64,000 nt of DNA, taken from positions 10,352-74,351 of the forward strand of contig JAYTHE010000003.1 of NCBI GenBank assembly GCA_043732705.1, read 5' to 3'. The position numbers and the translations under genes were made by a program. The notes beneath the pieces were generated by a model. It saw only the letters and a program-made list of their open reading frames with translations, was not told where the DNA came from and made no database searches. Numbering within the stretch: the first letter of the stretch is position 1; the number at the start of each line of letters is the position of its first letter. Origin of the DNA: Candidatus Omnitrophota bacterium (lineage in GTDB: Bacteria > Omnitrophota > Omnitrophia > Omnitrophales > Aquincolibacteriaceae). Shown one piece after another: positions 1 to 64,000 of this stretch.

Positions 1-1098
1 TTCCAAGTCCGTGATCTTTCGTCAACGCGTCAAAAAGTTTAATTGAAAGCGCCGCGACAGAAGTCGCTCCGGCTTTGTCATAACCAAATTTTTCTCCGAG
101 ATGCCGCGCAGAATTTAAAACCTGCTTGGAAAGATCGGTGCGTTTATAACCCGAAAACATTTGTGCCATTTCCTGCAAAATTGCTTCCCGAATACTCATC
201 ATCGGCACAATCATTTCTTCGGCGCCGGTTTCGGAAAGAAAAGAACTGTAAAGAAACAATGCCGCTTGATAGGCCTCAGCTTCATCGAGAGGAATGCCGC
301 TTTCCTTCGCAATTTCCTCGGCTGTTTTTTTGGAAATGGTTTTAATATAAGCCGTAAAAGCTTTCTTATCTAAAATCGCATAAGTTTGATTCGTAATGTC
401 CGCTTCGATTTGGCGGGCGGCTTGACGCATATCGCCACCCAAACCGATAAAAGTTCCCAGATTTTGAAAATGACAATCGCGGTCTTCGCCCACACAGATT
501 TGATGTACGGCGCGTTTCACAAGCCTCCCCAACGCTTGAGCATCGATGCTGCCCAATACCGCGTCATCGGGCAAGCGCATGGAACCAATTCCAAGGTTAC
601 GGTTAATTTCTACCGCCCCCTGATTGAGTACGATCATTTCTGTACTGCCCGAGCCCACTTCAATAATTAAGCAGCGTTTTTGATCGAGTTTCATTTTGTC
701 AGCCAATGCGGTTTCTACCGCGATCAACTCAAGACGGCTTTCTTCGGGCGCTTCCAGAACTTCTACGTCAAGTCCCGCACGCACAAAAGCCTGGTCGATA
801 AAACTATCGCGATTCACGGCATCACGCACTGCACTCGTCGCGACAGCTTGATATTTTTTAACGCCATAATCATTCATTAAGGTGCGGTAATTTTTTAAAA
901 TCTCAATCGCCTGACGCAAAGTTTTCGTGCTAATCGAACCGGAAGCAAAAACATCACGTCCAAAACCAATCGGCTTTTGCAGGTTTTCAAGATGCCGTAT
1001 TCCGCCTTTGGCATCAATTTCAGCGACAAGCATACGAATCGCGCTGGAGCCAATGTCGATCACCGCTACGGATTCTTTGAGAAGATCTTCGGCCATAT
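1..1098 (-). CDS. ppx: Exopolyphosphatase / guanosine pentaphosphate phosphohydrolase (Ppx/GppA family). Partial: the C-terminus runs off the window start.
   Basis: Translating the minus strand by hand from the ATG at 1098 gives MAEDLLKESVAVIDIGSSAIRMLVAEI..., which matches the Ppx/GppA N-terminal actin-like ATPase fold motif (h-IDhGSNShR). The ORF is continuous to position 1 and is missing from the ORF track only because no stop codon falls inside the window. The plus-strand ORFs listed here are antisense shadows. Confidence 0.7.
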
Positions 1099-1136
1099 TA
1101 CTTTGTCCTTCCCGCAAAAGCGGGCAATCTAGTCTA

Positions 1137-1160
1137 GCTCCCCGCCTGCGCGGGGATGAC
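1137..1160. repeat. Family-A palindromic repeat (consensus GATTCCCGCCTrCGCGGGAATGAC), intergenic copy.
   Basis: tccccgcctgcgcggggatgac lies between ppx and the ROK gene. It is the same element as copies at 15154, 47231, 47272, 52428, 58348 and 58386. Confidence 0.75.
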
Positions 1161-1183
1161 TCTATGCGTCTAATGACGCAGGG

Positions 1184-2176
1184 TCACTTTTTTTCAATTA
1201 AATCAAGCCCGAGCTTCGCGGCGCCCATCATCACCGCGTAATCTCCGAGCGCCGCCGCGCGGACTTTCACCGGCCTTACAAGATCGGGCATCGCGTATTG
1301 CCGCATGGTTTTGTCGGCTTCAGGAACAATCAAAGAACCCAAAGCTTCAACCAATCCGCCGCCCAAAACAATCAGCTCCGGACTCAGCAAGTTAACGGCG
1401 TTCGCCATTGAAATTCCGAGCACGCGCGCCTTCGCGAGAATCAGTTTTTTAATTTCGGTGTCTCCCGCCCGAATCGCGCGCGCAAAGGCCCCGCTTTTTA
1501 AACCGCGTAAATCCGTTCCGGCATCTTTGTAAAGATGCGGCGCTTTTTGTTTAAGTAAAAGCAATCCCGCGTCAGATGCTAAAGCCAAACGGCCCGTCAT
1601 ATTTTCCAACGTGGGACTAAGCTGATCCGTGCCAAAAGGCAGGTTCATAAAAGTATGGCCGATTTCGCCCGCCGCGCGTGTCAAACCCCGGTAAAGTTTT
1701 CCGTCAAAAATAAGCGCGCCGCCCACGCCGGTTCCGAGAAAAATTCCCAAAACATGCTTAGCATTCTTGGCCGTGCCAAATTGCTGTTCCCCATATAAGC
1801 CGGCATTCACATCATTTTCAAGCGCAACGGGCACGCGTAATTTTTTTTGAAGGATGGATTTGAGCGGGCATTTTTTTAGAAAAGCAAGATTAGGCGAAAC
1901 CTGAACAATTCCCGTATCAGGATCAATGATGCCCGGGCAGCCCGCGCCCATCGCTAAAATATTTTTCGCGGTTAAATCATTTTCGAGCAGCAATTCCTGA
2001 ACCGCCGTGGTCAGCATTTTGACGAATACCGCCAAACCGCGGCCCGGTTCAACTTTCATTTTCTCAGTCGCAACAATCGAAAAGTTGGGCCGAAGAAGCC
2101 CCACGAGAACTTTAGTCCCGCCGATGTCGACACCGATCAGGTATTTTTTGGAGGACGCTTTTTTCTTCTTAGCCAT
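1184..2176 (-). CDS. ROK-family sugar kinase, either a glucokinase or a polyphosphate glucokinase.
   Basis: N-terminal GVDIGGTKV. Also LENDVNAGLYGE and the GTGVGGALIFDGKLYRG...AGEIGH ROK signature. 330 aa. Confidence 0.8.
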   Translation of the reverse strand: MAKKKKASSKKYLIGVDIGGTKVLVGLLRPNFSIVATEKMKVEPGRGLAVFVKMLTTAVQELLLENDLTAKNILAMGAGCPGIIDPDTGIVQVSPNLAFLKKCPLKSILQKKLRVPVALENDVNAGLYGEQQFGTAKNAKHVLGIFLGTGVGGALIFDGKLYRGLTRAAGEIGHTFMNLPFGTDQLSPTLENMTGRLALASDAGLLLLKQKAPHLYKDAGTDLRGLKSGAFARAIRAGDTEIKKLILAKARVLGISMANAVNLLSPELIVLGGGLVEALGSLIVPEADKTMRQYAMPDLVRPVKVRAAALGDYAVMMGAAKLGLDLIEKK

Positions 2177-2328
2177 AAACCCTTCTAACTATTTAAAACT
2201 TCGACGCGTAAGACTCATTAGAAAAGTATAGCTGTAGGCGGCCCCTATTTGCAATGTTCCGGACTGTAAATTGTGATTGTATAGAGGAAAACAGTAGCAA
2301 AGCGCGGCGCAGCTAAAATAAGCGGGAC

Positions 2329-2841
2329 TTATTTCTTTTTCATCGTCAGGCTGTTTTGATAGCGTTTTTGCGATTCATCGATCACTTTAATCGCGGCGTC
2401 ATAACCTGCCCAGCCTTCAATGCCGGTTTCTTTGTATTCCAAATCTTTGTAAGTCGTAAAAAAATGTTCGATTTCTTTTAAAAGATGCTGCGGCACATCG
2501 GAAAGATTGTTGATATGACTCCAAAAAGGGTCTTTCAGGGGAACGCAAAGCACCTTTTCATCCACGCCTTTTTCGTCCCACATTTTAAATACACCAACTG
2601 GCTTCGCGCGCACCACGCAGCCCGGGAAAGTCGGTTCCCAAACAAGCACAAGCGCGTCAAGCGCGTCGCCATCCAACGCGAGCGTATCCATAATAAATCC
2701 ATAGTCGCTCGGATAATGAACTGATGAAAATAACATTCGGTCGAAACGCAGCATTCCTAACTCTTTATCATATTCGTATTTATTGCGACAGCCCTTTGGA
2801 ATTTCGACCATGATTGTTAGCGCATCTTTTTCATCAAACAT
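2329..2841 (-). CDS. ppa: Inorganic pyrophosphatase (family I).
   Basis: Shows the canonical soluble PPase motifs EIPKGCRNKYEYDKELG, YPSDYGFI, DGDALDALVLV and KVLCVPLKDP. Length is 170 aa. Confidence 0.9.
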   Translation of the reverse strand: MFDEKDALTIMVEIPKGCRNKYEYDKELGMLRFDRMLFSSVHYPSDYGFIMDTLALDGDALDALVLVWEPTFPGCVVRAKPVGVFKMWDEKGVDEKVLCVPLKDPFWSHINNLSDVPQHLLKEIEHFFTTYKDLEYKETGIEGWAGYDAAIKVIDESQKRYQNSLTMKKK

Positions 2842-2955
2842 AGATTACCTCGGGTATTCGATCCACGGGCCACGGCCGCGGGAAATAAAATTATAAAATC
2901 CAACGCTATATAAACGGCTTTTCTAGGACAAAGCTTGAGGCGACGCTTGAATCCT

Positions 2956-2997
2956 AACTCCCGGTATTGGGATTGGTTTCTCCCATCACCGGGAGTT
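2956..2997 (-). terminator. Stem-loop downstream of giant gene 1 stop, a possible terminator or attenuator ahead of ppa.
   Basis: 10-bp perfect arms aactcccggt / accgggagtt with a 22-nt loop. No clear U-tract follows. Confidence 0.3.
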
Positions 2998-3018
2998 GAC
3001 CTTGGTTTCAGGCGAGAA

Positions 3019-6000
3019 TTATGCGGCGGAGGAAACAATTTGAAGGGTTTGCAGTATTTGTAAGATTTTCCCAGCCATACCAAGAAAACCTGCGCGCGTC
3101 ATCTTGTAACGCTTAATCGTGCCTATTGGCTTATTTTCTTCAAACCCTTCTAACTGCCTGCTTCCGGAAAATTCTGAAAATTTTGTTGCCTGTAAATTAA
3201 GCACTAATGCGCGCTTGTCCGGAGCAACCGAATCTAAATCCGCTCGATCAAAAGTAGATACTCCTTTGACATTGGATTTATCAAAAAAATCAGCCGGAAA
3301 AATATTCAGCTTATCTTCGCTTCCGACTAAACCATATTCCGCTCCACCGAAGAATCGAGCTGCCGCATCTTTCAAAACTCTCTGGGCTTTATCCGCTGAG
3401 CCTAAAATCTCAAATTTAATTCGTCCTGAATATTTTTTGGAACTCTCCGACATTTTCCAATTCTGATTCGCTGCGGCCAAAATAAGTATTTTGTGGTTGG
3501 GCTTAGCCTCAAGCACAGGCACCACATCTCGGAGGAATTCTTCTTCGGTTGGAAGTTTATCAAGAATCAACGCTGTATTAGCATGCTCTTCGCTTGCTAT
3601 GTCGGATCGACGAATCGCATCAATCACATTTCCATTTTCAGAGCGCAGCGCCACAATCTGCGCATATTCGTCAATTGTGGAGATTTGAATTGCTTGGCGC
3701 GCTTTGAGCGTATCTGCGTTAGCCTCTTTGCTTCCGAAATTAAAAATACCCCAAGCTAATAATACGGGGATCAATTTAAAAATCCCGCGCGCTTCGGATC
3801 TTTTAAGCGCATCGGGATTGAAACCTAATTGTATTTTCTCTATACCTGAAATTTGTGATCGTAATTCGGAACGATTTGCTTTTTCTTTAGCAACTTGAAC
3901 TGCGTTTTCAAGAAATTCAAACATTTTCATACCTTTTCCGAAAGCACCAATTATTCCAAGCGCGCCGGCCTTGGCTTTAATTTCATCAGTCAAATCGCCC
4001 GTATTAAGTATAAAACTTAATTTTTCATCCATTTTCATCCACTTTTCAATAAGCGCCCAGCCTTCTTCCCCTTCTCCAACATTCTCGCCGCCGCCAGGCG
4101 GCATATCTTTATCTGTCACAATAAGTGAATATTCCTGAAAACGCTTTTGCAAGTGTTTGTCAGCTTGTTCCGCCGCATCCTGTCCAACAATCAAAGTTAC
4201 ATGATCATCTCCCACAATCATTCTCAATATATCAGCAACTACTTCTCCATTTTGCTGCTTATCATCCACAACCATGATTCTATTTCGGGGGCTCTTTGCT
4301 TCGTCCGGCTTCTGAACCATTTCCTTATCGGGTTCTAAAGCCGAAATTTTTGCAATATGCTCTCCCAGCTCAATTAAAAATTCTTCGTAAATCTGTCCGG
4401 CTCCAGACTGCACTCCCAATTGCATAATTTTATCACTCAAAGCTTCGAATTCATTTCCAAGAGTTTTGAACCCGACTATTTTTTCTTCCGTTGTCATCTC
4501 GATTGAAAAAACAAGATGCGCTAATCGGCTTTTCACAATCATCATCAAGACTTGATAGACCGGACTATTTTTTTCTAAGTGACGCGCAACATCATAATGA
4601 TTATTCACTACCTGAATTAAGAAGCTTTTAAGATTGTCCAATGCGTCGGAGCGAATTTCGGAACGAACAGCGACTTTGGGATTACCGCGCGATTTGGCGC
4701 GGTCTTCAGCTGTCGCAATGCGGTTTTCCGATCGATTTTGTTGTCCGTCGTCTACTTTACTGCTTTCCGCAGCAGATGTTGATCTTAAAATAATAATATT
4801 CTGTCCGATTTTCTTTTCGACTGTAAAATTCTCTCCCAACTCATCTTCGAAAACTCCAACTGCCACAACGCGGATTACTCGCTCCGCTCCAGTTGCTCTT
4901 AATTGCCGCATCATGACGCCAAACGATCGATCCATGTTAGGACGAAAAACATAAAAAACCGTTCCGTCTTTAAAGGGATTTGGCCGCTGCGTGGTTGCTT
5001 CGTCTATATCTTGAAAGTCTCCCTTCCAGATTGCCATTTCTTTTAAATGAATGCGTTTTTCTTCCGCTATTTTTTTCAATGCTTCAATAATTTTTTTACT
5101 CAATTCAAATAATGCATCGTCTCTCTCCACCCCTTTTGCTGCTCCTGCTTGGGTTAATAATCCCGACAGCCAAACAACACGCCCATCACCTGAGCCTAAA
5201 TCATAAATAGTGTCTTCAGCACTTAGTTGGAGTTCATTCAAAATTGCTGCGACAGTTCTTAAAGGTGTACGCGCAAAATAAGCCTCTTCCTGCACGACCG
5301 CCTGTCCATAGTTTATCGGCTCAGGATTGATTTCTTTTGCGAGCTTAGCTAGTTCATTTAATTGATCTTCCAAAGCTCCCCACCCATCCGGAAGCTTACT
5401 ATTTATTTGCTCATTAAGAACGCTCGCAAATGCATCTATCCTTTTTCCCAACTCAGCTTTTTTCTGCTCCTTCACATCCCGCATTTCGGAACGGGATTTT
5501 GATTGAAAACGCGATAGTTTTTTGAATCCTAAAAATCCCGCCAACAGTGACATCGAAATTATCGCGTTAAAATAAAGCGGGGTTAAATCAATCGGCTGAT
5601 CCGATTGCCAAATTGCGGTGACCGCCAAACCCATTAATATGAATACGCTCGCTGACATCGAAAGAATAAATGCAATCCCGGCTGATTTCCCACGCTGAAT
5701 GCTTCTTTTTTCACGGCCACTCAAAGCAACTACCACAGCCGCAATGCCCGCCAAAATCAAAGGCAAGCGGGAAAACTCTTCAAACAGGGTTTTAGCAAGA
5801 ACAGGCTCTGCCGCTTGGGGTTCGGGGAAGACTTCAGCCGCAACAAATAACTTCGATTCTGCTGTTTTAGAAAAATTGCTGCGCCTCAACATCGCAACTG
5901 CCACCCTTGTTTTCTTTGAATTGTCAGCGTCAATCTTTGCCTGTGCTTTTTCTCTTTTGGTTGCGGCTTCGGGAGTCTCGTTTTTAGGAGCACGGATTAT

Positions 6001-9000
6001 TTTTATACGGTAATGGTTTGCGTAAAAATTGAGCGCCCGCGCTTCAATCTTTGCCGCGTTGAGAGGATCTTTCTCATCACCCACTAAATCAGGAATATTC
6101 GCGAGAAATGAGGCGTCATCCTTCGAATTCTTCCAAATTTGACGGAAGACAAGTGTCATCATAAATGTCAAATCCAGCTTTTCGTTATTGAGGATTTTTT
6201 TAGCAAGCCATGGGCCGATGATATCCATCGCTTTTGTTTCATTGTTGGGCGCTTGGGCTTTAAGCGTGTCAACCAACTCTTTAATTTCATCTGCCTTCAA
6301 GCCAAGGCCTTCCGCGATCTCGGAGTGCAGATGATTGAGCACGGTTGACCGTATGTCCGATCCTTTGAAATTGTTATAATAAAACCAAGTAAAAAGATGG
6401 TCTTGACCAACGCGGCTGCCTTCTTTTCCCGTTTCAATTTGTCCCCACCCCACAGCGATGAATTGCTCGATGAAATTTTTAATACGCTGGTTCTTGAGCC
6501 AATAGCCTGATTCATTCGCAACAATGATCTGTCCAAGCCGAATTAAACTTTCACGTTTATTTTCTTTTTCTTCTTCCGCAATATTCATTTCATTAAAAAT
6601 CGGGTCGAGAATTTCATTCAAAATTTTACGGGCTTCAGCCGGACTAAAACGATTCGTTTCTTTTTGCTGCGCTTCTTGATCCTTCGTGAGTCGGACAATC
6701 TGTTTTGGCACAACCTCCGGAGCTTCGTTTAAAATTTTAAGAACATTCGGACTTTTGATTTTCTTTAATTTCGCGGGATCAAGCATATTTGCGGGAGCCA
6801 TTTTTAATTCTGGTGTAGTTAATTTTGCGATCGCCTCTAGTGGACCTGCCAACGCGATGGTTCCCGCGGTTACGATTTGCCCTAAGAAGCCGCGCCTATT
6901 TCGTATTTCGGAGCGTCTAACTGCCGGCTGCGTAGGAGCGGCGAGTTCGGCGTCAAATTCGCGCCTAAAAAGTTCCACTATTTCATGTCGTGAAGATTTA
7001 AGGTCATTCCCTTCCTTCAAAATAGTCTGATTAAGATCCATATAAAGCTGCGGCAATCCCGCCCATGAAAAATAATGGCCTGAAAAATTCCCAACATCAG
7101 CGTTTCTGAAATAGGATGAAAAAATTTCAGGAAATTTCTTTCCAAGCATCTCTTTTAATTCTAATCGACGGCCCGATTCAACCGATCCGAATTTGGGCGA
7201 ATCATAAGGATTCTCAAGCATTTTTTGAAAAATCATGATACTAAAAATCAATGATTCAAAATTTTTGATTAAATAAGCCAGTCGGTCATCAGGCGATAAT
7301 TCAGAAAGCGCAGTCGTTCCTTCATAATCTTTAAGGCGCGGCCGCCCATTTTCATAAACAAAATTATTATTTGTCGGTTGTCCATGTTTAGCAAAAGCAT
7401 TGAGGTCACGTAAACTTCCGGCGTATTCACCGAGACGCAAAGACAACCAGTCTGTTAACTCGATGGAATCTTTCGTTTCTGCGGCTTTTTCCGCTACCAT
7501 CGAATAAAGGCTGGTTTCGTCCTGTCCTTCCAAGAGCTCAATAAAGTAGCCGACTTCAATCGTATGAGTTCCCGACTTATCACGATAGGAAAAATTTTTA
7601 TTCGTAAATTTACCAAAGCCAACCGGAGGAGCCACAAGCAGTTTGTTTTTTTGAGCAAGCTTTGCTCCGTGAAACCGACTCTCAGCATAGATCGCTTCAC
7701 TTGAGCCTGCAGGGTGTGGCGGAATATCAATCCAGTGAATGACTCCGTCTCGAGGCGCAAGCAATACTTCGGATTGGCTATTAGCTCTAAAATCAAGCGG
7801 CGGAATATCTTTATCAGCGGAAATTAAAACTCCGATTATTTTCGCAGATTCATACTTTCTGCCTTCAATTTCAACCGGCCGGATCAAAGGCAAAATCACA
7901 GTTCGGTGATCATCCCAATCACCAACGGTGTGCGCACGGCCATTTGAAAAATTCCCGCCCTGCTTTAAAATATACATAATTCTGTCTTGGTCCACTGCTA
8001 ATTTGTCCCAAATATCGCCATCAACATAAAATTCACTGGTTAATGGCGCTGACGGCCCATCAATCACAATTGTCCGCATTTCGCCTGCCTGCCGGCGAGG
8101 CAGGGAGCGCGCAGTCTTTGGAACCGCAATAATCAATTTTGATGCTTTAACAAAAGAACTATATTCGGGGTAGTCTGCTGGTAAATCTTGAATAGAAACA
8201 TCAAACCCCGCGTTTTGAATAGCGGCCATGATTCCATTTTGTCTGCTATCAATCACATCATTGCTCTCAACGGTGACAAGTAAAATGCCTCCCGGATTTT
8301 TTAAAAGTTCCAAAGCGCGATTTGCAAGCTCACCAGGGGCCGTCTCAATATTATTAATAGTTACAATCTCAACAGGATGTTTCTTTAATTCTAAAAACTC
8401 GGATTCAAATTGCGCGTTTGCCTTGATGATTCTTTTACGGACATTTTCATTAATCGGAGTAGCTTCATCAGGATAAGGTTCAGTTGCCTTCCAACCTTTT
8501 ACTTTATAACCCCTGTCCCTCAGATATTTTTCGAATTCCGGCGGAAAAGCTCCCGCCCCGGTGTCCAAATCAATAAATTCAAGCTCTGCTCCGGCAGAGA
8601 GACGCTGACTCAAAAGATCCGCAAGAGTTCGCATTTCGGAGCGTTTAACTGAAGGAATAAGCGGAACCGGGTTAAATTTTAAAGGTTTCGCGTTTAAGTA
8701 GTCACTTAACGCCAAATTACTTTCTATTTGAATCTCGTTTGGAGCTAACCGGGGGAAACCTAGAGTTACAGCATCCGGTTTCATCCAAAAAACATCTAGG
8801 GTTACTCTCAAGCGAGCATCTTGCGGCAGTTGGTGGATATTTTCTTCTCCCACGATTTTCTTTAATCGCAAAAGAATATAATCGGTCAAAAGTTTAATAT
8901 CAGAGTTTACTTTTTGTTTGAATATATTTACCTCTTCGGCCTGCATTCCAAAAGGCGCGTAGACATCATAGGTCTTTTCCGCCCCACGCACCTCATTGCC

Positions 9001-12000
9001 CTTGCGATTTGCAAACATCGCGTTGCCGCCAATGCGCGTAAACGAAAAATCTTGTATAAGATCAGAAGGCACACCTGTTTTTATTTCAATTTCGCCATTG
9101 TGCGGGTTAAGTGAAATAAAATAGCGGGTCTCCAAACTTCGAGGACGGCCTTCTTTTTCGACCTTAAAAAGGTCGAGCATCTCTTCAATCATTCCGGCAT
9201 CGTTGAGACTGCTGCTTATTTTTTCCCAAATCGTATAAAGAGCATTAGCGGCATTTTCATAACTGTGAGTTTCAATCTTAATTTCAAGCAGCCCTTGATC
9301 GGGCAAACGGGTGACTGCAACGCCCGGAATCTTCTCAATGGCCTGAGGAATAATTGTGGCCCAATCAATTCTCCGAGACACATCTTTCTCCGGCTGATAA
9401 GCCATGCTAACTTTTAAATGGTCTGCATCTTCTCTTTCAATAAAGAAAATGCCTTCGCCGCCTGCACCGCCATTGGGTTTAAATACAAGCGGGAGCTTTC
9501 GATTTCCACTCACAATCTCTCGCGCAAGACTTTTAAAATTTAAAAGATTTTCACCAGGAATGAGCTGCCGTTTTAAAACTTTAAATACGTCGCTTTCTCT
9601 TTTCGCAAGCTGTTGTGGAGCCTGTATGCCCGCAAAGAACTTAACGCCCTCAATCGGCGCACCTTTCATCATTTCTCGCACTCCCAACTTCGTAAACAAA
9701 ACATTAAAAAGATTTTGCAAAGAAATTGGATTTTGCCGCATTTCGGAGCGAGCAACTTTAGACTCGAGGGAATTGAACTCTCCAACACTCTCGAGTCTCC
9801 GGTCTTCGGCTTCCGGGCTTTCGATTTTGCGCGATTCCTGTCTGCCGGCAGGCATGGCAAAACGAAGAGGGGCCAATCCAGTTTGAAATACCGCAAGCAT
9901 CAATTGGAAAAGCGAATTAGGCGCGCCTTGCCCGGATGCAGCTAATCTTCTATCCACAAAAAATTTGCCGGCCCTGAGCAAACCCAATATACCCGTTAAA
10001 ACACCCAATGTGGTTATCCAGGGAAAAGCCGCGAAAACTGCAGCAAGTGCGCTCGCAACTCCTGCCACACCAATAACAACGAAAGCAAGAGCGGTCGGAA
10101 TACTTATCGAACGGTTCTCTGATCGATGATTGCCCGGCTCTTTCAAATTTGCAGCGACACCTATCGAGCGCAATTCATCACGCCCCTCATCATTTAACTT
10201 TCCACCTTTTGAAAGAAAGTCTTTCAAGCTCATCACGACGGGTTTTGATCCGGGCACTCTCTGAAAGATTCGTTCGGCCGATTTAATATTTTTTAAACTT
10301 TGCGGCTTTTGCAAGCGAATCACAATTTGATTAACTTGTACCAACTGAGGCAATCCATTTTTTACCTCCGTTCCATCCGATCGTCGTCGGGCTCTTCTCG
10401 CCTCAATATAACTATCCCAATTTTTTAAAGTTTTTACGTTTTTAAAGTTTTTAAGCATTGATTTCAGGCGCAATTCTGACTTTGTTCTGTCGTCTAAGTG
10501 AAATTCCAACATAATTTCCGGGTTGACTCCTTCGGGCGTACCTGCTGGAACCTCAAAGCGTTTTAAAAGTGCTGCAAGTGTGGGAAACCCCTGCTTTTTC
10601 AAGAATGCCGAGAGTTTCAACTGTCTTTCTTTCGAACCCGGCTCAAAATCAAATACAAGTGGTTCCGGCCATTTCAGTTTTTCCGCGGAACTTACCTTCT
10701 CAATGCTCTCGCCCTGCTTCCGCATTTCGGAGCGGGCCATTTCAGGCCCGAGACCCAAGGCCCGAGACCCGAGGGTTTCAAGTCTTGCATCACCGAACGC
10801 CGTCCCGGCGGGAGGGGTTAGATCTGCATGGGCCTCAAAAAGCTTTGAAAGGTTATGTGCCAAAGCAAAGGTGTCTAGGAAATTCTCGAACCCGGGGTTT
10901 TCGTAATCCTTTTCTAGATAGAGCGCCTTATCTTTCGTCAGATCAACTTGTTTACGTAATGCTGTCAAATCCGCCAGCAATTTTTCCTGGCCCGTTTCAA
11001 ACGGCAAACCGTGAGAAAAATTTTCTCGGGCTTTCTGATTGTATTTCAGCGTTGCTTCGAAAGAATAAAATAAATATTTCATTATGACCGGCACAACATA
11101 CCCATCAACAAAGTGTCCTTCATGCTGAAACCAATCAAATTCATTCAAAATGAGCATCAAGGTAAGCTGTTCATGCTCATCCGCTGAAAAAACTTGAAGC
11201 GCCTCAAAAAGTGGCACCATCGTTTTTTTCAGATAGGATTGCTTGAGGGCTTCAAGCACAACGTCGCCTCCCTCCTGTGCGCCTAAAAAAATTTCCAATG
11301 CCGCGTAATAATCCATATATTTTGAGCTGTGAACATAGTCCGTCCCCATAATTTCTTTTGTAAAGAATTCCGTCATAGCCTCATTGATGGTTGAATTGTA
11401 ATAATCAAAGGAATGATGCAGCGCCTCGTGAAGCAAGACCGACCTTACCTTTTTGGCATCGCGCGTTAACATGACCTCTTCCCTGATACGAATTTCTCCG
11501 TTTCGTATATCGTAGTCTCCATTAATGTCATCTAAGCTTCTCCACACACCTATTTGGGAAATATCAATTTTGTTCGCCGCACCCTTAAAGTAACTTTTTA
11601 ATTTTTGATTGACCCATCGCACGTGAACATCCAACACTGCGGCATAAGCAGCAGTAACATTTTCGGGGGGCTGTTTGGCTTCAACTGCCGGTTCATTTTT
11701 TGAAGACGCTACATCAGCTAACAAAAGTCCCGCTGACAACGCCTCTGCATACAAATGCTTCTGGATCTCGATCCCAGACAAATTTGTCCATTTCTCAGGA
11801 TCTAATCTTGCCGCGGCCACGGCTTCAGCTTCTACCAGAGCCATATAATGCTTAACGCCTGTTATATTGATGCGAAATTCGGAGCGGCCGGTATCCCCAT
11901 CTTCCGCGGATTTCGGTTCTCTGTAAGGGTTTAGTCGAATGATTCTTCTGATAACGTCTGTCTTAAGCTTACTAATTTGTCCCGCGGCTTTCGGGGTTTC

Positions 12001-15000
12001 GGAAACAGTTTCAAGCCGCCGAAGATCTCTTTGAGCTCCCAGAACAAATTCTGATGTAGCAAGTGAAAATTTCCGGTCGAGTTCCTCAAACTGCGCGTAT
12101 GCATCCCGATACTTTCCGGTATTAATCAACTCAATTAAAGCTTGCTCGGCAACCCGCCATTGCTCGCGTCCATAATCAAAAGTATCCGTTTTTAGTTCGC
12201 GGCGTGATTCGGAACGGGCGCGAAGCCCGACTTCTTTCCGCATTTCGGAGCGGCCCTCGGGATGCTGCAATTCGTAACGGCCGATCCCTGCGAGTTGCGC
12301 GGGAGTTGCTTTGGCATAAGCGTCTTTATCATCTTTTTGAATTCGCGAACCATCGCTAAAAACATAAACCCCACTGTCGAGTGACTCCGGCATTCCTAAG
12401 AAAGGCCAATGCCCGTCGGCTAAGGGTCTTGACAGGGCTTCCACGGCTATAGTGAAATTAACATCAGGATCAATTGCTTCTATGCTTGGCCATGCCCTTA
12501 AAATTTCTGATATTTCAGCTCGGTGCGCGTAAATGGCGGCGGCACGATCCACATCATTTTCAAACTTAGAATTTTTCAATAATTCAGATAAAAGCCCGCC
12601 TTTTACCTCCCGGTGAATTTTATTAATATCCGGGTCAGCGCCAAAGCCAGGCAAGGCTTTTAACTGTCTCTCATACATCGAAATAAAAGTTCTTAGACTT
12701 TCAAGAAAGTTGTTCGCCTTTTCGTCAGCCCGAGATTCGGAGCGGGCTTTGAACTCCATGCGCCAAACAGGCTGATCACTATCAAAATATTTTTGGCTGT
12801 CGAGAAAATAATGAACCCGAAGCTTTGCGGCTGCATTTCGAAATACCTCGTCGCCAACCCCCTTATCTAACCAGCTTTCGACGCCAAACTTAACATCATA
12901 TTCAGTCGCATCGCGCCATTCAGCTCCATTTTTTTTACCCTCACTTTCATGCGCGAGAATAAAAACACGTGACTCTGTTAATCTTGTAATCAAGTCATCC
13001 GCCGTAATTAATCTTCGCGATTCAGAGCGGACAACGTCTGCGATGAGCGGTTTGCGCGCCGTGGTTGGTGATTTGAGCTGACTACTGATCGCTGGTAACT
13101 GACCGCCGAAATTGCGTGATTCGGAGCGCGGTTTGGTAAAAATCATTCTTCTAATTTTTCCGCCTAAATGACTTTGCGGATCGGGTTCTGAGTTCTGCCA
13201 AATCTTCCAACCCTGCCGTAGAAGAGGGGCTAAATACTGATGATAGATGGGAGCGAATGCCGTGTCGGACTCATGAGTATCGGCAAACTCAATAATGAGT
13301 CGTCCTTCCGGCAGTATTTTGCTTGCCAGATTTCTCCAAAATTCGACTGCTACATCCGCCGATGTCACTTTGGGGCTTATACGCGGCTCATAGTACCAGA
13401 CGTTTTTTAATCGGATTACTTCGTACGGGGACGGATCCCGAACCACATCCAGCAAATCTCTTTCTTCGATTTCAACATTTTTCATCTCGCTAATTGCAGC
13501 CGTCTCTTTCAAAAGTCCTGCAATAAAATGATTGCTATCATTAAATACAACTTTTCTATTCGGTGGAAGCGAGTAGATAAAGTCAGACACTACTACTCCC
13601 GAAGCCAAATCTAAGTATCCATTTGTTACCATATTTACTTCCGGTAACACCGGGGGAACCCAAGCTTTATCACTTATAAACGCATTATTCTTTTCCACCA
13701 AGATATTCGCAAGGTACCTGCCCAATAAATCAATAAGGTGATATTCTTTTTCCTCTTTTCGAGAGCTTTTGTTAATAAATTGCTCGACTTCATCGGGGAC
13801 ACGCGATGCTTTGCCAAAAAGAATCGCGCGCGGATCTGTGTTGACTGAAACCCATGCACGACGCCATTGTGTCGGATTCAAGCTTGTTTCCATCATAAAG
13901 AACGCAGCGTTCAGAACCTTTTGATCAAAATTATTTCCAGAAATAATTTTTAAAAAAGGAGTTTGTCCAAAATGAGACCGAATTTCATCCAGCAGTTCTT
14001 GTTTTCTCATTTCCGAGCGGATTTTTGAGTGGACAGATTCCCATCTTTTCGCGTTTGCCTTTTGCTCTTCACTGCCGTAGAAAAATTCTGTGACGGCATC
14101 ATAAACCCACCCGCTTTGTTCAAAGTAAGCGATCGAGGCCTCCTGCGAAAGATACTTACTCCGGAGATCCTCCAGCGTATAACGATTCCAATGCAATTCT
14201 TGCAATTCAAATTGCTCGGCCAATACTGATGCAAAGTCACTTAACTCTCCCACCCGCGTCTCGGCTGAAATTGGAATCATAAGATCAATTCCGAGATACG
14301 TTTCTCTCACTTGAACCCGGCCATAAGACCATGCCGGAGCCGCGCTGTTAAAGTTCATAAGAATTTCTCGATTTTTTTCAGAAAGTGTTTCTTTATTGAA
14401 ACGGATTAAAGCATGCGGCGGCAAATCAGGATCTCTTCCTTGAATATCTTTGCGGTTTGCCGAAGTGTTAGTGGTTTCGATATTTTTTCGAAAAAGAATT
14501 TTGACGGATTCTAAAAGTGGCTCGTCGACCAAAGCATCCCATTCATTTTCGGCATAAACAACTCCGTCCATTGGGCTTTCGTTAGGTTCAATTTCTGCAA
14601 TTTTTTGATCGCGCGATTCGGAGCGGGTAATTTTATCCATATACTCTTTCGCGGCACCTTCGGCTTTTGCCCTGCTCATTCCTTCAATTCCCAAAAGAGC
14701 ATTTTCAATTCCTCCGCGTATTAGCGCTTCATTTGCGCCTTGTGCTTCTTGCGCCGCCCTACTTTCAGAGCGAGTGATAATTTCCACCGTAGGGCTCGGA
14801 GAGCCCGTATCGCGTACATCGTGAAGCGTATCTCGGGAAGAATTAGACGAGATGCCGGATGCGAGGGACGCTTCACTCGCGCTACTGTGCCCTAGCATCA
14901 CTTCGCGATAAAGGTTGGAATTTTCAACCTGTGTCAGGCGCGGTGTGAGAGTGCCGTAGCTGATGTCATGCTCGCGGAATAAAGTTTTGAGGCCGTCGGT

Positions 15001-16791
15001 GTGGAAGCCTCCGGTCATCACAATCGCCTTGTCGGTATGAGCGAGCTCTGCTTCAATTTTTTGAAAGAAAACTTCTTCACGCCGGGTCGCGAAACCGTAG
15101 AAAGAGAAGGCGCTATCAAAAGCAGTTTGAACCTGCTTTTGATAAGGTGTCTGGATTCCCGCCTGCGCGGGAATGACAGAACTTTGTTCTTTGTTCTTTG
15201 TTCCTTGTTCGGAAAGGCTATCAGCCTTTGAGTTATGGTTTTGACTTTTAACCTTTAAGCTTTGACCTGAAAGTGATTTCACTCGTTCAAAAAACTTTTG
15301 TGGTTCGAGTTGATCTTTTTGTGAAATCACTTTCTGCCATTCGTCGCGGCTTAACTCGAGATTTAATAATTTTCTGACTAATTCCGCATCACGAAAAAGG
15401 GCAATCAACTCCGACCCTGTCCACATCGGATGTGCACAACCTTGTACACATCCGATGTGGACAGGGTTGTGTTCGTTTTGATCGAGCAGTTTGTCAAAAA
15501 GCTTTCTGATTTCAGCAAACAGTGAATTTGGCTCGACCTCGTAACGTAAAATTAAATATCCTGCTTGCAGCGCAAAATTCGGATAATCAGAAAATTTCAA
15601 GCCCTTCGGCCCGGCCTCTTCAACCAGCTTCTCAATAAAAAAGCGTGGCAGCGATTCTGTCTTTCCAGAAGAAGCTTTGATGGTATTGAGATTGATGTGC
15701 TGTTCATCGAAGAGTTCGAGTTTTTGAATGAGTTCGTTGCGAACTCCTTTCTTTTTCATCCACTCAATGATTTGTTTTCTTTCAATCTCAGCGGCTTGTT
15801 TGGCTGTTATTTTCTGTTCGTCTAAGTCTGAAGGTTTTGGGCTATGGTTTTGACCTTTAAGCTTTAAGCTTTGGGCTCGCGGCTGCTTCAACTTCTCTTC
15901 CATGCTTTGCAAAACGAGCAGCCGCGTCAGCTGCGGCCATTCGATTTGCGACATAAGGCTATGGAGGTCCAAATCTAAATTTTCTTTCGCGAGCTTTGCA
16001 AGGCTTGAAACAAACGGAATAAATTCGCGATGGCCTTTTTCAAATTTCTTCCACTCGCTCAGAATATTGCGCTTTTGCGGTGGAAGCATTTTCGAAGCAA
16101 GTTTATCGAGCTCACTATCAAGGCCGTTTAAAAAGCGTTTCGTTTCTGTGTCACGGCTATAAACCGCTTTGAGCGCTTCATAATTTTTGCGGTACAAGTC
16201 TGCTTTTTCAATTCCAACGCCTTTGATTTCGTCTGTTGGGGACTGTCCCTGCATGGGGACTGTCCCCTGTGGTACTAAGGAACCATTGGGGTCAGTCCCG
16301 CACGCGGCTTGGGACAGACCCCGTTCCGAGCCCTCCAGCAAAAACCAATCGGCACCCGTGATCTGTCCGCGTTTGGCAAGTTCATCCCAAAGTTTTTTAT
16401 TTGTCTCCGCGTCAGGGAAAAGTTTTAAATATTCCGGATTGAGGTTCTCCGAGGCGCCTTCGACAAAAATGGTCTTGAATCCGTAGTTTTTATTCAGATA
16501 AACCATCAAGTCGCGAATCTTTTGCTGAGCTTCATAATTCGTATGCGCGTTTTGAATATGCAAAATCATTTTAGGATTGGGACGCGCAGGAGCTTCGTAG
16601 AAGTCTTCTACGCTCGCAAGTTCAGCCGGGATATCAATTTGCATCAGCTTGGGTGTTTCCGCTCGCGGAGACAAATCGATACGCATGCCCGCGTCAGCGA
16701 AGCATGTATTTATAGTGAAGAAAAAGACCAGGGCCGCGGCCGTAGTCTTCTTCAACACACTATTTATGTGATCAAGAGAAGTTTGTGTCAT
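3019..16791 (-). CDS. Giant secreted or membrane-anchored multidomain protein (4590 aa), giant protein 1.
   Basis: A continuous 13.8 kb ORF. The N-terminus MTQTSLDHINSVLKKTTAAALVFFFTINTCFADA looks like a signal peptide. The N-terminal module is shared with the other two giants (HIQNAH..., GGFHTDG at 14995..15015). It contains an HEALHH (HExxH) motif, an ATP-grasp-like stretch, the class-I SAM-methyltransferase motif IYDLGSGDGRVV, a CheY-like receiver-like segment RIMVVDD...LIVTDKDMP, several hydrophobic transmembrane segments and about 19 R-S-E-x-R motifs. Confidence 0.85.
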   Translation of the reverse strand: MTQTSLDHINSVLKKTTAAALVFFFTINTCFADAGMRIDLSPRAETPKLMQIDIPAELASVEDFYEAPARPNPKMILHIQNAHTNYEAQQKIRDLMVYLNKNYGFKTIFVEGASENLNPEYLKLFPDAETNKKLWDELAKRGQITGADWFLLEGSERGLSQAACGTDPNGSLVPQGTVPMQGQSPTDEIKGVGIEKADLYRKNYEALKAVYSRDTETKRFLNGLDSELDKLASKMLPPQKRNILSEWKKFEKGHREFIPFVSSLAKLAKENLDLDLHSLMSQIEWPQLTRLLVLQSMEEKLKQPRAQSLKLKGQNHSPKPSDLDEQKITAKQAAEIERKQIIEWMKKKGVRNELIQKLELFDEQHINLNTIKASSGKTESLPRFFIEKLVEEAGPKGLKFSDYPNFALQAGYLILRYEVEPNSLFAEIRKLFDKLLDQNEHNPVHIGCVQGCAHPMWTGSELIALFRDAELVRKLLNLELSRDEWQKVISQKDQLEPQKFFERVKSLSGQSLKVKSQNHNSKADSLSEQGTKNKEQSSVIPAQAGIQTPYQKQVQTAFDSAFSFYGFATRREEVFFQKIEAELAHTDKAIVMTGGFHTDGLKTLFREHDISYGTLTPRLTQVENSNLYREVMLGHSSASEASLASGISSNSSRDTLHDVRDTGSPSPTVEIITRSESRAAQEAQGANEALIRGGIENALLGIEGMSRAKAEGAAKEYMDKITRSESRDQKIAEIEPNESPMDGVVYAENEWDALVDEPLLESVKILFRKNIETTNTSANRKDIQGRDPDLPPHALIRFNKETLSEKNREILMNFNSAAPAWSYGRVQVRETYLGIDLMIPISAETRVGELSDFASVLAEQFELQELHWNRYTLEDLRSKYLSQEASIAYFEQSGWVYDAVTEFFYGSEEQKANAKRWESVHSKIRSEMRKQELLDEIRSHFGQTPFLKIISGNNFDQKVLNAAFFMMETSLNPTQWRRAWVSVNTDPRAILFGKASRVPDEVEQFINKSSRKEEKEYHLIDLLGRYLANILVEKNNAFISDKAWVPPVLPEVNMVTNGYLDLASGVVVSDFIYSLPPNRKVVFNDSNHFIAGLLKETAAISEMKNVEIEERDLLDVVRDPSPYEVIRLKNVWYYEPRISPKVTSADVAVEFWRNLASKILPEGRLIIEFADTHESDTAFAPIYHQYLAPLLRQGWKIWQNSEPDPQSHLGGKIRRMIFTKPRSESRNFGGQLPAISSQLKSPTTARKPLIADVVRSESRRLITADDLITRLTESRVFILAHESEGKKNGAEWRDATEYDVKFGVESWLDKGVGDEVFRNAAAKLRVHYFLDSQKYFDSDQPVWRMEFKARSESRADEKANNFLESLRTFISMYERQLKALPGFGADPDINKIHREVKGGLLSELLKNSKFENDVDRAAAIYAHRAEISEILRAWPSIEAIDPDVNFTIAVEALSRPLADGHWPFLGMPESLDSGVYVFSDGSRIQKDDKDAYAKATPAQLAGIGRYELQHPEGRSEMRKEVGLRARSESRRELKTDTFDYGREQWRVAEQALIELINTGKYRDAYAQFEELDRKFSLATSEFVLGAQRDLRRLETVSETPKAAGQISKLKTDVIRRIIRLNPYREPKSAEDGDTGRSEFRINITGVKHYMALVEAEAVAAARLDPEKWTNLSGIEIQKHLYAEALSAGLLLADVASSKNEPAVEAKQPPENVTAAYAAVLDVHVRWVNQKLKSYFKGAANKIDISQIGVWRSLDDINGDYDIRNGEIRIREEVMLTRDAKKVRSVLLHEALHHSFDYYNSTINEAMTEFFTKEIMGTDYVHSSKYMDYYAALEIFLGAQEGGDVVLEALKQSYLKKTMVPLFEALQVFSADEHEQLTLMLILNEFDWFQHEGHFVDGYVVPVIMKYLFYSFEATLKYNQKARENFSHGLPFETGQEKLLADLTALRKQVDLTKDKALYLEKDYENPGFENFLDTFALAHNLSKLFEAHADLTPPAGTAFGDARLETLGSRALGLGPEMARSEMRKQGESIEKVSSAEKLKWPEPLVFDFEPGSKERQLKLSAFLKKQGFPTLAALLKRFEVPAGTPEGVNPEIMLEFHLDDRTKSELRLKSMLKNFKNVKTLKNWDSYIEARRARRRSDGTEVKNGLPQLVQVNQIVIRLQKPQSLKNIKSAERIFQRVPGSKPVVMSLKDFLSKGGKLNDEGRDELRSIGVAANLKEPGNHRSENRSISIPTALAFVVIGVAGVASALAAVFAAFPWITTLGVLTGILGLLRAGKFFVDRRLAASGQGAPNSLFQLMLAVFQTGLAPLRFAMPAGRQESRKIESPEAEDRRLESVGEFNSLESKVARSEMRQNPISLQNLFNVLFTKLGVREMMKGAPIEGVKFFAGIQAPQQLAKRESDVFKVLKRQLIPGENLLNFKSLAREIVSGNRKLPLVFKPNGGAGGEGIFFIEREDADHLKVSMAYQPEKDVSRRIDWATIIPQAIEKIPGVAVTRLPDQGLLEIKIETHSYENAANALYTIWEKISSSLNDAGMIEEMLDLFKVEKEGRPRSLETRYFISLNPHNGEIEIKTGVPSDLIQDFSFTRIGGNAMFANRKGNEVRGAEKTYDVYAPFGMQAEEVNIFKQKVNSDIKLLTDYILLRLKKIVGEENIHQLPQDARLRVTLDVFWMKPDAVTLGFPRLAPNEIQIESNLALSDYLNAKPLKFNPVPLIPSVKRSEMRTLADLLSQRLSAGAELEFIDLDTGAGAFPPEFEKYLRDRGYKVKGWKATEPYPDEATPINENVRKRIIKANAQFESEFLELKKHPVEIVTINNIETAPGELANRALELLKNPGGILLVTVESNDVIDSRQNGIMAAIQNAGFDVSIQDLPADYPEYSSFVKASKLIIAVPKTARSLPRRQAGEMRTIVIDGPSAPLTSEFYVDGDIWDKLAVDQDRIMYILKQGGNFSNGRAHTVGDWDDHRTVILPLIRPVEIEGRKYESAKIIGVLISADKDIPPLDFRANSQSEVLLAPRDGVIHWIDIPPHPAGSSEAIYAESRFHGAKLAQKNKLLVAPPVGFGKFTNKNFSYRDKSGTHTIEVGYFIELLEGQDETSLYSMVAEKAAETKDSIELTDWLSLRLGEYAGSLRDLNAFAKHGQPTNNNFVYENGRPRLKDYEGTTALSELSPDDRLAYLIKNFESLIFSIMIFQKMLENPYDSPKFGSVESGRRLELKEMLGKKFPEIFSSYFRNADVGNFSGHYFSWAGLPQLYMDLNQTILKEGNDLKSSRHEIVELFRREFDAELAAPTQPAVRRSEIRNRRGFLGQIVTAGTIALAGPLEAIAKLTTPELKMAPANMLDPAKLKKIKSPNVLKILNEAPEVVPKQIVRLTKDQEAQQKETNRFSPAEARKILNEILDPIFNEMNIAEEEKENKRESLIRLGQIIVANESGYWLKNQRIKNFIEQFIAVGWGQIETGKEGSRVGQDHLFTWFYYNNFKGSDIRSTVLNHLHSEIAEGLGLKADEIKELVDTLKAQAPNNETKAMDIIGPWLAKKILNNEKLDLTFMMTLVFRQIWKNSKDDASFLANIPDLVGDEKDPLNAAKIEARALNFYANHYRIKIIRAPKNETPEAATKREKAQAKIDADNSKKTRVAVAMLRRSNFSKTAESKLFVAAEVFPEPQAAEPVLAKTLFEEFSRLPLILAGIAAVVVALSGREKRSIQRGKSAGIAFILSMSASVFILMGLAVTAIWQSDQPIDLTPLYFNAIISMSLLAGFLGFKKLSRFQSKSRSEMRDVKEQKKAELGKRIDAFASVLNEQINSKLPDGWGALEDQLNELAKLAKEINPEPINYGQAVVQEEAYFARTPLRTVAAILNELQLSAEDTIYDLGSGDGRVVWLSGLLTQAGAAKGVERDDALFELSKKIIEALKKIAEEKRIHLKEMAIWKGDFQDIDEATTQRPNPFKDGTVFYVFRPNMDRSFGVMMRQLRATGAERVIRVVAVGVFEDELGENFTVEKKIGQNIIILRSTSAAESSKVDDGQQNRSENRIATAEDRAKSRGNPKVAVRSEIRSDALDNLKSFLIQVVNNHYDVARHLEKNSPVYQVLMMIVKSRLAHLVFSIEMTTEEKIVGFKTLGNEFEALSDKIMQLGVQSGAGQIYEEFLIELGEHIAKISALEPDKEMVQKPDEAKSPRNRIMVVDDKQQNGEVVADILRMIVGDDHVTLIVGQDAAEQADKHLQKRFQEYSLIVTDKDMPPGGGENVGEGEEGWALIEKWMKMDEKLSFILNTGDLTDEIKAKAGALGIIGAFGKGMKMFEFLENAVQVAKEKANRSELRSQISGIEKIQLGFNPDALKRSEARGIFKLIPVLLAWGIFNFGSKEANADTLKARQAIQISTIDEYAQIVALRSENGNVIDAIRRSDIASEEHANTALILDKLPTEEEFLRDVVPVLEAKPNHKILILAAANQNWKMSESSKKYSGRIKFEILGSADKAQRVLKDAAARFFGGAEYGLVGSEDKLNIFPADFFDKSNVKGVSTFDRADLDSVAPDKRALVLNLQATKFSEFSGSRQLEGFEENKPIGTIKRYKMTRAGFLGMAGKILQILQTLQIVSSAA
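3950..4295 (-). other. CheY-like receiver domain-like segment inside giant protein 1.
   Basis: SPRNRIMVVDDKQQNGEVVADILRMIV...SLIVTDKDMPPGGG resembles a response-regulator receiver, with an acidic pair and a phospho-acceptor Asp before M-P. Confidence 0.45.
5100..5230 (-). other. Class-I SAM-dependent methyltransferase motif region inside giant protein 1.
   Basis: EDTIYDLGSGDGRVV is encoded at 5181..5219 (motif I, D/ExGxGxG). Downstream are GVERD and KGDFQD. Confidence 0.55.
11406..11439 (-). other. HExxH zinc-metallopeptidase-like motif (VLLHEALHHSFD) inside giant protein 1.
   Basis: The reverse complement of 11406..11439 translates as V L L H E A L H H S F D. The motif alone is weak evidence for a peptidase. 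Confidence 0.4.
15154..15178. repeat. Family-A palindromic repeat inserted in-frame in giant gene 1.
   Basis: ggattcccgcctgcgcgggaatgac translates in-frame as …VIPAQAGIQ…. Confidence 0.75.
15230..15269. repeat. Family-C repeat half-copy, in-frame in giant gene 1.
   Basis: gagttatggttttgacttttaacctttaagctttgacctg translates as …SQSLKVKSQNHNSKA… A second copy, gggctatggttttgacctttaagctttaagctttgggct at 15838..15877, translates as …AQSLKLKGQNHSPKP…. Confidence 0.6.
15414..15471. repeat. Family-B palindromic element (core TGTACACATCGGATGTGTACA / CACATCGGATGTG arms), in-frame in giant gene 1.
   Basis: Perfect inverted arms ccctgtccacatcggatgtg … cacatccgatgtggacaggg. It translates as …NPVHIGCVQGCAHPMWTG…. 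Confidence 0.7.
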
Positions 16792-16943
16792 AAGTTGTTT
16801 TCTTAAAAAAATATAACCTTAAGGACTCTGTATTGGAAACGCAGCGGATGAAATGATCATTATTGCTATGTTTTGATCTTGCGAATTGATGTTTTTTTGA
16901 TTAAAATTCGCCCAAAAGCTGTCCTTTGTGACAGCCGGTGAAA

Positions 16944-17837
16944 TTAATGCCGTTTACGGGCTTTGCGGGATCGGCGGACAGGTTTTTTACGGAACGGTTT
17001 TTTGGTCTGGGGAGGAGTCCATTTTCTTCTCAATGTATTCTTAGGTTCAGTTGTATAAGGAATAAAATTACGGAGTTTGGTAATGCTCGTTTCCAGCTCT
17101 GGCGTCAAAGGCGCTTCCACTTTTAGCTGCTGCTGCGTTACGGGATGTTCAAAAGCGAGGCTGGCCGCGTGCAGAAAAAGTCTTTTGAGCCCGATTAATT
17201 TTTGTAACGAGCGGTTCCATTTAAAATCACCGTATAATTTATCGCCCGCTACGGGATGTCCATGCGACGCGCATTGAATCCGGATTTGATGCAATTTTCC
17301 AGTCACGAGTTTCGCGGCAATCAAGCTCATGCGTGAGCCTTCAAAATATTCCAAAACCGTATAGCCCATCACTGCGTTCACGGGCGCATCTTTCTGGACG
17401 CTCGCCCGGCGCATTTTATTATGCCGACGCACACCGAGATGATCGTTCCATTTTCCTTGCGGCGGAGAAACACGCCCGCCGCCAACCACGACATGATAAA
17501 TTTTCTGCAAAGAATGCTTTTCAAACATGAGGCGCAGCTTTGTCGCTACCGCCGCGGATTTGGCCGCGAGTAAAATTCCGGAAGCCTCTTGGTCAAGGCG
17601 ATGCAAAAGCCAAATTACGCCTTTGGGAGTTTCGAAAGTACGCTGAACAAAATCATAATGTCCAAGAAATGCGGCGTGACCCTTTTGGCCCTCGAGTTTT
17701 TTCTTTTCATTGATCGGATTGGGATGCGAAAGAATACCGGAAGGCTTATTGATTAAAATAAGATGGTCGTCTTCGTAAACAATCGGAAACTCGGTATATT
17801 GAGGCATAGGAAATTTTAACATAGGCCGGAGGCCCAA
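16944..17837 (-). CDS. RluA-family pseudouridine synthase.
   Basis: The catalytic motif HRLDQEASGILLAAKS (HRLD...SG) is present. The N-terminal region is S4-like and the C-terminal tail is basic. Confidence 0.8.
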   Translation of the reverse strand: MGLRPMLKFPMPQYTEFPIVYEDDHLILINKPSGILSHPNPINEKKKLEGQKGHAAFLGHYDFVQRTFETPKGVIWLLHRLDQEASGILLAAKSAAVATKLRLMFEKHSLQKIYHVVVGGGRVSPPQGKWNDHLGVRRHNKMRRASVQKDAPVNAVMGYTVLEYFEGSRMSLIAAKLVTGKLHQIRIQCASHGHPVAGDKLYGDFKWNRSLQKLIGLKRLFLHAASLAFEHPVTQQQLKVEAPLTPELETSITKLRNFIPYTTEPKNTLRRKWTPPQTKKPFRKKPVRRSRKARKRH

Positions 17838-17919
17838 GCCCCGAGGGTTTTAAGTTTTAAGCTAACAGCTAACTACTCAATAACCTCGTGCCTCCGGTCT
17901 CCGAACTCCGAACTAGTTT

Positions 17920-19743
17920 TTATTTTTCGTTGCGTTTACGTGAGTTTTCGTCGAGATACCGCTTACGCAGACGAATATTTTTCGGCGTAATTTCAACAAG
18001 CTCATCATCCGCGATAAATTCAAGCGCGAAATCAAGCGTCATTTCACGCGGCGGAACAAGCTGAATCGCTTCATCCGCGCCGGATGAGCGCATGTTGGTC
18101 AATTTCTTTTCGCGGTTTGCGTTTACAACCAGATCATTGCCCTTATTGTTTACGCCGACAATCATGCCCGTATAAAGCTCAGCGCCGACATGCACAAAAA
18201 TTTCGCCGCGCTCTTGCAAGCCCCAAAGGCCGTATGCAACCGCTTTGGCATTATTCTGTGAAATCAAAACTGCGACTTGGCGATTCTCAATTTCACCGCG
18301 GAAAGGTTCATAGTCGTGAAAGATTTGGTTCAAAACAGCGGTGCCGCGAGTCAGCTGCAACAACTCACTGCGTAAACCGATTAAAGCGCGCGAGGGAATC
18401 AAATACTCAAGACGCACTGTCCCCACGGCACTGTTAATCATGACTTTCAAATCGGCTTTACGACCGCCAAGGCGTTCAATAACGGTACCCTGAAACTCGG
18501 GATCAACTTCGATCACAAGCTCTTCAATCGGTTCCATTTTAACGCCGTCAACATCTTTATAAATAACCTGCGGGCGTGAAACTTCGAGTTCATAACCTTC
18601 ACGGCGCATCATTTCGATCAAAATCGCTAAATGCAATTCACCGCGGCCTGAAACTTTAAAACGGTCTTCATTGGGAACCGGTTCAACTTTAATACCGACG
18701 TTGACCTTGGCTTCATGCTCAAGACGTTCACGAATATGGCGTGATGTTAAAAATTTTCCGCCGTCTTTGCCGGCAAGCGGGCTTGTATTGTGAGAAAAGA
18801 ACATCGAAATCGTCGGTTCATCGATATGAATCGCAGGCAAAGCTTCGGGCTTATCGGGCGAAGTCAAAGTATCCGCAACACGCACATCACCGGCTCCGGC
18901 AATATGAACGATATCGCCCGCCAAAGCTTCATCCACTTCAACTTTTGGCAGCCCCTTGTGCTTTAAAATTTTAGTTACTTTGCCGCGCTCAACTGTTCCG
19001 TCCGCGCGTTTCACAAGCATAATCGGATCGCCGACTTTGATTCTACCTGTAGCAACGCGGCCAATCGCGACATGCCCCACATAAGGGTCATAAGCAAGCA
19101 TCGTTACAAGCATTTGAAACGGTGCTTCGATATCAGCAACCGGCGGAAGAACGCGGTGCATAATCGTTTCAAGCAAGGGAGTAATATCTTTGGATTCATC
19201 TTCCAAATTCATTTTTGCCCAGCCTTCTTTGCCGGACGCGTAAACAATCGGAAAATCAAGTTGCTCTTCTGTTGCATTCAATTCGCAAAAAAGGTCAAAC
19301 GCCATGTTTTCAACTTCTTTGGGGCGCGCGTTCGGACGATCAACTTTATTGACCACGAGAATCGGCTTCAAATGCAGTTCGAGTGATTTGCGCAATACGA
19401 ATTTTGTTTGCGGCATCGGCCCGTCAAGCGCGTCAACGAGCAGCAAAACTCCGTCAACCATGCGCAGAATACGTTCAACTTCGGAACCGAAGTCAGCGTG
19501 ACCGGGAGTATCGACAATGTTAAAAGTAATGCCTTTATAAACAAGCGATGCATTCTTTGAAAAAATCGTAATTCCGCGCTCACGTTCAAGCGGGTTGAAA
19601 TCCATAACAGTTTCTTCGCCTTCTTTGAAGACGTAAGTCCCACCTGCTTTGAGCAAGGCGTCAACGAGAGTTGTTTTGCCGTGGTCAACGTGAGCTACGA
19701 TTGCGAAGTTACGAACATCCTGTCTGCGTTTTTGAGTTGGCAC
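17920..19743 (-). CDS. typA: Translational GTPase TypA/BipA.
   Basis: NFAIVAHVDHGKTTLVDALL (G1), DTPGHADFG (G3) and NKVD (G4). At 607 aa the length is typical for BipA. Confidence 0.9.
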   Translation of the reverse strand: MPTQKRRQDVRNFAIVAHVDHGKTTLVDALLKAGGTYVFKEGEETVMDFNPLERERGITIFSKNASLVYKGITFNIVDTPGHADFGSEVERILRMVDGVLLLVDALDGPMPQTKFVLRKSLELHLKPILVVNKVDRPNARPKEVENMAFDLFCELNATEEQLDFPIVYASGKEGWAKMNLEDESKDITPLLETIMHRVLPPVADIEAPFQMLVTMLAYDPYVGHVAIGRVATGRIKVGDPIMLVKRADGTVERGKVTKILKHKGLPKVEVDEALAGDIVHIAGAGDVRVADTLTSPDKPEALPAIHIDEPTISMFFSHNTSPLAGKDGGKFLTSRHIRERLEHEAKVNVGIKVEPVPNEDRFKVSGRGELHLAILIEMMRREGYELEVSRPQVIYKDVDGVKMEPIEELVIEVDPEFQGTVIERLGGRKADLKVMINSAVGTVRLEYLIPSRALIGLRSELLQLTRGTAVLNQIFHDYEPFRGEIENRQVAVLISQNNAKAVAYGLWGLQERGEIFVHVGAELYTGMIVGVNNKGNDLVVNANREKKLTNMRSSGADEAIQLVPPREMTLDFALEFIADDELVEITPKNIRLRKRYLDENSRKRNEK

Positions 19744-20044
19744 TGTTTCCTTTTTGAGCTCTGCGCTTTAAGCGCAACCGTTAATGCGAACCTTTTCCTA
19801 ATTATCTGTATTGATGAATTTCGATTGGTTGAAGCCGCGAATTATACAGCAACACATCTCAAGCTCCAAGCATCAAGTTCGAGATACACTCGATTGAATT
19901 AAATAATTTTTATCACCTGAATGTTATATCACGCCTCTTGGAATACGTCCGATAATCATCTAACTTCTAACTAGGAAGCATTCGCGCTCTCTTTCGAGGA
20001 CGCGGATCCGCTTTGGGGGCGGATTAAATTGAGAGGATACACAG

Positions 20045-20221
20045 TATGAAAACGAATTTGGACACATTGCATCGTCTGATTCGGGTAATTCTAGGTATCG
20101 TTCTGGCGGTTGTTGAATATAAACTCAAAATTCACATGGGGCTTTATTTTGTGGCAGCCCTGCTGGGATTAACGGGGCTTTTTGGTTTTTGCCCGTTGAT
20201 GGGTTTCTTCAAAAAAGATTA
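20045..20221 (+). CDS. Small membrane protein, DUF2892 (YgaP C-terminal-like) family, 58 aa. It is absent from the ORF track because it falls under 60 aa.
   Basis: Hand translation gives MKTNLDTLHRLIRVILGIVLAVVEYKLKIHMGLYFVAALLGLTGLFGFCPLMGFFKKD, a two-transmembrane hairpin. A gagagga Shine-Dalgarno-like sequence sits 8 nt upstream. Confidence 0.5.
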
Positions 20222-20391
20222 ACAGAGTCAACCCGACAAAATTCCGGAAACGCTTTTTGTTTCCGGAGTTTCCTTTTAAATGAGCACTCAACTTACGGAA
20301 CAGCGTGAACGCAAGTTAAATGTGCGAATTTACACCGGGTGCTTCGCTTCAAGAACCCGGTGTTTAGTCGAAACTGCGAGGTGGTTTTCCA

Positions 20392-22128
20392 TTATCCCGT
20401 TACTACCAAACGAATATCACGCGGCAATTGCTTCGCCAATGAACGAAAAACTTCTCCGCGCAACATATTGACCAACGCGCTTTTTTTCGTGGTGCCAATC
20501 AAAACAGTTTTAATACCCAACTGTTTGGCGGCAGACGCAATTAAACGTCCGGGATTGGGGCCCATTTGCCAAACAGGCACGGCGGTAATCCCCCGCTTTT
20601 CTAATTCTTGCTGCGAACGAATGAGAACTTCGAGCGATTCATGCGAAGGCTCAACTTCTTCCAGCAGCATGGACGTCGCCGGAGCTTCTTCGACATAAGC
20701 CAGATAAACCGTATTCTCTTGTTGAACTTTCGCGCGCAAAGCCACTTCTTCGAGTAAATTGATATTTAAATATTTGAGCGCCACAAGCGTTGATCCATGA
20801 TAAAGGCCTTCAAGTTCAACGGCTTCATCCACAGTCAGCACATTGACCGCGCTCTCGCCAAGCGGAATTGAAATCGCCGGACGTGTCGCAAGTTTTGAAA
20901 TGTGCCTCAACACAAGCCCGCCGCCAATAATGGCTGTCACGAAAAGCAGCGCGTGAATCTTTTCAATGCAAATTGTAATTTCAACAAAAACAAGGACGGC
21001 GGCGGAGACAATTAAAAGCCCGCGCTCCCAAGGCTTGACCGCAAGCTTCATATTCGTCGCGCAAATAATTAAATTTAAACTGATCGCCCCCACCACGCCT
21101 ACAGCATAAAGCGAAGCGAGACCCACCATATCACTTTCAAAAAGCAAAACACCTATCGGAATTGAAACCGCGATTAAAAGCGGCAGCCAGGGCATCCCAA
21201 AACGGTTCAGCTTCGCAAAAACAGCCGGCAACTCCTTATCTTTCGCGAGCGAAAACTGAATATTCACGAGGGCCGTCACCGCGGTGTTGGCTGCGGATAA
21301 AAGTAAAAAACCAAAAACAAATGAAACCACGACACCATACCAAGGTCCGACATAATAATCCGCCAAAGCACGCAGCATATCTTCGGTATGCTCGCCAGGC
21401 AAAAGGCCGGGAATCGCGTTCATCGCTACGCCAAGCAAAAATGTCAAAATGGAAACTTCTAAAAGAACAGGTAAAATCGCGCGGCGCGCGGTTTTTTCAA
21501 CCGGCTGCACCATAATACCCGTCATATTCGCAACCGCCTCAACGCCTGAAAGCGCTAGGACAATTCCGACAAAAGTGCTCCAATTTTTTGGCCAATCATG
21601 CGATGGCATTTCAAAATGAACATGCGGCAGCTGCGGCAGCGTATACACAAATAAAATAATCGCCGCCAGAGACGCAAGCACGGCGATGAAAGCCGCAGCC
21701 CAGCTCGCCTTGCCCGGCCCAATCCAATTCATGAGCCCAACCGCTATAATCGAACCAATCGCCCAAAGTTCAGGATGCGGGAGATTAAAATAGTGGAAGG
21801 CATCGAGCGCGGAAAGCGCGGCTGTTACAACATAATCCGCGACAAGTAAGAGCGCTCCAACCACGGCGAGAATCTGTGAACGGCTTTTTACTGCCGAGTA
21901 AACCCCTCCGCCGTCCGGAAAAAGTTTGCAGATAATCATGTAGCAAACGCCGACTACCGCGGTCAGCGCCGCCATGAGGCCAAGGAAAAACCAGGAAGCA
22001 TGTCCGGAAAGCGCGAACGCGATACCCAGCACATAAGCTTTGCTCGTGCCCCAGTCGCCGTAAAGCAGAGCACCAGCCTGATACCATTTGAGGTCGCGCG
22101 GCCGGTTGACGCGCTTTAAAATCATCAC
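20392..22128 (-). CDS. APC-superfamily permease fused to a C-terminal universal-stress-protein (UspA-like) domain.
   Basis: The protein has about 12 hydrophobic helices, and the N-terminal region resembles amino-acid/polyamine permeases. The C-terminal ~140 aa (…ITAVPVWQMGPNPGRLIASAAKQLGIKTVLIGTTKKSALVNMLRGEVFRSLAKQLPRDIRLVVTG) looks like a Usp domain. Confidence 0.6.
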   Translation of the reverse strand: MMILKRVNRPRDLKWYQAGALLYGDWGTSKAYVLGIAFALSGHASWFFLGLMAALTAVVGVCYMIICKLFPDGGGVYSAVKSRSQILAVVGALLLVADYVVTAALSALDAFHYFNLPHPELWAIGSIIAVGLMNWIGPGKASWAAAFIAVLASLAAIILFVYTLPQLPHVHFEMPSHDWPKNWSTFVGIVLALSGVEAVANMTGIMVQPVEKTARRAILPVLLEVSILTFLLGVAMNAIPGLLPGEHTEDMLRALADYYVGPWYGVVVSFVFGFLLLSAANTAVTALVNIQFSLAKDKELPAVFAKLNRFGMPWLPLLIAVSIPIGVLLFESDMVGLASLYAVGVVGAISLNLIICATNMKLAVKPWERGLLIVSAAVLVFVEITICIEKIHALLFVTAIIGGGLVLRHISKLATRPAISIPLGESAVNVLTVDEAVELEGLYHGSTLVALKYLNINLLEEVALRAKVQQENTVYLAYVEEAPATSMLLEEVEPSHESLEVLIRSQQELEKRGITAVPVWQMGPNPGRLIASAAKQLGIKTVLIGTTKKSALVNMLRGEVFRSLAKQLPRDIRLVVTG

Positions 22129-22982
22129 AAGCGCGGTCTCTTAGAAAGTCTCTGTGCCGACTGCGTCAGTCCAACCGAAGATCGTGAAGTGTAAAAGATT
22201 GAGAAGTTCATGGATTTAGTCGGATCAATATAGCAGAACGCTTTCACAAATCAACTATCAGATAAATAAGGCGAGACAGGCCGAAAAAGACTATTGAGAA
22301 GGAACTTAACGGCGGCGGCGGGAAAGCAAAGCGGCTTTTCTGAGATACTTCCGGATGAGTTTAACTTTTTTAGGGATCCGGCGTTTGCGCAGAACATTTT
22401 TATTGAAAACAACTTCTTTTTCCAATGAAGTTTTCCGGCCCATTTCCGCGTATTCGCTGACATCATCATGATGCTCTTCGGGACAAGAGTAAAAGCCCCG
22501 CCGAAAAATAGAGGCGTCTGAAAATGTTTCGCGCTTCAAAAAAACTCCTCAACTACTTCCCTTAAAACAAGATAATGCACATTGCATGCCAAATAAAAAT
22601 ATTTGAATGATTGGAAATTTATTACAGTAGAACATTTAATGCAGGGCAAAATAATGCGGTTGAGTGCTGCGCACTCAGAGCAGGAACGAGCTTGTGGTTG
22701 AGCCTTCAGCTCAGAACTAAAACAAAACAGTCAAGCTGCCTTGCAGCTTGCTACTACACACCGCGCATCATGGCGAAACGTCGCTCGGTGTAAATTCAGC
22801 CATGTAAGTTGCGTGCCAAGCATCTGCTAGTCAAATTTATTCCACTGTGATTGATTTTCGTTGCGGTTGCACTTTAGGCGCAGAGTAAAAATAACACAGT
22901 CAGGCGGTTCCCATCCGCCATCCATCTTCCGGGGAGTAGGGGGTTGGAAGACAGAAAAACGGATGAGAAACCTGATTTAAAA

Positions 22983-25900
22983 TTATGCCTGTGTTGAAAA
23001 TCTCCGTGCTGACATCACAAAGTTTTCAAGCACATCGACAATCGACAAGTTTCTTACCCCTGCAAGCGGCGCACCACGATTGCCGTAAACAACCAAGGCT
23101 TCAGGAGTAGAACCCAGCAATTGCGCCACACGCATGGCCTGCTGTTCAACGCTTAGGCTGTTCATAGCACTGCTTGCGCGGACTTCAACCACCTCATTCG
23201 CATCAATACGTTGATTACCTTTCATAAATCTCACATAAGCATCCAACGGACCAGATTGCGATTGCAGAATCCATTTCGCGTTCACACTGGGCAATTGCTG
23301 TTTAAGCGCAACAACCTTAACTTCACTGTCCTTATCAAAATAGAGCACAAGCTTTTTATTGGGTGAGCTGCTTGCCATGGATTGAATTAAAAGTGCGTCC
23401 GGATTTACAAGCAAAACATACCCCGAAGTTTGCGCAAAACTTGAAGCTCCAAAATCCACACTGGGCAATTGCGCCAACAATTTCTGCAAGCGAGCTGTTT
23501 CTAATTCCGAAGCAACCGACGCGCTTTCGCTTAAAGCCGCGGATAAATCACGAAATTCCGACCGATTCTTTCCGGAATCCCCCTTCTTTTTTTTCTGCGG
23601 AGCTTTGGGCGGAGCTTTTTCATTCCCCGCTACTTTAGTTTGCTTCAATACAGCCAATACCTTACTTACTCGTTCTTGCTTGGGGTTAGTTCCTGAAGGA
23701 AGTTTTGGTCTAACTATTTTCGAACTTCTACCCATATCGGTCCGGCGCCTTTTCCCTATAAGATTTGGACTCTCCACATTCTCGGGCGGCAAGAATTGTC
23801 TCAGCAATTCACCCTCTGCCTCCGCCAACACTTGGAGTTTTTCGGCAATTGTCATGCGCAGAGTACCAAACTTTTGCCGAACCATAACGTCAACACCGTC
23901 ATGTTGAAAACGCGGCGCCAATTCTAATAATTTCAATCCAAACGCTCCCAAATCGCCATTCAACCCGGAGACTCGCGCTTCCAATGCGGCGACCTCTTTT
24001 TCTAAATCTGCGTTCGGCTCAATTTTTCCATCGAACGCCAACTCTTTATTCACACCTTGGCGGAGCTGCTCGGCAAGGTCCTCAGCATCAACTTCAACGT
24101 GTTTAATGACAGCCTTTTTATGAGGCGACAAAGCTGAAATATCAGCTTGTAAAGCACTCAGTTCCTCTATCGTTTTATGATCGGCTTCGCCACTCGTTGA
24201 AATCTTCCCCTCAACAATTTCTTCAGCCCGCGGCGCTAAACTTGTCTCGCTCCATTGCAATAATTCAGCGGCTCCCTGTCCTGTTTTTCGAACAGTGTCC
24301 AATCGCTTTTTCCCTAAACTCACCGCAAGTCTGACATGCGCCATTGAAAAATTACTTTTTCCTTGAACAGAAGCGGCTGGTCCGGAGAGAGCAGCAGGCT
24401 TGCTCAGTTTTAGAATCGCAGTTTGAAGCGCTAACAACTCTTCAACCAATCTCTTTTCGTCCAGATTTGAGGGCTTTAAAATCTCATCATTAATTTGTTC
24501 CGTCAAAGGCAAGAGATCTTGAGACTGCCACGCTATTAATTCAGCAATTCCCTGACCCGATCTTTGCGCTTCAGCCAAACGCGGCTGCCCCATTTTCAAT
24601 GCCAAGCGTACAAGCGTAAAATTTGATTTTAATGGCGGTGTTTTCTGTTTTTTTGCTTGAGCCGCCGGGCGTGAAAACATAAATTCACGGAACGAACTTT
24701 CATCCTGGGTCACCACAGTAAAGGGCAAAGAGCCGTGATAATAATATTCCGGTTCATTCTCATCAAGAACAATGCCTGTAGCTTGAAGAAGTCTTCTGAT
24801 CGCGGCGGCAACCGGGGCGCCAGATTGAGTTGAGGCTGTTGTCGCGGCACGAATTTTACTTGCCGTGCCGAAGAGCCATTTTCCCAAATTGACAAAGGGA
24901 CTCGCGACAGCTCGAAAAATATTATAAGTGGATTTTCTGATTTTACTGGCTACATCAAATGCGGCCACATAAAAAGTGGTAATACGCAGCTGGCCGGCAA
25001 CCGCAAATTCAAAAAATAAAATATGGTCTCGCTGTCTTTCAAAATAATCGGCAGTCAACGTTTCTGCGGCATACAAATTACCGTTTTTCAATTCTGCGCT
25101 CAAAATTTCCCGCACCAATCTGCGCGCCTCTGTGACTTGAGCGTCATAGAACTGATTTTGAAAACGCATATCATCAAACGCTTTTCTGATGCTTTCAGCC
25201 GCTGCATCCGAAATTTTTAAATGTTCTCGAAGCGATTGCACAAACTCCGCGTGTACGGAAACTTCCTTGGCAAGGTCATTGTGAATCACCAAGTTTTTTT
25301 GGCCTGCGAGTCGTTTTCCGGAATCCTGCGTGATGGTCATAATGTTTGGACTAATACGAGCCAAGCCAAACCATCTTTCCAGAAATCGAAATGGCAAGCT
25401 GGCAATTCCATCGGCTTGTTTACCGAACAATTCAGAAGCTTTGGCGCGCTGCCAGAGACCAAGCAGTTTCCCATCAGGAATTGTATTGACCACATGCGAA
25501 GCTGTATTAACCATAGGCGGGCCATAATGTGCCGCTTCGGTATGGCTAAGACGTTGGGCAAAAACACGCACAATACTGGGGGCATCACTAAAAAGCTTGT
25601 TCCAAAACTGCCATATAATACGAATATTTAATGGTGATTCTACCAAAGCGACTCCCGGTAAAGTCTGAGAAACTAGAAGACGGCTGAAATCCGCACGAAA
25701 AATTAATTTAAAAAACCATTTACTAAAGGACCAAACAAAAGCCTGCAACGAATTTGTTTTTATTTGGGCCCAGTTTTGGATCATGGCTTTTAAAATACTT
25801 CTTACTAAACGGTAAGAAAAAACAGCGATATAAGGAACCGCGGCGACCACGATGAAATTAATTGAACCATAGAGAATAGCAGCTAAAAGCGATCCGGGCG

Positions 25901-28900
25901 CAGCAAACCATCCTGAAGGCAGGAAAATATTATCATGCTTGTAATAAACGATGACCGCTCCGACAACCAAAATTAAAAAAGGGTAAAACTTTCCGACAAG
26001 CCATTTAAGAGGACTTTCAAAAATATGGCTGCGCGTTTCATCCATCGAATTTTTAATTTCACGATGACGGCGCTGGTCTTTAAGCGGTTTTCCTTCCGTG
26101 TCGTATCCAACATATTGGCCAAATTCAGAAACTGATTTCAATAATGCGGTGCGGTCCTTCTCAATTTCGCCTTTCGAAGCATCAAAACCAAACGGATGCA
26201 TATCGCCCATTTCAGCCGCCTGCAGCGAAAGAAAGAGAACCAGGTGGGCCATACTGCGATTTTGAACTTGTAAAGCAACAGTAGCAACTTCCGACGGATG
26301 GAAAGAAATATTGTCTTCCCCCGGAAACGGCAAAAATAACCGGTTAACCCACTTCGCATGGAGATGCGATTTTTGCCCCAAAATTCCGGCGAGCACCGTA
26401 TCTTTGTTGGCCATTCCGAACACTCGTCCGCGGCTATACTCGCGCAAATTCATCATCTGCGTTTGATGCCGTAATTGCATTTCAATTTTCTCCATATCCT
26501 TGGCGGCGGCCGCGTCATTGACTGATGCAAACTGCTGGCCCGTCGAAGTCGTAAAAATATAAATCGTATTCTCATCGACATAAAACGAACGGCTGTCATC
26601 CGCTCCCACGCGAATAGGACTGCCGTCTAAATGCTTATTATTGAAAGCCTCTAAAAGAACGTTTCCATCCACAGAAACAGCATCGTAATTCCCGAATTTA
26701 AGCTCCATCAACTTGGTGCCCAAGCGACTAGTGTCTTCACTGTTTTCCACGCCCACAAGCACCATCTTGACGGGCTGAGAATTTTTGGCAGGTTTAACCG
26801 GCAGCACAAAATGGGACTGAACCTCTTCCGCTTTCTTTGCTCTCTTCACTTTTTTTGACGCCCTTTCTGCGTCTCTTTCGTTTTTTTCCACTTGCTCCGC
26901 CAAAATTTTCTTTTGTGCCAAAGCAATTTCGGATTTTAAATTCTTTTGATTCAATTTCCCGGCTTCAAGTTTTTGGCCAATCATACCCACTTGAGCTTTA
27001 ACAAACATGTTCATATCATGAGAGTCCGCAGAAAATTTATTTCCGGGCCCGACAGAAAATTCCATTAACTGTGACTCAATCCATTGTAGCCGCATTAAAT
27101 TCCATAACGCCTCGCCCGAAAGCTGATTTTCGCTTTCCCCTCCCTCACTGACCCAAGAATTGTCGAGCAATTTAAAATGAAAAGCCATTAACCGCAAATT
27201 TTCAGGAATCCAACTGTCCGGATCCAAAATATTATCGGGAATGGTCTGAAGATTAGGATTACCCGTCAGCGGAATAAACCGGCCGGACTGCCGCACCTCC
27301 GCGTCCGTTAACTCTTTGGCGCCGGTTAAATTGATGCCGCGAATTCTAAATTTTCCGTCCGTCCCTTTATCAATCGCAAGAATCTGTCCTTTGGTCTGCT
27401 CCAAATCGTAGCGGCCAGTGTAAGCGGGCTTACCATCCGGTAATTTAACCTGCGCCGCGAGTTTTTCCGAAAGCACCACGTAGCGCTGGCCCGATTCATG
27501 AAACGCAATGCTGAGCGGCTGTAAAAATCCCGCGAAAACAACGCCCGCCGGATCCAAAGTATCCGATGCGACAAAGCCATAAGATCCGCTTCCGCGTTTT
27601 TGTATGATCAAAACCGCAGAGTACAAATCATTCCACGCAAAAACTTCCGTGGCTCGCGCGGCAAAACTTTCAATACGGTCCGCCGGAATTCTTTTCGCAA
27701 AACTGAATTGATTACTCGTCTGGCTTCGTAAAATAAAATCTTTGACCCACCCCTGAATTTGATCCTGGCCAGCCTTAGGATGTCGAGCAATCTGCTGCGA
27801 GAAATGCGCTTCCCATGCCTGCGTAAATTCCGCAATCTGTTTGCGTGTGGGTGCCGCGCGATTAGCGGGATCTTTAGAAAGCTTCCCGTTTTTAAAAGCC
27901 GCTTCAAAAGAACGCCCGGCGGCATCTTGAAAAGCCAAACGAAATGAAGCATGCCACATCCCTTTGGTATGCAGTAAATCGAGTAACCCGGCTAGTTTAG
28001 GCGAGTCACCCAAAGTGGCATTATCAATATCCAGAACACTTTCAAGCCACATACCCTGCTGCGTATGATCCAAACCTTTCAGAGTTCCAATTCCATCCTC
28101 AAAATACGCAAAAAAGTCATTGTCACCGTTCGCGGACGCCAAATTTTGAAAATTTTCCACTCTTTTCGTCTGCCAATTCCCTTCTGAATCCTGGTAGCGG
28201 TAATCGACGGCCATCGGTTTGTCAAAAACAAACGGATGCGTTTCAATAATGGCGGGCCGACTCGAAGTCCCAAAACGGATATGCATGTGAAATGAAACTG
28301 AATCCGCGTTTTTTAAATTTCTAAGGATTTTTTTGATTCCTTTTTGAACTTCGCGACGCCATTCTTCTGACACACTGCGGCGGCGGCCCACAAGAATTTT
28401 AATATCAAGAAGAATGGTTTTACCGTCTTTTGTTTTCAGATAAATGCGGCCGCCTTTTGCCTGTCCGCCGCGCACCTGGGTAATAGCATCAATTTGTTCC
28501 ATAATAAAAAGCTCTTCTGCGAAATAAGCGGATTTTTCATTCGGATCAACATCGCTTAAATCGAGAACTTGATCTTCGTTACCGCAGCAAGCTTTATGCG
28601 GATCGGCGGGAGGAAAAAGTATGTCTTTAAAAAACGACCAAATAATCACAATACCTGCGGAGAAAAATAATACCGGTGATTGAATCCAATGATTCAACAT
28701 AGACGCATTAAAATAATTCTGCCAGTTAGAAACTAATTCCAACGTAGGCACCAACCACAGAGCTTTGATTTCAGGAAAAAGCGTCAACACCGCCCAGCCG
28801 GCAATTCCCGTACTGAAAGCCCAGCCAAACCAACGGATTAAACTCATGCGCCATTTACCAGCGTCTATAAAATGGGTGAAAGCTCCAAGGATGAGCGGCA

Positions 28901-31900
28901 TACCGGGGGTCACTGATGCGATCCAATGCCAGACGCTTTTTCCACCCAGCCAGTTTTTGAGACTCAAATCCGGTTTACCTACCAAGAGCGACATAATCGT
29001 ATGCCCCCACTCATTTAATATAAAAGTACCGGTCCATGCCAAACGGAAAGCCACAATTGCTTTCAGAACAATTAATGAATTTATTCCGAGCAAAAAAATT
29101 ACGCTTAATCCACCGACCATTTCAAACGCCGGCCAAACCCACATTTTCCAGGAATTCCGGGATGAGAAATTGCCGGCAGCGGAGGCTACGGGCGACTCTT
29201 CACGTCTTTTTTCACCAATCAAGTCGTATAACCTATAAAGATATTGAAATAAGCTTCCACCGTTTTGCGGCACAGCCTCTTCATAAATTTGACTTTCAGT
29301 GTCAGTATCAAATTTCGCTTCAATTGCCGCACGGAGAGAATCAACTTCATCAGCCGACCAACCTTCCAAGCCGGCTTGAAGCGATGGAAGCTGTCCCAAA
29401 AAGAGTCCTTTTTCCAATGCTGATGCGGGGATTTGCGCAACTGATGCAGCATTGGTCGATATGCCAATCGGAGCTGTTGTTGTTTTTCTATGAAAAATTT
29501 TAAAATAAATCCATCCAAACATTGTCGTGAGAATCAGCCACGCAGCAACCGGCCAAAAGGCAATCCACGATTTCAGCCGCGGATGATTATTCAAAAAATC
29601 TATTTGATCAATTTTTGAATCGACAAATTTAATTCCCTTTGTTGCCGGGAAATAAATCCACGTATTGTATTTGTCTGAAAAAAATCCTGCAAATTTGCTC
29701 CACCGCGATTCTCCCGGTGACTCCGGCTGAGGATTCGCAACTTTTGCTGCGCTTTGCCTTTCCAATTCCCTTTTCACGAGCTCAGCTTCTAACCGTGCAA
29801 GCTCCGCTGCTTTCTCAGATTTTATTCTTTCGGATTCTTCGAGCTGCCGCGCAGCTACTTGCTTTTGAAGTTCCAATTTTTCGTCAGCCGCAAGCTTTGC
29901 AGCTTCTTCAAGTTTTTTTTGCTGCTCAGCCGCCGCCAATCTTTCGGCTTCTTGCTGATGCTGCATTGCTGTTAGCCTAGCCTGAGTTTCATTCGCCATC
30001 ATTTTTTGGAGCCATCCGCTTGGCTTCGTTTCAGGAGCAACCGCCTCAACCTGCGTGGCTAATTGGGGTACGGCAACACTGGAATGAGAAATTACAGTTG
30101 TTGGCGGCAAACTCAACTTGGGAACCGGAACAAAGTCGAGCGGAAGCGAACTACGGGGTAAGTTTCCCAACTTTGCAAATGCAGACACAGGAATAAGTGG
30201 AAGCTCTTCCGGCGCTGACACGCTCCCCAACATTGTCTGTTCGGACGCTTTTACTGGACTTGAAGCGGCCCTGTTTGGTGAAAGCACGAATGGCGCAACA
30301 TATGTGTTTAAAAATTGCGTTACTGGATTTTGCTTTGCCGGAATTGTTGCGGGCGGCAAAACAAACTGCTGCGCCGCCCTAGAAAAAACTGTCGTTGGAT
30401 TATTTGCAACTACCGGAGCAACCGGTTGAAGCGGGTCAATAAAATCAGCCTGCTTGCCACTGTTTGTCCCATGCACGGCAACGACCCTTTGATTTCCGCG
30501 GGTTTGTGGCATTTTTTTTGACGCAACTTTGGGTGACGCGCTTTTGGTTCTAGAAGCTGTAACTGTCTTTTTTTTCACAGACGCAGATTGAGAGCTAGAT
30601 TTAACTTCCCCACCATTTTCTTTTGCCTGTTCTAATTTTATTCCTGCTCGCAATGACGGCGACACATGCTTAAATTCTCTTGCTCCTATTGGCAAACCCA
30701 GAATCGACTTTCTCACAGTCACTTGAGTTTTACCGCTTACAACCTGATCTTTAACCCTTCCTCTTTGAAAAAAAGATACGCCTAGTTTTTTAAGGCCGGT
30801 TTTAACTTTTTCGGAATTTTTTTCTCTCGCAACTTCGGCAGCGGCCGCCTTGGATTTAGCGGATTCTTTTTTGGGGGCCGCGACAGCAGAAGCGGAAAAC
30901 GCTATCAGACCGGCAAGCGCAAAAAATAAAAATTGAAAATGCCCAAAGACACGTTTAATAAAAGTAGGGCGTCTTTCAATAACCGGCTTTTCAATTTTTT
31001 CGGTCGGTTTTGGCGCACGAACTTCCGAACGAACTAAACCTGTTTCCCTTTCAGATGCGAGCAACCCCGAAGGCAATAAATTTCCAAAACTTGTTCCTTC
31101 GTTTGCTGCAGAAACAGTATTTACAACTGCGGAAGCAAGGTACTGCGGATCCAGCTGGCCGCTTAAACGGAAATCAATATCATCCAAAGTTTGCCAGCCA
31201 TGCCCCGAATGAGCCGAATGTCTTTTCCACCGAAAGTCCGTAACACCCAAACCGGTTGTCAAAGTTACAAGGCCGGTAGCGCCTTGATTTTCCTGACTTT
31301 CAACATGCACATTACTCCATGCTGTTTGGGATGGGACCGTAAGCTCTGAAAAATTCAATTTTTCAAAACTCGTATTTCCGGAAACAAGCGTGGCAAAAGT
31401 AAATAAGCTCAAACCGCCATGCTCAAAGACAGCCTGGGAACCTTGCGGAACATTGTCTCCCAAAGTTGGAAAACTATCGGGAGTCGCTAACTCAAACGGA
31501 ATCCTTTGAGAGCGGCGATTAGCTGCGATAACCGATTGCTTTAAAAATTTTTCAAAAAATCCGCCGTGACCGTCTAACGCACGCTCATAAGCCGCTTTTT
31601 CCGAGACATCTTGTTCACGGCGAATCGCAGGCCGAATCGTCACATACGAAATCGATTGGCTCTTCAAAGCACGTTCGAGGCCGGGAGTATGAAAACCACC
31701 GGCATAAATTAAAACGGGTTTTGAACCGGCAATTTTTAAAATTTTTTGGGTATTTGCGGCAAGCTGTGCATCACGCTTTAATGCCAACACATAAAACTCA
31801 AGCCAAGGAGCCCAAGTATTTGCGTCAAAAAGCGCTTGCCATTTTTGATCCGTGGTTTCCACGCGATAATGCTTCGAAAGTTCCAAAACTTTGGAAAGAG

Positions 31901-33083
31901 TTTCATCGCTCAAGAAACGGGCATGATCACGCTCATAGCGCGCGGCATCTTCCGGAGCCCATTCCAACCGCTGCCAAGCGTCCATCAAATCTGTCCAACG
32001 GCTTAATTGATCAAGCCAAATCTGCTGCGGCGTATTTAAATAACTACGGCGTAAATCACTATCCAAAGCCTTAAATTCCGAAATTAAATTTTCATTTAAC
32101 TTCGGAGTCAACCCGAGGAGTTTGATCCACGCCATAAGATTCGGAGAACTTTGAGACAAACCACGCTCCGTTAATTTGGCCTGAATATTTTCAACTGCGG
32201 AAGGGCTTAGTTTTAATGTCAGCTGCAAAAGGCCTACGCGCAAATCCACATCCCGGACTTTTCTAAACTCATGCATTAAAACCGCGCCATCCAGCTTCTC
32301 CATACCTTTTTCCAACTCAGCATATATGGCAACCTGCGGATAGTTTTTTAAATCCACACCTTGGCTTTGCGCGGAGGCAAGCAAGGGCTTCATCCACTCA
32401 GCCGTATTACCCGACGAAGCTTGAGATACGGTCACGTGATTCAAATAAGCAGGCGGCATCATTTGAGAAATCAATCCTCGCAAGACCCGTCGCCACGCGT
32501 CCAAGCGGCCCTGCATTTCTTCACGATTCTGGCGCACAAGCTGATCAACACGCAAATGGCGTTGATAAAGCTCCGCGTTTTCCAATCCAAAAATTCGAAT
32601 CGGCGCTTTCGTTTTGGACTCTGCGGCGGCATATTCCGCGGCGTTCACTTCATGCTGATTAAGCCAAAGACGGAAAACAGAATGGCGAACGGATTCATCC
32701 GGATAGCGCGTTGCCCAATCATGCCAAACTTCTCCCGCGGCGCCTTCAACTCCAATCATGCGAATATCAAATTTTTCAATTAATTGAGATATCGCGGACG
32801 CCGCATTCTCTTGGGCTTCAAGATGATAATGCGCGTCCTGAATAATAAAAACGGGCGCGGAGCTTTGACCTTCAAACGCACGGATGACTTTTCCGGAACC
32901 GCTTTGAAGCTGGATTTTTTTACCGTGAATAACAAAGTCTTCAGCGCTGTGATTAAAGGATTGAAAAACCGCGCTTTGAAAAAGACTTGGGGATGGATTG
33001 GCGTATGCGATGTCTTGCGCGAACATCGCAAAAATCACAACCACCGAAATAAACTTGAAGACGACCCTACTTTTAAACCCCAT
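22983..33083 (-). CDS. Giant secreted or membrane-anchored protein (3366 aa), giant protein 2.
   Basis: A continuous 10.1 kb ORF. The N-terminus MGFKSRVVFKFISVVVIFAMFAQDIAYA looks like a signal peptide. It shares the IQDAH / GGFHTPG N-terminal module. It also has a Pro-rich low-complexity region, a long E/K/A-rich coiled coil (…EAERLAAAEQQKKLEEAAKLAADEKLELQKQ…), a cluster of transmembrane helices and two R-S-E-x-R motifs. I could not recognise a catalytic motif by eye. Confidence 0.85.
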   Translation of the reverse strand: MGFKSRVVFKFISVVVIFAMFAQDIAYANPSPSLFQSAVFQSFNHSAEDFVIHGKKIQLQSGSGKVIRAFEGQSSAPVFIIQDAHYHLEAQENAASAISQLIEKFDIRMIGVEGAAGEVWHDWATRYPDESVRHSVFRLWLNQHEVNAAEYAAAESKTKAPIRIFGLENAELYQRHLRVDQLVRQNREEMQGRLDAWRRVLRGLISQMMPPAYLNHVTVSQASSGNTAEWMKPLLASAQSQGVDLKNYPQVAIYAELEKGMEKLDGAVLMHEFRKVRDVDLRVGLLQLTLKLSPSAVENIQAKLTERGLSQSSPNLMAWIKLLGLTPKLNENLISEFKALDSDLRRSYLNTPQQIWLDQLSRWTDLMDAWQRLEWAPEDAARYERDHARFLSDETLSKVLELSKHYRVETTDQKWQALFDANTWAPWLEFYVLALKRDAQLAANTQKILKIAGSKPVLIYAGGFHTPGLERALKSQSISYVTIRPAIRREQDVSEKAAYERALDGHGGFFEKFLKQSVIAANRRSQRIPFELATPDSFPTLGDNVPQGSQAVFEHGGLSLFTFATLVSGNTSFEKLNFSELTVPSQTAWSNVHVESQENQGATGLVTLTTGLGVTDFRWKRHSAHSGHGWQTLDDIDFRLSGQLDPQYLASAVVNTVSAANEGTSFGNLLPSGLLASERETGLVRSEVRAPKPTEKIEKPVIERRPTFIKRVFGHFQFLFFALAGLIAFSASAVAAPKKESAKSKAAAAEVAREKNSEKVKTGLKKLGVSFFQRGRVKDQVVSGKTQVTVRKSILGLPIGAREFKHVSPSLRAGIKLEQAKENGGEVKSSSQSASVKKKTVTASRTKSASPKVASKKMPQTRGNQRVVAVHGTNSGKQADFIDPLQPVAPVVANNPTTVFSRAAQQFVLPPATIPAKQNPVTQFLNTYVAPFVLSPNRAASSPVKASEQTMLGSVSAPEELPLIPVSAFAKLGNLPRSSLPLDFVPVPKLSLPPTTVISHSSVAVPQLATQVEAVAPETKPSGWLQKMMANETQARLTAMQHQQEAERLAAAEQQKKLEEAAKLAADEKLELQKQVAARQLEESERIKSEKAAELARLEAELVKRELERQSAAKVANPQPESPGESRWSKFAGFFSDKYNTWIYFPATKGIKFVDSKIDQIDFLNNHPRLKSWIAFWPVAAWLILTTMFGWIYFKIFHRKTTTAPIGISTNAASVAQIPASALEKGLFLGQLPSLQAGLEGWSADEVDSLRAAIEAKFDTDTESQIYEEAVPQNGGSLFQYLYRLYDLIGEKRREESPVASAAGNFSSRNSWKMWVWPAFEMVGGLSVIFLLGINSLIVLKAIVAFRLAWTGTFILNEWGHTIMSLLVGKPDLSLKNWLGGKSVWHWIASVTPGMPLILGAFTHFIDAGKWRMSLIRWFGWAFSTGIAGWAVLTLFPEIKALWLVPTLELVSNWQNYFNASMLNHWIQSPVLFFSAGIVIIWSFFKDILFPPADPHKACCGNEDQVLDLSDVDPNEKSAYFAEELFIMEQIDAITQVRGGQAKGGRIYLKTKDGKTILLDIKILVGRRRSVSEEWRREVQKGIKKILRNLKNADSVSFHMHIRFGTSSRPAIIETHPFVFDKPMAVDYRYQDSEGNWQTKRVENFQNLASANGDNDFFAYFEDGIGTLKGLDHTQQGMWLESVLDIDNATLGDSPKLAGLLDLLHTKGMWHASFRLAFQDAAGRSFEAAFKNGKLSKDPANRAAPTRKQIAEFTQAWEAHFSQQIARHPKAGQDQIQGWVKDFILRSQTSNQFSFAKRIPADRIESFAARATEVFAWNDLYSAVLIIQKRGSGSYGFVASDTLDPAGVVFAGFLQPLSIAFHESGQRYVVLSEKLAAQVKLPDGKPAYTGRYDLEQTKGQILAIDKGTDGKFRIRGINLTGAKELTDAEVRQSGRFIPLTGNPNLQTIPDNILDPDSWIPENLRLMAFHFKLLDNSWVSEGGESENQLSGEALWNLMRLQWIESQLMEFSVGPGNKFSADSHDMNMFVKAQVGMIGQKLEAGKLNQKNLKSEIALAQKKILAEQVEKNERDAERASKKVKRAKKAEEVQSHFVLPVKPAKNSQPVKMVLVGVENSEDTSRLGTKLMELKFGNYDAVSVDGNVLLEAFNNKHLDGSPIRVGADDSRSFYVDENTIYIFTTSTGQQFASVNDAAAAKDMEKIEMQLRHQTQMMNLREYSRGRVFGMANKDTVLAGILGQKSHLHAKWVNRLFLPFPGEDNISFHPSEVATVALQVQNRSMAHLVLFLSLQAAEMGDMHPFGFDASKGEIEKDRTALLKSVSEFGQYVGYDTEGKPLKDQRRHREIKNSMDETRSHIFESPLKWLVGKFYPFLILVVGAVIVYYKHDNIFLPSGWFAAPGSLLAAILYGSINFIVVAAVPYIAVFSYRLVRSILKAMIQNWAQIKTNSLQAFVWSFSKWFFKLIFRADFSRLLVSQTLPGVALVESPLNIRIIWQFWNKLFSDAPSIVRVFAQRLSHTEAAHYGPPMVNTASHVVNTIPDGKLLGLWQRAKASELFGKQADGIASLPFRFLERWFGLARISPNIMTITQDSGKRLAGQKNLVIHNDLAKEVSVHAEFVQSLREHLKISDAAAESIRKAFDDMRFQNQFYDAQVTEARRLVREILSAELKNGNLYAAETLTADYFERQRDHILFFEFAVAGQLRITTFYVAAFDVASKIRKSTYNIFRAVASPFVNLGKWLFGTASKIRAATTASTQSGAPVAAAIRRLLQATGIVLDENEPEYYYHGSLPFTVVTQDESSFREFMFSRPAAQAKKQKTPPLKSNFTLVRLALKMGQPRLAEAQRSGQGIAELIAWQSQDLLPLTEQINDEILKPSNLDEKRLVEELLALQTAILKLSKPAALSGPAASVQGKSNFSMAHVRLAVSLGKKRLDTVRKTGQGAAELLQWSETSLAPRAEEIVEGKISTSGEADHKTIEELSALQADISALSPHKKAVIKHVEVDAEDLAEQLRQGVNKELAFDGKIEPNADLEKEVAALEARVSGLNGDLGAFGLKLLELAPRFQHDGVDVMVRQKFGTLRMTIAEKLQVLAEAEGELLRQFLPPENVESPNLIGKRRRTDMGRSSKIVRPKLPSGTNPKQERVSKVLAVLKQTKVAGNEKAPPKAPQKKKKGDSGKNRSEFRDLSAALSESASVASELETARLQKLLAQLPSVDFGASSFAQTSGYVLLVNPDALLIQSMASSSPNKKLVLYFDKDSEVKVVALKQQLPSVNAKWILQSQSGPLDAYVRFMKGNQRIDANEVVEVRASSAMNSLSVEQQAMRVAQLLGSTPEALVVYGNRGAPLAGVRNLSIVDVLENFVMSARRFSTQA

Positions 33084-33321
33084 ACTCCCCCACTCCTCTT
33101 CGAACTAAATTCTAGAAATCTCCCAGTACACGGTGCGAAACTTTCTAAAATCATTTATCTAACGTTTATATAGATGCATAGACCATGCCAACTTTTAAAT
33201 TCAATATAAGTCATTGATTTCATTGATGTTAGAACATAACAGCGAAGTAAAAGGCAACTAAATAGCACCACAAAACGGTGGAAAAATTCATTTTTGGAGG
33301 AGAATAAAGGCCGGAAATGAA

Positions 33322-33353
33322 AAAACGCAGGTATCCGAAGATACCTGCGTTTT
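33322..33353 (-). terminator. Rho-independent terminator downstream of the DEAD-box helicase gene.
   Basis: A perfect 14-bp stem (aaaacgcaggtatc / gatacctgcgtttt) with a cgaa loop. On the minus strand it is followed by TTTTTTT. Confidence 0.75.
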
Positions 33354-33454
33354 AGAACTTACCTATCAGTTTTTAAGCTGACTGCGGTTGCGCTTCAGCG
33401 CAGAGCTTAAATGTGACTCATGCAGTTGAGCCGAAAGGCTCAGAGCAGAAACAA

Positions 33455-34759
33455 TTAGCGTCTGCCGCGTGGACCAAAAGAGCGCCCACCTCCGCCAAAA
33501 CCGCCGCGTCCACCGCGACCACCGCCGAAACCACCGCGGCTGCTCATTTGCCGAGGGTTAAGACGGCTCGAAGAACCGCGACTACGATCAGGAAATTTTG
33601 CGGAAGGAACATCGGGATGTTCAAGAACAGCAAGCTGTTTTTGAACCAAACGTTCAATGCGCGCAACTTCCATATATTGATCAGGCATCGCGAAAGTGAC
33701 CGCGCGGCCATGATGTCCGGCACGGCCCGTACGGCCAATGCGGTGAACATAATTGTCCAAATCATCCGGAAGATCATAGTTCACAACAAGTTCAATCGCT
33801 TGGACGTCAATACCACGGGAAGCGATGTCGGTTGCAACAAGCACGCGATAGCGTCCTGTTTTAAAACCATCTAAAGCTTCGCGCCGCTGACCCAAAGTAC
33901 GGTCCGAGTGAATCTGCGCAACATTGATTCCGGCCTGATGTAAGCCGCGGGCGATTTTAACCGCGCCGATTTTTGTGCGTGAAAAAATAAGAACGCTGCC
34001 CTTTGAAGTTTCGAGAAGTTTCACGAGCAAGCCGTTTTTATTTTCTTTTGCAACAATGTACATTTCTTGTGTTACAAGATCTGATGTTGTTCCGGGCTTT
34101 GCGATTTCAACGTAAGCCGGAAGTTGAAGATAAGTCGAAGCCAATTGCATGATTTTCGGCGGCATGGTCGCGGAGAAAAGCATGGTTTGACGTTCTTTCG
34201 GAATCTGTTTCATCACTTGACGAATTTGGGGTTCAAAGCCCATATCGAACATGCGGTCCGCTTCATCCAAAACGAGACAGTTCACATCACTTAAATTAAT
34301 CGTGCGCTGTTCCATATGGTCGAGCAAACGTCCCGGCGTCGCGAGGATAATACGCGGCTGACGGCGAAGCGCCTGAACCTGCATATGCATCGAAGCTCCG
34401 CCAATCAAAAGCGCGGTACGCATATTAAACTTGGGCGCAATTTTATTCATGGTTTCTTCCACTTGAGCAGCCAGCTCACGTGTCGGAACCACGACAAGGC
34501 CTTTGCCCTTCATAGCAGCCAAGCGCATAATCATCGGAATGGCGAACGCAAGCGTTTTGCCGGTTCCGGTTTGAGCGATACCAATAAGATCCTTACCCTC
34601 AATCGCAGGAGGCAAAGCCTGATGCTGAATGGGTGTCGGATGCTTAAATTGCATTTTATCGAGAATTTCCAGGATCATCGGCGCAATGCCGAGTCCATCA
34701 AAAGAGTGCTGATTTTGTACCGGGACAGCAGAATCCGGAGTTTTTGTAGTTGTATTCAT
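33455..34759 (-). CDS. DEAD-box ATP-dependent RNA helicase, with an RGG/Gly-Arg-rich C-terminal tail.
   Basis: Contains the Q motif, AQTGTGKTLAF (motif I), DEAD (LVLDEADRMFDMGF), SAT and HRIGRTGRAG (motif VI), plus a C-terminal GGRGGRGGFGGGG tail. Confidence 0.9.
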   Translation of the reverse strand: MNTTTKTPDSAVPVQNQHSFDGLGIAPMILEILDKMQFKHPTPIQHQALPPAIEGKDLIGIAQTGTGKTLAFAIPMIMRLAAMKGKGLVVVPTRELAAQVEETMNKIAPKFNMRTALLIGGASMHMQVQALRRQPRIILATPGRLLDHMEQRTINLSDVNCLVLDEADRMFDMGFEPQIRQVMKQIPKERQTMLFSATMPPKIMQLASTYLQLPAYVEIAKPGTTSDLVTQEMYIVAKENKNGLLVKLLETSKGSVLIFSRTKIGAVKIARGLHQAGINVAQIHSDRTLGQRREALDGFKTGRYRVLVATDIASRGIDVQAIELVVNYDLPDDLDNYVHRIGRTGRAGHHGRAVTFAMPDQYMEVARIERLVQKQLAVLEHPDVPSAKFPDRSRGSSSRLNPRQMSSRGGFGGGRGGRGGFGGGGRSFGPRGRR

Positions 34760-34803
34760 CCGGACATTATAGAGGACGAACCCATATCCATGGGTTTTAT
34801 TTT

Positions 34804-34846
34804 CACCCTAACCTTGTACACATCGGATGTGTACAAGGTTAGGGTG
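34804..34846. repeat. Family-B palindromic element, intergenic between the helicase and giant gene 3.
   Basis: The perfect 39-bp palindrome ccctaaccttgtacacatcggatgtgtacaaggttaggg. Confidence 0.75.
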
Positions 34847-34881
34847 GGGACAATTTACAGGTTTGAGGAGGAATAAAAAAG

Positions 34882-34897
34882 AGAGTCGGAAAAGCGG
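34882..34897 (-). terminator. Possible terminator hairpin downstream of giant gene 3.
   Basis: A stem aaaagc/gctttt with a 4-nt loop. On the minus strand a T-rich run (ctctttttta) follows after a short spacer. The stem is short, so confidence is low. Confidence 0.35.
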
Positions 34898-34921
34898 CGG
34901 CTTTTTATTAAATGGGAATGC

Positions 34922-37900
34922 CTACGCAGCGGAAGCGAAAACTGAGAAAATCCGCGCGAGATGTTGAACTTCGCCGAGAATTCCGGCGCGGTCATAAAAC
35001 TTTTGAAGCTGTCCGGTTGTAAAACGAATGAGCTCATCGAAGTCCGGCAAAGCCTCTTCTCCCGCAAGCGCCATTCCCTGAATACGGGTCACGCCATGCC
35101 GGGTCAGCCAAACACGAGCTTCCCGGATATTCTCCGCGACGAAAATCCGTTCCGTAAGTTTGTTCGTCTGGATCCACTGCACCGCTTTTATTTTTTCAGA
35201 TCCGCTCGCAATCAGCGCGAACGGCACGCCTTCAAAAACTTCTTTGGCCGCCGCTAAAAATCCTTCGCGCACTAAAGCCGGAGAAAGCACAATTCCATCC
35301 TTGACCTGAATATCCACTCCCAACATTCCTGTCAGGTGAGCAAGGTTTTGCTTTTTCTGCTCTGTTGAAACGAGAAGCGGCAAAACCGCCAAAAACTCTT
35401 CGTGATGCTTGAGATAATAAACCGCGTCTTTCACTGAAAGAATTCCATCGGCAAATAATCTTGCCGCCATTATTTTCAAAGCTATGATTTTATTTTTCGG
35501 CACAACAACCGGCTCGATCGCCCTATGTTCAGACCTTGCTGTTGCTTTCACTTCCACTTTCTTTTCTAGACGCATTTCGGAGCGCTCAAATAACACTTTT
35601 CCGGTTTTATCTACTGTTAAAACATGTTCATCCTCAACATATGCTTTAAAAACTCCGTCTTCTTCCCTGATCGTATGCCTTTGAGCGTGAAAGTCTAGGG
35701 TTCCAAATAAAAATTGTGGGGCGAGATACACTTCATCGTCATAGTAAAGCCGCTGAGCCTTTCCCCCACGAACATCGATTGAAGCTAAGCCTTTTTGGGT
35801 TTGAAAAAAAATACGCTCAAAAGGATGCGGAACCCACTTAACGTCACGCGGATAGATTTGAAATTTCATGCGTAGCACCCCTAATTCATCAGCCATGTAA
35901 TCTGCTAAACCTGAAGTTTGGGCAAACCCTCTTCTTTGCATATTAACAAAATGCGACAAATCATCGATGCTAACCTCAGCTTGCGGAAGCATGGTCTCGG
36001 CAAGTGAATTAAATAGCCTGTCTGTTGGAGCTTGAACAGCTCCTTCATTCCCCCAATAAGCAACGGATGTTTTCTTTTGATCCATTAAAAGAAGCGCCAT
36101 AATTCTAAAAACACTTGGAGCAGAGCCTTTCGGTGAAGGCTCATTTGTTATTTCCGCAAAAGGAATATGCTGAATATCATTTAGATTAATACCGGGCTGC
36201 CAATCAATGAAAACGGGCCCTTCTTCTATTTCTGCTGAATGCACAACTCCATCGCCATTCGAATCTAAAACTATAAAAGAACCATCTGCCATACGTGTGC
36301 GCACCCGAACAATTTTTCCGGCCTCCCAAATTAAGTCATCCACTAAGTTTCCATTTAGATCTTCCGTTTTGATCCAATGATCACTCTCGTCGAAAATTCT
36401 TTTTGACCCTTCCAGCATGGTTTGCACGCGTATTTCGGCGCGCTGGCTGAGAGAACCGGTATCATCCCGTGATTCCGACCGATATTTTTTCTGCATTTGT
36501 TCTAAGACATATCCGAGCGATTCTTTGAGCCCCTGCCTGTCATGATTCCAATCTGTGGGCCAATCGTTGCTGGCAGCAAAAGCATAGTCATGTATCTTTA
36601 TCATGATGTTCAGCAACGGAGCAAGGCTTGCTTGGGCAGTGCTTAATTTCTGTTCGCTACTTAAAACCATAATGTAGGTTTGCGCTGCGAATGTTTTAAG
36701 TTCATCGAGGTAAGCATGCCGCGCACGCATTTCTTCCGGGTTTTCTGCGAACGCGGTAAATTCCCATCTGCGGTTGATTAAATCTTGTAGGATTTTTAAA
36801 GTATTTTTTGGAAGATTGTCGTTCGTCACGCGTTCAAGCTCAGCTTCCAACTCCTCAATCAGTCTTTCATTTTCGCCCGCAAGATCCATACGTCCACCCA
36901 ACATAAGCTCAAAGACAAAGCCTGCCGCTTGAATGCCTTGTCGGGCATAAAGCTTGTCTGCCGGCATTTTTAAATGCTGCTGTAACTCAGTAATAACTTT
37001 TTTCCAAAAATTAGTATACGCCTGAGCCGCTTCAAAAATAACATAGCTCTGATTTCTGCGCTCTGCCGTCATAACATCTGTCACCATGAGATGTGCGCTT
37101 AGCACATCCAAGCGCCGCTTATGGCTTTCGACTTTTCCAAGCAAACCCCCTAGATCATCCGGTGTAATATCACCTTTTTGACTAAGCCGCTGAAACTCTT
37201 GGCGCAAATCCGTGGCCGAATGCTCTAAGCTAAATTCAACGCCTTTTCCATAACCACTTGTCCGTTTCCAAATTTGATTAAAACCTTCTTCATTCGTTAA
37301 AACACCCGGATAAGCTACCTTCGCCTGGATGATGACATTTTGCCTTTCAAGATCTTCCCACTGACCATAAAGATATTTCACAGATTCAGCAGGCGTACGA
37401 ATCTCCGAGCGAGAAGGCGAATTCGAAGCAGCGCGAAAACCTATTTTGAGATGATCGATCGCGCCTCGAATGCTATCAAAAACAGGATAGCCACTACGGG
37501 TTAAGCTCCCTTGAGACGGTGGGATAAAGGAAGCGCCAAAATAAACCGCCGCCGCAGAAATAAATAATGCCGGAATCCATGCCCCACTCAGCGCGAGGCC
37601 AAGACCGGTGAGACCTGCGGCAGCCAAACCCAAAACGGATTTCCAATTAAAATTCTCGTGTGAAAATGATTCACCATTAAAGTTTTCGCGCGACATTCGC
37701 CCTACATGACTCTCCGCAACCTCAAGCTTTTGATTGCTCCGTGCTTCGGAACGCTGTTTTTTAAAAGGTTCTTGCGATGCAATCATTCCGGCCCATTTCG
37801 CAAGAGCAGGCCGTTCTTTTTTGGGAACCTTAAAACCCGGAATGGGTCGAATCTGTAGAAGATAAATAACGGAGTCCTTGATCGCAAATTCGACTTGAAC

Positions 37901-40900
37901 GACATACCCAAACCATTCTTCAAGCGCCAAAGTAATGTCTGTTAACTCGGCAATCTGCGCGCGCGACAATGAAACGGTGTTGCGTTCTTCAGGCGTAGTC
38001 TCAACATTCATTGTGGCGCCTTTGCCGTCGACGATTGTTTTCTTTCTTTTTTCCCCCGGAAAAATCTGCGGAATTTTTGTCACCTTATCGACAACAATGG
38101 CATCCGCGTCTTGATCGGCATCAACGATGGCTTGCCCTAAACCATAACCGGCATTGATCACCATAAAACCACGATCGTCACTTGAAATCTCAACGGATGA
38201 AATGACCCCGGAAGTATCAGCTGAAATAAGCTGCTGAATGACGGCTCCCTCATCTTTCAATAGGTCAAAAAAATCCGCAGGATCAGCATCCCACAAATAA
38301 CTCAGTGACGGCTCTCCATAAAGCGACGCCCATGTCTGTCTGAGATATTTTTCGACAAGCGCGGGGGTCGTTGCGCCCAAATTTGTGGCAAAAAGACCTG
38401 CTGCTGAAGAGCGAGGGGTGTCTTCTAATTTTGTCGACGACCGCACCGCCCATAGCCCACCTGAAACAACTCGTGAAATTTCTTCGGACATTTCTTGCGG
38501 TAATTCCTGAGCAAGAAACGCCTCCTCGATTTTTTGTGATTTTTCCTTAATACTTAAAAGTCTGTCTGCCAATACGCTCTTAACGTATGCTCGTAAAGTC
38601 TGCGCTTTCGGCCCCTGCCCCATAACAGTCTGATCGAGAAACTCATTAAATGCATGGGCTGTCACCGCGTAGCCCAAAGCCACGGACAAACGCATTGATT
38701 TATTTTTCTTCTGTCCGTTATACCAATCAACAAAGTGGTTCAGCCAGCCGAGATTGGCTCCTTTATTGCCCGTAATCTCATAATAATCAATCCCAGTATC
38801 AGAAAGCGCGATCAACCTTTTTTTTCTTAAAGCATCTCTTCGAGCGCGTCGCTGTTTTTGAATTTGAACGGCATCTTTCTTTAATTTTGCGACTTGCTTC
38901 TGATTTATTTTTTCCAACCGAATGCCTAGTTTTTCAAAAGCGGCCACACGCTCAAGAATACGCGCTAAAAGAAAATAAGTTTCTTGATTAAAAGGATGTT
39001 TTTTATTTTGCTCAATAATCTCAGAGACCCTTTCTTCAAGTTGTGCCTTGAGATGGCGAATCGTCTTTTGAATTTCTCCAAAAACACTCTCTTGCTTGCT
39101 GTTTAGATCAATGCCGGGCTCACCCAAAACAATTTCCCCGAGAAAGCTTTGCACCGCTTGAAATGCCGCAACTTCGGTTCGCAAACGCCGGATTTCATAG
39201 TAAATTTGATCCAAGCGCGCAACGACACCAACAGCCTCTCTTGCGCGGCTAAAATCACGCAGTATTTGCCCTTTCGCGTGACGGTATAGCGTTTTCAAAT
39301 AGGCTTTAATACCCTCTCTTAATTCATCGTCTGCCGGCGATAATAAATTTTTTAATTGCTCAAAATACTTCCCTTCGCCGCTCTGAAACAATTGCGCTAA
39401 ACTTCCACGTTTATGCGCGGGGGAAAGCAAGGTCCCGTCAAAAATAATTTGTCGCAGGATAAATTTTACAAGCAAAATATTTTTTGCCTGAACGGCCCTG
39501 GAAATGATCTCAATTAGTTTTTGAATCTGCTTTTCAAGTTCACTTGCGGTAGCTGCTTTTTCAATCGAGCTGATCGTGTGATACGCCTCGAGAACAACAG
39601 GATCTTTTCCAAGCCAATGAATCATACCCGTTGTCCCATTGATGGTAACCAGATCGCCCTCTTCGATTCGGATATTTTCTCCGTCCGTTACAGCCTGAAT
39701 TAAAGGGTAACCTTGAAAGTTTTCGGCGCGATCCACAATTTTTCCGGAGATTTCCAGCGCCGCGCCCCCTCCGGAAGACGGCTTTAAAACAGCGTGAGAT
39801 ACTTGAACCCGCGGCTTTCCAAAATGTTTTGCGCGAGTATTGAAATGATCTAGCTTATTCCCTACTTCGGATATAACCCCATTCGCCATTCTCAGAAGGT
39901 TAATATTGCCTTCATTGAGCGTGGAAACATATAAAATATCTCCTTCTTGCGCACCCTCACTGAAGCGAATTGGGCCGGTGGCAGTACCAGGAAGAAATCC
40001 AAACCCTTGAATAGCCTCACCCGTATAAATCGAGCCTTCAGCGGGCGTTCGAAACTCCATCTCCAAATTGTCTGCCAGCCGCGCATAGTCTCCGGGCTGA
40101 CTTTTTGAGACATGAATTTCTATGTTACTCCTTGATAACAAAATACTTGCCGCATCCGGAGTCAACAACTGACCTTGACTCCAAATTCCCCCCGCCAAAA
40201 GACTTTTTTTGTCCGCGGATCGCACTAAAACCACTTCAATCGTTCCCGTAATCAGGCTCACTTCCGCTGAGTAAACCATCGCTTGTCCAATGAGCCCAAT
40301 ATGCTTTAGTCTAAATGTCGTATTGCTTACCATTTGACCCATCTGAATTAAATTTTCGCGCTTTGACAAGTCTTGCCAAGTCTCAACAAAATTTCTGATA
40401 GGCGAAGACGCAATATAATGGGGATTGATTTCATATCCATGAGCCCCTTGAATAATTCTTCCGGCGTTCACGGTGCGACTCACTACGGAATTAAAAAAAG
40501 TTTCAATAAAAATCTGCCCAAAGACGGCGCTATCATATTCAGGCATCGCTTCCAACCCCAACGCTGCCAGGGTTGATTGCAAAGCAGAGTGAATTTTTTT
40601 TCCATTCTCGCGGAACTCCACATTTTGCGCGTCATCATACGGTTCCGGAGATTCCCAAAACTTCCCCTTACTTACGACAATTTTCTGTGGAACCGCCGCG
40701 GTATCATCCTCTCCTGCGGAACTTTTTGTGTAATTCATCGGAATATCAATGGGTGTGACTTTGCCCGCGGTCAAAATAATTTTTTGAGACCACGCCTCAA
40801 TAATTTGATCAAGCTCGTCTTTTGAATAAGATTCGGCAAGATCTCTAAGCGCCTGATCCGTATTTACAATCCGAAGCAGCATATCCATCGCAATTTTTGT

Positions 40901-43900
40901 ATTACGCATTAATACACTCAGGTCGGAAACATTTTGCTTATGATCCAAACTTGCTCTTAATACCATTTTTTCAAAACTCCATTCATCCTCCGCAGGCGCC
41001 ACAACGCGAAACCCTAGTTTTTTAAAAACCCTGGCAATCAATTTCATGCGCAAATGATTACCCACTTTCGCACCCCCTTCAAAATAAACAAACTCTGAAT
41101 TACCTCCCATCTCGAGCGGAACTAAATTGGCATAAGCTTGCATTCGATGAACCCCGAGAGTTTTTCGCATCCAAAAATTTGTTCCCTTAAGGAGAATGCT
41201 TAAGTCGTTTGACTGTGTCACGCCGGGACTTTTCAAATTTTTCAATATCGCTTCCGGTAAAATCTTTGTCGCTAATGAAGGTTCGCCGGTGGCAACATGA
41301 TCAAGGTCTAAAAAGCTCCATTTTCCATCATGATTGATTTTGAGAACAGAATGCTCAACATAAGAATGCATCCAATTAATGAATTTATTGAGTGTGTCCA
41401 CTTTGCTTAACCCCTTTTCGGACTCAGCAGCGGTCCAAATACCACGCATACGGTCAAAGAAAACCGTGATGCTGCCGCCTCTTCCGGAGCGGACTAACTG
41501 ATATTGCGCCTCTAAGTCAGTCCATCGCTCCCTGACTCCGACAAGATCGGCTGAAGTCATCCCTTCGAAGCTTAAGAATATTTTCACGAGCATATCAAAG
41601 TTGCGCATAAACTCATCCGCTTCCGCTTGCTTCCAGCGCGAGACCGAAGCAAGCTTGATCAAAACCTCATTATGATATTTACGAAATTGATCCAAGCGAT
41701 CCGCATTATGGGTTAATTTTTGAAATTCGCCCTTGAATTGAATGGGATAATTCGCAGGCAAAATATCTTTAACTTCAATTTCATTATCCTCATGGACATG
41801 CTCAGACCCCAGTACCAAACGCAGCTTTTCCGAGGCTGCGGAATGGATGACAAGCGATATATCAGCAGAAAAATTTGCCAAAACCTTAGGGAAATCACGG
41901 CTTTCCGAACGCATGCTGGCTTTTGGATTTTGCGGCGCCGAGCGCGCTTCGGAACGTGGGGTCGGAGCTGTAGTTTCAAAGAGTGGGTTTGAAAGCTTGC
42001 TCATCTCCACCGTAGTATTTCGCAGCATTTGTTCGAAATGCTGCCGCTTAACATCAGAAGACACATCTTTCGCCAAGCGCGCGGTTAATTGCCGTTCTAA
42101 CTCTTTCGTTGTTTTAAAAAGTGTCCACCGTAGAAATGTTTTTCCATCCGTCAATTTTTCAAAAAGGGGTATTTGCTCGCGCAGCGAGGCTTCCAACTTT
42201 TCCCAGGCAATTTTTTGTTTTTGTTTTTCTTCTATCGCTTCTGTCGGAACAGTCCCGGAAGACAACTCGCCTCCAAGTGCAGCGATTTGAGCAATGGCTT
42301 TTTGGCGCAATTTTTCCAATCCAACCAGAGTAAGATCTTGAATCACATCAGGGTGAGGATCTTTTTTATCAGGAAAACCCCAAAGCTTCAGTCCGGTTAC
42401 ATACCCCTTTTCATCGCGTAAATTATAAGTGAGAATAATTCCAAGATCTTCATAACCGGGCGACATTTCTCCGTCAATATTTAAAATTCCCGAACCAAAT
42501 GAGGGAAAAAGCACAAAAGGCGACATCTGCTTATTAGGAAATTTGCTTTGTTCATTATGTCCCATAATAATAAAACCGTTGGGAGACCGATCCACAAATG
42601 AGCCGGCGGTGTGCCCCATCAACCATCCTATTTGGCCATGATCAGCAAATTTTTTTACCATATCCACTTTGGCATGCAGCAATTTATCGGAGTACCAACT
42701 CGTAATCTCTTCAAAAGCAGGCCCCAAAACATTCCAAAGGGCCCTCCTAAAAGCCATCCGTTCTGACTTACTGCCTGTAATATATTTTTCAATATCTGCA
42801 TCGCTGAGACCTTCAAAGTAGGTGCGAATATCACGTGTCATCAGTTCCAACGCCGCCAACCCTGTTTGCCCTCGGTACTTAACATTAAATTGACCCTGTT
42901 CATCAATCGGGATCATGTTATGTAAATGCAAATTGTTATAAATATCCAGATAGAAAAGACGGAAATTCCGAAGCTGATTGATCGCGCTATAAACAATCTC
43001 ACGGTCGGTGTCATAGTTCCCCAAGGTCAGCGGGGTAAAATTCTCAAAGCCGGGAAGATCGGCATATGTTTCGCGCAAAGTAACAATTTGTCGTTGATAG
43101 GCATCCATTTTTCCGCGAATCATTTTCGAAGTTTCTTCAAAAATATTTATATTGGGTAAATATGCCGGCTTAGGAATAGGATTGGGCGCACGCTTAGCAA
43201 GCAAAGCGGCTTCTTTTTCAGCGGCCATGGCGCCTTGCCATTTTTGGCGCAATTTTGAATTATGCGCCTTGATTCGTTTTAACTCCGGTTTTAAATCTTG
43301 CCGCACTTTAGCTAAGTCAATAAATTCAAAGCTTTCTGCCGCGCCAAAAGTCCTTAGCCGCTGATTAATATCTTTAACTATTTTATTAAAACGCCTTTGA
43401 TTCAATTGATCCAACTCAACGTCTCCCCAGTCAGCATGGTGGAAGGCTTCACGCAGCCAAAACCCAACATGATGTCCTGTGTGTTCCTCGGAATATAAAT
43501 CAATATCCGGGAATAATTTATGGATGCCAAGCGCACTCAACGCACGGTACTCATCATGATTGCCAAGCAAAAATCTTGCGATTGAGGTATGCACCATTTC
43601 GTCGATCAGCTCAATCGATCCCACAGGATCAGGGCCACGATCAGGCGCATCGCTAAAACCAATAATTCGCCCGAGAAATTTTTCGAGCGATAATCCTTTT
43701 TCATCCAGCTGTTCTTTTAAATCATTCAATATGTGGATGCGGGCGTAGCTATCCGCCGGGAGCCCATAAACAAAAGCAAGCAAGGCTAACGCCCGCCTTG
43801 TGCCTCCATGCAAATCCTGCATCGCGGCAACAACTGGAATATTTCCGCGACCGGGCTTGCCATCTTTTTCTAAGCCATCCAGCTCTTTTGTAATTTCATC

Positions 43901-46900
43901 CGCTAATCCCCGCAGTTCAAGAATGTTTTTTTCTGTGGGGTCCAAATCAAAAATCAGGTCGCCGGCTGTTCGAATAAATTGATTATGAAGAATCGTATAA
44001 CGATGCTCTAAGTCGGCCATTTTTGAACTGATTTTCTGGAAAAAGGCGGGCGATAAAGGCTCATGAGAAGCTCGTTCCTCCGGGCTAAGCGCGTCTATCC
44101 AACCATCGATGAATTGCACTACCGGCCCGGCAATATCTTGAAATACCACACGTACATATTTTGCACGCTCCTCGATTGAGACTTGCTCCAAACCGTATTG
44201 GTGATAAATCTTTCTCGCTTGAATTTCCCGCCGGGTTTGAAAAGGGTCTGTAGTGTCTTCCTTCAATGAGTCCGCGCCATGCTCACGATTCCACGATTGA
44301 ATCTCCGCGATCGCGTCATCGACACGTAATTCGGAACGCTTGGTGGCTTCAATGATGAAATGGTCGCCCGCGCCCGTAAGGGTGACATGCTCATTTTCCA
44401 GACGTTTTTTCACATCCTCGAGCAATTCCAATTCTTGCCCGGGATTTAAATTCTTTGTTGAAACGGTTGTAATTCGATTTTCTGATCGCGAGGGAATGGC
44501 TTTTTCGTTTCGAACTTCCGCGCGAAAAGACCGCGCTTCTTCCGGATTGATAAATCCTTTGGGGATTAGCCGTCGTGAGCGCACATCAAATTCATAATTG
44601 CGCAGCTTTGGCTGAACCTTGCTTTCTCTGTATTCATAAGCCGCAACCACCTGTTTCAAAGCATCTGAGATTTGCAACCCCGGAAGCAAGCCTTCCTCCG
44701 CCAATCTTAAAACAACCGACAGATTGTAATATCCCTTCAAATTGAACCAAACAGGTTGCCCTTTTTGGTCCGTAATGCCTTGCACAGTAATCCGTTTTGG
44801 TTTTTTTGGATTATCGAATTGAATAGCAATGGCGGCTCCGTTTTGTATGCTCGAATCAACTATTAACGTCGGAATCGCTTTTAATCTTGCATTGGCTTGT
44901 CTTGAGCGAGACCAGCGGTGACCGTCGTAATACTCGACTTTAAGCGGCGAGGCAGAACGAAATTTAAAACCGGCATCATCATGATTCACTTCGACTGTCT
45001 CGTCCTCTCCATAATTTGCTGTCACTTTTTTGTCAACCTGCTCATCAAAAGCTCGAAATTCTCCCGAAGCCTCTGCAAGACGCAGCTGATAGCCTTTCCG
45101 CAAAGGCTTTCCTGCTTCATCTGTTATTTTAATTCGAATTTTTTCGCCTTCTTTTTCAGTTTTTAAATATGTATCAAAATATTCCAAAATAAAATAAAGC
45201 TCGGGATTTTTCTTGTAACGCAGCATCACCCAGCGCGGCTGAGTTGCACGATCAACTATCATTTCAAAATCTTGCGGATGCTTCATGTAATATCCGGGTA
45301 AATAAAGCCTTCCCAAAAACTGAACATATCCATCACGTTTGGAATCTGATATTTTTCTAATTAATTTACGGTTCACTCGGCTCAGCGCGTCTAAATGCTC
45401 TTTTATTTTTTGGTGACGGCCAATCCCAGCGGCAAGAGGAATTCCAAAAAGGTCATCATAAAATGCTCGGAAGGCCGGCTGAAAATAAAGTGGCGTGTTT
45501 TGCTTCATTTTCCCATCTGGATTATAAATGTTCATTTTGCTTACGATCGCAGGCAAGTCTTTTGGTTTATAACGAAAATAAAACAAATTCTTTTTTTGAT
45601 CGATGTTGATTGAAAAAAATTTCGTCGGGTCATCCAGGCTCACCAGACGAACTTCTGTCTGACTGGAAATGGTCTCATTTCGAGCGCCTAATTCGAGTCG
45701 CAGTTTAGCGTGTAGGGCGCGCGGCAAAACAAAATGCGCTTTTTGTAGCAATGTAATTTCTCGAGAAATCACATTGTTTTTTGCTATGCCACGCGTTTCG
45801 GAGCGGGCCGACGATGGAAGGTCCTCGGCATAGTGGATTGCAGTACGCGGCAAATACACTTCGCCGGATGTAAACTCAGCCTTCACGGCAAACGTGGTGC
45901 CGCCAACCGAGGGCAGAAGAACATAAACATCATCGCCTGCCAAAATAAATTTATCGAGATCGAGCGTGCCCCCAATTTCAAAAAACCTTCCGTTGCTTAC
46001 CCTTACGCTTCCCAAATCACTCCTCTTTTTTTTCCGCCCCGCAACAACACGAACAGGGTCATTCTCCGTCAAAAGCTTTAAATCCTTTAAGCTAACGCCT
46101 CGGGACAAAGCCATGGCAATAATGTCACGCAAGCGCACGGCGCGTACCGAATCAGAAACTTGAAAACGCAATGCCGGCATCTTGTTCAGTTCTGTTTTTT
46201 CTAATGAACCCGCTTGCCTTGCCTTTAAGTACCGGAAATACGAGTTCCAACTATGGTATGGCCAAACTCCATCTCGTTTTGCTTTCCAAAATTGACGCGG
46301 AAAATAAAAAATAATTGCTGCCGTTAAAACCAACCAGGTAAATATCGCGCTTATGAATCCACTGACCGAGGCGAGCTTTTTATTTAATAATTCCACCCGA
46401 GGCATTCTTGCTATCAACGAAGCGCCAAACCCAGGCGCTTGGGGCTGCCCCGCTTCTTTTAAATCCCGCATTTCAGAGCGAACTTGATTGAGTGGCGCAA
46501 GCTGCGCGTTGTTAAAACGCATACGAAGTTCCGAGCGCCCTTTAAATATTCCGGCACTCGTGGCAAGCGCGGCTGTGACGTGGGAGTCATTGGAAACCAT
46601 CGAGGTCAGTCCACGCTGCTTGGTTCGACTTTGCTCACCACGAGTCGCATCAAGCCTGCCGGCAGGCAGGCTTGGGACAGACCCCTCTCCCAGCAAAGCA
46701 CGGCGGTAATGCGCGCGATCATCCTCGGTGATTTTTGAGATGCGCGGCATCACTTCAACATACGCGTATTGATTTTTTTGCGCAAACTCACGCATACCAT
46801 CGCTGTGAAAACCACCCGTGACAATAACCTCTATACGCCTCTGGCGTGGGCCGTGGCTCGTGGCAAAAGATTCGCTGAAATAATTGTTTAAGTTCTTGGT

Positions 46901-48601
46901 GAATGATCGTTCACGAGCAATCGCACCTTGATAAAACTGAATGGCATTGTCGTAAGTTTTTTCTAAATCAGAAAAAGAACCGCTACGCACACTCCCGGTG
47001 ATAGGCTGAGGCTCAATACCGGAAGTGTTCTGAAAGACCGCTTCTAACTGCTGCACAACCTCAGATGGTTTGAAGCTGTTTTCTGTCGTTGGTCTTCGGT
47101 CGTCAGTCGTTAGTCGTTTTTCTATTTTTTTAAATTCCGAGCGGCTTAGTTCCAAATGAAGCAATTTATGAAGCAGAATATATTTTTCAAGCACCTTGAT
47201 AAGTTTTATACCTTTATCTATTTCCAAATGGTCATTCCCGCGAGGGCGGGAATCTAGCCCTAAATGTTTCTGGATTCCCGCCTTCGCGGGAATGACAGAG
47301 GCCGCTTCTTTCACAATCTGCGCGTGCATTTTCTCGGCTTCTTTTTGCAATTCAACGGCATCCATTTCTCCACTCAAAATAATTTGAGCAATCCATGCTT
47401 TCAGTTCCGGCCACTTATCCATCGAAAAATTGTTTGGCAAATAAACCGCAAGCCGCTCAAAAACTTCGCGGGCGGCAGAAAAATCAGCGGGAGCTTCGGG
47501 GTCAATTCCGCGGGTTTTAGCTTTTTCGATTAGATTGTCGATTTCTATGAGAATCGCCTTAAGCGACGAAGCACCACGCTGCGCCCCCTCGGGGGATGCC
47601 ACGGGCAACCCCCGAGGAGTCTGCGCTTCAAGTCGTCGGTCTCTAGTCTCTGGTCTCTGGTCCAGACTTTTTAAAGTTTCTAAAAAGTCTAGTTTTTGTT
47701 TTTCTATTTTTGAAAAGTCGGCCGCACGCGCCAAATTTTTAAGATGGTAATACCGCACAAGCATCGGAAATTCGATTTGTTCGTGAATATCCGCAAGATC
47801 ACGCTTCCACACAGAATCAGCATATTGTTGAATCGCATTGAACCATTCCGCTGATTCCACCGCGTCAAGGCGGCTCCTAGCATAAGCTTCCAGATATTTT
47901 TTAAGTGAAGGACTGAGAAAATGAATCGCGGCATCTTGCCAGCGCGAAAAGAAAGATCTTAAAAAAGCCCGGCTTTCCGTAAGTGCGGAATCAACTTTGC
48001 GGTATTGCTCGACATTGTCCCAGTAAGCCGCAGCGTCTTCGATTCCATACCCTTTTACATTTTTTGATTTCATTAGAAATGTTTCCGCGCCGGTTAAGTC
48101 GCCATCGCGCATCCACGCATTACGTTCCGTCGCAGTCAGTTTTTTACCCCCGGGGAAAAAATGATGCAGGTCAGGATCGAGCTCTCCCGTCCCGCCTTCT
48201 AAATATATTTCATGAATCCCACCTTGAGATTGCATTTCGCTAAGCATGTTCTGAATATTCTGCTGAGCATCCAAAACAGCGTGCGCATCTTGAATGTGAA
48301 CCAGAGTACCGTGTGAATTTTTCGGAACAACTTTCTCGGTCACCGTACCAAACCGGGCGCTTGGTTTCCATGTTTCAAAAACTGAGACTTCCGGCGATGA
48401 CTCCGCAAAGGAAAGCACCGCTGCTTGCGCTGTGTCCGGAGTTAACACCTGCGTGAGCACATATAGAGGTATCAGCGCGATGGCCCCAAATTTACGGTAT
48501 TTGCGAGGAAGATTAAACATTTTATAGAAGATAACCGACTTACTTTTTTTTTCAAGTGCTACACAAGCAGGAAAGTGAACATTTTTTAAATAGAAAACCA
48601 C
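34922..48601 (-). CDS. Giant secreted multidomain protein (4559 aa, or 4532 aa from the internal Met at 48520), giant protein 3.
   Basis: A continuous 13.7 kb ORF. The internal Met gives MFNLPRKYRKFGAIALIPLYVLTQVLTPDTAQA, a better signal peptide than the first Met. It shares the IQDAH / GGFHSDG N-terminal module. It carries a PPP-family metallophosphatase domain, a PEP-utilizers swivel domain plus a PPDK_N ATP-grasp domain, and about 12 R-S-E-x-R motifs. The C-terminal tail is conserved with giant protein 1. Confidence 0.85.
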   Translation of the reverse strand: MVFYLKNVHFPACVALEKKSKSVIFYKMFNLPRKYRKFGAIALIPLYVLTQVLTPDTAQAAVLSFAESSPEVSVFETWKPSARFGTVTEKVVPKNSHGTLVHIQDAHAVLDAQQNIQNMLSEMQSQGGIHEIYLEGGTGELDPDLHHFFPGGKKLTATERNAWMRDGDLTGAETFLMKSKNVKGYGIEDAAAYWDNVEQYRKVDSALTESRAFLRSFFSRWQDAAIHFLSPSLKKYLEAYARSRLDAVESAEWFNAIQQYADSVWKRDLADIHEQIEFPMLVRYYHLKNLARAADFSKIEKQKLDFLETLKSLDQRPETRDRRLEAQTPRGLPVASPEGAQRGASSLKAILIEIDNLIEKAKTRGIDPEAPADFSAAREVFERLAVYLPNNFSMDKWPELKAWIAQIILSGEMDAVELQKEAEKMHAQIVKEAASVIPAKAGIQKHLGLDSRPRGNDHLEIDKGIKLIKVLEKYILLHKLLHLELSRSEFKKIEKRLTTDDRRPTTENSFKPSEVVQQLEAVFQNTSGIEPQPITGSVRSGSFSDLEKTYDNAIQFYQGAIARERSFTKNLNNYFSESFATSHGPRQRRIEVIVTGGFHSDGMREFAQKNQYAYVEVMPRISKITEDDRAHYRRALLGEGSVPSLPAGRLDATRGEQSRTKQRGLTSMVSNDSHVTAALATSAGIFKGRSELRMRFNNAQLAPLNQVRSEMRDLKEAGQPQAPGFGASLIARMPRVELLNKKLASVSGFISAIFTWLVLTAAIIFYFPRQFWKAKRDGVWPYHSWNSYFRYLKARQAGSLEKTELNKMPALRFQVSDSVRAVRLRDIIAMALSRGVSLKDLKLLTENDPVRVVAGRKKKRSDLGSVRVSNGRFFEIGGTLDLDKFILAGDDVYVLLPSVGGTTFAVKAEFTSGEVYLPRTAIHYAEDLPSSARSETRGIAKNNVISREITLLQKAHFVLPRALHAKLRLELGARNETISSQTEVRLVSLDDPTKFFSINIDQKKNLFYFRYKPKDLPAIVSKMNIYNPDGKMKQNTPLYFQPAFRAFYDDLFGIPLAAGIGRHQKIKEHLDALSRVNRKLIRKISDSKRDGYVQFLGRLYLPGYYMKHPQDFEMIVDRATQPRWVMLRYKKNPELYFILEYFDTYLKTEKEGEKIRIKITDEAGKPLRKGYQLRLAEASGEFRAFDEQVDKKVTANYGEDETVEVNHDDAGFKFRSASPLKVEYYDGHRWSRSRQANARLKAIPTLIVDSSIQNGAAIAIQFDNPKKPKRITVQGITDQKGQPVWFNLKGYYNLSVVLRLAEEGLLPGLQISDALKQVVAAYEYRESKVQPKLRNYEFDVRSRRLIPKGFINPEEARSFRAEVRNEKAIPSRSENRITTVSTKNLNPGQELELLEDVKKRLENEHVTLTGAGDHFIIEATKRSELRVDDAIAEIQSWNREHGADSLKEDTTDPFQTRREIQARKIYHQYGLEQVSIEERAKYVRVVFQDIAGPVVQFIDGWIDALSPEERASHEPLSPAFFQKISSKMADLEHRYTILHNQFIRTAGDLIFDLDPTEKNILELRGLADEITKELDGLEKDGKPGRGNIPVVAAMQDLHGGTRRALALLAFVYGLPADSYARIHILNDLKEQLDEKGLSLEKFLGRIIGFSDAPDRGPDPVGSIELIDEMVHTSIARFLLGNHDEYRALSALGIHKLFPDIDLYSEEHTGHHVGFWLREAFHHADWGDVELDQLNQRRFNKIVKDINQRLRTFGAAESFEFIDLAKVRQDLKPELKRIKAHNSKLRQKWQGAMAAEKEAALLAKRAPNPIPKPAYLPNINIFEETSKMIRGKMDAYQRQIVTLRETYADLPGFENFTPLTLGNYDTDREIVYSAINQLRNFRLFYLDIYNNLHLHNMIPIDEQGQFNVKYRGQTGLAALELMTRDIRTYFEGLSDADIEKYITGSKSERMAFRRALWNVLGPAFEEITSWYSDKLLHAKVDMVKKFADHGQIGWLMGHTAGSFVDRSPNGFIIMGHNEQSKFPNKQMSPFVLFPSFGSGILNIDGEMSPGYEDLGIILTYNLRDEKGYVTGLKLWGFPDKKDPHPDVIQDLTLVGLEKLRQKAIAQIAALGGELSSGTVPTEAIEEKQKQKIAWEKLEASLREQIPLFEKLTDGKTFLRWTLFKTTKELERQLTARLAKDVSSDVKRQHFEQMLRNTTVEMSKLSNPLFETTAPTPRSEARSAPQNPKASMRSESRDFPKVLANFSADISLVIHSAASEKLRLVLGSEHVHEDNEIEVKDILPANYPIQFKGEFQKLTHNADRLDQFRKYHNEVLIKLASVSRWKQAEADEFMRNFDMLVKIFLSFEGMTSADLVGVRERWTDLEAQYQLVRSGRGGSITVFFDRMRGIWTAAESEKGLSKVDTLNKFINWMHSYVEHSVLKINHDGKWSFLDLDHVATGEPSLATKILPEAILKNLKSPGVTQSNDLSILLKGTNFWMRKTLGVHRMQAYANLVPLEMGGNSEFVYFEGGAKVGNHLRMKLIARVFKKLGFRVVAPAEDEWSFEKMVLRASLDHKQNVSDLSVLMRNTKIAMDMLLRIVNTDQALRDLAESYSKDELDQIIEAWSQKIILTAGKVTPIDIPMNYTKSSAGEDDTAAVPQKIVVSKGKFWESPEPYDDAQNVEFRENGKKIHSALQSTLAALGLEAMPEYDSAVFGQIFIETFFNSVVSRTVNAGRIIQGAHGYEINPHYIASSPIRNFVETWQDLSKRENLIQMGQMVSNTTFRLKHIGLIGQAMVYSAEVSLITGTIEVVLVRSADKKSLLAGGIWSQGQLLTPDAASILLSRSNIEIHVSKSQPGDYARLADNLEMEFRTPAEGSIYTGEAIQGFGFLPGTATGPIRFSEGAQEGDILYVSTLNEGNINLLRMANGVISEVGNKLDHFNTRAKHFGKPRVQVSHAVLKPSSGGGAALEISGKIVDRAENFQGYPLIQAVTDGENIRIEEGDLVTINGTTGMIHWLGKDPVVLEAYHTISSIEKAATASELEKQIQKLIEIISRAVQAKNILLVKFILRQIIFDGTLLSPAHKRGSLAQLFQSGEGKYFEQLKNLLSPADDELREGIKAYLKTLYRHAKGQILRDFSRAREAVGVVARLDQIYYEIRRLRTEVAAFQAVQSFLGEIVLGEPGIDLNSKQESVFGEIQKTIRHLKAQLEERVSEIIEQNKKHPFNQETYFLLARILERVAAFEKLGIRLEKINQKQVAKLKKDAVQIQKQRRARRDALRKKRLIALSDTGIDYYEITGNKGANLGWLNHFVDWYNGQKKNKSMRLSVALGYAVTAHAFNEFLDQTVMGQGPKAQTLRAYVKSVLADRLLSIKEKSQKIEEAFLAQELPQEMSEEISRVVSGGLWAVRSSTKLEDTPRSSAAGLFATNLGATTPALVEKYLRQTWASLYGEPSLSYLWDADPADFFDLLKDEGAVIQQLISADTSGVISSVEISSDDRGFMVINAGYGLGQAIVDADQDADAIVVDKVTKIPQIFPGEKRKKTIVDGKGATMNVETTPEERNTVSLSRAQIAELTDITLALEEWFGYVVQVEFAIKDSVIYLLQIRPIPGFKVPKKERPALAKWAGMIASQEPFKKQRSEARSNQKLEVAESHVGRMSRENFNGESFSHENFNWKSVLGLAAAGLTGLGLALSGAWIPALFISAAAVYFGASFIPPSQGSLTRSGYPVFDSIRGAIDHLKIGFRAASNSPSRSEIRTPAESVKYLYGQWEDLERQNVIIQAKVAYPGVLTNEEGFNQIWKRTSGYGKGVEFSLEHSATDLRQEFQRLSQKGDITPDDLGGLLGKVESHKRRLDVLSAHLMVTDVMTAERRNQSYVIFEAAQAYTNFWKKVITELQQHLKMPADKLYARQGIQAAGFVFELMLGGRMDLAGENERLIEELEAELERVTNDNLPKNTLKILQDLINRRWEFTAFAENPEEMRARHAYLDELKTFAAQTYIMVLSSEQKLSTAQASLAPLLNIMIKIHDYAFAASNDWPTDWNHDRQGLKESLGYVLEQMQKKYRSESRDDTGSLSQRAEIRVQTMLEGSKRIFDESDHWIKTEDLNGNLVDDLIWEAGKIVRVRTRMADGSFIVLDSNGDGVVHSAEIEEGPVFIDWQPGINLNDIQHIPFAEITNEPSPKGSAPSVFRIMALLLMDQKKTSVAYWGNEGAVQAPTDRLFNSLAETMLPQAEVSIDDLSHFVNMQRRGFAQTSGLADYMADELGVLRMKFQIYPRDVKWVPHPFERIFFQTQKGLASIDVRGGKAQRLYYDDEVYLAPQFLFGTLDFHAQRHTIREEDGVFKAYVEDEHVLTVDKTGKVLFERSEMRLEKKVEVKATARSEHRAIEPVVVPKNKIIALKIMAARLFADGILSVKDAVYYLKHHEEFLAVLPLLVSTEQKKQNLAHLTGMLGVDIQVKDGIVLSPALVREGFLAAAKEVFEGVPFALIASGSEKIKAVQWIQTNKLTERIFVAENIREARVWLTRHGVTRIQGMALAGEEALPDFDELIRFTTGQLQKFYDRAGILGEVQHLARIFSVFASAA
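38000..38800 (-). other. PPDK_N / PEP-synthase-type ATP-grasp (PEP/pyruvate-binding) domain inside giant protein 3.
   Basis: ITGNKGANLGWL matches GGKGANL. WAVRSSTKLEDTPRSSAAGLF matches the [20 protein letters not shown] signature. SGVISSVEI...VINAGYGLGQAIVDAD matches SGV.FT.DP...NA.WGLGE.VVsG. Confidence 0.65.
39700..39900 (-). other. PEP-utilizing-enzyme mobile (swivel phospho-His) domain-like segment inside giant protein 3.
   Basis: GNKLDHFNTRAKHFGKPRVQVSH aligns with the GGRTSHAAIVARELGIPAVVG signature, with the His conserved. It is followed by DGENIRIEEGDLVTINGTTGMI, which resembles kdGdlvtvDGstGeV. Confidence 0.5.
43400..43900 (-). other. PPP-family (ApaH/PrpA-like) metallophosphatase domain inside giant protein 3.
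   Basis: Motifs appear in the canonical order: AAMQDLHGG (DxHG), FSDAPDRGPDPVGSIE (GDxxDRGpd) and LLGNHDEYR (GNH[DE]). GNHDE is encoded at about 43546..43560. Confidence 0.6.
47231..47296. repeat. Two family-A palindromic repeats in opposite orientation, in-frame in giant gene 3.
   Basis: gtcattcccgcgagggcgggaatc (47231..47254) and ggattcccgccttcgcgggaatgac (47272..47296). They translate as …VIPAKAGIQKHLGLDSRPRGNDH…. Confidence 0.75.
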
Positions 48602-48765
48602 AAAGAACGATTTTGATTCTTTGTGCTATTTTTTGATCTAACTTAAATATTGGGAGAATATCTCAAAGAACGCACTATTTTGGTAAAGAAACTTCTGAAG
48701 TCCGATGCAACTAGCGCTGTCATTCTTTGTTGACGCTTCACAAATAATTATCTAATTTGTAAGAC

Positions 48766-49977
48766 ATGCCAAATGAAAAAGATGTATGCATCGCGGGCGC
48801 GGGCCCGGCGGGAATGATTCTCGGGCTTTTACTCGCCAAGCTGGGTCTTAAAGTTTTGGTATTGGAATCACACAAAGACTTCGCGCGCGAATATCGCGGT
48901 GAAGTTCTCATGCCGCGTTTCACGCAAATGATGCGCCAAATCGGGCTCTTTGATTATCTGACGCAATTCCCCCATCTTAAACTCACTGATCTCGAAGGTT
49001 TTTACTTAGACCGGTCTATTTTTAAAATCAGCTTCGCCGAAATCGCGCCCGAAGCGCCTTTCGCGGTTTGGATGCCGCAAACCGTTATGCTTGAAGCGCT
49101 GTATAGAAAATCCAAAGAATTTCCCAATTTCGAATTATGGTTTGACGCGCATGCCGAAGATTTAATTGAAGAGAACGGCGAATGCAGCGGTGTGATTGTG
49201 AAACGCGGCCGGGAACAAACCGAGGTTCGCGCAAAAATCACCGTCGGCGCGGACGGACGCTTTTCGATGATTCGCAAACGTGGCCATTTTGAATTGGCGG
49301 ATGAAGACCACAAATTTGATTTAATCTGGTTCGCGATTGACAAGCCGGCGACTTATGACAACAAAGTACGCTTTTATCTTTCACCTCTTTGTAATTATTT
49401 GATTTTGCCGAAATATCCAAATCAGATTCAATGCGGCCTTGTTGTCGAAAAAGGCGGCTTCGCAAATTATGCAAAACAAGGCATTGATTCATTACGGCAG
49501 GTTCTACTGCAATCCAATCCGATGTTTCATGATTTCGCGACACAACTGCGTGATTTTAGCGAATTTAATGTCCTGCAATCTAAAATTGAATACGTGAAAG
49601 AATGGGCAAAAAATGGTGTCGTACTTGTCGGCGACAGCGCGCATACTTGCTCGCCTGCCGGAGCAGTCGGAGTTTCTGTGGCAGCGGCTACCGCGATTGT
49701 GGCGGCGGATGTTATCCGTGAATGTTTCAAAAATAATGATTTCTCTGCGCAGGCGCTCGGAAAAATCCAACGGTTGCGCAAAAAAGACGTTTTGCATATT
49801 CAAAAACGCCAGAAAGGATTCTCGCGTTTGCTTTTCCCGCAAGCGAACGGCCTGCAGCGCAAGCTGATGCTTTATTTTATTTCGCTTGTCGTGAAAAGCG
49901 GCTTACTGAAAAGCGTGCAGCGCGATTTAATGGTGATGAAAGAACCGCTGCCGGTTGCGGCGGATATAAGAATTTAG
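48766..49977 (+). CDS. FAD-dependent monooxygenase / oxidoreductase.
   Basis: N-terminal CIAGAGPAGMILGLLLAKLGLKVLVLE (a GxGxxG Rossmann motif). VLVGDSAHTCSPAGAVGVS resembles the GDAAH...P..GQG FAD-monooxygenase motif. Confidence 0.75.
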   Translation: MPNEKDVCIAGAGPAGMILGLLLAKLGLKVLVLESHKDFAREYRGEVLMPRFTQMMRQIGLFDYLTQFPHLKLTDLEGFYLDRSIFKISFAEIAPEAPFAVWMPQTVMLEALYRKSKEFPNFELWFDAHAEDLIEENGECSGVIVKRGREQTEVRAKITVGADGRFSMIRKRGHFELADEDHKFDLIWFAIDKPATYDNKVRFYLSPLCNYLILPKYPNQIQCGLVVEKGGFANYAKQGIDSLRQVLLQSNPMFHDFATQLRDFSEFNVLQSKIEYVKEWAKNGVVLVGDSAHTCSPAGAVGVSVAAATAIVAADVIRECFKNNDFSAQALGKIQRLRKKDVLHIQKRQKGFSRLLFPQANGLQRKLMLYFISLVVKSGLLKSVQRDLMVMKEPLPVAADIRI

Positions 49978-49985
49978 AGCGGTAA

Positions 49986-51158
49986 TTACGGAACAATATC
50001 AAAAGCTAAGAGAGAAATGTCGTCGGTAGGTTCCGCGGGCTTACACCAAAGTTCAATTTTTTGAACGATTTCGTCCGCGGTTCGGCGCAAAACAGTCGCG
50101 TGTTGCGAAGCCAGCAAATCCAGAAATCGCGCGGCGCCATATAAATCTCCGCTTTCGTTCTTCGCCTCGATCAAACCGTCAGAGTAAAGATAAAGACGGT
50201 CCCCCTTCTTCAGTGAAATAACCGTGTCTTCATACTCGGCTTCATTTAAAACACCAATGGGCGGACCGGAAGAGCCGGGCAAATGCTTGGTTTTGTTTTC
50301 TGATAAAAGAATCGGCGCGAGATGCCCCGCGCAAACATAAGAAAATTCCAACGTTTCCATATTCAGGATTCCATAAAGCAAAGTAAATAGCTGCGTCGCC
50401 TCGGGATTGGAACAATAATGCTGATTCAGTTGTTTGGCGACATCGGCGGGTTTATTAATCACAGCATCAGCGCTTTTTAACAGCGACGCTTCGGAAAAAG
50501 GCGAAAGGAAATGCGCGATTGAAACCGCTAAAAGTGAAGCCGCGACACCATGCCCCGCGGCATCCAGCACATAAAAGCCGGCGTTTTTTTCATCCAGCAC
50601 AAAGACATTTAAAATGTCCCCGCCCAATTCTTCGCTCGGTTTAAATGTCCAAGCCGTTCGCATACCCTTAACCAACGGCGATTTCACCGGTAAAAGTGAT
50701 TTTTGAATTACGGCCGCCGCCGCCAAATCTTCTTTCATTTTTTGATGAGCTTTACGGAGCTGTTCTTCCTGCTGCTTGCGCTCTGTCAAATCATGCCATA
50801 CGGCAATCAGCGCGGGCTTACCGTTAATTTCAATCGCGTTTAAAGTCACTTCTACCGGAAAAACTTCGCCGTCTTTTTTGCGGTGATACCATTCAAAACG
50901 ATGATACCCATTTTGGCGCGCGAGAGCATCCATCCGCGCGGATTTTTCGGATGAAAGCGTGCCATCCGGTTGATAATCCGGTGAAAGCTCTGCAATATGC
51001 CGGATAGAGAGAACATCATTGCGGCAGGTGCCTTTCAACAGTTGGATTGCGGCGTCATTACAATCCGTAATGACGCCGTCAATCATGATGAAATGCGCGT
51101 CCGCCGAATGTTCAAAAAGCAGCCGGTATTTATCGGGTGCCCTGCGGTCAATTTGCAT
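49986..51158 (-). CDS. PAS-domain-containing PP2C-family (SpoIIE/RsbU-like) serine phosphatase.
   Basis: An N-terminal PAS-like segment (FEHSADAHFIMIDGVITDCNDAAIQLL...PDYQPDG). A C-terminal PP2C segment: FYVLDAAGHGVAASLLA, LLYGILNMETLEFSYVCAGHLAPIL and GDRLYLYSDGLIEA. Confidence 0.8.
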   Translation of the reverse strand: MQIDRRAPDKYRLLFEHSADAHFIMIDGVITDCNDAAIQLLKGTCRNDVLSIRHIAELSPDYQPDGTLSSEKSARMDALARQNGYHRFEWYHRKKDGEVFPVEVTLNAIEINGKPALIAVWHDLTERKQQEEQLRKAHQKMKEDLAAAAVIQKSLLPVKSPLVKGMRTAWTFKPSEELGGDILNVFVLDEKNAGFYVLDAAGHGVAASLLAVSIAHFLSPFSEASLLKSADAVINKPADVAKQLNQHYCSNPEATQLFTLLYGILNMETLEFSYVCAGHLAPILLSENKTKHLPGSSGPPIGVLNEAEYEDTVISLKKGDRLYLYSDGLIEAKNESGDLYGAARFLDLLASQHATVLRRTADEIVQKIELWCKPAEPTDDISLLAFDIVP

Positions 51159-51167
51159 TTTTATTGT

Positions 51168-51584
51168 TTAGGCTTCGAGAGGCAAACCTGAATCTTTCCA
51201 TTCTTTCGCTCCGCCCTTGTAAGCACTGACGTTAAATCCACGCTTGGCGAGTTTTTCTGCTGCCGCGTCAGAAGCCGTGCATTGGTAATTCGCGCAATAA
51301 GTTACGACATCTTTGGTTTTATCGAGTTCTCGGATACGCTTATCAAGTTCATTCAGAGGAATTTTCTTTGAGCCTTTGATGACGCCCAGATTGTAATAAT
51401 CGGGAGAAAGCACATTCACAATCTGAACGCTGCCGCTCGCAATCTTGGCCGAAAGTTCTTCTTTTGTAATTGTTTTCACGGCATGCGCTTTTGATTTCTT
51501 CCAAAACCATGCCGCCGATGCCGTTCCGCCGCTCGCAACCACAAACAAACCCAATACCAATAACAAGCTCACCATTTTTTTCAT
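51168..51584 (-). CDS. Secreted rhodanese-domain protein.
   Basis: A signal peptide MKKMVSLLLVLGLFVVASGGTASA. The rhodanese fold carries an active-site Cys loop VVTYCANYQCTASD. Confidence 0.65.
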   Translation of the reverse strand: MKKMVSLLLVLGLFVVASGGTASAAWFWKKSKAHAVKTITKEELSAKIASGSVQIVNVLSPDYYNLGVIKGSKKIPLNELDKRIRELDKTKDVVTYCANYQCTASDAAAEKLAKRGFNVSAYKGGAKEWKDSGLPLEA

Positions 51585-51718
51585 ATCAACTCCCTTTTAA
51601 TTAGATTAAAGACCGACGACTAAAAACTAATGGCTAGCGATAAGTCAACCACCACAACTCCCGGAGATCAGCTACGCCGACCTCCGGGAGTTTTTTCAAA
51701 ACTAAATTTCACAACAAA

Positions 51719-52402
51719 TTAACGCGCAGTATCTGACAGAACTTCTAGCCCTTTCCCAAAACTAACAATTCGCGTAGCAATACCTTCAACAACTGCGGGC
51801 TCATGCGTCACAATCAGCATAGTCATGCCATCTTTTGCGAGACGGCTCATCACCCTGACGATTTCGCCTTTCATTTCGGGATCAAGACTTGAAGTGGGCT
51901 CATCAAAAAGAATAGCCTTTGGCGTCATCGCAAGCGCGCGCGCAATTCCGACACGCTGGCGCTGTCCACCCGAAAGCTGCCCAGGTAAAAAATAGGCTTT
52001 TTCAGTAAGGCCGACACGCTCCAATAATTTAAGCGCGTCTTCACGGACTTCATCCGGTGTTTTTTTCAAGACCTGCACCGGTCCCAGCATTAAATTTTGC
52101 AGCACCGTCAGATGCGGAAACAAATTAAAAAATTGAAAAACAAATCCGAGCTGCGTTCGAACTTCACGAATGGTATCCCGCTCTTTGCGCATATCCATAT
52201 TTGCATGCAATTGATAATCACCGACACTCACTAAGCCAGTCTGAAATGGCTCGAGATAAGTCAAACAACGCAGAAAAGTGCTTTTACCGATTCCTGATGG
52301 GCCTTTGAAAACAATCACTTCCCCTTGATTCACCGTGAGGGACAAATCACGAATGACGGCATGGCCGCCGTAATTTTTTCCTAAATTTTCAATTTTAATC
52401 AT
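51719..52402 (-). CDS. Polar amino-acid ABC transporter ATP-binding protein.
   Basis: Walker A GPSGIGKST, the LSGGQRQRVGIARAL signature, and Walker B ILFDEPTSSLD. 227 aa. Confidence 0.9.
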   Translation of the reverse strand: MIKIENLGKNYGGHAVIRDLSLTVNQGEVIVFKGPSGIGKSTFLRCLTYLEPFQTGLVSVGDYQLHANMDMRKERDTIREVRTQLGFVFQFFNLFPHLTVLQNLMLGPVQVLKKTPDEVREDALKLLERVGLTEKAYFLPGQLSGGQRQRVGIARALAMTPKAILFDEPTSSLDPEMKGEIVRVMSRLAKDGMTMLIVTHEPAVVEGIATRIVSFGKGLEVLSDTAR

Positions 52403-52427
52403 AAAGACATCCTAAATTGCCGTTCCT

Positions 52428-52452
52428 GGATCCCCGCCTACGCGGGGATGAC
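52428..52452. repeat. Family-A palindromic repeat, intergenic between the ABC ATPase and the SBP-permease.
   Basis: ggatccccgcctacgcggggatgac. Confidence 0.75.
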
Positions 52453-52483
52453 GAACGGTTCGCTTTGCTCACAATCGTGTTCG

Positions 52484-53983
52484 TCAATTTGAAATGACAT
52501 GATTTTTCTTTTCAAGATTGCGCGACCAAAGCGAAAGCGGAAAACTCATTAAAAAATAAAGAAATGCGGTCGCAAGCCCTAATTCCAGAAAACGGTATGT
52601 CGTCGTCGCGGCTGTCGTATAGGCGCGCGTCAGCTCCATCACGGTAATAATCGAAACAAGCGAGGTATCTTTAAACAATGCGATAAAATCATTGGTCGAG
52701 GGCGGTAAAACTGTGCGCACAGCCTGCGGGATTAAAACAAAACGTAAAGTCTGCCAGCCATTCATACCGAGCGAACGCGCCGCCTCTTCCTGTCCTTTTG
52801 GAATAGAGAGCAAACCGGCTCGATAAATTTCAGCTTCATAGGCTGCGTAATTCATGCCGAGGCCGATAATCGCCGCGGCGAAGGCATTGAGCTGAATTCC
52901 TAAATTGGGTAAACCATAATACAAAAGATAAAGCTGGATCAAAAGCGGCGTACCACGAATGACCTCGATATAGCCGTAACAAAGCGCGCGCGGCAACCTG
53001 CCGCCGTACATCTTTCCAACAGCAAGCAATGCCCCTAATAGAACAGCAAACGTCATGGCAAGAAAAGAAAGCATGATGGTCATCACGGCTCCCTTTAAAA
53101 GCAACGTCCCGAATTTTAGAAGCGGATCGGATTCATGCGCGCGAGCCACATCCCAGGCTTTTGGATCAGCAAGTTTGTCCTGCTTTTCATTCCACATATT
53201 CCACTTGAGATAAATACGGCGCAATTCACCGGATCGAATCAGCGCGATAAAAGCTTGGTTGATTTGCTGTTTGAGTTGCGGTGAATCTTTGCGGATACCT
53301 GCGGCATAAATCCCCTCGCCCGCCAAATCTGATAAATTTTTAAATCTTGGATTTGCCCCCGCATAAAAAACTGCGATCGGAACATCCATAAGCACCGCTT
53401 CGGTACGCCCGATTTCAAGGTCGCGATAAGCTTCCACCGGTGACGGATAACCGATGACGGTAATTTTTCCGTCTTCGTCTAAAATTTTTTGCGCGAGCGT
53501 GCCGGAGAGCGTGCCCACTTTCTTGCCTTGTAAATCAGCAAAAGTCAGAATGTTTTTGTTTTCGGAGCGAACCGTGATTTGCTCGGAAAAATAATAATAC
53601 GGAATAGAAAAATCGATCACCTGCAAACGGTCCTGAGTCACTTCAAGGCCGTTAATGACAACGTCAAAGTCATCACGTAAAAGCGTGGGCACAAGCTGGT
53701 CCCATTGGACACTGACAAATTTGGGTTTGAGCTTCATTTGTTTCGCAAGCGCTTCGACAATTTCAATTTCAAATCCGATTAAATTATCGGGTTTTTCTTT
53801 GTCCGGAAAAACATACGGCGCACCGCCGGCCGCATCGCCGCCCCAACGCAATTCACCTGTCTTCTGAACGCGGTCCCAGGCCTCACCAGCAAACAAAGTC
53901 GTCGGCAGACAAAGCACCAATAAAAGCAGAATCTTAAAATTAATTTTCATAGCGTCGTAAATTATAGCCGAAAAAAAGACCAA
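52484..53983 (-). CDS. Fused periplasmic substrate-binding protein and permease of a polar amino-acid ABC transporter.
   Basis: The N-terminal ~260 aa resemble SBP_bac_3 (signal peptide, GELRWGGDAAGGAPYVF). The C-terminal permease has the EAA loop EEAARSLGMNGWQTLRFVLIPQA. The true start may be the internal Met MKINFKILLLLV. Confidence 0.85.
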   Translation of the reverse strand: MVFFSAIIYDAMKINFKILLLLVLCLPTTLFAGEAWDRVQKTGELRWGGDAAGGAPYVFPDKEKPDNLIGFEIEIVEALAKQMKLKPKFVSVQWDQLVPTLLRDDFDVVINGLEVTQDRLQVIDFSIPYYYFSEQITVRSENKNILTFADLQGKKVGTLSGTLAQKILDEDGKITVIGYPSPVEAYRDLEIGRTEAVLMDVPIAVFYAGANPRFKNLSDLAGEGIYAAGIRKDSPQLKQQINQAFIALIRSGELRRIYLKWNMWNEKQDKLADPKAWDVARAHESDPLLKFGTLLLKGAVMTIMLSFLAMTFAVLLGALLAVGKMYGGRLPRALCYGYIEVIRGTPLLIQLYLLYYGLPNLGIQLNAFAAAIIGLGMNYAAYEAEIYRAGLLSIPKGQEEAARSLGMNGWQTLRFVLIPQAVRTVLPPSTNDFIALFKDTSLVSIITVMELTRAYTTAATTTYRFLELGLATAFLYFLMSFPLSLWSRNLEKKNHVISN

Positions 53984-54090
53984 AGGTTAAAAGCTAAATC
54001 TTAAAACCATAGGCCAAAGCCCAAAATTATCCGGGCAGCTGAAGGTTTTGGGTTGTGGTTTTGACCTTTGAGTTTTAAGCTTTTACCTAT
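53983..54090. repeat. Family-C MITE-like element with imperfect ~40-bp terminal inverted repeats (GGTTTTGGG[CT]T[AG]TGGTTTTGACCTTTAAGCTTTAAGCTTT).
   Basis: Left arm aaaagctaaatcttaaaaccataggccaaagcccaaaa and right arm ttttgggttgtggttttgacctttgagttttaagcttttacc are near reverse complements of each other. Related half-copies sit in-frame in giant gene 1 at 15230..15269 and 15838..15877, each encoding SLKLKGQNHSPKP-like peptides. Confidence 0.6.
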
Positions 54091-54102
54091 TAGAATGCCC
54101 CA

Positions 54103-54471
54103 ATGAATCAAGCCAAGAATGTTCTCGGAACAAAACTTCAGCAATGCTGCGCCGACCCTGTCACGGGGTTTTATCGTGACGGCTATTGCAATACCGGCCC
54201 GGATGACTACGGGCTGCACATTGTCTGCGTGCAGGTCACAAAAGAATTTTTGGAGTTTTCCATGCGGCGCGGCAATGATTTGTCCACGCCGCATGAAGAG
54301 TGGGGCTTTCCCGGTTTACAGCCCGGCGACCAATGGTGTTTATGCGCGCTGCGTTGGAAAGAAGCCTATGACGCGGGCGCCGCTCCGCGAGTCGATCTTG
54401 AAGCAACGCATATTTCTGCGCTTGAGCATTTAGATTTATCCGCGCTCAAGAAATACGCGATCGTCGACTAA
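54103..54471 (+). CDS. DUF2237-family small Cys-rich protein.
   Basis: 122 aa with the pattern CC...TGFYRDGYCNTGPDD.GLH.VCV.VT.EFL.F...GNDL, which I recall as the DUF2237 pattern. Function is unknown. Confidence 0.5.
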   Translation: MNQAKNVLGTKLQQCCADPVTGFYRDGYCNTGPDDYGLHIVCVQVTKEFLEFSMRRGNDLSTPHEEWGFPGLQPGDQWCLCALRWKEAYDAGAAPRVDLEATHISALEHLDLSALKKYAIVD

Positions 54472-54666
54472 TTACTTACAGCCCTTGCGCAGCATCCGTT
54501 TCATTTAGTTCTGAGCTGACGCTCAACCACAAATCAGCCTTTTGAATTTGAACCGCATCCCTTGTTACAACACTCTTTTTTCTTTGCAAAAAAGTAACGT
54601 GCAGCTAAAACGATAACAGCAAGAGCAACAATGATCAGCGCAATAATCTCCGAATGATCTCTCATA

Positions 54667-56667
54667 TTACGAAAGTCCCAATAGTTTTCCGCCCTGATAA
54701 ACAATAAATGCTCCGCACCAAGCCAAAACGGTCATGTAAGCAACCATAAAAAGCGGCCAACCCCAGCCACCGGTTTCGCGCTTTACAATGGCGACAGTCG
54801 ACATACATTGGCAGGCCAATACAAAAAACACCATGATTCCCACGGCAACCAGCGGTGTATAAACAGGTTTCCCGGTTATCGGATCGGCAGCTTTTTGAAG
54901 CGACGTAATCAAGTCGGTTGAATGTTCGTCAGCTTTGTCGCCGACATTATAAATAATCGCCAAAGTACTCACCAAAACTTCGCGCGCAGCAAATGAAGAA
55001 ATCAGCCCAATCCCGATTTTCCAGTCGAATCCAAGCGGTTTGATAACCGGCTCAATTAACTTACCAAGTTTGCCGGCATAACTATTTTGAATTTTCTCAG
55101 CCGCCTCTTCATGGTCAAGTTGAAGATTCCGCGCGTCAAGATCGGCCGCGGTTAAAGATTGCGCCGCTTCGCGGTGATGAATTTGATATTTAAAAGCAAC
55201 GTCATTGTTTTTCGGGTAACTGACTAAGAACCAGAGAATAATCGAAATGAAAAAAATAGTCGTCCCGGCATTTTTGATGAATTCTTTGCCGCGATCCCAC
55301 ATCACAAGCAAAGCGTTTTGAAGCCGTGGAATGCGGTAAGGCGGCAGCTCCAATAAAAAAGCCGACTGTTTACCTTTCAGGAGTGTCTTTTTAAAAATCG
55401 TCGCCATCGTAAGCCCGGAGAAAATACTAAGCAGGTACATAGATAAAAGCGTCACGCCTTTAAGGTTAAGCAGGCCCAACACCGGCCTTGAAGGAATAAA
55501 CGCGCCGATCATTAAAGCGTAAACCGGCAGCCGCGCACTGCAGCTCATTAGCGGCGCGACTAAAATTGTCGCGAGGCGGTCATTTTTATCCTGAATCGTA
55601 CGCGTTGCCATGATTCCGGGAATCGCGCAGGCAAAAGAACTTAAAAGCGGTAAAAAGGCTTTGCCGTTTAAACCCACTTTTTTCATCACGCGATCAAGCA
55701 CGAATGCGGCGCGGGCCATATAACCAAAATCCTCGAATATGGCGATGAAAAAGAAAAGCAAAAAAATTTGCGGAATGAAAACAATTACATTACCCACACC
55801 GGCAATAATCCCGTCAACGACCAAACTTTCCAATTGCCCATCGGGCAGTACCGACGCAGCAAGCCGGCCGAACGCAGCGACCACGCTTGCGATCCAATTC
55901 ATTAAAGGTGTCGCCCAGGAGAAAATTGATTGAAAAATAACTGCCATTACAGTGATAAAAATAATCCACCCCCAAAAGGGATGGGTTAAAACGTCGTCAA
56001 TTTTATGCGAAGTGGTTCTGACTGCCTGTTCAGGCTGAACAACCATCTCTGAAGTCAGGCGATCAACAATGGCATAGCGTTCAGGAATGGAAAGTTGTGA
56101 AAAATTAGCTTTCAGCTGCGGTAGCATCCGGGCCTTCAATGCGCGGCTGATGGCTGATTTCAGCTCTTCAATACCGACACCCAAATTACCTTCGGTGGGA
56201 ACACATTCAATTCTAAATTCTGATTTAATTTTAGCAATATTAATTTTTTTCCCGCTTTGCACAGCCTCATCCCACATATTTAAAACAAGAACGGCGGGAA
56301 TGCCTGTCGACATAACTTGTAAAGCAAAATAAAAGTTCCGGTTAAAATTATTGGCGTCAACGATAACAATATTTAAATCGGGCTTGCTTGTGCCCGCTTG
56401 CTTTCCGAGCAAAATATTGCTGACAATTTCTTCATCGGGAGACTGCGGATTCAAACTGTATGCGCCGGGCAAATCCAAAAGATCAACGCTCTCTTCGTAT
56501 TCTTTCAGTTTTAATTTTCCCCATTTTCTCTCAACGGTAACGCCGGGATAATTAGCGGTCGTGTGACGCAAGCCTGTGAGGGCATTAAAGATAGTTGTTT
56601 TACCGACATTGGGATTACCGAGAAGCGCGACTATTTTAGGAGAGGCCGGAAGCTGCGGAGAGGTCAT
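54667..56667 (-). CDS. feoB: Ferrous iron transporter FeoB.
   Basis: The N-terminal G-domain LLGNPNVGKTTIFNALTG and DLPG are followed by a multi-transmembrane permease domain. 666 aa. Confidence 0.9.
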   Translation of the reverse strand: MTSPQLPASPKIVALLGNPNVGKTTIFNALTGLRHTTANYPGVTVERKWGKLKLKEYEESVDLLDLPGAYSLNPQSPDEEIVSNILLGKQAGTSKPDLNIVIVDANNFNRNFYFALQVMSTGIPAVLVLNMWDEAVQSGKKINIAKIKSEFRIECVPTEGNLGVGIEELKSAISRALKARMLPQLKANFSQLSIPERYAIVDRLTSEMVVQPEQAVRTTSHKIDDVLTHPFWGWIIFITVMAVIFQSIFSWATPLMNWIASVVAAFGRLAASVLPDGQLESLVVDGIIAGVGNVIVFIPQIFLLFFFIAIFEDFGYMARAAFVLDRVMKKVGLNGKAFLPLLSSFACAIPGIMATRTIQDKNDRLATILVAPLMSCSARLPVYALMIGAFIPSRPVLGLLNLKGVTLLSMYLLSIFSGLTMATIFKKTLLKGKQSAFLLELPPYRIPRLQNALLVMWDRGKEFIKNAGTTIFFISIILWFLVSYPKNNDVAFKYQIHHREAAQSLTAADLDARNLQLDHEEAAEKIQNSYAGKLGKLIEPVIKPLGFDWKIGIGLISSFAAREVLVSTLAIIYNVGDKADEHSTDLITSLQKAADPITGKPVYTPLVAVGIMVFFVLACQCMSTVAIVKRETGGWGWPLFMVAYMTVLAWCGAFIVYQGGKLLGLS

Positions 56668-56673
56668 AACAAA

Positions 56674-56901
56674 TCAGTTTATCGGCGAAACAAAAATCTG
56701 CTTAGCATCCTCAGTGCGGATTGAAAGACTGTAGCCGCGCACAATAATTTCCATCGGGCATCCCAGGGGCGCAAAACGCTTGAGCAAGACTTCGGTTCCC
56801 GGAACTACTCCAAGCTCCATTAATCTTTCATGCAGTGAGTTTTGGCTCTGAAAGCTCTGAATAACCGCTTTTTCTTTAATTTTAAGTTCGCTTAACAGCA
56901 T
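56674..56901 (-). CDS. feoA: FeoA-family protein.
   Basis: A 75-aa SH3-like protein (…ELGVVPGTEVLLKRFAPLGCPMEIIVRGYSLSIR…) lying immediately upstream of feoB. Confidence 0.7.
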   Translation of the reverse strand: MLLSELKIKEKAVIQSFQSQNSLHERLMELGVVPGTEVLLKRFAPLGCPMEIIVRGYSLSIRTEDAKQIFVSPIN

Positions 56902-57009
56902 ATGAAACCGCTTGATGATGAGGAGGTAAAATCCTATTAAGATTAAGTCTTAATAGTATACGGGGCAGGTCTTAAAATAGCAAATAGTCATTACGAGGGC
57001 AAAATAGGC

Positions 57010-57480
57010 CTATTCTGTATAGGAAACTCCGTCAGGAAGTTCATTTTTATCATCCGGCAAATATTCAAAATAATCTTTTAATTTTTCTCCGATTTTTACG
57101 ATAGCCCAAACAACTCCTTCGCCAAACTTTCCGGCTTTAAAAAACTCCGTCGTTTGATTCACGGTTTCATCCCAAAAATCCTGCGGGACTTCTTTGTGGA
57201 TTAAAATATCGCCTAAAATCACGAATTCACGGCTGTTCGAACAAATAAAAATAAGCACCCCATTGCGATGATTCGTTTGGGTCATTCCCAAGCGCTCAAA
57301 AACTTCGCGCGCCTGAGCCATTAAATCTATTTTCTTTTTCCGCGACTCAACATGCACACGCAGCTCCGCCGAGGTTTTTTGCTCGAGCGCTTGAATCGCC
57401 TGCCCAATCTGCTCTTTTTCTTTTTGAGAAAAAAAGGATTGCGGTGAACCACTTCTTTTTGGAAACAACTCAAATGCCAT
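57010..57480 (-). CDS. TPM-domain (YgcG/TLP18.3-like) protein.
   Basis: …ELRVHVESRKK…GVLIFICSNSREFVILGDILIHKEVPQDF… fits a TPM/DUF477 fold. It lies within a LemA-TPM-TPM arrangement. Confidence 0.6.
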   Translation of the reverse strand: MAFELFPKRSGSPQSFFSQKEKEQIGQAIQALEQKTSAELRVHVESRKKKIDLMAQAREVFERLGMTQTNHRNGVLIFICSNSREFVILGDILIHKEVPQDFWDETVNQTTEFFKAGKFGEGVVWAIVKIGEKLKDYFEYLPDDKNELPDGVSYTE

Positions 57481-57495
57481 TTTTAATTCTCTCTT

Positions 57496-58380
57496 TTACC
57501 ATCTTCCGCTTGCTCCTCCACCGCCAAAACTTCCACCACCACCCGAAAATCCCCCGCCACCAGAATAACCGCCCCCACCTCCGCCACGACTCGACCAGCT
57601 CGATCCTCCACGGCTCGTAAGTAATGCTCGAAGAATCAGCCACAATATCGCGAACGTAAAAAACCATTCCCAAAAGCTATACGCACCTGTATATCCTCGA
57701 TGCCCATTCCAATAAGTGCTATATCTAACTAAATCAATAATAAGAATAACTCCGATAATCAAGAGAATCATTTTCAGAAGAGCTCCCCCCCCATTGTTTT
57801 GAGCCGCGGCATTGGCCTGATATTCGCCTTTAGTCGCAGACAAAATAGCTCTCACACCACTTATAATTCCATTTTCAAATTCTCCCGCGCGGAAATAAGG
57901 CGTTACTTCGTTACGAATAATTTGCGATGACAACGCATCCGTTAAAACCCCTTCAAGCCCATAGCCCGCTTCAATGCGCATTTGGTGATCATCTTTAAAA
58001 ATTAAAAAGAGCACGCCATTATTGCGATCTTTTTGACCGATTTTCCATTGCTGCGCGATACGTATCGAAATATCTTCGAGCGACCCGCCCTCCATGCTTG
58101 GAAAAGTGGCCACGACGATTTGATTTGAAGTTTGGCGCTCAAACTCACGCAAGTCGGCGTCTAATTGCAATTTGGCCTGAGGTGAAAGTAAAGCTGCGCG
58201 GTCAGAGACGTAGCCGTCGGGCTTTTCGGGGATTTGGAAATCGGCCCAGGCGGAACAAGAAAGGCTTATAAAAAATGCAGCTGCAATAAATGATAAAAAA
58301 ATCCATTTATTGTTCCGCCTGTCCCGGACTTGATCCGGGATCTTTTTAGATTCCCGCCTACGCGGGAATGATAAAAACAT
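57496..58380 (-). CDS. TPM-domain membrane protein with a Gly-rich C-terminal tail. The annotated N-terminus is repeat-derived, so the true start probably lies downstream.
   Basis: YVSDRAALLSPQAKLQLDADLREFERQTSNQIVVATFPSMEGG…GVLFLIFKDDHQMRIEAGYGLEG matches a TPM domain. It has a transmembrane helix and a (GGGG[YF]S)n tail. The first 10 codons (MFLSFPRRRESK) translate a family-A palindromic repeat. Confidence 0.7.
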   Translation of the reverse strand: MFLSFPRRRESKKIPDQVRDRRNNKWIFLSFIAAAFFISLSCSAWADFQIPEKPDGYVSDRAALLSPQAKLQLDADLREFERQTSNQIVVATFPSMEGGSLEDISIRIAQQWKIGQKDRNNGVLFLIFKDDHQMRIEAGYGLEGVLTDALSSQIIRNEVTPYFRAGEFENGIISGVRAILSATKGEYQANAAAQNNGGGALLKMILLIIGVILIIDLVRYSTYWNGHRGYTGAYSFWEWFFTFAILWLILRALLTSRGGSSWSSRGGGGGGYSGGGGFSGGGGSFGGGGASGRW

Positions 58381-58410
58381 AAACTAGATTCCCGCCTGCG
58401 CGGGAATGAC
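58348..58410. repeat. Two tandem family-A palindromic repeats between the TPM gene and lemA.
   Basis: agattcccgcctacgcgggaatgat (58348..58372) and agattcccgcctgcgcgggaatgac (58386..58410). Confidence 0.8.
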
Positions 58411-58422
58411 AAATTTCATTTG

Positions 58423-59007
58423 TCAGAATTTGACTTGGGGCGCTTTTTCGGCACCTTTGTCGGCCTCAAAGTAAGCTTTTTCTTTGAGGCTCATCATTCC
58501 CGCAACAACCACGGAGGGAAAACTTCTGCGAAGGGTATTGAAATACTGCGCAACTTCGTTGAAACGCTTGCGTTCCACTGCGATACGGTTCTCCGTTCCT
58601 TCAAGCTGCGATTGAAGATCCAAAAAGTTCTGATTCGCTTTTAAGTCCGGATAATTTTCGGAAATCACCAGCAGCCTTGAAAGCGCGGATGAAAGCTGGC
58701 CTTGTGACTCTTGGAATTGCTTCATCATCGCGGGATTATTTACGACATCCGAGGTTAAGTTAATTTTGGAAACACTCGCGCGCGCATTGACCACATTTTG
58801 CAATGTTTCGCTTTCATGTTTGGCGTAACCTTTCACGGTTTCAACCAAGTTAGGAATCAGATCGAACCGGCGCTGATAAACATTTTCAACCTGCGCCCAC
58901 GCGCTTTTCACGCCCTCGTCCGCAGAAACCAATCTATTGTAAGAATTAGAAAGTAAAATTCCAATGAACACCAGGATAGCGAGCGCAATTAATAGGCCTT
59001 TTTTCAT
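58423..59007 (-). CDS. lemA: LemA-family protein.
   Basis: An N-terminal transmembrane helix plus LVSADEGVKSAWAQVENVYQRRFDLIPNLVETVKGYAKHESETL, the LemA signature. Confidence 0.85.
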   Translation of the reverse strand: MKKGLLIALAILVFIGILLSNSYNRLVSADEGVKSAWAQVENVYQRRFDLIPNLVETVKGYAKHESETLQNVVNARASVSKINLTSDVVNNPAMMKQFQESQGQLSSALSRLLVISENYPDLKANQNFLDLQSQLEGTENRIAVERKRFNEVAQYFNTLRRSFPSVVVAGMMSLKEKAYFEADKGAEKAPQVKF

Positions 59008-59080
59008 ATTCCACCTTTTTGTTTAAAAATGAGCTTTAAAAAACGGTTTTTTGAAGCTCTTATTATATCTAAAACTAAAC

Positions 59081-59121
59081 TTAAAATAAAAACCCCCGAA
59101 CGGCATAAAGCCATTCGGGGG
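59081..59121 (-). terminator. Rho-independent terminator immediately after tRNA-Met.
   Basis: Stem cccccgaacgg / ccattcggggg with loop cataaag. A U-run (tttttatttta) follows on the minus strand. Confidence 0.7.
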
Positions 59122-59128
59122 TTTCACA

Positions 59129-59205
<77 letters not shown>

Positions 59206-59395
59206 TCGAATCAATAAATAAAAACGATTATTCCATTTTCAAAATTAGTTGGCAATAAAGGAAGGTCGAAGTGAGATTTGAGTATTATATCAAAATTCAA
59301 GGCGAAATCAATGCCTTGTAAGGGTTATTTTAGGTATTTTTTGACCTTAACCGCCTATTCCGGCTTCATAGCAAAGGCTAATCTTGAGAAAAGCT

Positions 59396-61471
59396 CTACT
59401 TCTTGAACTTTTTGCGTGCTTTACCTTTTTGGGGAGTTGGTAAAATAGACGATGACTCTTTGTAATCGCCCAAAACACTTTCTTGGCCGTCTTGCCTCAT
59501 TTCAAACTCGCGGATTTTATCGCGATAATACGCCGCCTTATCGAACTCCAAAGCCGCGGAAGATTGTTCCATTTTTTGCTTCAGCGTCGAAAGATAGCTT
59601 TTTGTCCGGTACTCTTCATCCGATTCACCCACGACTTGATGCGTGAACTCATCGGCCTTCTTCCACTTCTCAATTCCGTCGCGAATTTCCTTAATAATGG
59701 TCTTGGGTGTAATGCCGTTTTCCTGGTTAAATTTAAGTTGAATTTTCCGGCGGCGTTCCGTCTCACTCATCGCGCGCTTCATCGAATCAGTCATTTTATC
59801 CGCATACATAATGACATAACCGTTAATGTGGCGCGCCGCACGGCCCGCGGTTTGAATCAATGAAACATCGTTACGCAGAAAACCTTCTTTATCCGCATCG
59901 AGAATCACCACCAAAGAAACCTCGGGCAAATCCAAGCCTTCCCGCAATAAATTAACGCCGATCACAACGTCGTACTTATTCAAACGCAAGTCACGGAGAA
60001 TCTCAACCCGTTCGAAAGCATCAAACTCGGAGTGGATGTAACTCACCTTAATTCCCAAATCTTTAAGATAGCGGCTTAAATCCTCGGCCATTTTTTTGGT
60101 CAAAGTTGTCACTAAGACACGCTCTTCTTTTTTTGTACGGGTCTTAATTTCCGCGATCAAATCATCAATTTGCCCCGTGGTCTTACGCACTTCGATCACC
60201 GGATCAACTAAACCCGTAGGGCGAATCACCTGTTCAACCAACTGGTCTTTTCTCGCCATTTCATAAGGCCCTGGAGTCGCGGAAACATAAAGGCATTGCC
60301 CAACCTTGCGCTCAAATTCATCAAACTTAAGCGGGCGATTGTCCAATGCAGACGGTAAACGAAAACCGAACTCGATCAGATTTTTTTTGCGTGACATATC
60401 ACCGTTAAACATACCGCGCACTTGTGGAACAGTTTGATGCGATTCATCAATCATCATCACAAAATCTTTTGGGAAATAATCGATCAAAGTCGAGGGTGTC
60501 GATCCGGGCGCGCGGCCCGATAAATGCCGCGAATAATTTTCGATACCCGAGCAATAGCCCAATTCTTTCAGCATCTCAAGATCATAACGCGTACGGCCTT
60601 CAAGCCGCTTAGCTTCCAAATCTTTATTTTGCAAATTAAGTTCCCTTAAACGCAAAACAAGCTCGGCCTCAATTGAAGCAATTGCCGCTTTCATTTTGTC
60701 ATTCGTCGTGACGAAATGCTTGGCGGGATAAACCGCAAGCCGCGGCAACATCTTTTGCGGTAAAAAATTAATTGGATCGAGAGAATAAATGGATTCGATG
60801 CCTGTATCCGAAAATTCAACCCGCAGAGGATGTTCGCTGTAAGCCGGAAATACATCGACCTTGCCGCCGCGCACGCGAAATTGTCCGCGTTTAAATTCTC
60901 CCACTAAACGTTCGTATTGAATTTGAATCAAGCCGAGCAGAAAGTCATCCATGTTTTTTTGCTGGCCAACTTCCACTTCTACTAACATTCCCTGCCAATC
61001 CTCAGGCGTACCCAAACCGTAAATGCAGGAAACGCTTGAAACGATAATACAATCAGGACGTGATAAAACCGCGCTGGTGGCGGAAAGGCGCAGCCGGTCG
61101 AGCTGGTCATTGATCGACGCGTCTTTTTCAATATAAGTATTAGAATGCGCGATATAGGCTTCGGGTTGATAATAATCGTAATAAGAAACGAAGTATTCGA
61201 CGGCATTCTCCGGAAAAAATTCTTTCATTTCTGAATAAAGCTGCGCCGCGAGTGTTTTATTATGCGAAAGAATCAATGTCGGGCGGCCGAGCTGCGCGAT
61301 GACATTCGCCATCGTAAATGTTTTTCCCGAACCCGTAACGCCGAGCAAAACCTGCTCTTTGAGTCCGGATTTGAAACCTTTAACGAGCTTTTCAATCGCC
61401 TGCGGCTGGTCTCCGCACGGCTGCATAGATGAAGCTAATTTATAGAGGGACATAACAATATTATAAACCAA
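59396..61471 (-). CDS. uvrB: Excinuclease ABC subunit B.
   Basis: Walker A GVTGSGKTFTMANVI, the beta-hairpin region, helicase motifs, and the C-terminal UVR domain (…YRDKIREFE…). The true start is probably MSLYKL. Confidence 0.95.
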   Translation of the reverse strand: MVYNIVMSLYKLASSMQPCGDQPQAIEKLVKGFKSGLKEQVLLGVTGSGKTFTMANVIAQLGRPTLILSHNKTLAAQLYSEMKEFFPENAVEYFVSYYDYYQPEAYIAHSNTYIEKDASINDQLDRLRLSATSAVLSRPDCIIVSSVSCIYGLGTPEDWQGMLVEVEVGQQKNMDDFLLGLIQIQYERLVGEFKRGQFRVRGGKVDVFPAYSEHPLRVEFSDTGIESIYSLDPINFLPQKMLPRLAVYPAKHFVTTNDKMKAAIASIEAELVLRLRELNLQNKDLEAKRLEGRTRYDLEMLKELGYCSGIENYSRHLSGRAPGSTPSTLIDYFPKDFVMMIDESHQTVPQVRGMFNGDMSRKKNLIEFGFRLPSALDNRPLKFDEFERKVGQCLYVSATPGPYEMARKDQLVEQVIRPTGLVDPVIEVRKTTGQIDDLIAEIKTRTKKEERVLVTTLTKKMAEDLSRYLKDLGIKVSYIHSEFDAFERVEILRDLRLNKYDVVIGVNLLREGLDLPEVSLVVILDADKEGFLRNDVSLIQTAGRAARHINGYVIMYADKMTDSMKRAMSETERRRKIQLKFNQENGITPKTIIKEIRDGIEKWKKADEFTHQVVGESDEEYRTKSYLSTLKQKMEQSSAALEFDKAAYYRDKIREFEMRQDGQESVLGDYKESSSILPTPQKGKARKKFKK

Positions 61472-61514
61472 CCGTCTAGATATTCGGCTGTGCCGGGGGA
61501 AAAGGGTTATTTCT

Positions 61515-61868
61515 TTATTTGGACGGGAAAATTGCGGATTGAATCAAATAAGCTAGCCACAGCAGCCCAAGGCCCAATAGTATAGTCATAGGAAAATTCA
61601 TTTTAAGCCAGCGGTTAAGAACAAATGGCACAAAAAATAAAAGCGACAAGGGCACGGATGTCAAAATTGAAACCGCAAACGAATTTAACTTATCCATGTC
61701 ACGGTATTCAAAATAGCTCCAGCACAAAGTTAAAATGGACGTAAGAGGAAGCGCGATCAAAAAACCCGCAAGAAAAGGTTTCTTTCCCGCAAGGGATGAA
61801 ACCGACGCAATTAATGCCGCCGATATGACTAATTTTAAGCCAAAAAGAAAAGAAGCGTTCATTTTCAA
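61515..61868 (-). CDS. Small hydrophobic membrane protein, a hypothetical.
   Basis: 117 aa with 3-4 predicted transmembrane helices and no recognisable motif. Confidence 0.4.
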   Translation of the reverse strand: MKMNASFLFGLKLVISAALIASVSSLAGKKPFLAGFLIALPLTSILTLCWSYFEYRDMDKLNSFAVSILTSVPLSLLFFVPFVLNRWLKMNFPMTILLGLGLLWLAYLIQSAIFPSK

Positions 61869-61910
61869 CCTCTGTTTTTCGTTAGCGCTGGGAGAAATCC
61901 AAAGCTAAAA

Positions 61911-62714
61911 TTAAGAAATCAAAAGTGAAAAATCGTGCACAGGAACAGAATGCGTGAGGGCGCCGATCGAAATTAAATCTACACCCGCAAGAGCATAGCT
62001 GCGGACGGTTTTCAGCGTCATATTGCCGGAAGCTTCAAGCAATGTAATAGCGCTGATCTGATTACGGACTTGTACAGCCTTCTTGGCCTGAGCGGGGGTA
62101 AAGTGATCAAGCATGACTACTTCCGCGCCCAAATCGAATGCTTCAACTAGCTCGTCAAAATCACGGACTTCGATTTCAAAGCGGCCGCTCAGTTTCCGCA
62201 AATCACCGAAGCGGCGATGATTTTCTTTCACTAATATATAGTCAAAAAGCCCGAAGCGGTGATTGAATGCCCCGCCCGCAATAACAGCGGCTTTTTCAAG
62301 CTCGCGCCAAAGCGGTGTGGTTTTACGCGTATCTAAAATTTTGCAGCGCGTCCCGCGCATTTCTTTTACGAATTGCGCGGTTTGCGTAGCAATCCCCGAA
62401 AGATGGCCGATTAAGTTCAATAAAACACGCTCGGCTTTGAGAATGGCTTGGATTTTTCCGGAAAGCCGTATGACAGGCTGATTTTTTTTGAGCACGCCGC
62501 CTTCTTTCACAAGAAAACTAATTTTAACGCCGATCAATTTACAAACAGCTTTTGCCGCCTCCGATCCGGAAAAAACTCCGGAAGATTTTGAAATAATTTT
62601 GGCATTTCCGGATGCAGTACGCGAAATCAACAAATTGGAAGTAATGTCTCCTGCGCCGATATCTTCATGCAGCGCGCGGCGGATAGAATCAAGCGTGGCT
62701 TTTGAAAGCTTCAT
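61911..62714 (-). CDS. nadC: Nicotinate-nucleotide pyrophosphorylase (quinolinate phosphoribosyltransferase).
   Basis: …DIGAGDITS…, CKILDTRKTTPLWRELEKAAVIAGGAFNHRFGLFDYILVKENH…, a classic QPRTase. Confidence 0.9.
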   Translation of the reverse strand: MKLSKATLDSIRRALHEDIGAGDITSNLLISRTASGNAKIISKSSGVFSGSEAAKAVCKLIGVKISFLVKEGGVLKKNQPVIRLSGKIQAILKAERVLLNLIGHLSGIATQTAQFVKEMRGTRCKILDTRKTTPLWRELEKAAVIAGGAFNHRFGLFDYILVKENHRRFGDLRKLSGRFEIEVRDFDELVEAFDLGAEVVMLDHFTPAQAKKAVQVRNQISAITLLEASGNMTLKTVRSYALAGVDLISIGALTHSVPVHDFSLLIS

Positions 62715-62720
62715 GGCTTG

Positions 62721-64000
62721 CTACTTAATCTTTGCGAGCTGTTCTTGGCAAGAAATAAAAAGTTTTCCGGCATCTTCGAGTTTAGCTTTTTCGCCGTCAA
62801 TGACTTGCTTCGGCGCGCGTGCTACAAAGTTTTCATTCGAAAGTTTTTTTGACATCGTTTCAATCCACGGCTTGAGTTCAGCGATTTTCTTTTCGAGTTT
62901 CTTTTTTTCTTCTGCTGGGTCAACCAAGCCCGTAGTTGAAACTAGCACGTCAAAATCCGCGTAAGGCACAACGGAGTAACCATCTTGATTCGAAAAAGAC
63001 GCCACCACTTCTAATTTTTCAAGCTTGGCTAAGGAGCAAATTTGGGAACTTAGCCCGCTTAAGATCGCTGCCTTGCCTTTTTCTTTGGCATGAACCACCG
63101 CAGCCATTTTTTGGGAAGGCGGAGCCCCGATACGCACGCGGATATCTCTTAGTCCCGCAACCGATCTCTGCAAAATATCCATTTCGCTTTCAGCTTTTTC
63201 ATCTGTAAAAACGCAAACCCTGTACACATCGGATGTGTCACCCTGCACACATCCGATGTGTACAGGGTTTGCAGCCCAACCAACATGCATGATGGTTTCC
63301 GGCCATTGATCTTTATCCTTAGCGAGATCGCGAAAACGCTGCCAAATCTCTTCGGTTGTAAAAGGCATAAATGGATGTAAAAGTCTCAAAATTTTTTCAA
63401 GCACATAAAATAAAACCGCTTGCGTGTCTTTCTTGGTCGCTTCATTTTGCAGATAGGGTTTCGCAAGTTCGATAAACCAATCGCAGAAATCATTCCATAC
63501 AAAATGATAAAGCTCGGTGGAGGCCTGGCTTAAGCCAAATTGCTCCAATTCTTTTTCGATCAATTTTATTTTCTTTTCTAAGGTAGAAAGAATCCAACGA
63601 TGCGCTACGGGCAGCTTTTTAATATCCAAATGAAGTTCCGATGACCCGTCTGTAAAACCTTCCAACCCCATTAAAACGAAACGCGATGCATTCCAAAGTT
63701 TGTTCGTGAAATTACGACCAACTTCAAATTTTTCGCGGGAAAGATAAACATCCTGTGCCGAAAGCATGACAAGCGACCAGCGCAAAGCGTCCGCGCCCAT
63801 CTCTTCGATGATTTCCAGCGGATCAATGGAATTCCCGAGCGACTTCGACATTTTACGGCCCTGATCATCGCGCACGGTACCATGTAGATAAATACGGTTA
63901 AACGGTACTTCTCCCAAAAATTCACAGCCCGCCATAATCATGCGCGCGACCCAGAAAAAAATAATCTCCGGTGCCGTGATTAAATCTGATCCGGGATAAA
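62721..64000 (-). CDS. valS: Valyl-tRNA synthetase, C-terminal part. The N-terminus runs off the window end.
   Basis: The KMSKS loop (RKMSKSLGNSIDP) and the C-terminal coiled-coil tail are present. The frame stays open upstream of the annotated Met and reads …EIIFFWVARMIMAG, the class-I anticodon-binding motif. An in-frame palindromic element insertion is visible at 63215..63270. Confidence 0.9.
   Translation of the reverse strand, partial: YPGSDLITAPEIIFFWVARMIMAGCEFLGEVPFNRIYLHGTVRDDQGRKMSKSLGNSIDPLEIIEEMGADALRWSLVMLSAQDVYLSREKFEVGRNFTNKLWNASRFVLMGLEGFTDGSSELHLDIKKLPVAHRWILSTLEKKIKLIEKELEQFGLSQASTELYHFVWNDFCDWFIELAKPYLQNEATKKDTQAVLFYVLEKILRLLHPFMPFTTEEIWQRFRDLAKDKDQWPETIMHVGWAANPVHIGCVQGDTSDVYRVCVFTDEKAESEMDILQRSVAGLRDIRVRIGAPPSQKMAAVVHAKEKGKAAILSGLSSQICSLAKLEKLEVVASFSNQDGYSVVPYADFDVLVSTTGLVDPAEEKKKLEKKIAELKPWIETMSKKLSNENFVARAPKQVIDGEKAKLEDAGKLFISCQEQLAKIK
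63215..63270. repeat. Family-B palindromic element inserted in-frame within valS.
   Basis: aaaccctgtacacatcggatgtg … cacatccgatgtgtacagggttt, perfect 23-bp arms. It translates as …ANPVHIGCVQGDTSDVYRVCVFT… inside the ValRS C-terminal region. Confidence 0.75.

Follow-up and report, generated by a model that had tools for sequence, protein, structure and literature searches.

The hairpin repeat dispersed through a 64,000-nt stretch of Candidatus Omnitrophota DNA (contig JAYTHE010000003.1, assembly GCA_043732705.1; hereafter the window) is, to judge from its sequence, the NTS/dRS3 repeat, or Ssn-related motif, of Chenal et al. 2025. Such elements had been described before; the new details are that they occur in Omnitrophota and recur in loops of giant genes. 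The copies in this window probably form a local, non-autonomous NTS/SRM population that is spread or maintained by the nuclease Ssn in trans and is tolerated in disordered loops. A preliminary description had likened the repeat to REP or Rickettsia palindromic elements, that is, to a miniature element that colonises coding regions, and this comparison is supported: the repeat also occurs outside the window, and the orthologs show no case of a shared peptide encoded by diverged DNA. Less expected was the repeated in-frame landing in the same giant-protein loops, both in this Omnitrophota genome and in its relatives.

Copies in the window and their identity

We searched the window for the repeat with up to 3 mismatches allowed and took the chance level from 100 dinucleotide-preserving shuffles. 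Seven copies were found where 0.00 were expected, at search positions 1137, 15154, 47231 (minus strand), 47273, 52429, 58349 and 58387; these are the seven copies of the preliminary description, whose coordinates were correct to within 1 nt (Table 1). Six of the seven are oriented alike, on the minus strand and in the sense direction of nearly all genes of the window, and the copy at 47230-47257 is inverted. An eighth, degenerate copy at 1105-1132 makes an inverted doublet with 1134-1161. Similarly, the two copies in giant gene 3 form an inverted doublet of 68 nt that folds into one 27-bp stem (-53.9 kcal/mol), and the last two copies of the window stand in direct tandem. The intergenic copies had been placed between convergent or co-directional genes; all of them have co-directional minus-strand neighbours, and none has convergent ones. 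One copy indeed provides the apparent N-terminus of the TPM-domain ORF, which opens MFLSFPRRRES, and the ATG at 58380 is the sole in-frame ATG/GTG/TTG start upstream of the TPM signal peptide. In an independent assembly of the same genome, a Logan contig ends exactly at 15177, which is the end of a copy (15154-15177), and we count this assembly break as support for the multi-copy status of the repeat.

Table 1. Repeat copies and host features in the window
Feature	Position	Strand	Remarks
Degenerate NTS-like hairpin GTCCTTCCCGCAAAAGCGGGCAATCTAG	1105..1132	+	Read directly from sequence; inverted partner of 1134..1161 in the 87-nt spacer between a ROK-family gene and the Ppx gene
NTS/SRM copy AGTCATCCCCGCGCAGGCGGGGAGCTAG	1134..1161	-	Intergenic; fits the SRM pattern; compensatory T>C / A>G change in stem
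Conserved N-terminal domain (about 640 aa), giant gene 1	14872..16791	-	Host; whole ORF 3019-16791, 4590 aa
NTS copy TGTCATTCCCGCGCAGGCGGGAATCCAG	15151..15178	-	Giant gene 1, in frame, VIPAQAGIQ; 1 mismatch to consensus; Site II, directly ahead of the conserved FxxAFxFY helix
Homologous N-terminal domain, giant gene 3	46652..48601	-	Host; whole ORF 34922-48601, 4559 aa
NTS copy, antisense to giant gene 3	47230..47257	+	LDSRPRGND; Site I; distal half of doublet
NTS copy, sense in giant gene 3	47270..47297	-	VIPAKAGIQ; proximal half of doublet
NTS copy CGTCATCCCCGCGTAGGCGGGGATCCAG	52426..52453	-	81-nt spacer; both neighbours are co-directional ABC-transporter genes; compensatory stem change plus additional outer stem CCGTTC/GAACGG
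TPM-domain ORF	57496..58380	-	First 11 codons overlap an NTS copy
NTS variant ATCATTCCCGCGTAGGCGGGAATCTAA	58346..58373	-	Phase 2 translation SFPRRRES, N-terminus of the TPM-domain ORF
NTS copy	58384..58411	-	1 mismatch; spacer between the LemA and TPM genes; stops 3 nt ahead of the TPM ATG

The repeat had been called a 25-bp palindrome, which we could not uphold, as the unit is an oriented element of 28 nt with asymmetric flanks: an 8-bp stem (ATTCCCGC/GCGGGAAT) with a 4-nt loop, a 5′ GTC flank and a 3′ CYAG flank. Stem pairing holds in 98.8% of cells across the aligned copies, and two copies share a compensatory UA>CG change at one stem pair. On the 5′ side TCAT is invariant and is preceded by G in 9/10 copies; on the 3′ side all copies agree in the A of CYAG and in the C two bases past the stem. 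Folding, proposed earlier as a check, gave stable hairpins with z-scores of -3.9 to -8.5, the exception being the weakest copy, at 1137 (z = -1.8). The Neisseria Transformation Sequence (NTS) was published as CGTCATTCCCGCGMAVGCGGGAATCYRG (Chenal et al., Nat Commun 2025, PMC11893778); it is an extended form of dRS3, the name under which the element was first noticed in Neisseria, and was recast in 2025 as the cognate single-stranded DNA site of the GIY-YIG nuclease Ssn, and this pairing of a small single-strand DNA nuclease with a DNA motif occurs in many bacteria (PMC11893778). When the copies are read on the minus strand, five of the seven match the 28-nt NTS consensus with at most 3 mismatches (1 in three copies, 2 in one and 3 in one), and 1134-1161 and 58346-58373 diverge further. 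The published degenerate form, the Ssn-related motif (SRM; PMC11893778), was applied as HGTCWYN(0-2)YYVSBRHN(0-5)WNVSBRGN(0-2)RNCYNB; it fits five of the seven copies and matches nothing else in the 64 kb. The dRS3 core ATTCCC-N8-GGGAAT is exact in 5/7 copies, and the other two carry ATCCCC...GGGGAT. The repeat shares with NTS/SRM a hairpin core whose non-palindromic flanks give it an orientation.

In-frame copies in the giant genes

Giant genes 1 and 3 between them hold three copies in frame within their conserved N-terminal domain, and these are translated much as the preliminary description had it, as VIPAQAGIQ in the former and as VIPAKAGIQ...LDSRPRGND in the latter. When the two proteins are aligned, each NTS peptide stands opposite a gap, and the sites are non-homologous positions of the one domain. 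In giant gene 1 the domain holds three other repeat-derived in-frame inserts besides the NTS. An AF2 model of this domain has pLDDT below 50 at residues 159-186, 312-324, 445-456 and 511-543; these segments are where the repeat-derived inserts lie, between helices that score about 90, and the NTS peptide (residues ~538-547) falls mostly in segment 511-543. In the model, therefore, this copy and the other repeat-derived inserts are predicted to fall in disordered loops. Translation and model together suggest the in-frame, translated and fold-compatible mode of insertion that is characteristic of Rickettsia palindromic elements (RPEs).

Comparison of orthologs bears on whether the peptides came with the domain or were inserted into it. 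The NTS peptide is absent at the giant gene 1 site from the closest orthologs (L123, 60% identity; L124, 55%), and is absent from the paralogous giant gene 2. In three distant homologs (L139, L157 and L158), by contrast, NTS copies occupy the same two loops in either orientation and are identical to the window copies at 26-27 of 27 nt, at a domain protein identity of only 27-41%. These observations, namely absence from the closest orthologs and near-identical NTS in distant homologs, indicate that the giant-gene copies are independent insertions rather than a conserved peptide, in agreement with the mobile insertion that had been proposed. The contrary reading, that VIPAQAGIQ and LDSRxRGND belonged to the domain from the start and have been conserved for their function, with similar DNA as a consequence, could draw on the recurrence of the motif among several members of the domain family. 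However, the motif occupies two alignment positions and both orientations, most homologs lack it along with the closest orthologs, its nucleotide identity is near 100% within far more diverged protein, and the same 27-mer occurs, among the matches listed, in intergenic DNA and unrelated genes of other phyla. On position, orientation, absence and nucleotide identity we regard this reading as refuted and allow it next to no probability. No target-site duplication was visible at any window copy, with comparison orthologs that are only 55-60% identical; at that identity neither a nucleotide-level empty site nor a target-site duplication is definable.

Distribution, spread and alternative explanations

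The copies would have carried less weight for a mobile element had they been unique to the window, and they are not: the exact 27-mer was found in GTDB genomes spanning more than 10 phyla (at least 120 stretches) and in viral contigs (at least 120 stretches). Among the matches listed, homologs of Ssn (Y6, Y17, E64) adjoin NTS in 4/120 genome loci (L013, L051, L079 and L082) and in 6/120 viral loci, at distances of tens of nucleotides; these loci had been retrieved by the repeat alone. For example, one viral locus (L247) has an NTS-ssn-NTS arrangement resembling that of an insertion sequence. Similarly, in an Omnitrophota MAG (L122), a protein of 94 aa with Y6/Y17/E64 (P0114) has SRM-variant hairpins on both sides, and the whole hairpin-ssn-hairpin unit sits between argG and argH. 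The spatial association of repeat and ssn is thus observed, in other genomes only; within the 64-kb window and the additional 2.7 kb that L001 provides, tblastn detected no ssn gene, which would encode a single-domain GIY-YIG protein (cd10448) about 94 aa long.

We propose that the window copies are non-autonomous and would depend for their spread or maintenance on an Ssn-type nuclease supplied in trans, assumed to be encoded elsewhere on the chromosome, that may act on hairpins extruded in single-stranded DNA, by analogy with the dependence of REPs and REPINs on RAYT. Surviving copies would lie mostly in short intra-operon spacers, and those within genes would persist only if they kept the frame, avoided stop codons and hit disordered surface loops. 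The N-terminal domain of the Omnitrophota giant proteins may offer three such loops, where NTS, other SRM variants and unrelated palindromes would have settled repeatedly, in independent events. Copies so tolerated would add short neutral linkers (VIPAxAGIQ, LDSRxRGND) to the translated protein, and Rickettsia palindromic elements likewise end up as translated insert peptide. We know of no demonstrated transposition mechanism for NTS/SRM. What Chenal et al. showed is cleavage by Ssn and an effect on transformation, not mobility (PMC11893778).

Passive tolerance alone explains the intragenic bias poorly, since 3/8 window copies and 8/9 SRM-type hairpins in 79 related loci are intragenic, as against 2% of NTS copies in N. 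meningitidis (PMC11893778). The doublets might instead be targeted to, or selected in, two or three loops of the N-terminal domain and have a role there, either as hotspots at which paralogous giant genes recombine or diversify in dependence on Ssn, or as DNA or RNA hairpins that pace transcription or translation of long secreted proteins. Indeed, in the related loci (1.10 Mb) eight of the nine GTCAT-YCCC-type hairpins, or 4/5 insertion events, lie inside the domain, which makes up about 11% of this DNA (P about 7e-4), and all eight belong to inverted doublets. Moreover, the domain NTS copies of window and related loci share one reading phase (6/6), the giant genes of the window have another 37 kb of coding sequence, which holds no copy, and in Neisseria NTS copies cluster near surface-protein genes (PMC11893778). 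With such a role, a selfish hairpin element would have been co-opted within coding sequence in a bacterium. Nevertheless, we think it unlikely: the insertion events are few, the sites are empty in most homologs, the peptides are predicted to lie in low-confidence AF2 loops, intergenic copies exist in the window too, and unrelated palindromes (families B, C and others) share the loops, which suggests general permissiveness.

Two further readings concern the element itself rather than its position. Host regulatory hairpins (intrinsic terminators, attenuators or mRNA-stabilising structures) would suit the intergenic copies, which are all sense-oriented in short spacers between co-directional genes, and copy 58384..58411 scores as terminator-like (58388-58407). 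It alone does so, however, a T-rich tail being present in 1/8 copies; copies within ORFs are excluded as terminators, given that their genes run on for 12 kb downstream, and no Rfam family matches. Attachment sites for an IS110-type or phage recombinase were weighed with these roles: the Neisseria dRS3 is the target of a specific phage recombinase (PMC11893778) and NTS is found in the viral contigs, yet the window contains no integrase or IS110 gene. We consider such roles improbable as the explanation, and compatible with an Ssn-maintained population. Very improbable, in our view, are classical REPs or REPINs mobilised by RAYT (a Y1 transposase of the IS200/IS605 type) or MITEs that descend from an ordinary insertion sequence, even though the repeats are short, dispersed, mainly extragenic palindromes with some REPIN-like inverted doublets. 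REPs typically begin with the 5′ tetranucleotide GTAG. Here the head is GTCA, and no window ORF encodes a Y1 (Y1_Tnp) or other transposase domain, on which grounds a REP of the RAYT type was rejected; terminal inverted repeats with target-site duplication, as in MITEs, were not seen, and the sequence fits instead the Ssn-associated NTS, which ssn adjoins in other genomes.

Comparison with known systems

The closest likeness is to the NTS/SRM system (PMC11893778), with which the repeat shares its 28-nt sequence (1-3 mismatches in five copies), stem, loop length and oriented 5′ GTC and 3′ C-YRG flanks. Within the window it is likewise dispersed, in copies that stand alone, in tandem or as inverted pairs, and its exact sequence is found in many phyla, with ssn adjoining in other genomes. 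It differs in the absence of ssn from the 64-kb window, in a first base that is mostly T or G rather than C, in the intragenic share (3/8 against 2% in N. meningitidis), and in its host phylum, Omnitrophota not being named in the main text of that paper (PMC11893778). The Neisseria dRS3 repeat shares the exact core with 5/7 window copies. The host here, however, belongs to another phylum, G+C is about 45%, no RS/NIME mosaic arrays, filamentous-prophage junctions, phage genes or IS110 genes were found in the window, and no Correia elements were noted there.

REP/REPIN-RAYT systems also combine short hairpins and inverted doublets with a presumed dedicated nuclease acting in trans on single-stranded DNA hairpins. 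In the present case the associated enzyme is a GIY-YIG nuclease rather than an HUH Y1 transposase, the GTAG head is absent, and no RAYT gene was found in the window ORFs. RPEs (Ogata et al. 2000, as reviewed in PMC10969869) are palindromic repeats of selfish type that occur in frame in unrelated genes and are translated at fold-compatible positions. The window units are much shorter (28 nt, doublets 57-68 nt) than the 100-150 bp or so given for RPEs (PMC10969869), the window insertions concentrate in one domain family, and the NCBIfam RPE domain models have no match from the window peptides. What the two have in common is the palindromic in-frame insert translated as extra peptide where the fold allows it. 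The locus of a Rickettsia endosymbiont (L061) contains inverted doublets (128-132 bp) made of exact NTS copies, and one such doublet lies in frame in IleRS.

Sequence, arrangement and identity of the window copies

A search of the 64-kb window with GATTCCCGCCTRCGCGGGAATGAC, allowing up to three mismatches, returned exactly seven copies, the same seven that a preliminary description had reported as a 25-mer, against an expectation of 0.00 from 100 dinucleotide-preserving shuffles. Alignment and folding define a hairpin with an 8-bp stem (ATTCCCGC/GCGGGAAT) and a 4-nt loop, and in the alignment its flanks are conserved yet non-palindromic. The copies at 1134-1161 and 52426-52453 carry the stem ATCCCCGC/GCGGGGAT, in which both sides of one stem pair are changed. 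Six of the seven good copies are oriented on the minus strand, which is the sense strand of nearly all window genes and also the G-rich strand. The intergenic copies had been placed between convergent or co-directional genes; the second part of this statement holds, as every one occupies a short gap flanked by co-directional genes, with no copy between convergent ones. A 17.9-kb Logan contig from an independent assembly, the only one with the exact pyrophosphatase, is 100% identical to window positions 1-12841 and, judged by its length, stops at 15177, where copy 15154-15177 also ends, as would be expected of a multi-copy repeat. The copy at 52426-52453 (within 52415-52465) is bracketed by CCGTTC and GAACGG, which without the insert would form a perfect 12-nt palindrome; either this copy landed midway in a pre-existing palindrome or it has an extended stem.

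Coordinates of the hairpin repeat, its host genes and neighbouring features (window positions unless a locus is named)
Feature	Position	Strand or orientation	Comment
Copies of GATTCCCGCCTRCGCGGGAATGAC (starts)	1137, 15154, 47231 (minus strand), 47273, 52429, 58349, 58387		up to three mismatches
Eighth copy, degenerate	1105-1132	plus	GTCCTTCCCGCAAAAGCGGGCAATCTAG; head to head with 1134-1161
Inverted doublets (n=2)	1105-1161; 47230-47297
Direct tandem (n=1)	58346-58411
Single copies (n=2)	15151-15178; 52426-52453
Intergenic copies, spacer 1	between ROK and Ppx genes	co-directional, minus
Intergenic copy, spacer 2	between fused substrate-binding/permease gene and ABC ATPase gene	co-directional, minus
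Intergenic copy, spacer 3	between LemA and TPM genes	co-directional, minus
Giant gene 1	3019-16791	minus	4590 aa
Giant gene 2	22983-33083	minus	3366 aa
Giant gene 3	34922-48601	minus	4559 aa
Shared N-terminal domain	14872-16791; about 31500-33083; 46652-48601
Site I	between ...LFxxIL... helix and ...LLxLxRD... helix		giant gene 3 doublet
Site II	directly ahead of FxxAFxFY helix		giant gene 1 copy
NTS of distant homolog L158	Site I	sense
NTS of distant homolog L139	Site II	antisense
NTS of distant homolog L157	Site II	antisense
15-bp palindrome	15114-15144		beside giant gene 1 copy
TPM ORF	57496-58380
Second palindrome family	63211-63272; 15408-15468; 34804-34846		~60 nt
Third repeat family	15219-15263; 15828-15872; 54039-54083		~45 nt; inverted partner of the last at 53975-54014
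Palindrome, giant gene 1 Site 0	16256-16299		under in-frame insert
Palindrome, giant gene 3	47587-47617		under in-frame insert
RSE[MSIL]R, examples	5473-5493; 9730-9750; 12232-12252	minus
tRNA-Met (CAT)	59129-59205	minus
ssn encoding P0114, with its flanking SRM hairpins	L122 9889-10352		MAG GCA_030650275.1
Exact NTS, contig binned as Nanoarchaeota	L022 1508-1534
Exact NTS, Rickettsia endosymbiont	L061 592-723; 1642-1769	inverted doublets	128-132 bp

The identity of the element was traced by a full-text literature search with the stem sequence, which pointed to Chenal et al. 2025 (PMC11893778), where a longer, oriented element, the Neisseria Transformation Sequence (NTS), CGTCATTCCCGCGMAVGCGGGAATCYRG, has Neisseria dRS3 (ATTCCC-N8-GGGAAT) at its core. 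SsnA, a 94-aa single-domain GIY-YIG nuclease, binds and cuts NTS solely as single-stranded DNA and loses its nuclease activity on mutation of Y6, Y17 or E64; in several phyla ssn genes are found together with NTS-like "Ssn-related motifs" (SRM), often as NTS-ssn-NTS, an arrangement that its authors compared to an insertion sequence, and just 2% of NTS copies are intragenic in N. meningitidis (PMC11893778). Five window copies lie within one to three mismatches of the Neisseria NTS consensus (for example TGTCATTCCCGCGCAGGCGGGAATCCAG, in minus-strand reading), and five fit the published SRM pattern, which has no further match elsewhere in the 64-kb window. By sequence and structure, the window element is a member of NTS/SRM. 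Proteins homologous to those of the window carry the name Candidatus Omnitrophota or Omnitrophica. The recently defined NTS/Ssn system now extends to Omnitrophota, an uncultured, host-dependent phylum, of which the main text of that study makes no mention.

In-frame insertion in giant proteins

All three giant proteins share a homologous N-terminal domain of ~500-650 aa, with motifs HIQxAH, VEGA and TGGFHxxG, whose layout may resemble that of Tiki/TraB/erythromycin-esterase-like enzymes. The domain had no match in Pfam or NCBIfam and no significant fold match in the PDB by Foldseek (second-ranked 3b55, E 0.95). The same domain opens 29 Omnitrophota database proteins, most of them ~1000-1200 aa in length, and its relatives are encoded in at least 407 metagenome stretches, 79 of which (1.10 Mb in total) formed our comparison set. 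The NTS-encoded peptides sit in alignment gaps at two distinct places of the domain, Sites I and II, and both are empty in most homologs. Giant gene 2 is a compact paralog without inserts, and Site II lacks NTS in L123 and L124, which at 60% and 55% identity are the nearest orthologs of giant gene 1. In the distant homologs L158, L139 and L157 (27-41% identity) an NTS is the same as the window copies at 26-27 of 27 nt, each in frame and each paired, in inverted arrangement, with a different SRM-type hairpin. The copies in giant genes 1 and 3 are indeed in frame and read as VIPAQAGIQ or LDSRxRGND-like peptides, as first described, and all domain copies (6/6) share this one reading phase, the sense orientation giving VIPAxAGIQ and the antisense LDSRxRGND. 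In-gene sense copies are of the CCAG variant; CTAG would give a stop codon in that phase.

The DNA is nearly identical although it lies in highly diverged coding sequence, at non-homologous sites and in either orientation. This rules out a peptide conserved from an ancestor, and these comparisons indicate repeated, independent insertion of NTS in frame. The preference of the preliminary description for mobile insertion over a conserved peptide is thus borne out by closest orthologs that lack NTS and distant homologs in which it is nearly identical in DNA. The idea that Site II carries a conserved target palindrome was rejected: neither L123 nor L124 conserves the 15-bp palindrome there.

AlphaFold2 modelling of the giant gene 1 domain (mean pLDDT 71, pTM 0.66) leaves residues 159-186, 312-324, 445-456 and 511-543 below a pLDDT of 50; these coincide with the four repeat-derived inserts, and the helices beside them reach ~90, which places these inserts in predicted loops. 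Low confidence extends to segments without inserts (the N-terminal region, 363-380 and the C-terminal tail), and the NTS peptide (~residues 538-547) crosses the end of segment 511-543, reaching the next helix. Palindromes with no relation to NTS account for the remaining inserts in these loops (family B, family C, GGGACTGTCCCC... and CCTCGGGGGATGCC...), which points to loops that are broadly permissive to inserts and defines a concrete set of them for this domain. The element family itself is already known; that the same giant-protein loops are colonised recurrently is a new and moderately surprising detail, and two papers on Omnitrophota giant genes make no mention of hairpin or palindrome inserts.

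Hairpins of the GTCAT-YCCC type number only nine in the 79 related loci, and the domain, ~11% of that DNA, contains eight of these as four doublets; by our own arithmetic, the chance of at least four of five insertion events falling in the domain is ~7e-4. The remaining ~37 kb of giant-gene coding sequence in the window holds no NTS copy. Simple loop tolerance may explain this bias, but giant proteins have many other linkers besides the domain loops. An alternative is that the hairpins prefer, or are kept in, these loops beyond simple tolerance; we regard it as improbable. The bias could bear on site choice or survival of such elements.

The window also holds other repeats. A second palindrome family, unrelated to NTS (ACCCTGTACACATCGGATGTGTACAGGGT), has one copy translated in frame in the ValRS anticodon-binding domain (NPVHIGCVQGDTSDVYRV), another, likewise in frame, that gives NPVHIGCVQGCAHPMWTG within Site I of giant gene 1, and one that is intergenic. 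A third family (...AAAGCTTAAAGGTCAAAACCATAGCC...) has two in-frame copies in giant gene 1 (SLKLKGQNHSPKPSD and SLKVKSQNHNSKADS) and one intergenic copy, and L124 encodes the related peptides VKGQNHN and VKRQNHNSKP. The palindrome at Site 0 (GGGACTGTCCCC.../...GGGGTCAGTCCC) underlies an insert that L123 lacks, and another in giant gene 3 has the arms CCTCGGGGGATGCC/GGCAACCCCCGAGG. A recurring RSE[MSIL]R pentapeptide (DNA CGCTCCGAAATGCGG), which appears as direct-repeat families D2, D4, D8 and D10, seems to mark module boundaries of the giant proteins.

Outside the giant genes, the start ATG of the TPM ORF lies between tandem copies 58346-58373 and 58384-58411, and the ORF crosses the former in phase 2 (MFLSFPRRRES...). 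That one copy supplies this apparent N-terminus, as had been proposed, agrees with the sole in-frame start preceding that copy. Since no alternative in-frame ATG, GTG or TTG occurs ahead of the signal-peptide core, it is plausible that this arginine-rich, NTS-derived stretch forms the genuine n-region of the TPM signal peptide. Hairpins of the NTS kind can be written into proteins, and annotators should recognise VIPAQAGIQ, SFPRRRES and LDSRLRGND in unrelated proteins as repeat-derived.

Distribution of the repeat and its association with ssn

The distribution of the repeat and its link to ssn were tested INDEPENDENTLY, with loci retrieved by the repeat alone. In keeping with the mobile repeat proposed earlier, copies are not confined to the window: at least 120 stretches of GTDB species genomes, from many phyla, contain the exact 27-mer GTCATTCCCGCGMAGGCGGGAATCYAG. 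Among the matches listed, none of which is from Omnitrophota, hosts include Alpha-, Beta- and Gammaproteobacteria (with Neisseria, Rickettsia and Tisiphia), Thermodesulfobacteriota, Planctomycetota, Chloroflexota, Nitrospirota, Nitrospinota, Zixibacteria, Gemmatimonadota, Bdellovibrionota, Patescibacteria, Cryosericota and one Nanoarchaeota MAG. In the last, the NTS reads VIPAQAGIQ within a 584-codon open frame, and may reflect either misbinning or a genuine archaeal occurrence. The exact 27-mer is also present in at least 120 IMG/VR viral contigs, some of which (L206, L208 and L244) hold arrays of 5-13 copies, and viruses or prophages may carry NTS between hosts.

Ssn-like ORFs adjoin the repeat in four of the at least 120 genome loci and six of the at least 120 viral loci listed. 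For example, an NTS stops 6 nt ahead of the ssn ATG in genome locus L051, and ssn has NTS copies on both sides in viral contig L247. The L051 protein retains Y6, Y17 and E64, and as a search seed it recovered 4889 relatives, among them P0114, a 94-aa Omnitrophota homolog with the same three residues. Its gene sits between argG and argH of an arginine-biosynthesis cluster and has SRM-type hairpins (GTCATGCCCGA-N9-TCGGGCATCCAG) to either side, with no canonical NTS around it in L122; gene and hairpins together look like a small mobile unit. The association with ssn is thus found both in other genomes and within the phylum. A tblastn search of the 64-kb window with two Ssn seeds revealed no ssn.

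Proposed mechanism and comparison with known systems

To our knowledge, no mobility mechanism for NTS has been demonstrated anywhere, and the available orthologs defined neither a target duplication nor an empty site at nucleotide level for the window copies. By analogy with REP/RAYT, an Ssn-type nuclease encoded elsewhere in the genome would recognise the window hairpins as single-stranded DNA and would account for their spread or maintenance; selection would then keep only stop-free, frame-preserving copies in loops.

A general terminator role was rejected, as only one copy has a T-rich tail; apart from the tRNA-Met, also the sole ARAGORN match, no Rfam family was found in the window. Membership of REP/RAYT is ruled out: the element has neither the GTAG head typical of REPs nor a Y1 transposase, and a Pfam search of all window ORFs of at least 120 aa revealed no transposase or RAYT. 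In the Rickettsia endosymbiont L061, one of the NTS doublets is in frame in IleRS (CHSREGGNPE...LDSRLRGND), and an RPE4 model matches the same protein at residues 227-251, separate from the doublet. The window element differs from RPEs in length and its peptides match no NCBIfam RPE domain model, which rules out RPE membership, but the two are alike in their in-frame, fold-compatible insertion, and in this sense the RPE-like colonisation of coding regions first proposed for these copies stands.

Follow-up and report, generated by a model that had tools for sequence, protein, structure and literature searches.

A short peptide that divides the constant part of a protein from exchangeable cassettes is well known from the polymorphic toxins: VENN in CdiA and PxxxxDPxGL in Rhs/YD proteins. 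The DNA encoding the peptide is the recombination junction, and in Rhs proteins the peptide is a site of autoproteolysis as well. Such a toxin has a single junction, a single C-terminal toxin domain and an adjacent immunity gene. Integron cassettes are separate ORFs, joined by attC hairpins of 57-141 bp beside the integrase intI. MARTX toxins are cleaved after Leu in variable linkers, with no fixed pentapeptide.

Giant ORFs of Omnitrophota have been described as "multi-enzyme metabolic clusters" (Nielsen & Lui 2026, preprint, 10.64898/2026.06.07.730766) and as Archaeovorin/Dockerin-type giants (West-Roberts et al. 2023, preprint, 10.1101/2023.11.21.568195), the latter authors suggesting that giants are cleaved after translation. 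The published work holds cleavage to be possible and states that the cleavage points are not known, and the two preprints report no junction motif, cleavage points or common N-domain. The three giants considered here (G1, G2 and G3) are of the same phylum and, like those described, are multi-Pfam giant ORFs with a membrane anchor or signal peptide. At 3.4-4.6 kAA they are smaller than the 10 kAA giants on which the preprints focus. In the literature nothing relevant was found on this motif, on polyproteins or on cleavage sites in Omnitrophota, nor any earlier description.

The giants lie in the window, by which I mean the whole stretch of 64,000 nucleotides analysed, and an earlier note on this DNA pointed out that they are rich in the pentapeptide RSExR. 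(The span 3019-48601 given there is merely the extent of the three giant ORFs.) Six-frame translation reproduces its copy numbers exactly: 19 in 3019-16791, 2 in 22983-33083 and 12 in 34922-48601, all on the minus strand, where composition predicts 0.09, 0.05 and 0.09. The total, 33 found against about 0.23 expected, bears out the note's estimate of well under one copy by chance. Every x residue that it listed was recovered (M, S, I, N, F, A, L, V, T and H), and so were its close pairs, for example RSEMRKEVGLRARSESR at 12202-12252 in G1 and RSEARSAPQNPKASMRSESR at 41897-41956 in G3; gaps of 12-24 aa between neighbouring copies recur. G3 carries two RAExR variants besides (Table 1). At the level of DNA, CGNTCNGAR-NNN-CGN has 29 matches, all in frame 0 on the coding strand of the giants, and zero elsewhere in the window. 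The window's other real genes have no RSExR. The only two strings outside the giants, an antisense-frame match at 4647 and an out-of-frame RSEDR beside stop codons at 53870, are neither of them within a real gene.

Table 1. Features of the three giant ORFs, in window coordinates
Feature	Residues (aa)	Position	Strand	Remarks
G1, giant ORF	4590 in all	3019..16791	-	signal peptide, N-domain, ~18 cargo segments, C-domain
G1 N-domain	1-635	14887..16791	-	N-terminal hydrophobic helix, then Tiki/TraB/ChaN/Ere-like fold
G1 junction RSESR	674	14758..14772	-	first, directly behind N-domain; in stretch with pLDDT<50
G1 junction RSESR	723	14611..14625	-
G1 junction RSEMR	925	14005..14019	-
G1 junction RSESR	1222	13114..13128	-
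G1 junction RSESR	1255	13015..13029	-
G1 junction RSESR	1350	12730..12744	-
G1 junction RSEMR	1514	12238..12252	-
G1 junction RSESR	1526	12202..12216	-
G1 junction RSEFR	1636	11872..11886	-
G1 HEALH (HExxH)	in cargo segment 1641-2019	11416..11430	-	weak SprT-like metallopeptidase match; candidate cargo protease
G1 junction RSEMR	2020	10720..10734	-
G1 junction RSENR	2223	10111..10125	-
G1 hydrophobic TM/signal-like stretch	2227-2260	10012..10113	-	right behind junction at aa 2223
G1 junction RSEMR	2348	9736..9750	-
G1 junction RSEMR	2717	8629..8643	-
G1 junction RSEIR	3293	6901..6915	-
G1 Tat-type signal peptide NRRGFLGQIVTAGTIALAGPLEAIA		6817..6900	-	begins one residue past junction at aa 3293
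G1 junction RSEMR	3767	5479..5493	-
G1 cargo cassette, class I SAM methyltransferase	3772-4019 (248 aa)	4735..5478	-	Pfam DOT1 at 3845-3930
G1 junction RSENR	4020	4720..4734	-
G1 junction RSEIR	4043	4651..4665	-
G1 junction RSELR	4307	3859..3873	-
G1 junction RSEAR	4331	3787..3801	-	last ahead of C-domain
G1 C-domain	4336-4590	3019..3786	-	Rossmann-like alpha/beta core, long terminal helix, end -SSAA
G2, giant ORF	3366 in all	22983..33083	-	minimal: N-domain, junction, single 2489-aa cargo, junction, C-domain
G2 N-terminal segment	1-684	31032..33083	-	holds conserved N-domain (IIQDAH ... GGFH at aa 462)
G2 junction RSEVR	685	31017..31031	-
G2 junction RSEFR	3174	23550..23564	-
G2 C-domain		22983..23549	-	end -STQA
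G3, giant ORF	4559 in all	34922..48601	-	PEP-utilizers and PPDK_N domains within single segment aa 2236-3616
G3 N-domain	1-688	46538..48601	-	HIQDAH ... GGFH
G3 junction RSELR	689	46523..46537	-
G3 junction RSEMR	708	46466..46480	-
G3 junction RSETR	933	45791..45805	-
G3 junction variant RAEVR	1360	44510..44524	-
G3 junction RSENR	1372	44474..44488	-
G3 junction RSELR	1422	44324..44338	-
G3 junction RSEAR	2216	41942..41956	-
G3 junction RSESR	2231	41897..41911	-
G3 junction RSEAR	3617	37739..37753	-	29 aa past end of PPDK_N match
G3 junction RSEIR	3731	37397..37411	-
G3 junction RSESR	4041	36467..36481	-
G3 junction variant RAEIR	4054	36428..36442	-
G3 junction RSEMR	4340	35570..35584	-
G3 junction RSEHR	4356	35522..35536	-	last ahead of C-domain
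G3 C-domain		34922..35521	-	end -ASAA

The motif extends to a family of giants with at least 538 loci in species-representative genomes. The set examined consists of 80 giants, i.e. 78 search matches together with G2 and G3 (G1 is 100% identical to P0001). These contain 560 copies of RSExR against 8 expected. The giants of the 80 loci carry 1.68 motifs per 1000 aa, whereas the ordinary ORFs of 80 related loci have 1 in 117,305 aa (3.0 expected), and the similar density in ordinary proteins that the earlier note named as a refutation did not appear. Scrambled motifs occur in the family at the level of chance (RES.R 7 vs 8 expected, SRE.R 3 vs 8, KSE.K 6 vs 6.8). Both Arg residues are strict, Lys not being tolerated, and so is Glu; at position 2 Ser is preferred, with Ala found in its place 176 times (12 expected) and Pro occurring as well; and D, P, R, W and C do not occur at x. 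The resulting consensus, R-[S>A>P]-E-[V/A/M/L/S/T/I]-R, is very probably the junction signal of giants built from cassettes. Diverged members with the same architecture have dialects of their own, in which RSExR is replaced by RxEMR (position 2 taking any residue), R[APT]ELR or [AG]SLG (10 copies vs 0.22 expected). The note had looked to flank alignments for a longer consensus; the flanks are unrelated and hold about 0 bits of information. The family appears to be confined to Candidatus Omnitrophota: all named records among the 80 loci listed are Omnitrophota.

Within the giants, RSExR very probably marks a junction or cassette boundary. In 21% of cases, against 1.6% at random, a block of homology in the cargo begins no more than 2 aa from the first Arg; blocks span a motif in 24%, against 55% at random. 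It is at the motif that cassettes are replaced or reordered between related giants. In P0003 and P0004, a block of 82% identity ends on the motif and the next common block begins on the motif, with unrelated cassettes between, while the modules of P0059 and P0060 are non-colinear. Turnover of cargo is fast, as judged by N-domains that are 55-60% identical yet accompany unrelated cargo.

All giants have a common frame: signal peptide, N-domain, first junction, cassettes, last junction, C-domain. The N-terminal segment, a Sec-type signal or anchor helix followed by a domain with a Tiki/TraB-like hydrolase fold, takes up the first 550-690 aa or so, as far as the first junction (aa 674, 685 and 689 in G1, G2 and G3), and the last junction lies about 220-320 aa short of the C-terminus. 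In between, a giant carries from one to more than 30 gene-sized cassettes, mostly unrelated to one another (enzymes, membrane proteins and orphans), divided by up to 33 junctions into segments with a median length of 296 aa. Whole Pfam domains or enzymes are contained in single segments; a receiver domain of P0039 (2222-2342) takes up exactly the segment that RSETR at 2213 and RSETR at 2350 enclose. The methyltransferase cassette of G1 matches mostly stand-alone proteins of 200-320 aa. When aa 3298-4335 of G1 were compared with 1.84 billion representatives, this cassette was the only one to find relatives; the Tat-signal cassette and the rest are orphans. Around the first and last junctions of G1 pLDDT falls below 50, e.g. 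in the stretch aa 636-675. The C-domain of the giants is Rossmann-like and terminates in -[AS]A. Its conservation is weak (BLAST and jackhmmer give a mean column identity of 16%, the terminal Ala being the sole invariant residue), and with only a generic Rossmann-like fold it is ruled out as a protease.

Then there is the evidence of signal peptides, which often stand directly behind junctions and are of the Sec, Tat and lipoprotein kinds. Hydrophobic signal-like stretches follow 8.5% of junctions, compared with 3.3% of random positions and 1.9% ahead of junctions. Tat-type signals number 14 behind junctions, where 1.5 are expected, and one of these is in the window. They could instead be relics of newly captured genes and not functional signals.

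I propose that RSExR, set in disordered linkers, would be the recognition site of a dedicated endopeptidase, and that the giants would for this reason be polyproteins. The enzyme would cut a giant into separate proteins, exposing the signal peptides behind many junctions, and the same 15 nt mark where, between giants, cassettes are substituted or rearranged in frame. To this reading, in which a junction signal, probably cut by an endopeptidase, also marks in-frame cassette exchange, I would assign a probability of roughly 0.55. For proteolytic cleavage at the junctions, taken by itself, the odds are about even. The earlier note had raised the possibility of protease sites in a polyprotein, and this probably remains the best fit to a compact motif in a disordered context, to gene-sized modules, to signal peptides, to dialects and to the N-domain; the cleavage itself is something that I infer. 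As for topology, a Sec-type signal at the N-terminus would have the chain exported, whereas the Tat signals, and cargo enzymes of cytoplasmic type, favour release in the cytoplasm.

No protease gene was found beside the giants, and a co-located protease operon is ruled out, the neighbours being housekeeping genes that differ from locus to locus. No protease of known matching specificity was identified either, and the sole universal candidate is the Tiki/TraB-like N-domain. Its alpha/beta fold is that of the Tiki/TraB/PrgY/ChaN/erythromycin-esterase superfamily, and its invariant residues are Q80, H83, E111, G112, R571, G594, G595 and H597 in G1 numbering. Members of the Tiki superfamily have paired catalytic motifs, GxxH...E...R...GxxH. 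H83, E111-G112, R571 and G594-G595-x-H597 accord with this pattern and may be considered a putative active site. No Pfam match of the N-domain rises above threshold (2 of 28 members reach Cofac_haem_bdg, i.e. ChaN of the Tiki superfamily, with E=0.011), and a search of PDB sequences with the N-domain profile gave nothing significant. The superfamily also includes esterases (Ere) and the haem-binding ChaN, which counts against this candidate. That the N-domain is the protease, acting in cis, is a doubtful proposition. Modules of the cargo are other candidates: HExxH modules, found in 30 of the 80 giants (G2 and G3 lack them), and the trypsin-like modules of some giants.

It is conceivable, though unlikely, that the linkers are never cut and that each contains a docking site or, as the earlier note also suggested, a kinase or modification site: a phospho-acceptor Ser between basic and acidic residues, or a place for a chaperone, secretion factor or scaffold to bind, in a giant that stays intact as enzymes on a string. 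The compact, strict motif and its disordered context fit a short linear motif of this kind equally well, Ser is favoured at position 2, a membrane-anchored multi-enzyme architecture has been described for Omnitrophota giants, and the protease is itself a candidate only. Against this, Ser gives way to Ala, to Pro or, in the RxEMR dialect, to any residue, and in a sister clade the wholly different [AG]SLG fills the role; phospho-Ser chemistry is therefore disfavoured. Moreover, intact Sec, Tat and lipoprotein signals behind the junctions make little sense within an uncut chain. A 2A-like skip, or internal initiation at the x codon, would provide separate chains with no protease at all, and a bias of the x codon towards RYG (ATG 70, GTG 40, TTG 11 among 355 sites), a constraint on the two preceding codons that suggests involvement of tRNA or RNA, and the resemblance of x-Arg to the Met-Arg start of many signal peptides all speak for it. 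This is nevertheless very improbable. About 37% of x codons specify Ala, Ser or Thr and are unable to initiate, and Shine-Dalgarno-like sequences are depleted upstream (21 sites vs 73 in the control window), which rules out an internal start. A scan of 1.28 Mb turned up neither a stop codon nor an R-S-stop-x-R variant between long ORFs, so Glu as a mutated stop between separate genes is ruled out too, and known skipping or stalling peptides are far longer than five residues. It is scarcely credible that the motif is an artefact, whether of composition, of a palindromic repeat or of some folded domain that recurs, like the one with R(S/T/N)E(L/V)R in PL7 alginate lyase, even though palindromic families do occur in the window and RSELR and RSEVR retrieve the PL7 literature. 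Chance and composition are ruled out by the expected counts, the scrambled motifs and the ordinary ORFs. The earlier note had also considered remnants of palindromic (MITE/REP-like) repeats, and these too are ruled out: families D1, D3/D5 and D6 differ from it in sequence and map elsewhere, no closer than about 370 nt, and the flanks of the motif are unrelated. The direct-repeat families D2, D4, D8 and D10, about 15 nt in length, are simply the sites of the motif. Pfam finds only DOT1, SprT-like, PPDK_N and PEP-utilizers in G1-G3, therefore no alginate lyase or other repeated domain.

The choice of codons has to be considered as well. The bias towards cgc/cgt-tcc-gaa that the earlier note remarked upon is real: in the window all 33/33 sites have TCN for Ser (background 64%), 19/33 of them TCC (background 13%, p=3e-9), while 17/33 have CGC for the first Arg (p=5e-4) and 31/33 GAA for Glu (p=5e-4). 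There is strong synonymous constraint at the first Arg and Ser (CGY-TCC), and at Glu and the last Arg each gene has codons of its own, homogenised over its copies (p=4e-12 and p=2e-9 for heterogeneity between genes). A generic codon-pair bias is ruled out by Arg-Ser and Ser-Glu outside motifs, which show background codons, and a mini-hairpin CCGC/GCGG around the motif is ruled out by the lack of covariation (mutual information 0.03-0.04, within the null range). Cleavage leaves both the synonymous constraint and the homogenisation within genes unexplained. One might then suppose that the DNA is what matters, RSExR being a by-product of a 15-nt core site for in-frame insertion or exchange of cassettes, an integron inside an ORF. 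Breakpoints exactly on the motif, a site-specific synonymous bias for which codon-pair context does not account, codons common to the copies within a gene and the fast turnover of cargo are all in its favour. It is improbable all the same, because lineages differ by synonymous changes (GAA/GAG, CGG/AGG, TCC/TCG) or conservative ones (Ser/Ala), and the amino acids are therefore the long-term constant. The last Arg is drawn from all six codons, and x varies only among small or aliphatic residues. The junctions show no conserved flanks, inverted repeats or covariation, and no recombinase adjoins the giants. A pure DNA repeat is ruled out by the unrelated flanks and the occurrence of the motif in frame 0 only. 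What survives of the note's suggestion of an insertion or recombination signature are the breakpoints on the motif and the synonymous positions homogenised within a gene; the persistence of the amino acids across lineages, the lack of conserved flanks and an origin outside the palindromic families count against the remainder. The homogenisation of junctions at the nucleotide level is a separate puzzle, and it may point to the mechanism of exchange.

The closest parallels are partial. Like the polyproteins of picornaviruses, potyviruses, flaviviruses and others, the giants place many independent functional units in one ORF, have a compact, strict motif in the boundary linkers with a consensus that varies by lineage, and encode a hydrolase-fold domain within the same chain. 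Unlike them, they form a gene family on cellular chromosomes, with housekeeping genes in between, and have a cargo of metabolic, regulatory and membrane proteins that is highly variable among relatives, and their junction doubles as a recombination breakpoint with nucleotide-level homogenisation; the cleavage of the giants is, like their protease, putative. The MARTX toxins of Vibrio are bacterial giants as well, conserved in their N- and C-terminal parts, with central effector modules that are shuffled between strains, and their effector RRSP has a Tiki-like fold in common with the N-domain. MARTX effectors are released by proteolysis, a release that in the giants would follow from the proposed cuts. 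By the Pfam matches, G1-G3 lack both RTX repeats and a C80 cysteine protease domain, and the cargo of the giants is largely housekeeping-type enzymes, not toxins. With polymorphic toxins, the giants share a conserved peptide/DNA junction, which in the giants has exact breakpoints and codons homogenised within genes, but they differ in the number of junctions, in non-toxin cargo and in having no immunity-like neighbours. Like integron arrays they have ordered, exchangeable, gene-sized cassettes, short conserved core sites and rapid turnover, but in the giants a single ORF runs through all cassettes in frame, and the conserved part measures 15 nt and has no inverted repeat. No integrase was found among the genes of the window.

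Giant ORFs are characteristic of Omnitrophota. The motif gives them explicit, testable boundaries, predicts the positions of new termini in proteomes and lets giants be divided into pieces that can be annotated and submitted to structure prediction. It also defines a phylum-wide family whose members all place cassettes between a Tiki-like N-domain and a C-domain. A more speculative picture, which I hold only tentatively, is of a cellular polyprotein system in which each genome would hold, as in-frame cassettes, dozens of ordinary enzymes, membrane proteins and exported proteins, which a dedicated protease would release at the pentapeptide and which recombination at the 15-nt junction would add, remove and shuffle, the dialects co-evolving with the machinery. 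If cleavage is true, this would be an apparently new case of a virus-like polyprotein strategy for bacterial cellular enzymes, coupled to in-frame exchange of cassettes, and it would bear on how gene expression is organised and how new gene content arises in ultra-small, host-dependent cells.

The pentapeptide Arg-Ser-Glu-x-Arg (RSExR), which the earlier note had counted in three giant ORFs of the window (G1, G2 and G3), has exactly 19, 2 and 12 copies there, where composition leads one to expect 0.09, 0.05 and 0.09. The over-representation is thus confirmed in full. The giants are interspersed among the housekeeping genes (ROK kinase, pyrophosphatase, pseudouridine synthase, BipA, DEAD-box helicase, FeoB, UvrB, NadC, ValRS and others) of a bacterial chromosome segment with 45% G+C, which the names borne by homologues and related contigs assign to Candidatus Omnitrophota. 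Outside of them the window has two RSExR strings, both in non-coding frames, and all 29 occurrences of CGN-TCN-GAR-NNN-CGN are on the coding strand of the giants, in frame 0. The codon bias claimed for the motif also holds: over the 33 window sites, Ser is encoded by TCN at all 33 and by TCC at 19 (p=3e-9), while the first Arg favors CGC and Glu favors GAA (p=5e-4 each). The finding is genuine and specific, and it has biological meaning.

There is also the evidence from related proteins. A search with G1 matched 78 giant proteins of 2,500-7,800 aa that have no more in common than an N-terminal part of 550-690 residues (13-16% of the query), called here the N-domain. Past this part their Pfam content is highly varied: CMP and adenylate kinases, phosphofructokinase, acetate kinase, phosphoglucomutase, glutamate dehydrogenase (GDH), glucose-6-phosphate isomerase, methyltransferases, receivers, trypsin-like peptidases, and others. 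Together with G2 and G3 they form a family of 80 that contains 560 RSExR motifs, against 8 expected. Were the motif a compositional artefact, as the earlier note allowed, ordinary proteins should carry it at similar density. They do not. The giants of the 80 fetched loci have 1.68 motifs per 1000 aa, whereas the 406 ordinary ORFs of the same loci (117,305 aa) have 1, against 3.0 expected. The few other ORFs that bear motifs are mostly large or end-truncated, and several are pieces of adjacent giants. Giants often stand in tandem on one strand, like the three in the window, and at loci L011, L054, L064, and L071 same-strand upstream ORFs of 2,600-3,300 aa carry 3-9 junction motifs each. The N-domain is encoded at no fewer than 538 loci in species-representative genomes, and the named records among the 80 loci listed are all from Omnitrophota.

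Single-position scans of the 80 giants define the specificity as R-[S>A>P]-E-[V,A,M,L,S,T,I]-R. Neither end tolerates Lys, Asp is only weakly accepted, the residues D, P, R, W and C never occur at x, and scrambled versions of the motif are at chance frequency. The flanks carry almost no information, save that positions -1 to -3 slightly favor small residues and those after the motif acidic ones. RSExR is a short linear motif, not a piece of a repeated fold; Pfam shows neither a repeated folded domain nor an alginate lyase in the giants.

Features of the three giant ORFs and their surroundings (window coordinates)
Feature	Position	Strand	Remarks
G1	3019-16791	-	4590 aa
G2	22983-33083	-	3366 aa
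G3	34922-48601	-	4559 aa
Tat-type signal after junction	6817-6915	-	G1; RSEIR-NRRGFLGQIVTAGTIALAGPLEAIA
HEALH, zinc-metallopeptidase-like	11416-11430	-	G1 aa 1788-1792; weak SprT-like Pfam match in one cassette
PEP-utilizers and PPDK_N domains	37826-39947	-	G3 aa 2885-3588
C-terminal tails	3022-3033; 22986-22997; 34925-34936	-	G1 -SSAA; G2 -STQA; G3 -ASAA
Start region of G3	48520-48601	-	
PAS-SpoIIE (PP2C-type) phosphatase gene	49986-51158	-	
Palindromic repeat, ~30 nt	15408-15468; 63211-63269; 34805-34840		G1 N-domain loop; inside valS; intergenic
Short in-frame repeats	15144-15180, 15219-15263, 15828-15872; 47263-47299		N-domain loops of G1; of G3
Short repeats, intergenic copies	1127, 52419, 54039, 58339, 58377		

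I propose, with a probability of about 90%, that RSExR is the junction signal of a family of giant proteins built from cassettes. With a median of 296 aa, the segments between motifs are as long as an ordinary protein. About 550-690 aa precede the first motif (which is at aa 674, 685, and 689 in G1, G2, and G3), and about 220-320 aa, the C-domain, follow the last. G2 represents the minimal form: N-domain, RSEVR, a single 2,489-aa cargo, RSEFR, C-domain. Pfam matches to GDH, methyltransferase, and trypsin-like domains are each confined to one segment, the receiver domain of the homologue P0039 (2222-2342) exactly fills a segment flanked by two RSETR, and in G3 an RSEAR comes 29 aa past the end of the PPDK_N match. 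The 248-aa methyltransferase cassette of G1 matches stand-alone proteins, mostly of 200-320 aa, and AlphaFold gives pLDDT <50 around G1's first and last junctions. In one 1,381-aa cassette of G3, a PPDK_N ATP-binding domain (aa 3276-3588) comes after a PEP-utilizers mobile domain (aa 2885-2992); in PEP synthase and PPDK the two usually stand the other way round.

RSExR is, moreover, where cassettes are exchanged in frame. Local alignments of cargo between different giants terminate at motifs far above chance: 21% of blocks begin no more than 2 aa from the first Arg, where randomised motif positions give 1.6%, and 24% of homology blocks span a motif, where they give 55%. In the homologues P0003 and P0004, an 82%-identical block ends on a motif and a 75% block begins on one, with unrelated cassettes between. 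Common modules of P0059/P0060 and of P0017/P0018 begin at motif position +0, and those of the first pair differ in order between the two proteins.

Other origins of the motif can be considered. It is not a remnant of palindromic repeats, a reading the earlier note had held out, as the window's families D1, D3/D5, and D6 are separate elements at other coordinates. Internal initiation at x is without Shine-Dalgarno support and is impossible for Ala, Ser, and Thr codons. If the motif marked boundaries between separate genes, there should be junctions of the form R-S-stop-x-R, and none was found separating long ORFs.

Repeats of another kind do lie within coding regions. A palindromic repeat of about 30 nt (AACCTTGTACACATCGGATGTGTACAAGGTT) is in-frame both in the N-domain of G1 and in the anticodon-binding domain of valyl-tRNA synthetase, encoding NPVHIGCVQG in each, and at this site the Pfam match in valS exceeds the profile by about 20 residues. 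Two more short families are in-frame in N-domain loops: the hairpin GGATTCCCGCCTGCGCGGGAATGAC, which apparently encodes ...VIPAQAGIQ..., and another that apparently encodes ...LKVKSQNHNSK.... These inserts match low-pLDDT or lower-confidence AlphaFold loops (around aa 303-328 and 515-543), and the peptide strings are found also in N-domains of homologues from other genomes.

The junction is constrained at the level of nucleotides as well. Over 80 independent loci, 86% of motifs have CGC or CGT for the first Arg (42% background) and 55% have TCC for Ser (20% background), with AGY nearly missing. The codon ahead of the motif and that of x are biased too, while the flanks are at background. Codon-pair bias is ruled out, because Arg-Ser and Ser-Glu dipeptides show background codon usage where they lie outside motifs, and no stem covariation was found around the motif. 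An RNA- or tRNA-level role may lie behind the constraint. Copies within one gene use common, gene-specific codons despite unrelated flanks (GAG at 11/11 sites and AGR at 9/11 in locus L020, CGC at 11/11 in L029, GAA at 21/22 in L001), and codons are heterogeneous among genes (p=4e-12 and p=2e-9). Lineages differ from one another by synonymous changes or by Ser/Ala; over the long term, then, it is the amino acids that stay constant, the nucleotides being homogenised locally. This homogenisation, the exact breakpoints, and the fast turnover of cargo suggest that junctions are copied or recombined as cassettes are added or exchanged.

What follows a junction often looks like the beginning of a protein. 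Hydrophobic stretches resembling signal peptides start within 50 residues after 8.5% of junctions, compared to 3.3% at random positions and 1.9% ahead of junctions. Many are textbook Sec signals, e.g. RSEVR-GKTAAFLLAIGLALANAVA|DP. At least 14 Tat-type signals follow junctions (1.5 expected), one with a lipobox (RSEVR...SRRDFVTTAFVAAGFVALTGC), and their twin arginines come 1-18 residues past the motif, a spacing as from a native N-terminus. Sec and Tat signals function at or near a free N-terminus. Cassettes would therefore be entire pre-proteins that were captured along with their signal peptides, and to function they would require the junction to provide a new N-terminus. That RSExR is a proteolytic processing site, as the earlier note suggested, is a prediction to which I give an even chance.

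The N-domain is one candidate for a junction protease. Its profile has no sequence match in Pfam or the PDB except two weak ones to ChaN, but its invariants H83, E111-G112, R571, and G594-G595-x-H597 resemble the paired motifs of the Tiki/TraB/ChaN/Ere superfamily. I offer this role as a hypothesis only, since not all of the superfamily are proteases like Tiki and RRSP: esterases and a haem-binding protein belong to it as well. HExxH modules, further candidates, are enriched in the family's cargo (45 against 8.1 expected, 5.5-fold); there is none in G2 or G3. No conserved neighboring protease or recombinase was found beside giants in the window and related loci. Immediately upstream of G3, and sharing its strand, is the PAS-SpoIIE phosphatase gene, with G3 transcribed downstream of it. 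For G3 itself, the GTG start called mechanically at 48601 probably lies upstream of the true one: with Met at aa 28 (MFNLPRKYRKFGAIALIPLYVL...), the protein has a normal signal-peptide N-terminus, as in other family members.

At the other end, the C-domain has a generic Rossmann-like fold, and the terminal Ala is the sole invariant column of its alignment. Complete giants end in -[A/S]-A past a long amphipathic helix, the C-termini being noted in G1-G3 and 62 of the 80 family members (-QAA, -KSA, and -IAA occur elsewhere in the family). These tails resemble the ssrA-like and Tsp/ClpX C-terminal recognition tails.

The closest working likeness is the virus-type polyprotein, with its fixed cleavage motif between mature proteins, though here cleavage is something I infer. 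MARTX toxins also shuffle modules between conserved ends, but their RTX repeats and C80 domain are absent from these giants. The junctions of polymorphic toxins (VENN, DPxGL) likewise serve as both peptide and DNA junction for cassette exchange, but the pairing of toxin with immunity protein is absent here, as are the attC sites and integrase of an integron. Two preprints describe Omnitrophota giants, multi-enzyme ones included, and suggest cleavage (10.64898/2026.06.07.730766; 10.1101/2023.11.21.568195), with West-Roberts et al. stating that the cleavage points are not known (10.1101/2023.11.21.568195). The junction motif is reported in neither (Nielsen & Lui; West-Roberts et al.), and full-text literature searches found no description of it.

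RSExR is absent from diverged members of the same architecture, which over-use other junction strings in its place. P0056 and P0041 have RxEMR, P0046 has R[A/P/T]ELR, and P0077 may use GARL (6 copies, 0.15 expected). P0058, P0072, and P0047 make up a sister clade that shares the N-domain and the architecture but lacks RSExR entirely, and they have [A/G]SLG (more fully, [A/G/Q]-[A/S]-S-L-G) in about 10 copies, against 0.1-0.2 expected. These copies have gene-sized spacing, the first comes directly after the N-domain, and one precedes a Tat signal. The invariant residues of the N-domain are kept in this clade. A recognition site that varies by lineage within a constant architecture is what co-evolution with a recognising enzyme predicts.

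Follow-up and report, generated by a model that had tools for sequence, protein, structure and literature searches.

This locus raises the question of how a zincin-like motif, an ATP-grasp-like stretch, a methyltransferase and a receiver can function in one giant protein that also carries an export signal. In the window, that is, the whole stretch of 64,000 nucleotides that was analysed, all four features noted by the first-pass annotation were located on the minus strand within a single ORF, g1 (4,590 aa, nt 3019-16791); all coordinates below refer to this strand. The span previously given for the protein, nt 3950-11440, does hold the features, but it is only a part of the ORF. The 13.8-kb ORF showed no interruption, and a protein identical to g1 is present in a public collection (NCBI contig of 76.5 kb). 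The window contains three giant ORFs, g1, g2 (3,366 aa) and g3, and housekeeping genes surround them. g1 is a modular protein of a Candidatus Omnitrophota bacterium and, among the long proteins of this phylum, falls into the 'multi-enzyme' class. It opens with a conserved N-terminal module of ~630 aa that is led by a signal peptide; ~19 unrelated modules come after it, and 19 RSExR delimiters separate the 20 segments.

The N-terminus of g1 (aa 1-33, nt 16693-16791) resembled a signal peptide in a hydrophobicity scan (KK, hydrophobic core, CFA-DAG) and may direct export and be cleaved; AlphaFold2 predicted aa 5-31 to be helical. The family-defining module was placed at aa 14-640 (nt 14872-16752) by the family alignment A2, and its invariant residues include H83, E111, E195, R571, G594-G595 and H597. 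A similarity search yielded 78 giant proteins of 2.5-7.8 kaa, namely g1 itself and 77 relatives. Only the N-terminal module is common to them (query coverage 13-16%), and the Pfam content of the 77 relatives is otherwise very different. The module is also present in g3 and partly in g2. Among 22 related genome loci, 15 were named Candidatus Omnitrophota or Omnitrophica and 7 were labelled 'uncultured bacterium'. AlphaFold2 modelled the N-terminal module with a pLDDT of 78.5, and a PDB fold search gave no significant match. Weak Pfam matches to ChaN/'Tiki superfamily' in 2 of 19 members give a faint hint that this universal module might be a protease.

The modules are set apart by a pentapeptide, R[SA]ExR. 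We observed 19 separators in g1 against 0.09 expected. The first, RSESR, lies at aa 674-678 (nt 14758-14772); separators 2-7 lie at nt 14611-14625, 14005-14019, 13114-13128, 13015-13029, 12730-12744 and 12238-12252, separators 8-13 at nt 12202-12216, 11872-11886, 10720-10734, 10111-10125, 9736-9750 and 8629-8643, and separators 14-19 at nt 6901-6915, 5479-5493, 4720-4734, 4651-4665, 3859-3873 and 3787-3801. Some are paired, 7-44 aa apart. g3 holds 12 copies of RSExR and g2 two, and ~730 copies of R[SA]ExR were found across 79 relatives. In the 78 proteins it was by far the most enriched gapped 5-mer (RSE.R, n=546; RAE.R, n=174), and the flanking residues were not conserved. Zero copies were present in the window's 17 ordinary genes, which total 6,626 aa. 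No separator was found within any recognised domain of g1, g3, P0060 or P0044, and two-domain enzymes (GDH_N+GDH; PEP-utilizers+PPDK_N) were each kept within one segment. In the relative P0083, separators bracket a module of the segment 13 type at its projected ends. The separator-adjacent chain ends were of low confidence and likely disordered in both AlphaFold2 models (N-terminal module and segment 13). Relatives lacking R[SA]ExR have other recurrent short motifs, [AG]xSLG (10-16 times) or SGARL[AS]. No report of R[SA]ExR was found in the relevant literature searched.

The methyltransferase, receiver and ATP-grasp similarities in g1 are genuine at the domain level. Segment 16 (aa 3772-4019, nt 4735-5478) is a solid candidate for a class I SAM-dependent methyltransferase of the DOT1/aKMT type. 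It matched Pfam DOT1 (E 1.4e-7, 31.8 bits) above the curated cut-off of 23, and PDB searches returned aKMT (5fa8, E 4e-5), DOT1L and 5bxy, so that the class-I identity noted earlier was borne out. Motif I, IYDLGSGDGRVV, was found at aa 3862-3873 (nt 5173-5208), slightly offset from the reported nt 5181-5219; motif I and post-I are intact. The NCBIfam archaeal protein-lysine methyltransferase family matched with E 8.9e-5, far below its cut-off, and the substrate class is probably protein lysine.

Segment 13 (aa 2353-2716, nt 8644-9735) contains the ATP-grasp-like stretch VFKPNGGAGGEGIFFIERED (aa 2436-2455, nt 9427-9486), in which Lys2438 of VFKPN is invariant in alignment A1. At the fold level there is good reason to predict an ATP-grasp ligase of the tubulin-tyrosine-ligase (TTL) type. 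The AlphaFold2 model had a pLDDT of 84.6 and a pTM of 0.85, and every one of the best 50 matches listed by Foldseek against the PDB was a TTL or Pby1 ATP-grasp structure (probabilities of 0.90-1.00, TM-scores of 0.25-0.46, best E 1e-3). The Pfam ATP-grasp matches were weak (E 0.026 and 0.13); such weak matches to the clan recur, with seven among 21 members. Compared with TTL-like enzymes (PDB 3tig, 4i4t chain F, 6y3z Pby1), segment 13 shares the predicted fold, the Lys of the VFKPN strand and a length of ~340 aa, but identity is 9-14%, the TM-scores are modest and Pfam TTL is not matched. Unlike those enzymes, it is part of a bacterial family, uncharacterised and without a named domain, that has at least 34 members; 34 homologues cover the segment end to end and include stand-alone proteins of 330-460 aa.

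Segment 18 (aa 4048-4306, nt 3874-4650) consists of a helical N-terminal part of 120 aa and a receiver core at aa 4170-4288 (nt 3928-4284; previously placed at about 3950-4295). There are good grounds for predicting a CheY-like receiver with an intact phospho-acceptor pocket. Pfam Response_reg matched over profile positions 1-103 of 111 (E 0.0083, 16.7 bits; cut-off 30.2), and the PDB match was the SLN1 receiver (E 0.3). With a receiver profile built without g1, the whole protein reached 20.4 bits (E 1.9e-8) and the aligned stretch 18.7 bits (E 6.4e-8), whereas the best of ~160 reversed or shuffled decoys reached 4.9 bits. In comparison with PF00072 (alignment positions 5-108), the acidic pair D4176 and D4177, the acceptor D4227, T4264 and K4286 match the canonical order and spacing. 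A conserved Asp pocket, whose lack had been named as a refuting case, is present, with all five signature residues kept. The core differs in scoring under the Pfam gathering threshold, in having 9 extra residues rich in Gly/Glu after the acceptor Asp and in the preceding 120-aa helical region of unassigned type. No homologues of segment 18 were detectable in a large database, and neither a cognate kinase nor an output domain was found in g1 or the window. The receiver had been called unexpected here and a possible decoy. Bona fide receivers were found in 7 of the 78 proteins, the pocket is intact, and nothing spoke in favour of a decoy. CheY-like receivers are among the common domains of Omnitrophota long proteins in two preprints (10.1101/2023.11.21.568195; 10.64898/2026.06.07.730766), the latter giving 105 occurrences of PF00072.

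Segment 10 (aa 1641-2019, nt 10735-11871) holds VLLHEALHH at aa 1785-1793 (nt 11413-11439; given before as 11406-11439), with HEALH at aa 1788-1792 (nt 11416-11430) and a conserved Glu1804 (nt 11380-11382) within NEAMTE. With a chance expectation of ~0.10 copies in g1, HExxH alone is not above chance, and it carries weight only because of a sub-threshold Pfam SprT-like match (E 1e-3, 19.2-19.4 bits; cut-off 25.6) and conservation in one homologue, a module of P0069 that retains HExxH and a Glu 12 residues later. No homologues were found in a search of 5.8 billion proteins. The motif of the proposed metallopeptidase thus stands, its identity is weak, and segment 10 may tentatively be described as a zincin-like HExxH...E module.

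Topology was read from a home-made hydropathy scan and the positive-inside rule, a heuristic reading rather than a trained predictor. In line with the several transmembrane helices claimed earlier, the scan gave ~9 hydrophobic sites of transmembrane length in g1. The rule assigned the ATP-grasp, methyltransferase and receiver modules alike to the cytoplasmic face of the hydrophobic segments next to them. The suggestion that part of the protein stays cytoplasmic fits this reading, the premise of a wholly secreted megaprotein found no support, and the overall earlier interpretation is partly supported. Hydrophobic stretches lay within 25 aa downstream of 7.9% of separators versus 3.8% of random positions (p 1.3e-6) and were depleted upstream (1.8%). 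Internal Tat-like signals lay at most 30 aa after a separator in 7 of 12 cases versus 5.9% expected (p 1.6e-6), one of them at g1 aa 3298; in P0047 such a signal directly follows ASSLG. Segment 12 (aa 2228-2347, nt 9751-10110), a small membrane module by hydrophobicity scans, begins 9 residues past its separator and has helices at aa 2237-2253 and 2259-2275, possibly with a third at aa 2293-2309. Segment 14 (aa 2722-3292, nt 6916-8628) has no functional assignment and found no match in Pfam, NCBIfam or the PDB. Segment 15 (aa 3298-3766, nt 5494-6900) carries the Tat-like signal NRRGFLGQIVTAGTIALAGPLEAIA (nt 6817-6900) directly after the separator, a domain without assignment and hydrophobic helices at aa 3676-3692, 3706-3722 and 3739-3755; a homologous module of P0004 is likewise preceded by RSESR and a Tat-like signal. 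The C-terminal segment 20 (aa 4336-4590, nt 3022-3786) had no match in family searches; the residues immediately following RSEAR form a stretch that resembles a Sec-type signal, GIFKLIPVLLAWGIFNFGSKEANA (nt 3712-3786). The organisation into separate modules delimited by R[SA]ExR, some starting with their own export signals, had been overlooked in the first-pass annotation.

R[SA]ExR looks like a cutting code that would divide g1 into ~20 separate proteins. We give an even chance to g1 being a polyprotein cut at the separators on the cytoplasmic side. In this case, the ORF would be translated as a polyprotein and an endopeptidase would cut at or beside the separators. The zincin, ATP-grasp, methyltransferase and receiver modules, which lack a signal, would remain and work in the cytoplasm, since ATP, SAM and phosphodonors are available there. 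Segments 1, 12, 15 and 20, whose new N-terminus would be a Tat/Sec-type signal or a membrane helix, would be exported or inserted. Cleavage itself, its location and the protease involved are parts of the proposal that we infer from sequence. Several points count against cleavage. No protease is encoded by the neighbouring genes, a hydrophobic signal follows only ~8% of separators, which makes the case largely an indirect one, and the motif codons are more conserved than a peptide signal requires. With two separators over its 3,366 aa, g2 also fits the proposal poorly. Moreover, the Sec-type signal would put the N-terminal module on the wrong side of the membrane for cutting cytoplasmic sites. 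Known polyproteins offer a comparison. Flavivirus NS2B-NS3 cuts the viral polyprotein after dibasic sites, and RgpA/Kgp of Porphyromonas gingivalis are gingipain polyproteins. In g1 as in these systems, a short Arg-rich site recurs where functional units adjoin, and short spacers lie between sites that are paired. Some of the products, predicted ones in the case of g1, carry signal or anchor sequences, which distributes the products over both membrane sides. Unlike in these systems, no protease module matching R[SA]ExR was found for g1, and in contrast to viral polyproteins g1 lies on a cellular chromosome with housekeeping neighbours.

A doubtful alternative, though one to be taken seriously, is an uncut multi-pass megaprotein, a single chain of ~500 kDa with ~9 inner-membrane segments, whose loops would lie in the periplasm and the cytoplasm by turns. 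In such a chain R[SA]ExR would be a flexible linker or a docking/recognition motif rather than a cleavage site, and the internal 'signal peptides' would be start-transfer helices, possibly trimmed outside by signal peptidase. This topology, too, can place the ATP-grasp, methyltransferase and receiver modules in the cytoplasm, provided that segment 12 has a third helix at aa 2293-2309; the soluble part of segment 15 and the C-terminus then lie outside, and the alternation matches the flanking Lys/Arg counts from aa 3306 on. However, the loop that follows aa 2275 is positively charged and speaks for a cytoplasmic location of everything before aa 2237, which, if the chain is uncut, clashes with the N-terminal export signal. 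Tat signals function at N-termini and their internal use is rare, yet here they cluster directly after separators. An uncut chain also fails to explain why a strictly conserved pentapeptide should stand between each two modules, why some separators are paired and why the motifs vary between lineages. SP+TM and TM-only are the published DeepTMHMM reading for 94% of Omnitrophota long proteins (10.64898/2026.06.07.730766), in favour of the uncut chain.

We consider it improbable that g1 is a MARTX-like effector polyprotein, exported to a host or prey cell and processed there, with modules acting on host proteins. All four flagged modules have protein-modifying or signalling folds, and known TTL-type ligases and DOT1/aKMT-type methyltransferases have protein substrates. 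The N-terminal signal peptide and variable 'cargo' behind a constant module, as in modular toxins, would also fit. MARTX, the multifunctional autoprocessing repeats-in-toxin of Vibrio, is like g1 a giant bacterial polypeptide whose effector or enzyme modules are unrelated to each other and vary as a set; cuts in the linkers between modules release them, as is proposed for g1. Its hallmarks are glycine-rich repeats at both the N- and the C-terminus, a cysteine protease domain activated by InsP6, cutting after Leu and export by type I secretion. For g1 none of these features turned up, and a search for translocation/pore-forming repeats and an autoprocessing cysteine protease domain detected none. 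Unlike MARTX, the family of g1 carries housekeeping cargo (phosphofructokinase, glutamate dehydrogenase, phosphoglucomutase, CMP kinase) and internal bacterial Tat/Sec/lipobox-type signals right after separators, which suggest sorting in the producer cell. The giant genes are also placed among housekeeping genes. In favour of an effector, a predatory or parasitic lifestyle is inferred for Omnitrophota, and peptides from giant ORFs rise in attached cells (PMC10066038).

It is very improbable that the separator is mainly a nucleic-acid or translational signal, i.e. a module-shuffling recombination junction or a CGC-UCC-GAR decoding event with RSExR as by-product. Module content is reshuffled between relatives, and codon choice is far from background in this genome and 22 other species: CGC encodes the first Arg in 54-69% (background 25-26%), and the Ser codon is TCN in 93-100% and TCC in 58-64% (background 15-20%). 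However, each of the six Arg codons is found at the last position at its background frequency, position 4 is variable and Ser alternates with Ala, all of them marks of selection on the peptide. Avoidance of AGY is explained by Ser/Ala exchange via TCN<->GCN. In the giants, all 12 copies of the 8-mer CGCTCCGA are in frame; outside them there is one copy per strand. We give hardly any credence to the flagged motifs being chance matches or decayed, functionless remnants: HExxH is expected 0.1 times, three of four Pfam matches lie under curated cut-offs and segments 10 and 18 lack detectable homologues in a large database, but the five receiver residues, methyltransferase motif I and post-I, the ATP-grasp Lys and HExxH with its Glu are all intact, the ATP-grasp module is predicted to fold with high confidence and the ORF is unbroken.

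The proposal of cleavage has a precedent in the phylum. Post-translational cleavage of Omnitrophota giants has been proposed, 'information about cleavage points' being lacking (10.1101/2023.11.21.568195). Term searches of the main texts of this study and of 10.64898/2026.06.07.730766 returned no repeated separator motif or cleavage site, and the C39 and S8 processing enzymes proposed there were not detected in g1. The 'Archaeovorin'-type giants of the former and the 'multi-enzyme metabolic cluster' of the latter are from the same phylum as g1. Like g1, they have very long ORFs with a signal peptide, membrane helices or both, their domains diverge strongly from the families they belong to, and cleavage into multiple products has been proposed. 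They differ in size (at least 10-30 kaa versus 2.5-7.8 kaa), and the N-terminal module of ~550-630 aa that defines the family of g1 has no mention that we found in either study. Mosaics of unrelated enzyme domains (methyltransferases, peptidases, PPDK_N, CheY-like receivers, HATPase) are shared as well. Because such mixtures, receivers included, have already been reported for Omnitrophota long proteins, the domain mosaic of g1 is ordinary for the phylum.

The sequence at 3950-11440, which the first-pass annotation had described as one giant protein, lies within a single open reading frame of 4,590 aa on the reverse strand (g1, 3019-16791). The pentapeptide R[SA]ExR, here called the separator, divides g1 into 20 segments, numbered from the N-terminus. 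All four motifs noted previously were recovered in g1, shifted by a few bases, and the domain assignments made from them were mostly right: methyltransferase, receiver and ATP-grasp domains are supported, and the metallopeptidase is weak.

The class I methyltransferase was located in segment 16 (aa 3772-4019). This segment scored above the cut-off of the Pfam family DOT1 (PF08123; 31.8 bits, cut-off 23, E 1.4e-7; 26.2 bits in the scan of the whole protein). Its matches among solved structures were aKMT, a protein-lysine methyltransferase from archaea (5fa8, E 4e-5), together with DOT1L and an RNA methyltransferase (5bxy). The motif I sequence YDLGSGDGR (GxGxG) and the acidic post-I sequence GVE were aligned with YDLGCGDGR and GVE of aKMT. 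Judging from the nearest families, the substrate may be protein lysine; the RNA methyltransferase 5bxy matches too, and it is also reported as a structural match for an Omnitrophota giant protein (10.1101/2023.11.21.568195).

The receiver was found in segment 18. With the Pfam profile Response_reg (PF00072), g1 reached 16.7 bits and so stayed under the cut-off of 30.2 (E 0.0083); the alignment spans profile positions 1-103 of 111. An independent HMM combined E. coli CheY with seven receivers taken from giants other than g1. It scored 20.4 bits with the whole protein (E 1.9e-8) and 18.7 bits with aa 4170-4286 (E 6.4e-8), and about 160 reversed or shuffled decoys reached 4.9 bits at most. Profile alignment placed D4176-D4177, D4227, T4264 and K4286 of g1 at D12/D13, D57, T87 and K109 of CheY, so that the acidic pair, the acceptor Asp, the Thr and the Lys are all present. 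In contrast to CheY, a Gly/Glu-rich insertion comes after the acceptor Asp of g1. Weak matches to SLN1 in the PDB and to EpsW/EspC in NCBIfam were also obtained, and a search of 5.8 billion proteins returned no homologue of the receiver segment. A receiver in such a protein had been called unexpected. This view is not supported, since PF00072 is recorded 105 times in Omnitrophota long proteins (10.64898/2026.06.07.730766).

For the ATP-grasp domain, Pfam matches in g1 were weak, and the fold was backed by structure prediction. Segment 13 (aa 2353-2716) reached 14.2 bits with ATPgrasp_ST (cut-off 31.4, E 0.026) and 12.7 bits with ATP-grasp_3 (cut-off 23.2, E 0.13). Such weak matches recurred among 21 family members (ATPgrasp_ST in three, ATPgrasp_YheCD in three, ATP-grasp_3 in one). 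The segment has 34 end-to-end homologues, stand-alone proteins of 330-460 aa among them, and 21 of these sequences (alignment A1) served as input for AlphaFold2. The model had a pLDDT of 84.6 and a pTM of 0.85. Of the structures listed by the Foldseek search against the PDB, the best 50 belonged without exception to tubulin tyrosine ligase or to Pby1, a TTL-like ATP-grasp, with probabilities of 0.90-1.00, TM-scores of 0.25-0.46 and a best E of 1e-3. The model thus supports an ATP-grasp fold of the TTL-like branch for segment 13, with a match that is consistent, not strong. Within the alignment family, the Lys of VFKPN (segment position 86, K2438) is invariant and D179, E184, E202, D314 and E334 are nearly so, as candidate ATP- and Mg-binding residues. 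The following segment 14 (aa 2722-3292, 6916-8628, reverse strand; 571 aa) had no family match. Viewed by eye, its stretch KHGQPTNNNFVYENGRPRLKDYEG has the look of a catalytic loop of kinase type in which Gln stands for the Asp.

The proposed metallopeptidase stood as a motif: HEALH is present in segment 10 (aa 1788-1792), and about 0.1 HExxH would be expected by chance in a protein of this composition. As a fold assignment it stayed weak. The SprT-like profile (PF10263) reached 19.2-19.4 bits, under its cut-off of 25.6 (E about 1e-3). One homologous module was found, in the giant relative P0069 (E 1e-8 in a database of 79 sequences), where the motif is kept as HETLH. The Glu 12 residues past the second His, a candidate third zinc ligand, is likewise kept in both (NEAMTE / SEAVTC). 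The P0069 module gave no SprT-like match, and the search of 5.8 billion proteins returned no homologue of the HExxH segment. Across the family, HExxH was observed 45 times versus 8.1 expected. Sequence searches of the PDB, run with profiles as well as with individual segments, yielded nothing for segments 10, 13 and 14 or for the N-terminal module.

The protein search identified 78 proteins of 2.5-7.8 kaa, comprising g1, to which a protein in the public collection is identical, and 77 relatives. Where source names were given, nearly all were Candidatus Omnitrophota, with Verrucomicrobiae for two. Matches covered 2-16% of the query, mostly the N-terminal 13-16%. Local BLAST and phmmer confined the common part to aa 14-640 of g1, always at the extreme N-terminus, and beyond aa 640 gave a single weak match, between segment 15 and the relative P0004. 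A genome scan with one genome per species located 22 loci, 15 of them named Omnitrophota or Omnitrophica and seven only "uncultured bacterium". Two further giants lie in the window on the same strand, g2 (22983-33083, 3,366 aa) and g3 (34922-48601, 4,559 aa). The giants are set among ordinary genes of the chromosome (ROK kinase, pyrophosphatase, RluA-type pseudouridine synthase, BipA, DEAD-box helicase, FeoB, UvrB, ValRS).

RSExR occurs 19 times in g1, against 0.09 expected, 12 times in g3 and twice in g2; with Ala allowed at the second position, the counts for g1, g2 and g3 are 19, 2 and 14. No separator was found in the window's 17 ordinary genes. Among all gapped 5-mers of the 78 proteins the separator ranked first by far (RSE.R 546, RAE.R 174), with unconserved flanks and V, A, M, L or S at position 4. 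Relatives lacking R[SA]ExR (P0047, P0058, P0072, P0077 and P0090) instead contain [AG]xSLG 10-16 times, or SGARL[AS], and no protein combines these motif types.

The separators lie between functional units, a short recurrent site of the kind that characterizes proteolytic polyproteins. In the four proteins checked (g1, g3, P0060 and P0044), none fell inside a recognised domain, and two-domain enzymes were kept in one segment. The ATP-grasp family match occupies the whole interval between two separators of g1, and in the relative P0083 separators flank the projected ends of the ATP-grasp module. Chain ends beside separators had low confidence in both AlphaFold2 models. Some separators of g1 are paired, 7-44 residues apart, and enclose short spacer peptides. 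On the reverse strand, such pairs were found with spacers of 7 residues (12202-12252), 18 residues (4651-4734), 19 residues (3787-3873), 28 residues (13015-13128) and 44 residues (14611-14772).

Other roles of the motif were considered. Phosphorylation of the separator Ser is unlikely, as Ala takes its place at a quarter of the sites. The first Arg of the separator is CGC in 54% of the motifs of this genome and 69% of those from 22 other species, with a background of about 25%. The Ser is nearly always TCN, mostly TCC, and AGY is very rare for it, in this genome as in the other 22 species (L001-L022). The pattern CGC-TCC-GAR is far over background, and the last Arg draws on all six codons. The 8-mer CGCTCCGA has 12 in-frame copies in the giants and none out of frame there. 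Therefore, the signal is tied to the reading frame and a free, frame-independent DNA element was rejected. Swapping of Ser and Ala through TCN and GCN accounts for part of the codon bias, but not for the preference for CGC and TCC. Codon conservation exceeds what the peptide requires. Internal start codons were rejected, since no more than 8 of the window's 35 motifs have Met at position 4, where Ala or Ser is often present.

Sequences that resemble export signals follow some of the separators. A hydrophobic stretch lay within 25 residues downstream of 7.9% of separators and of 3.8% of random positions (p 1.3e-6), and such stretches were depleted upstream. Across the family, seven of 12 internal Tat-like signals, defined as RRxF/L plus a hydrophobic core, lay no more than 30 residues after a separator (p 1.6e-6, with 5.9% expected). 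One of the Tat-like signals, in P0047, stands directly after ASSLG. In g1, RSEIR is directly followed by NRRGFLGQIVTAGTIALAGPLEAIA (aa 3298) with the Tat-like NRRGFLGQ... (6817-6900, reverse strand), and RSEAR directly by GIFKLIPVLLAWGIFNFGSKEANA (aa 4336) with the Sec-like GIFKLIPVLLAW...ANA (3712-3786, reverse strand). A third separator, RSENR, precedes a membrane hairpin (aa 2237-2275) by nine residues. The loop past aa 2275 is rich in Lys and Arg, and a heuristic reading of the hydropathy scan, as distinct from a trained predictor's output, places the chain before aa 2237 in the cytoplasm. The premise of a secreted megaprotein is not supported. Cutting at the separators would remove the conflict between the N-terminal export signal and a cytoplasmic chain before aa 2237.

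We infer, with a probability that we put at about even, that g1 is a polyprotein which is cleaved, on the cytoplasmic side, at its separators or close to them. Each product would then be sorted individually. No signal is carried by the modules of the zincin-like, ATP-grasp, methyltransferase and receiver types, which would remain in the cytoplasm alongside their cofactors; for segments 1, 12, 15 and 20, export or membrane insertion would follow. Such cutting would account for ATP-, SAM- and phosphorylation-dependent domains standing beside exported domains in one reading frame.

Candidates for the protease were sought within and around the giants. The conserved N-terminal module (14872-16752, reverse strand; about 630 aa) defines the family and is its sole universal module; it also forms the N-terminus of g3 and, in part, of g2. 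Its invariant residues include H83, E111, E195, R571, GG and H597. Weak Pfam matches to ChaN/"Tiki superfamily" were obtained for 2 of 19 members, and a confident AlphaFold2 model had no significant fold match in the PDB. As the module bears an export signal, it would end up across the membrane from the cytoplasmic sites. Neither this module nor the HExxH module is supported as the separator protease, and the latter was rejected because it is not conserved across the family and its sole homologue resides in P0069, a giant without R[SA]ExR. No protease gene is encoded among the neighbours of the giants.

A wider reading, to which we give somewhat less credence than to the cutting of g1 itself, is that R[SA]ExR, or [AG]xSLG and SGARL[AS] elsewhere, forms the processing code of a phylum-wide polyprotein system, with giant genes as operon fusions at the protein level. 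Under such a code, products would be separated in the cytoplasm and then pass one by one to Tat, Sec or membrane insertion, and the protease and its site specificities would co-evolve by lineage. The conserved CGC-UCC-GAR codons would suggest a co-translational step.

In two preprints, the long proteins of Omnitrophota are portrayed as enzyme-domain mosaics that include methyltransferases, peptidases, PPDK_N and CheY-like receivers, and most of these proteins are predicted to be membrane-associated (10.64898/2026.06.07.730766 and 10.1101/2023.11.21.568195). g1 shares the taxon, the very long reading frame, the mosaic of unrelated enzymes and the hydrophobic segments of this class, and is shorter than the 10-kaa threshold applied in 10.64898/2026.06.07.730766. 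The mosaic of g1 therefore falls in a known class; what is new is the separators with the signals found after them, and the common N-terminal module. Cleavage has been proposed, with the cleavage points stated to be unknown (10.1101/2023.11.21.568195). A term search of the two preprints and of a 2023 Nature Microbiology paper (PMC10066038) gave no description of the separator motif, and a full-text literature search with the motif gave nothing relevant. The separators bear on the question whether Omnitrophota giants act as single megaproteins or as cut pieces. They would offer precise candidate cut sites, make cleavage testable by N-terminomics and allow the giant reading frames to be annotated, and their structures predicted, one module-sized unit at a time. 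If cleavage were confirmed, the giants would be a rare example of a cellular organism that relies on polyprotein genes as a general strategy.

The other giants of the window differ in content. g2 had no Pfam match, about 10 hydrophobic helices and only two separators, and what it has in common with g1 and g3 is limited to the N-terminal module's C-terminal end. In g3, a separator-bounded segment of 1,381 aa (37754-41896, reverse strand) contains a PEP-synthase-like pair, with PPDK_N at 37838-38776 (E 2.6e-45) and the PEP-utilizers mobile domain at 39626-39949, both on the reverse strand. Thus an entire enzyme of central metabolism is carried as one module. A PAS-SpoIIE (PP2C-type) phosphatase gene (49986-51158, reverse strand) adjoins g3, and PP2C domains also occur internally in relatives of the giants (P0004, PF00481).
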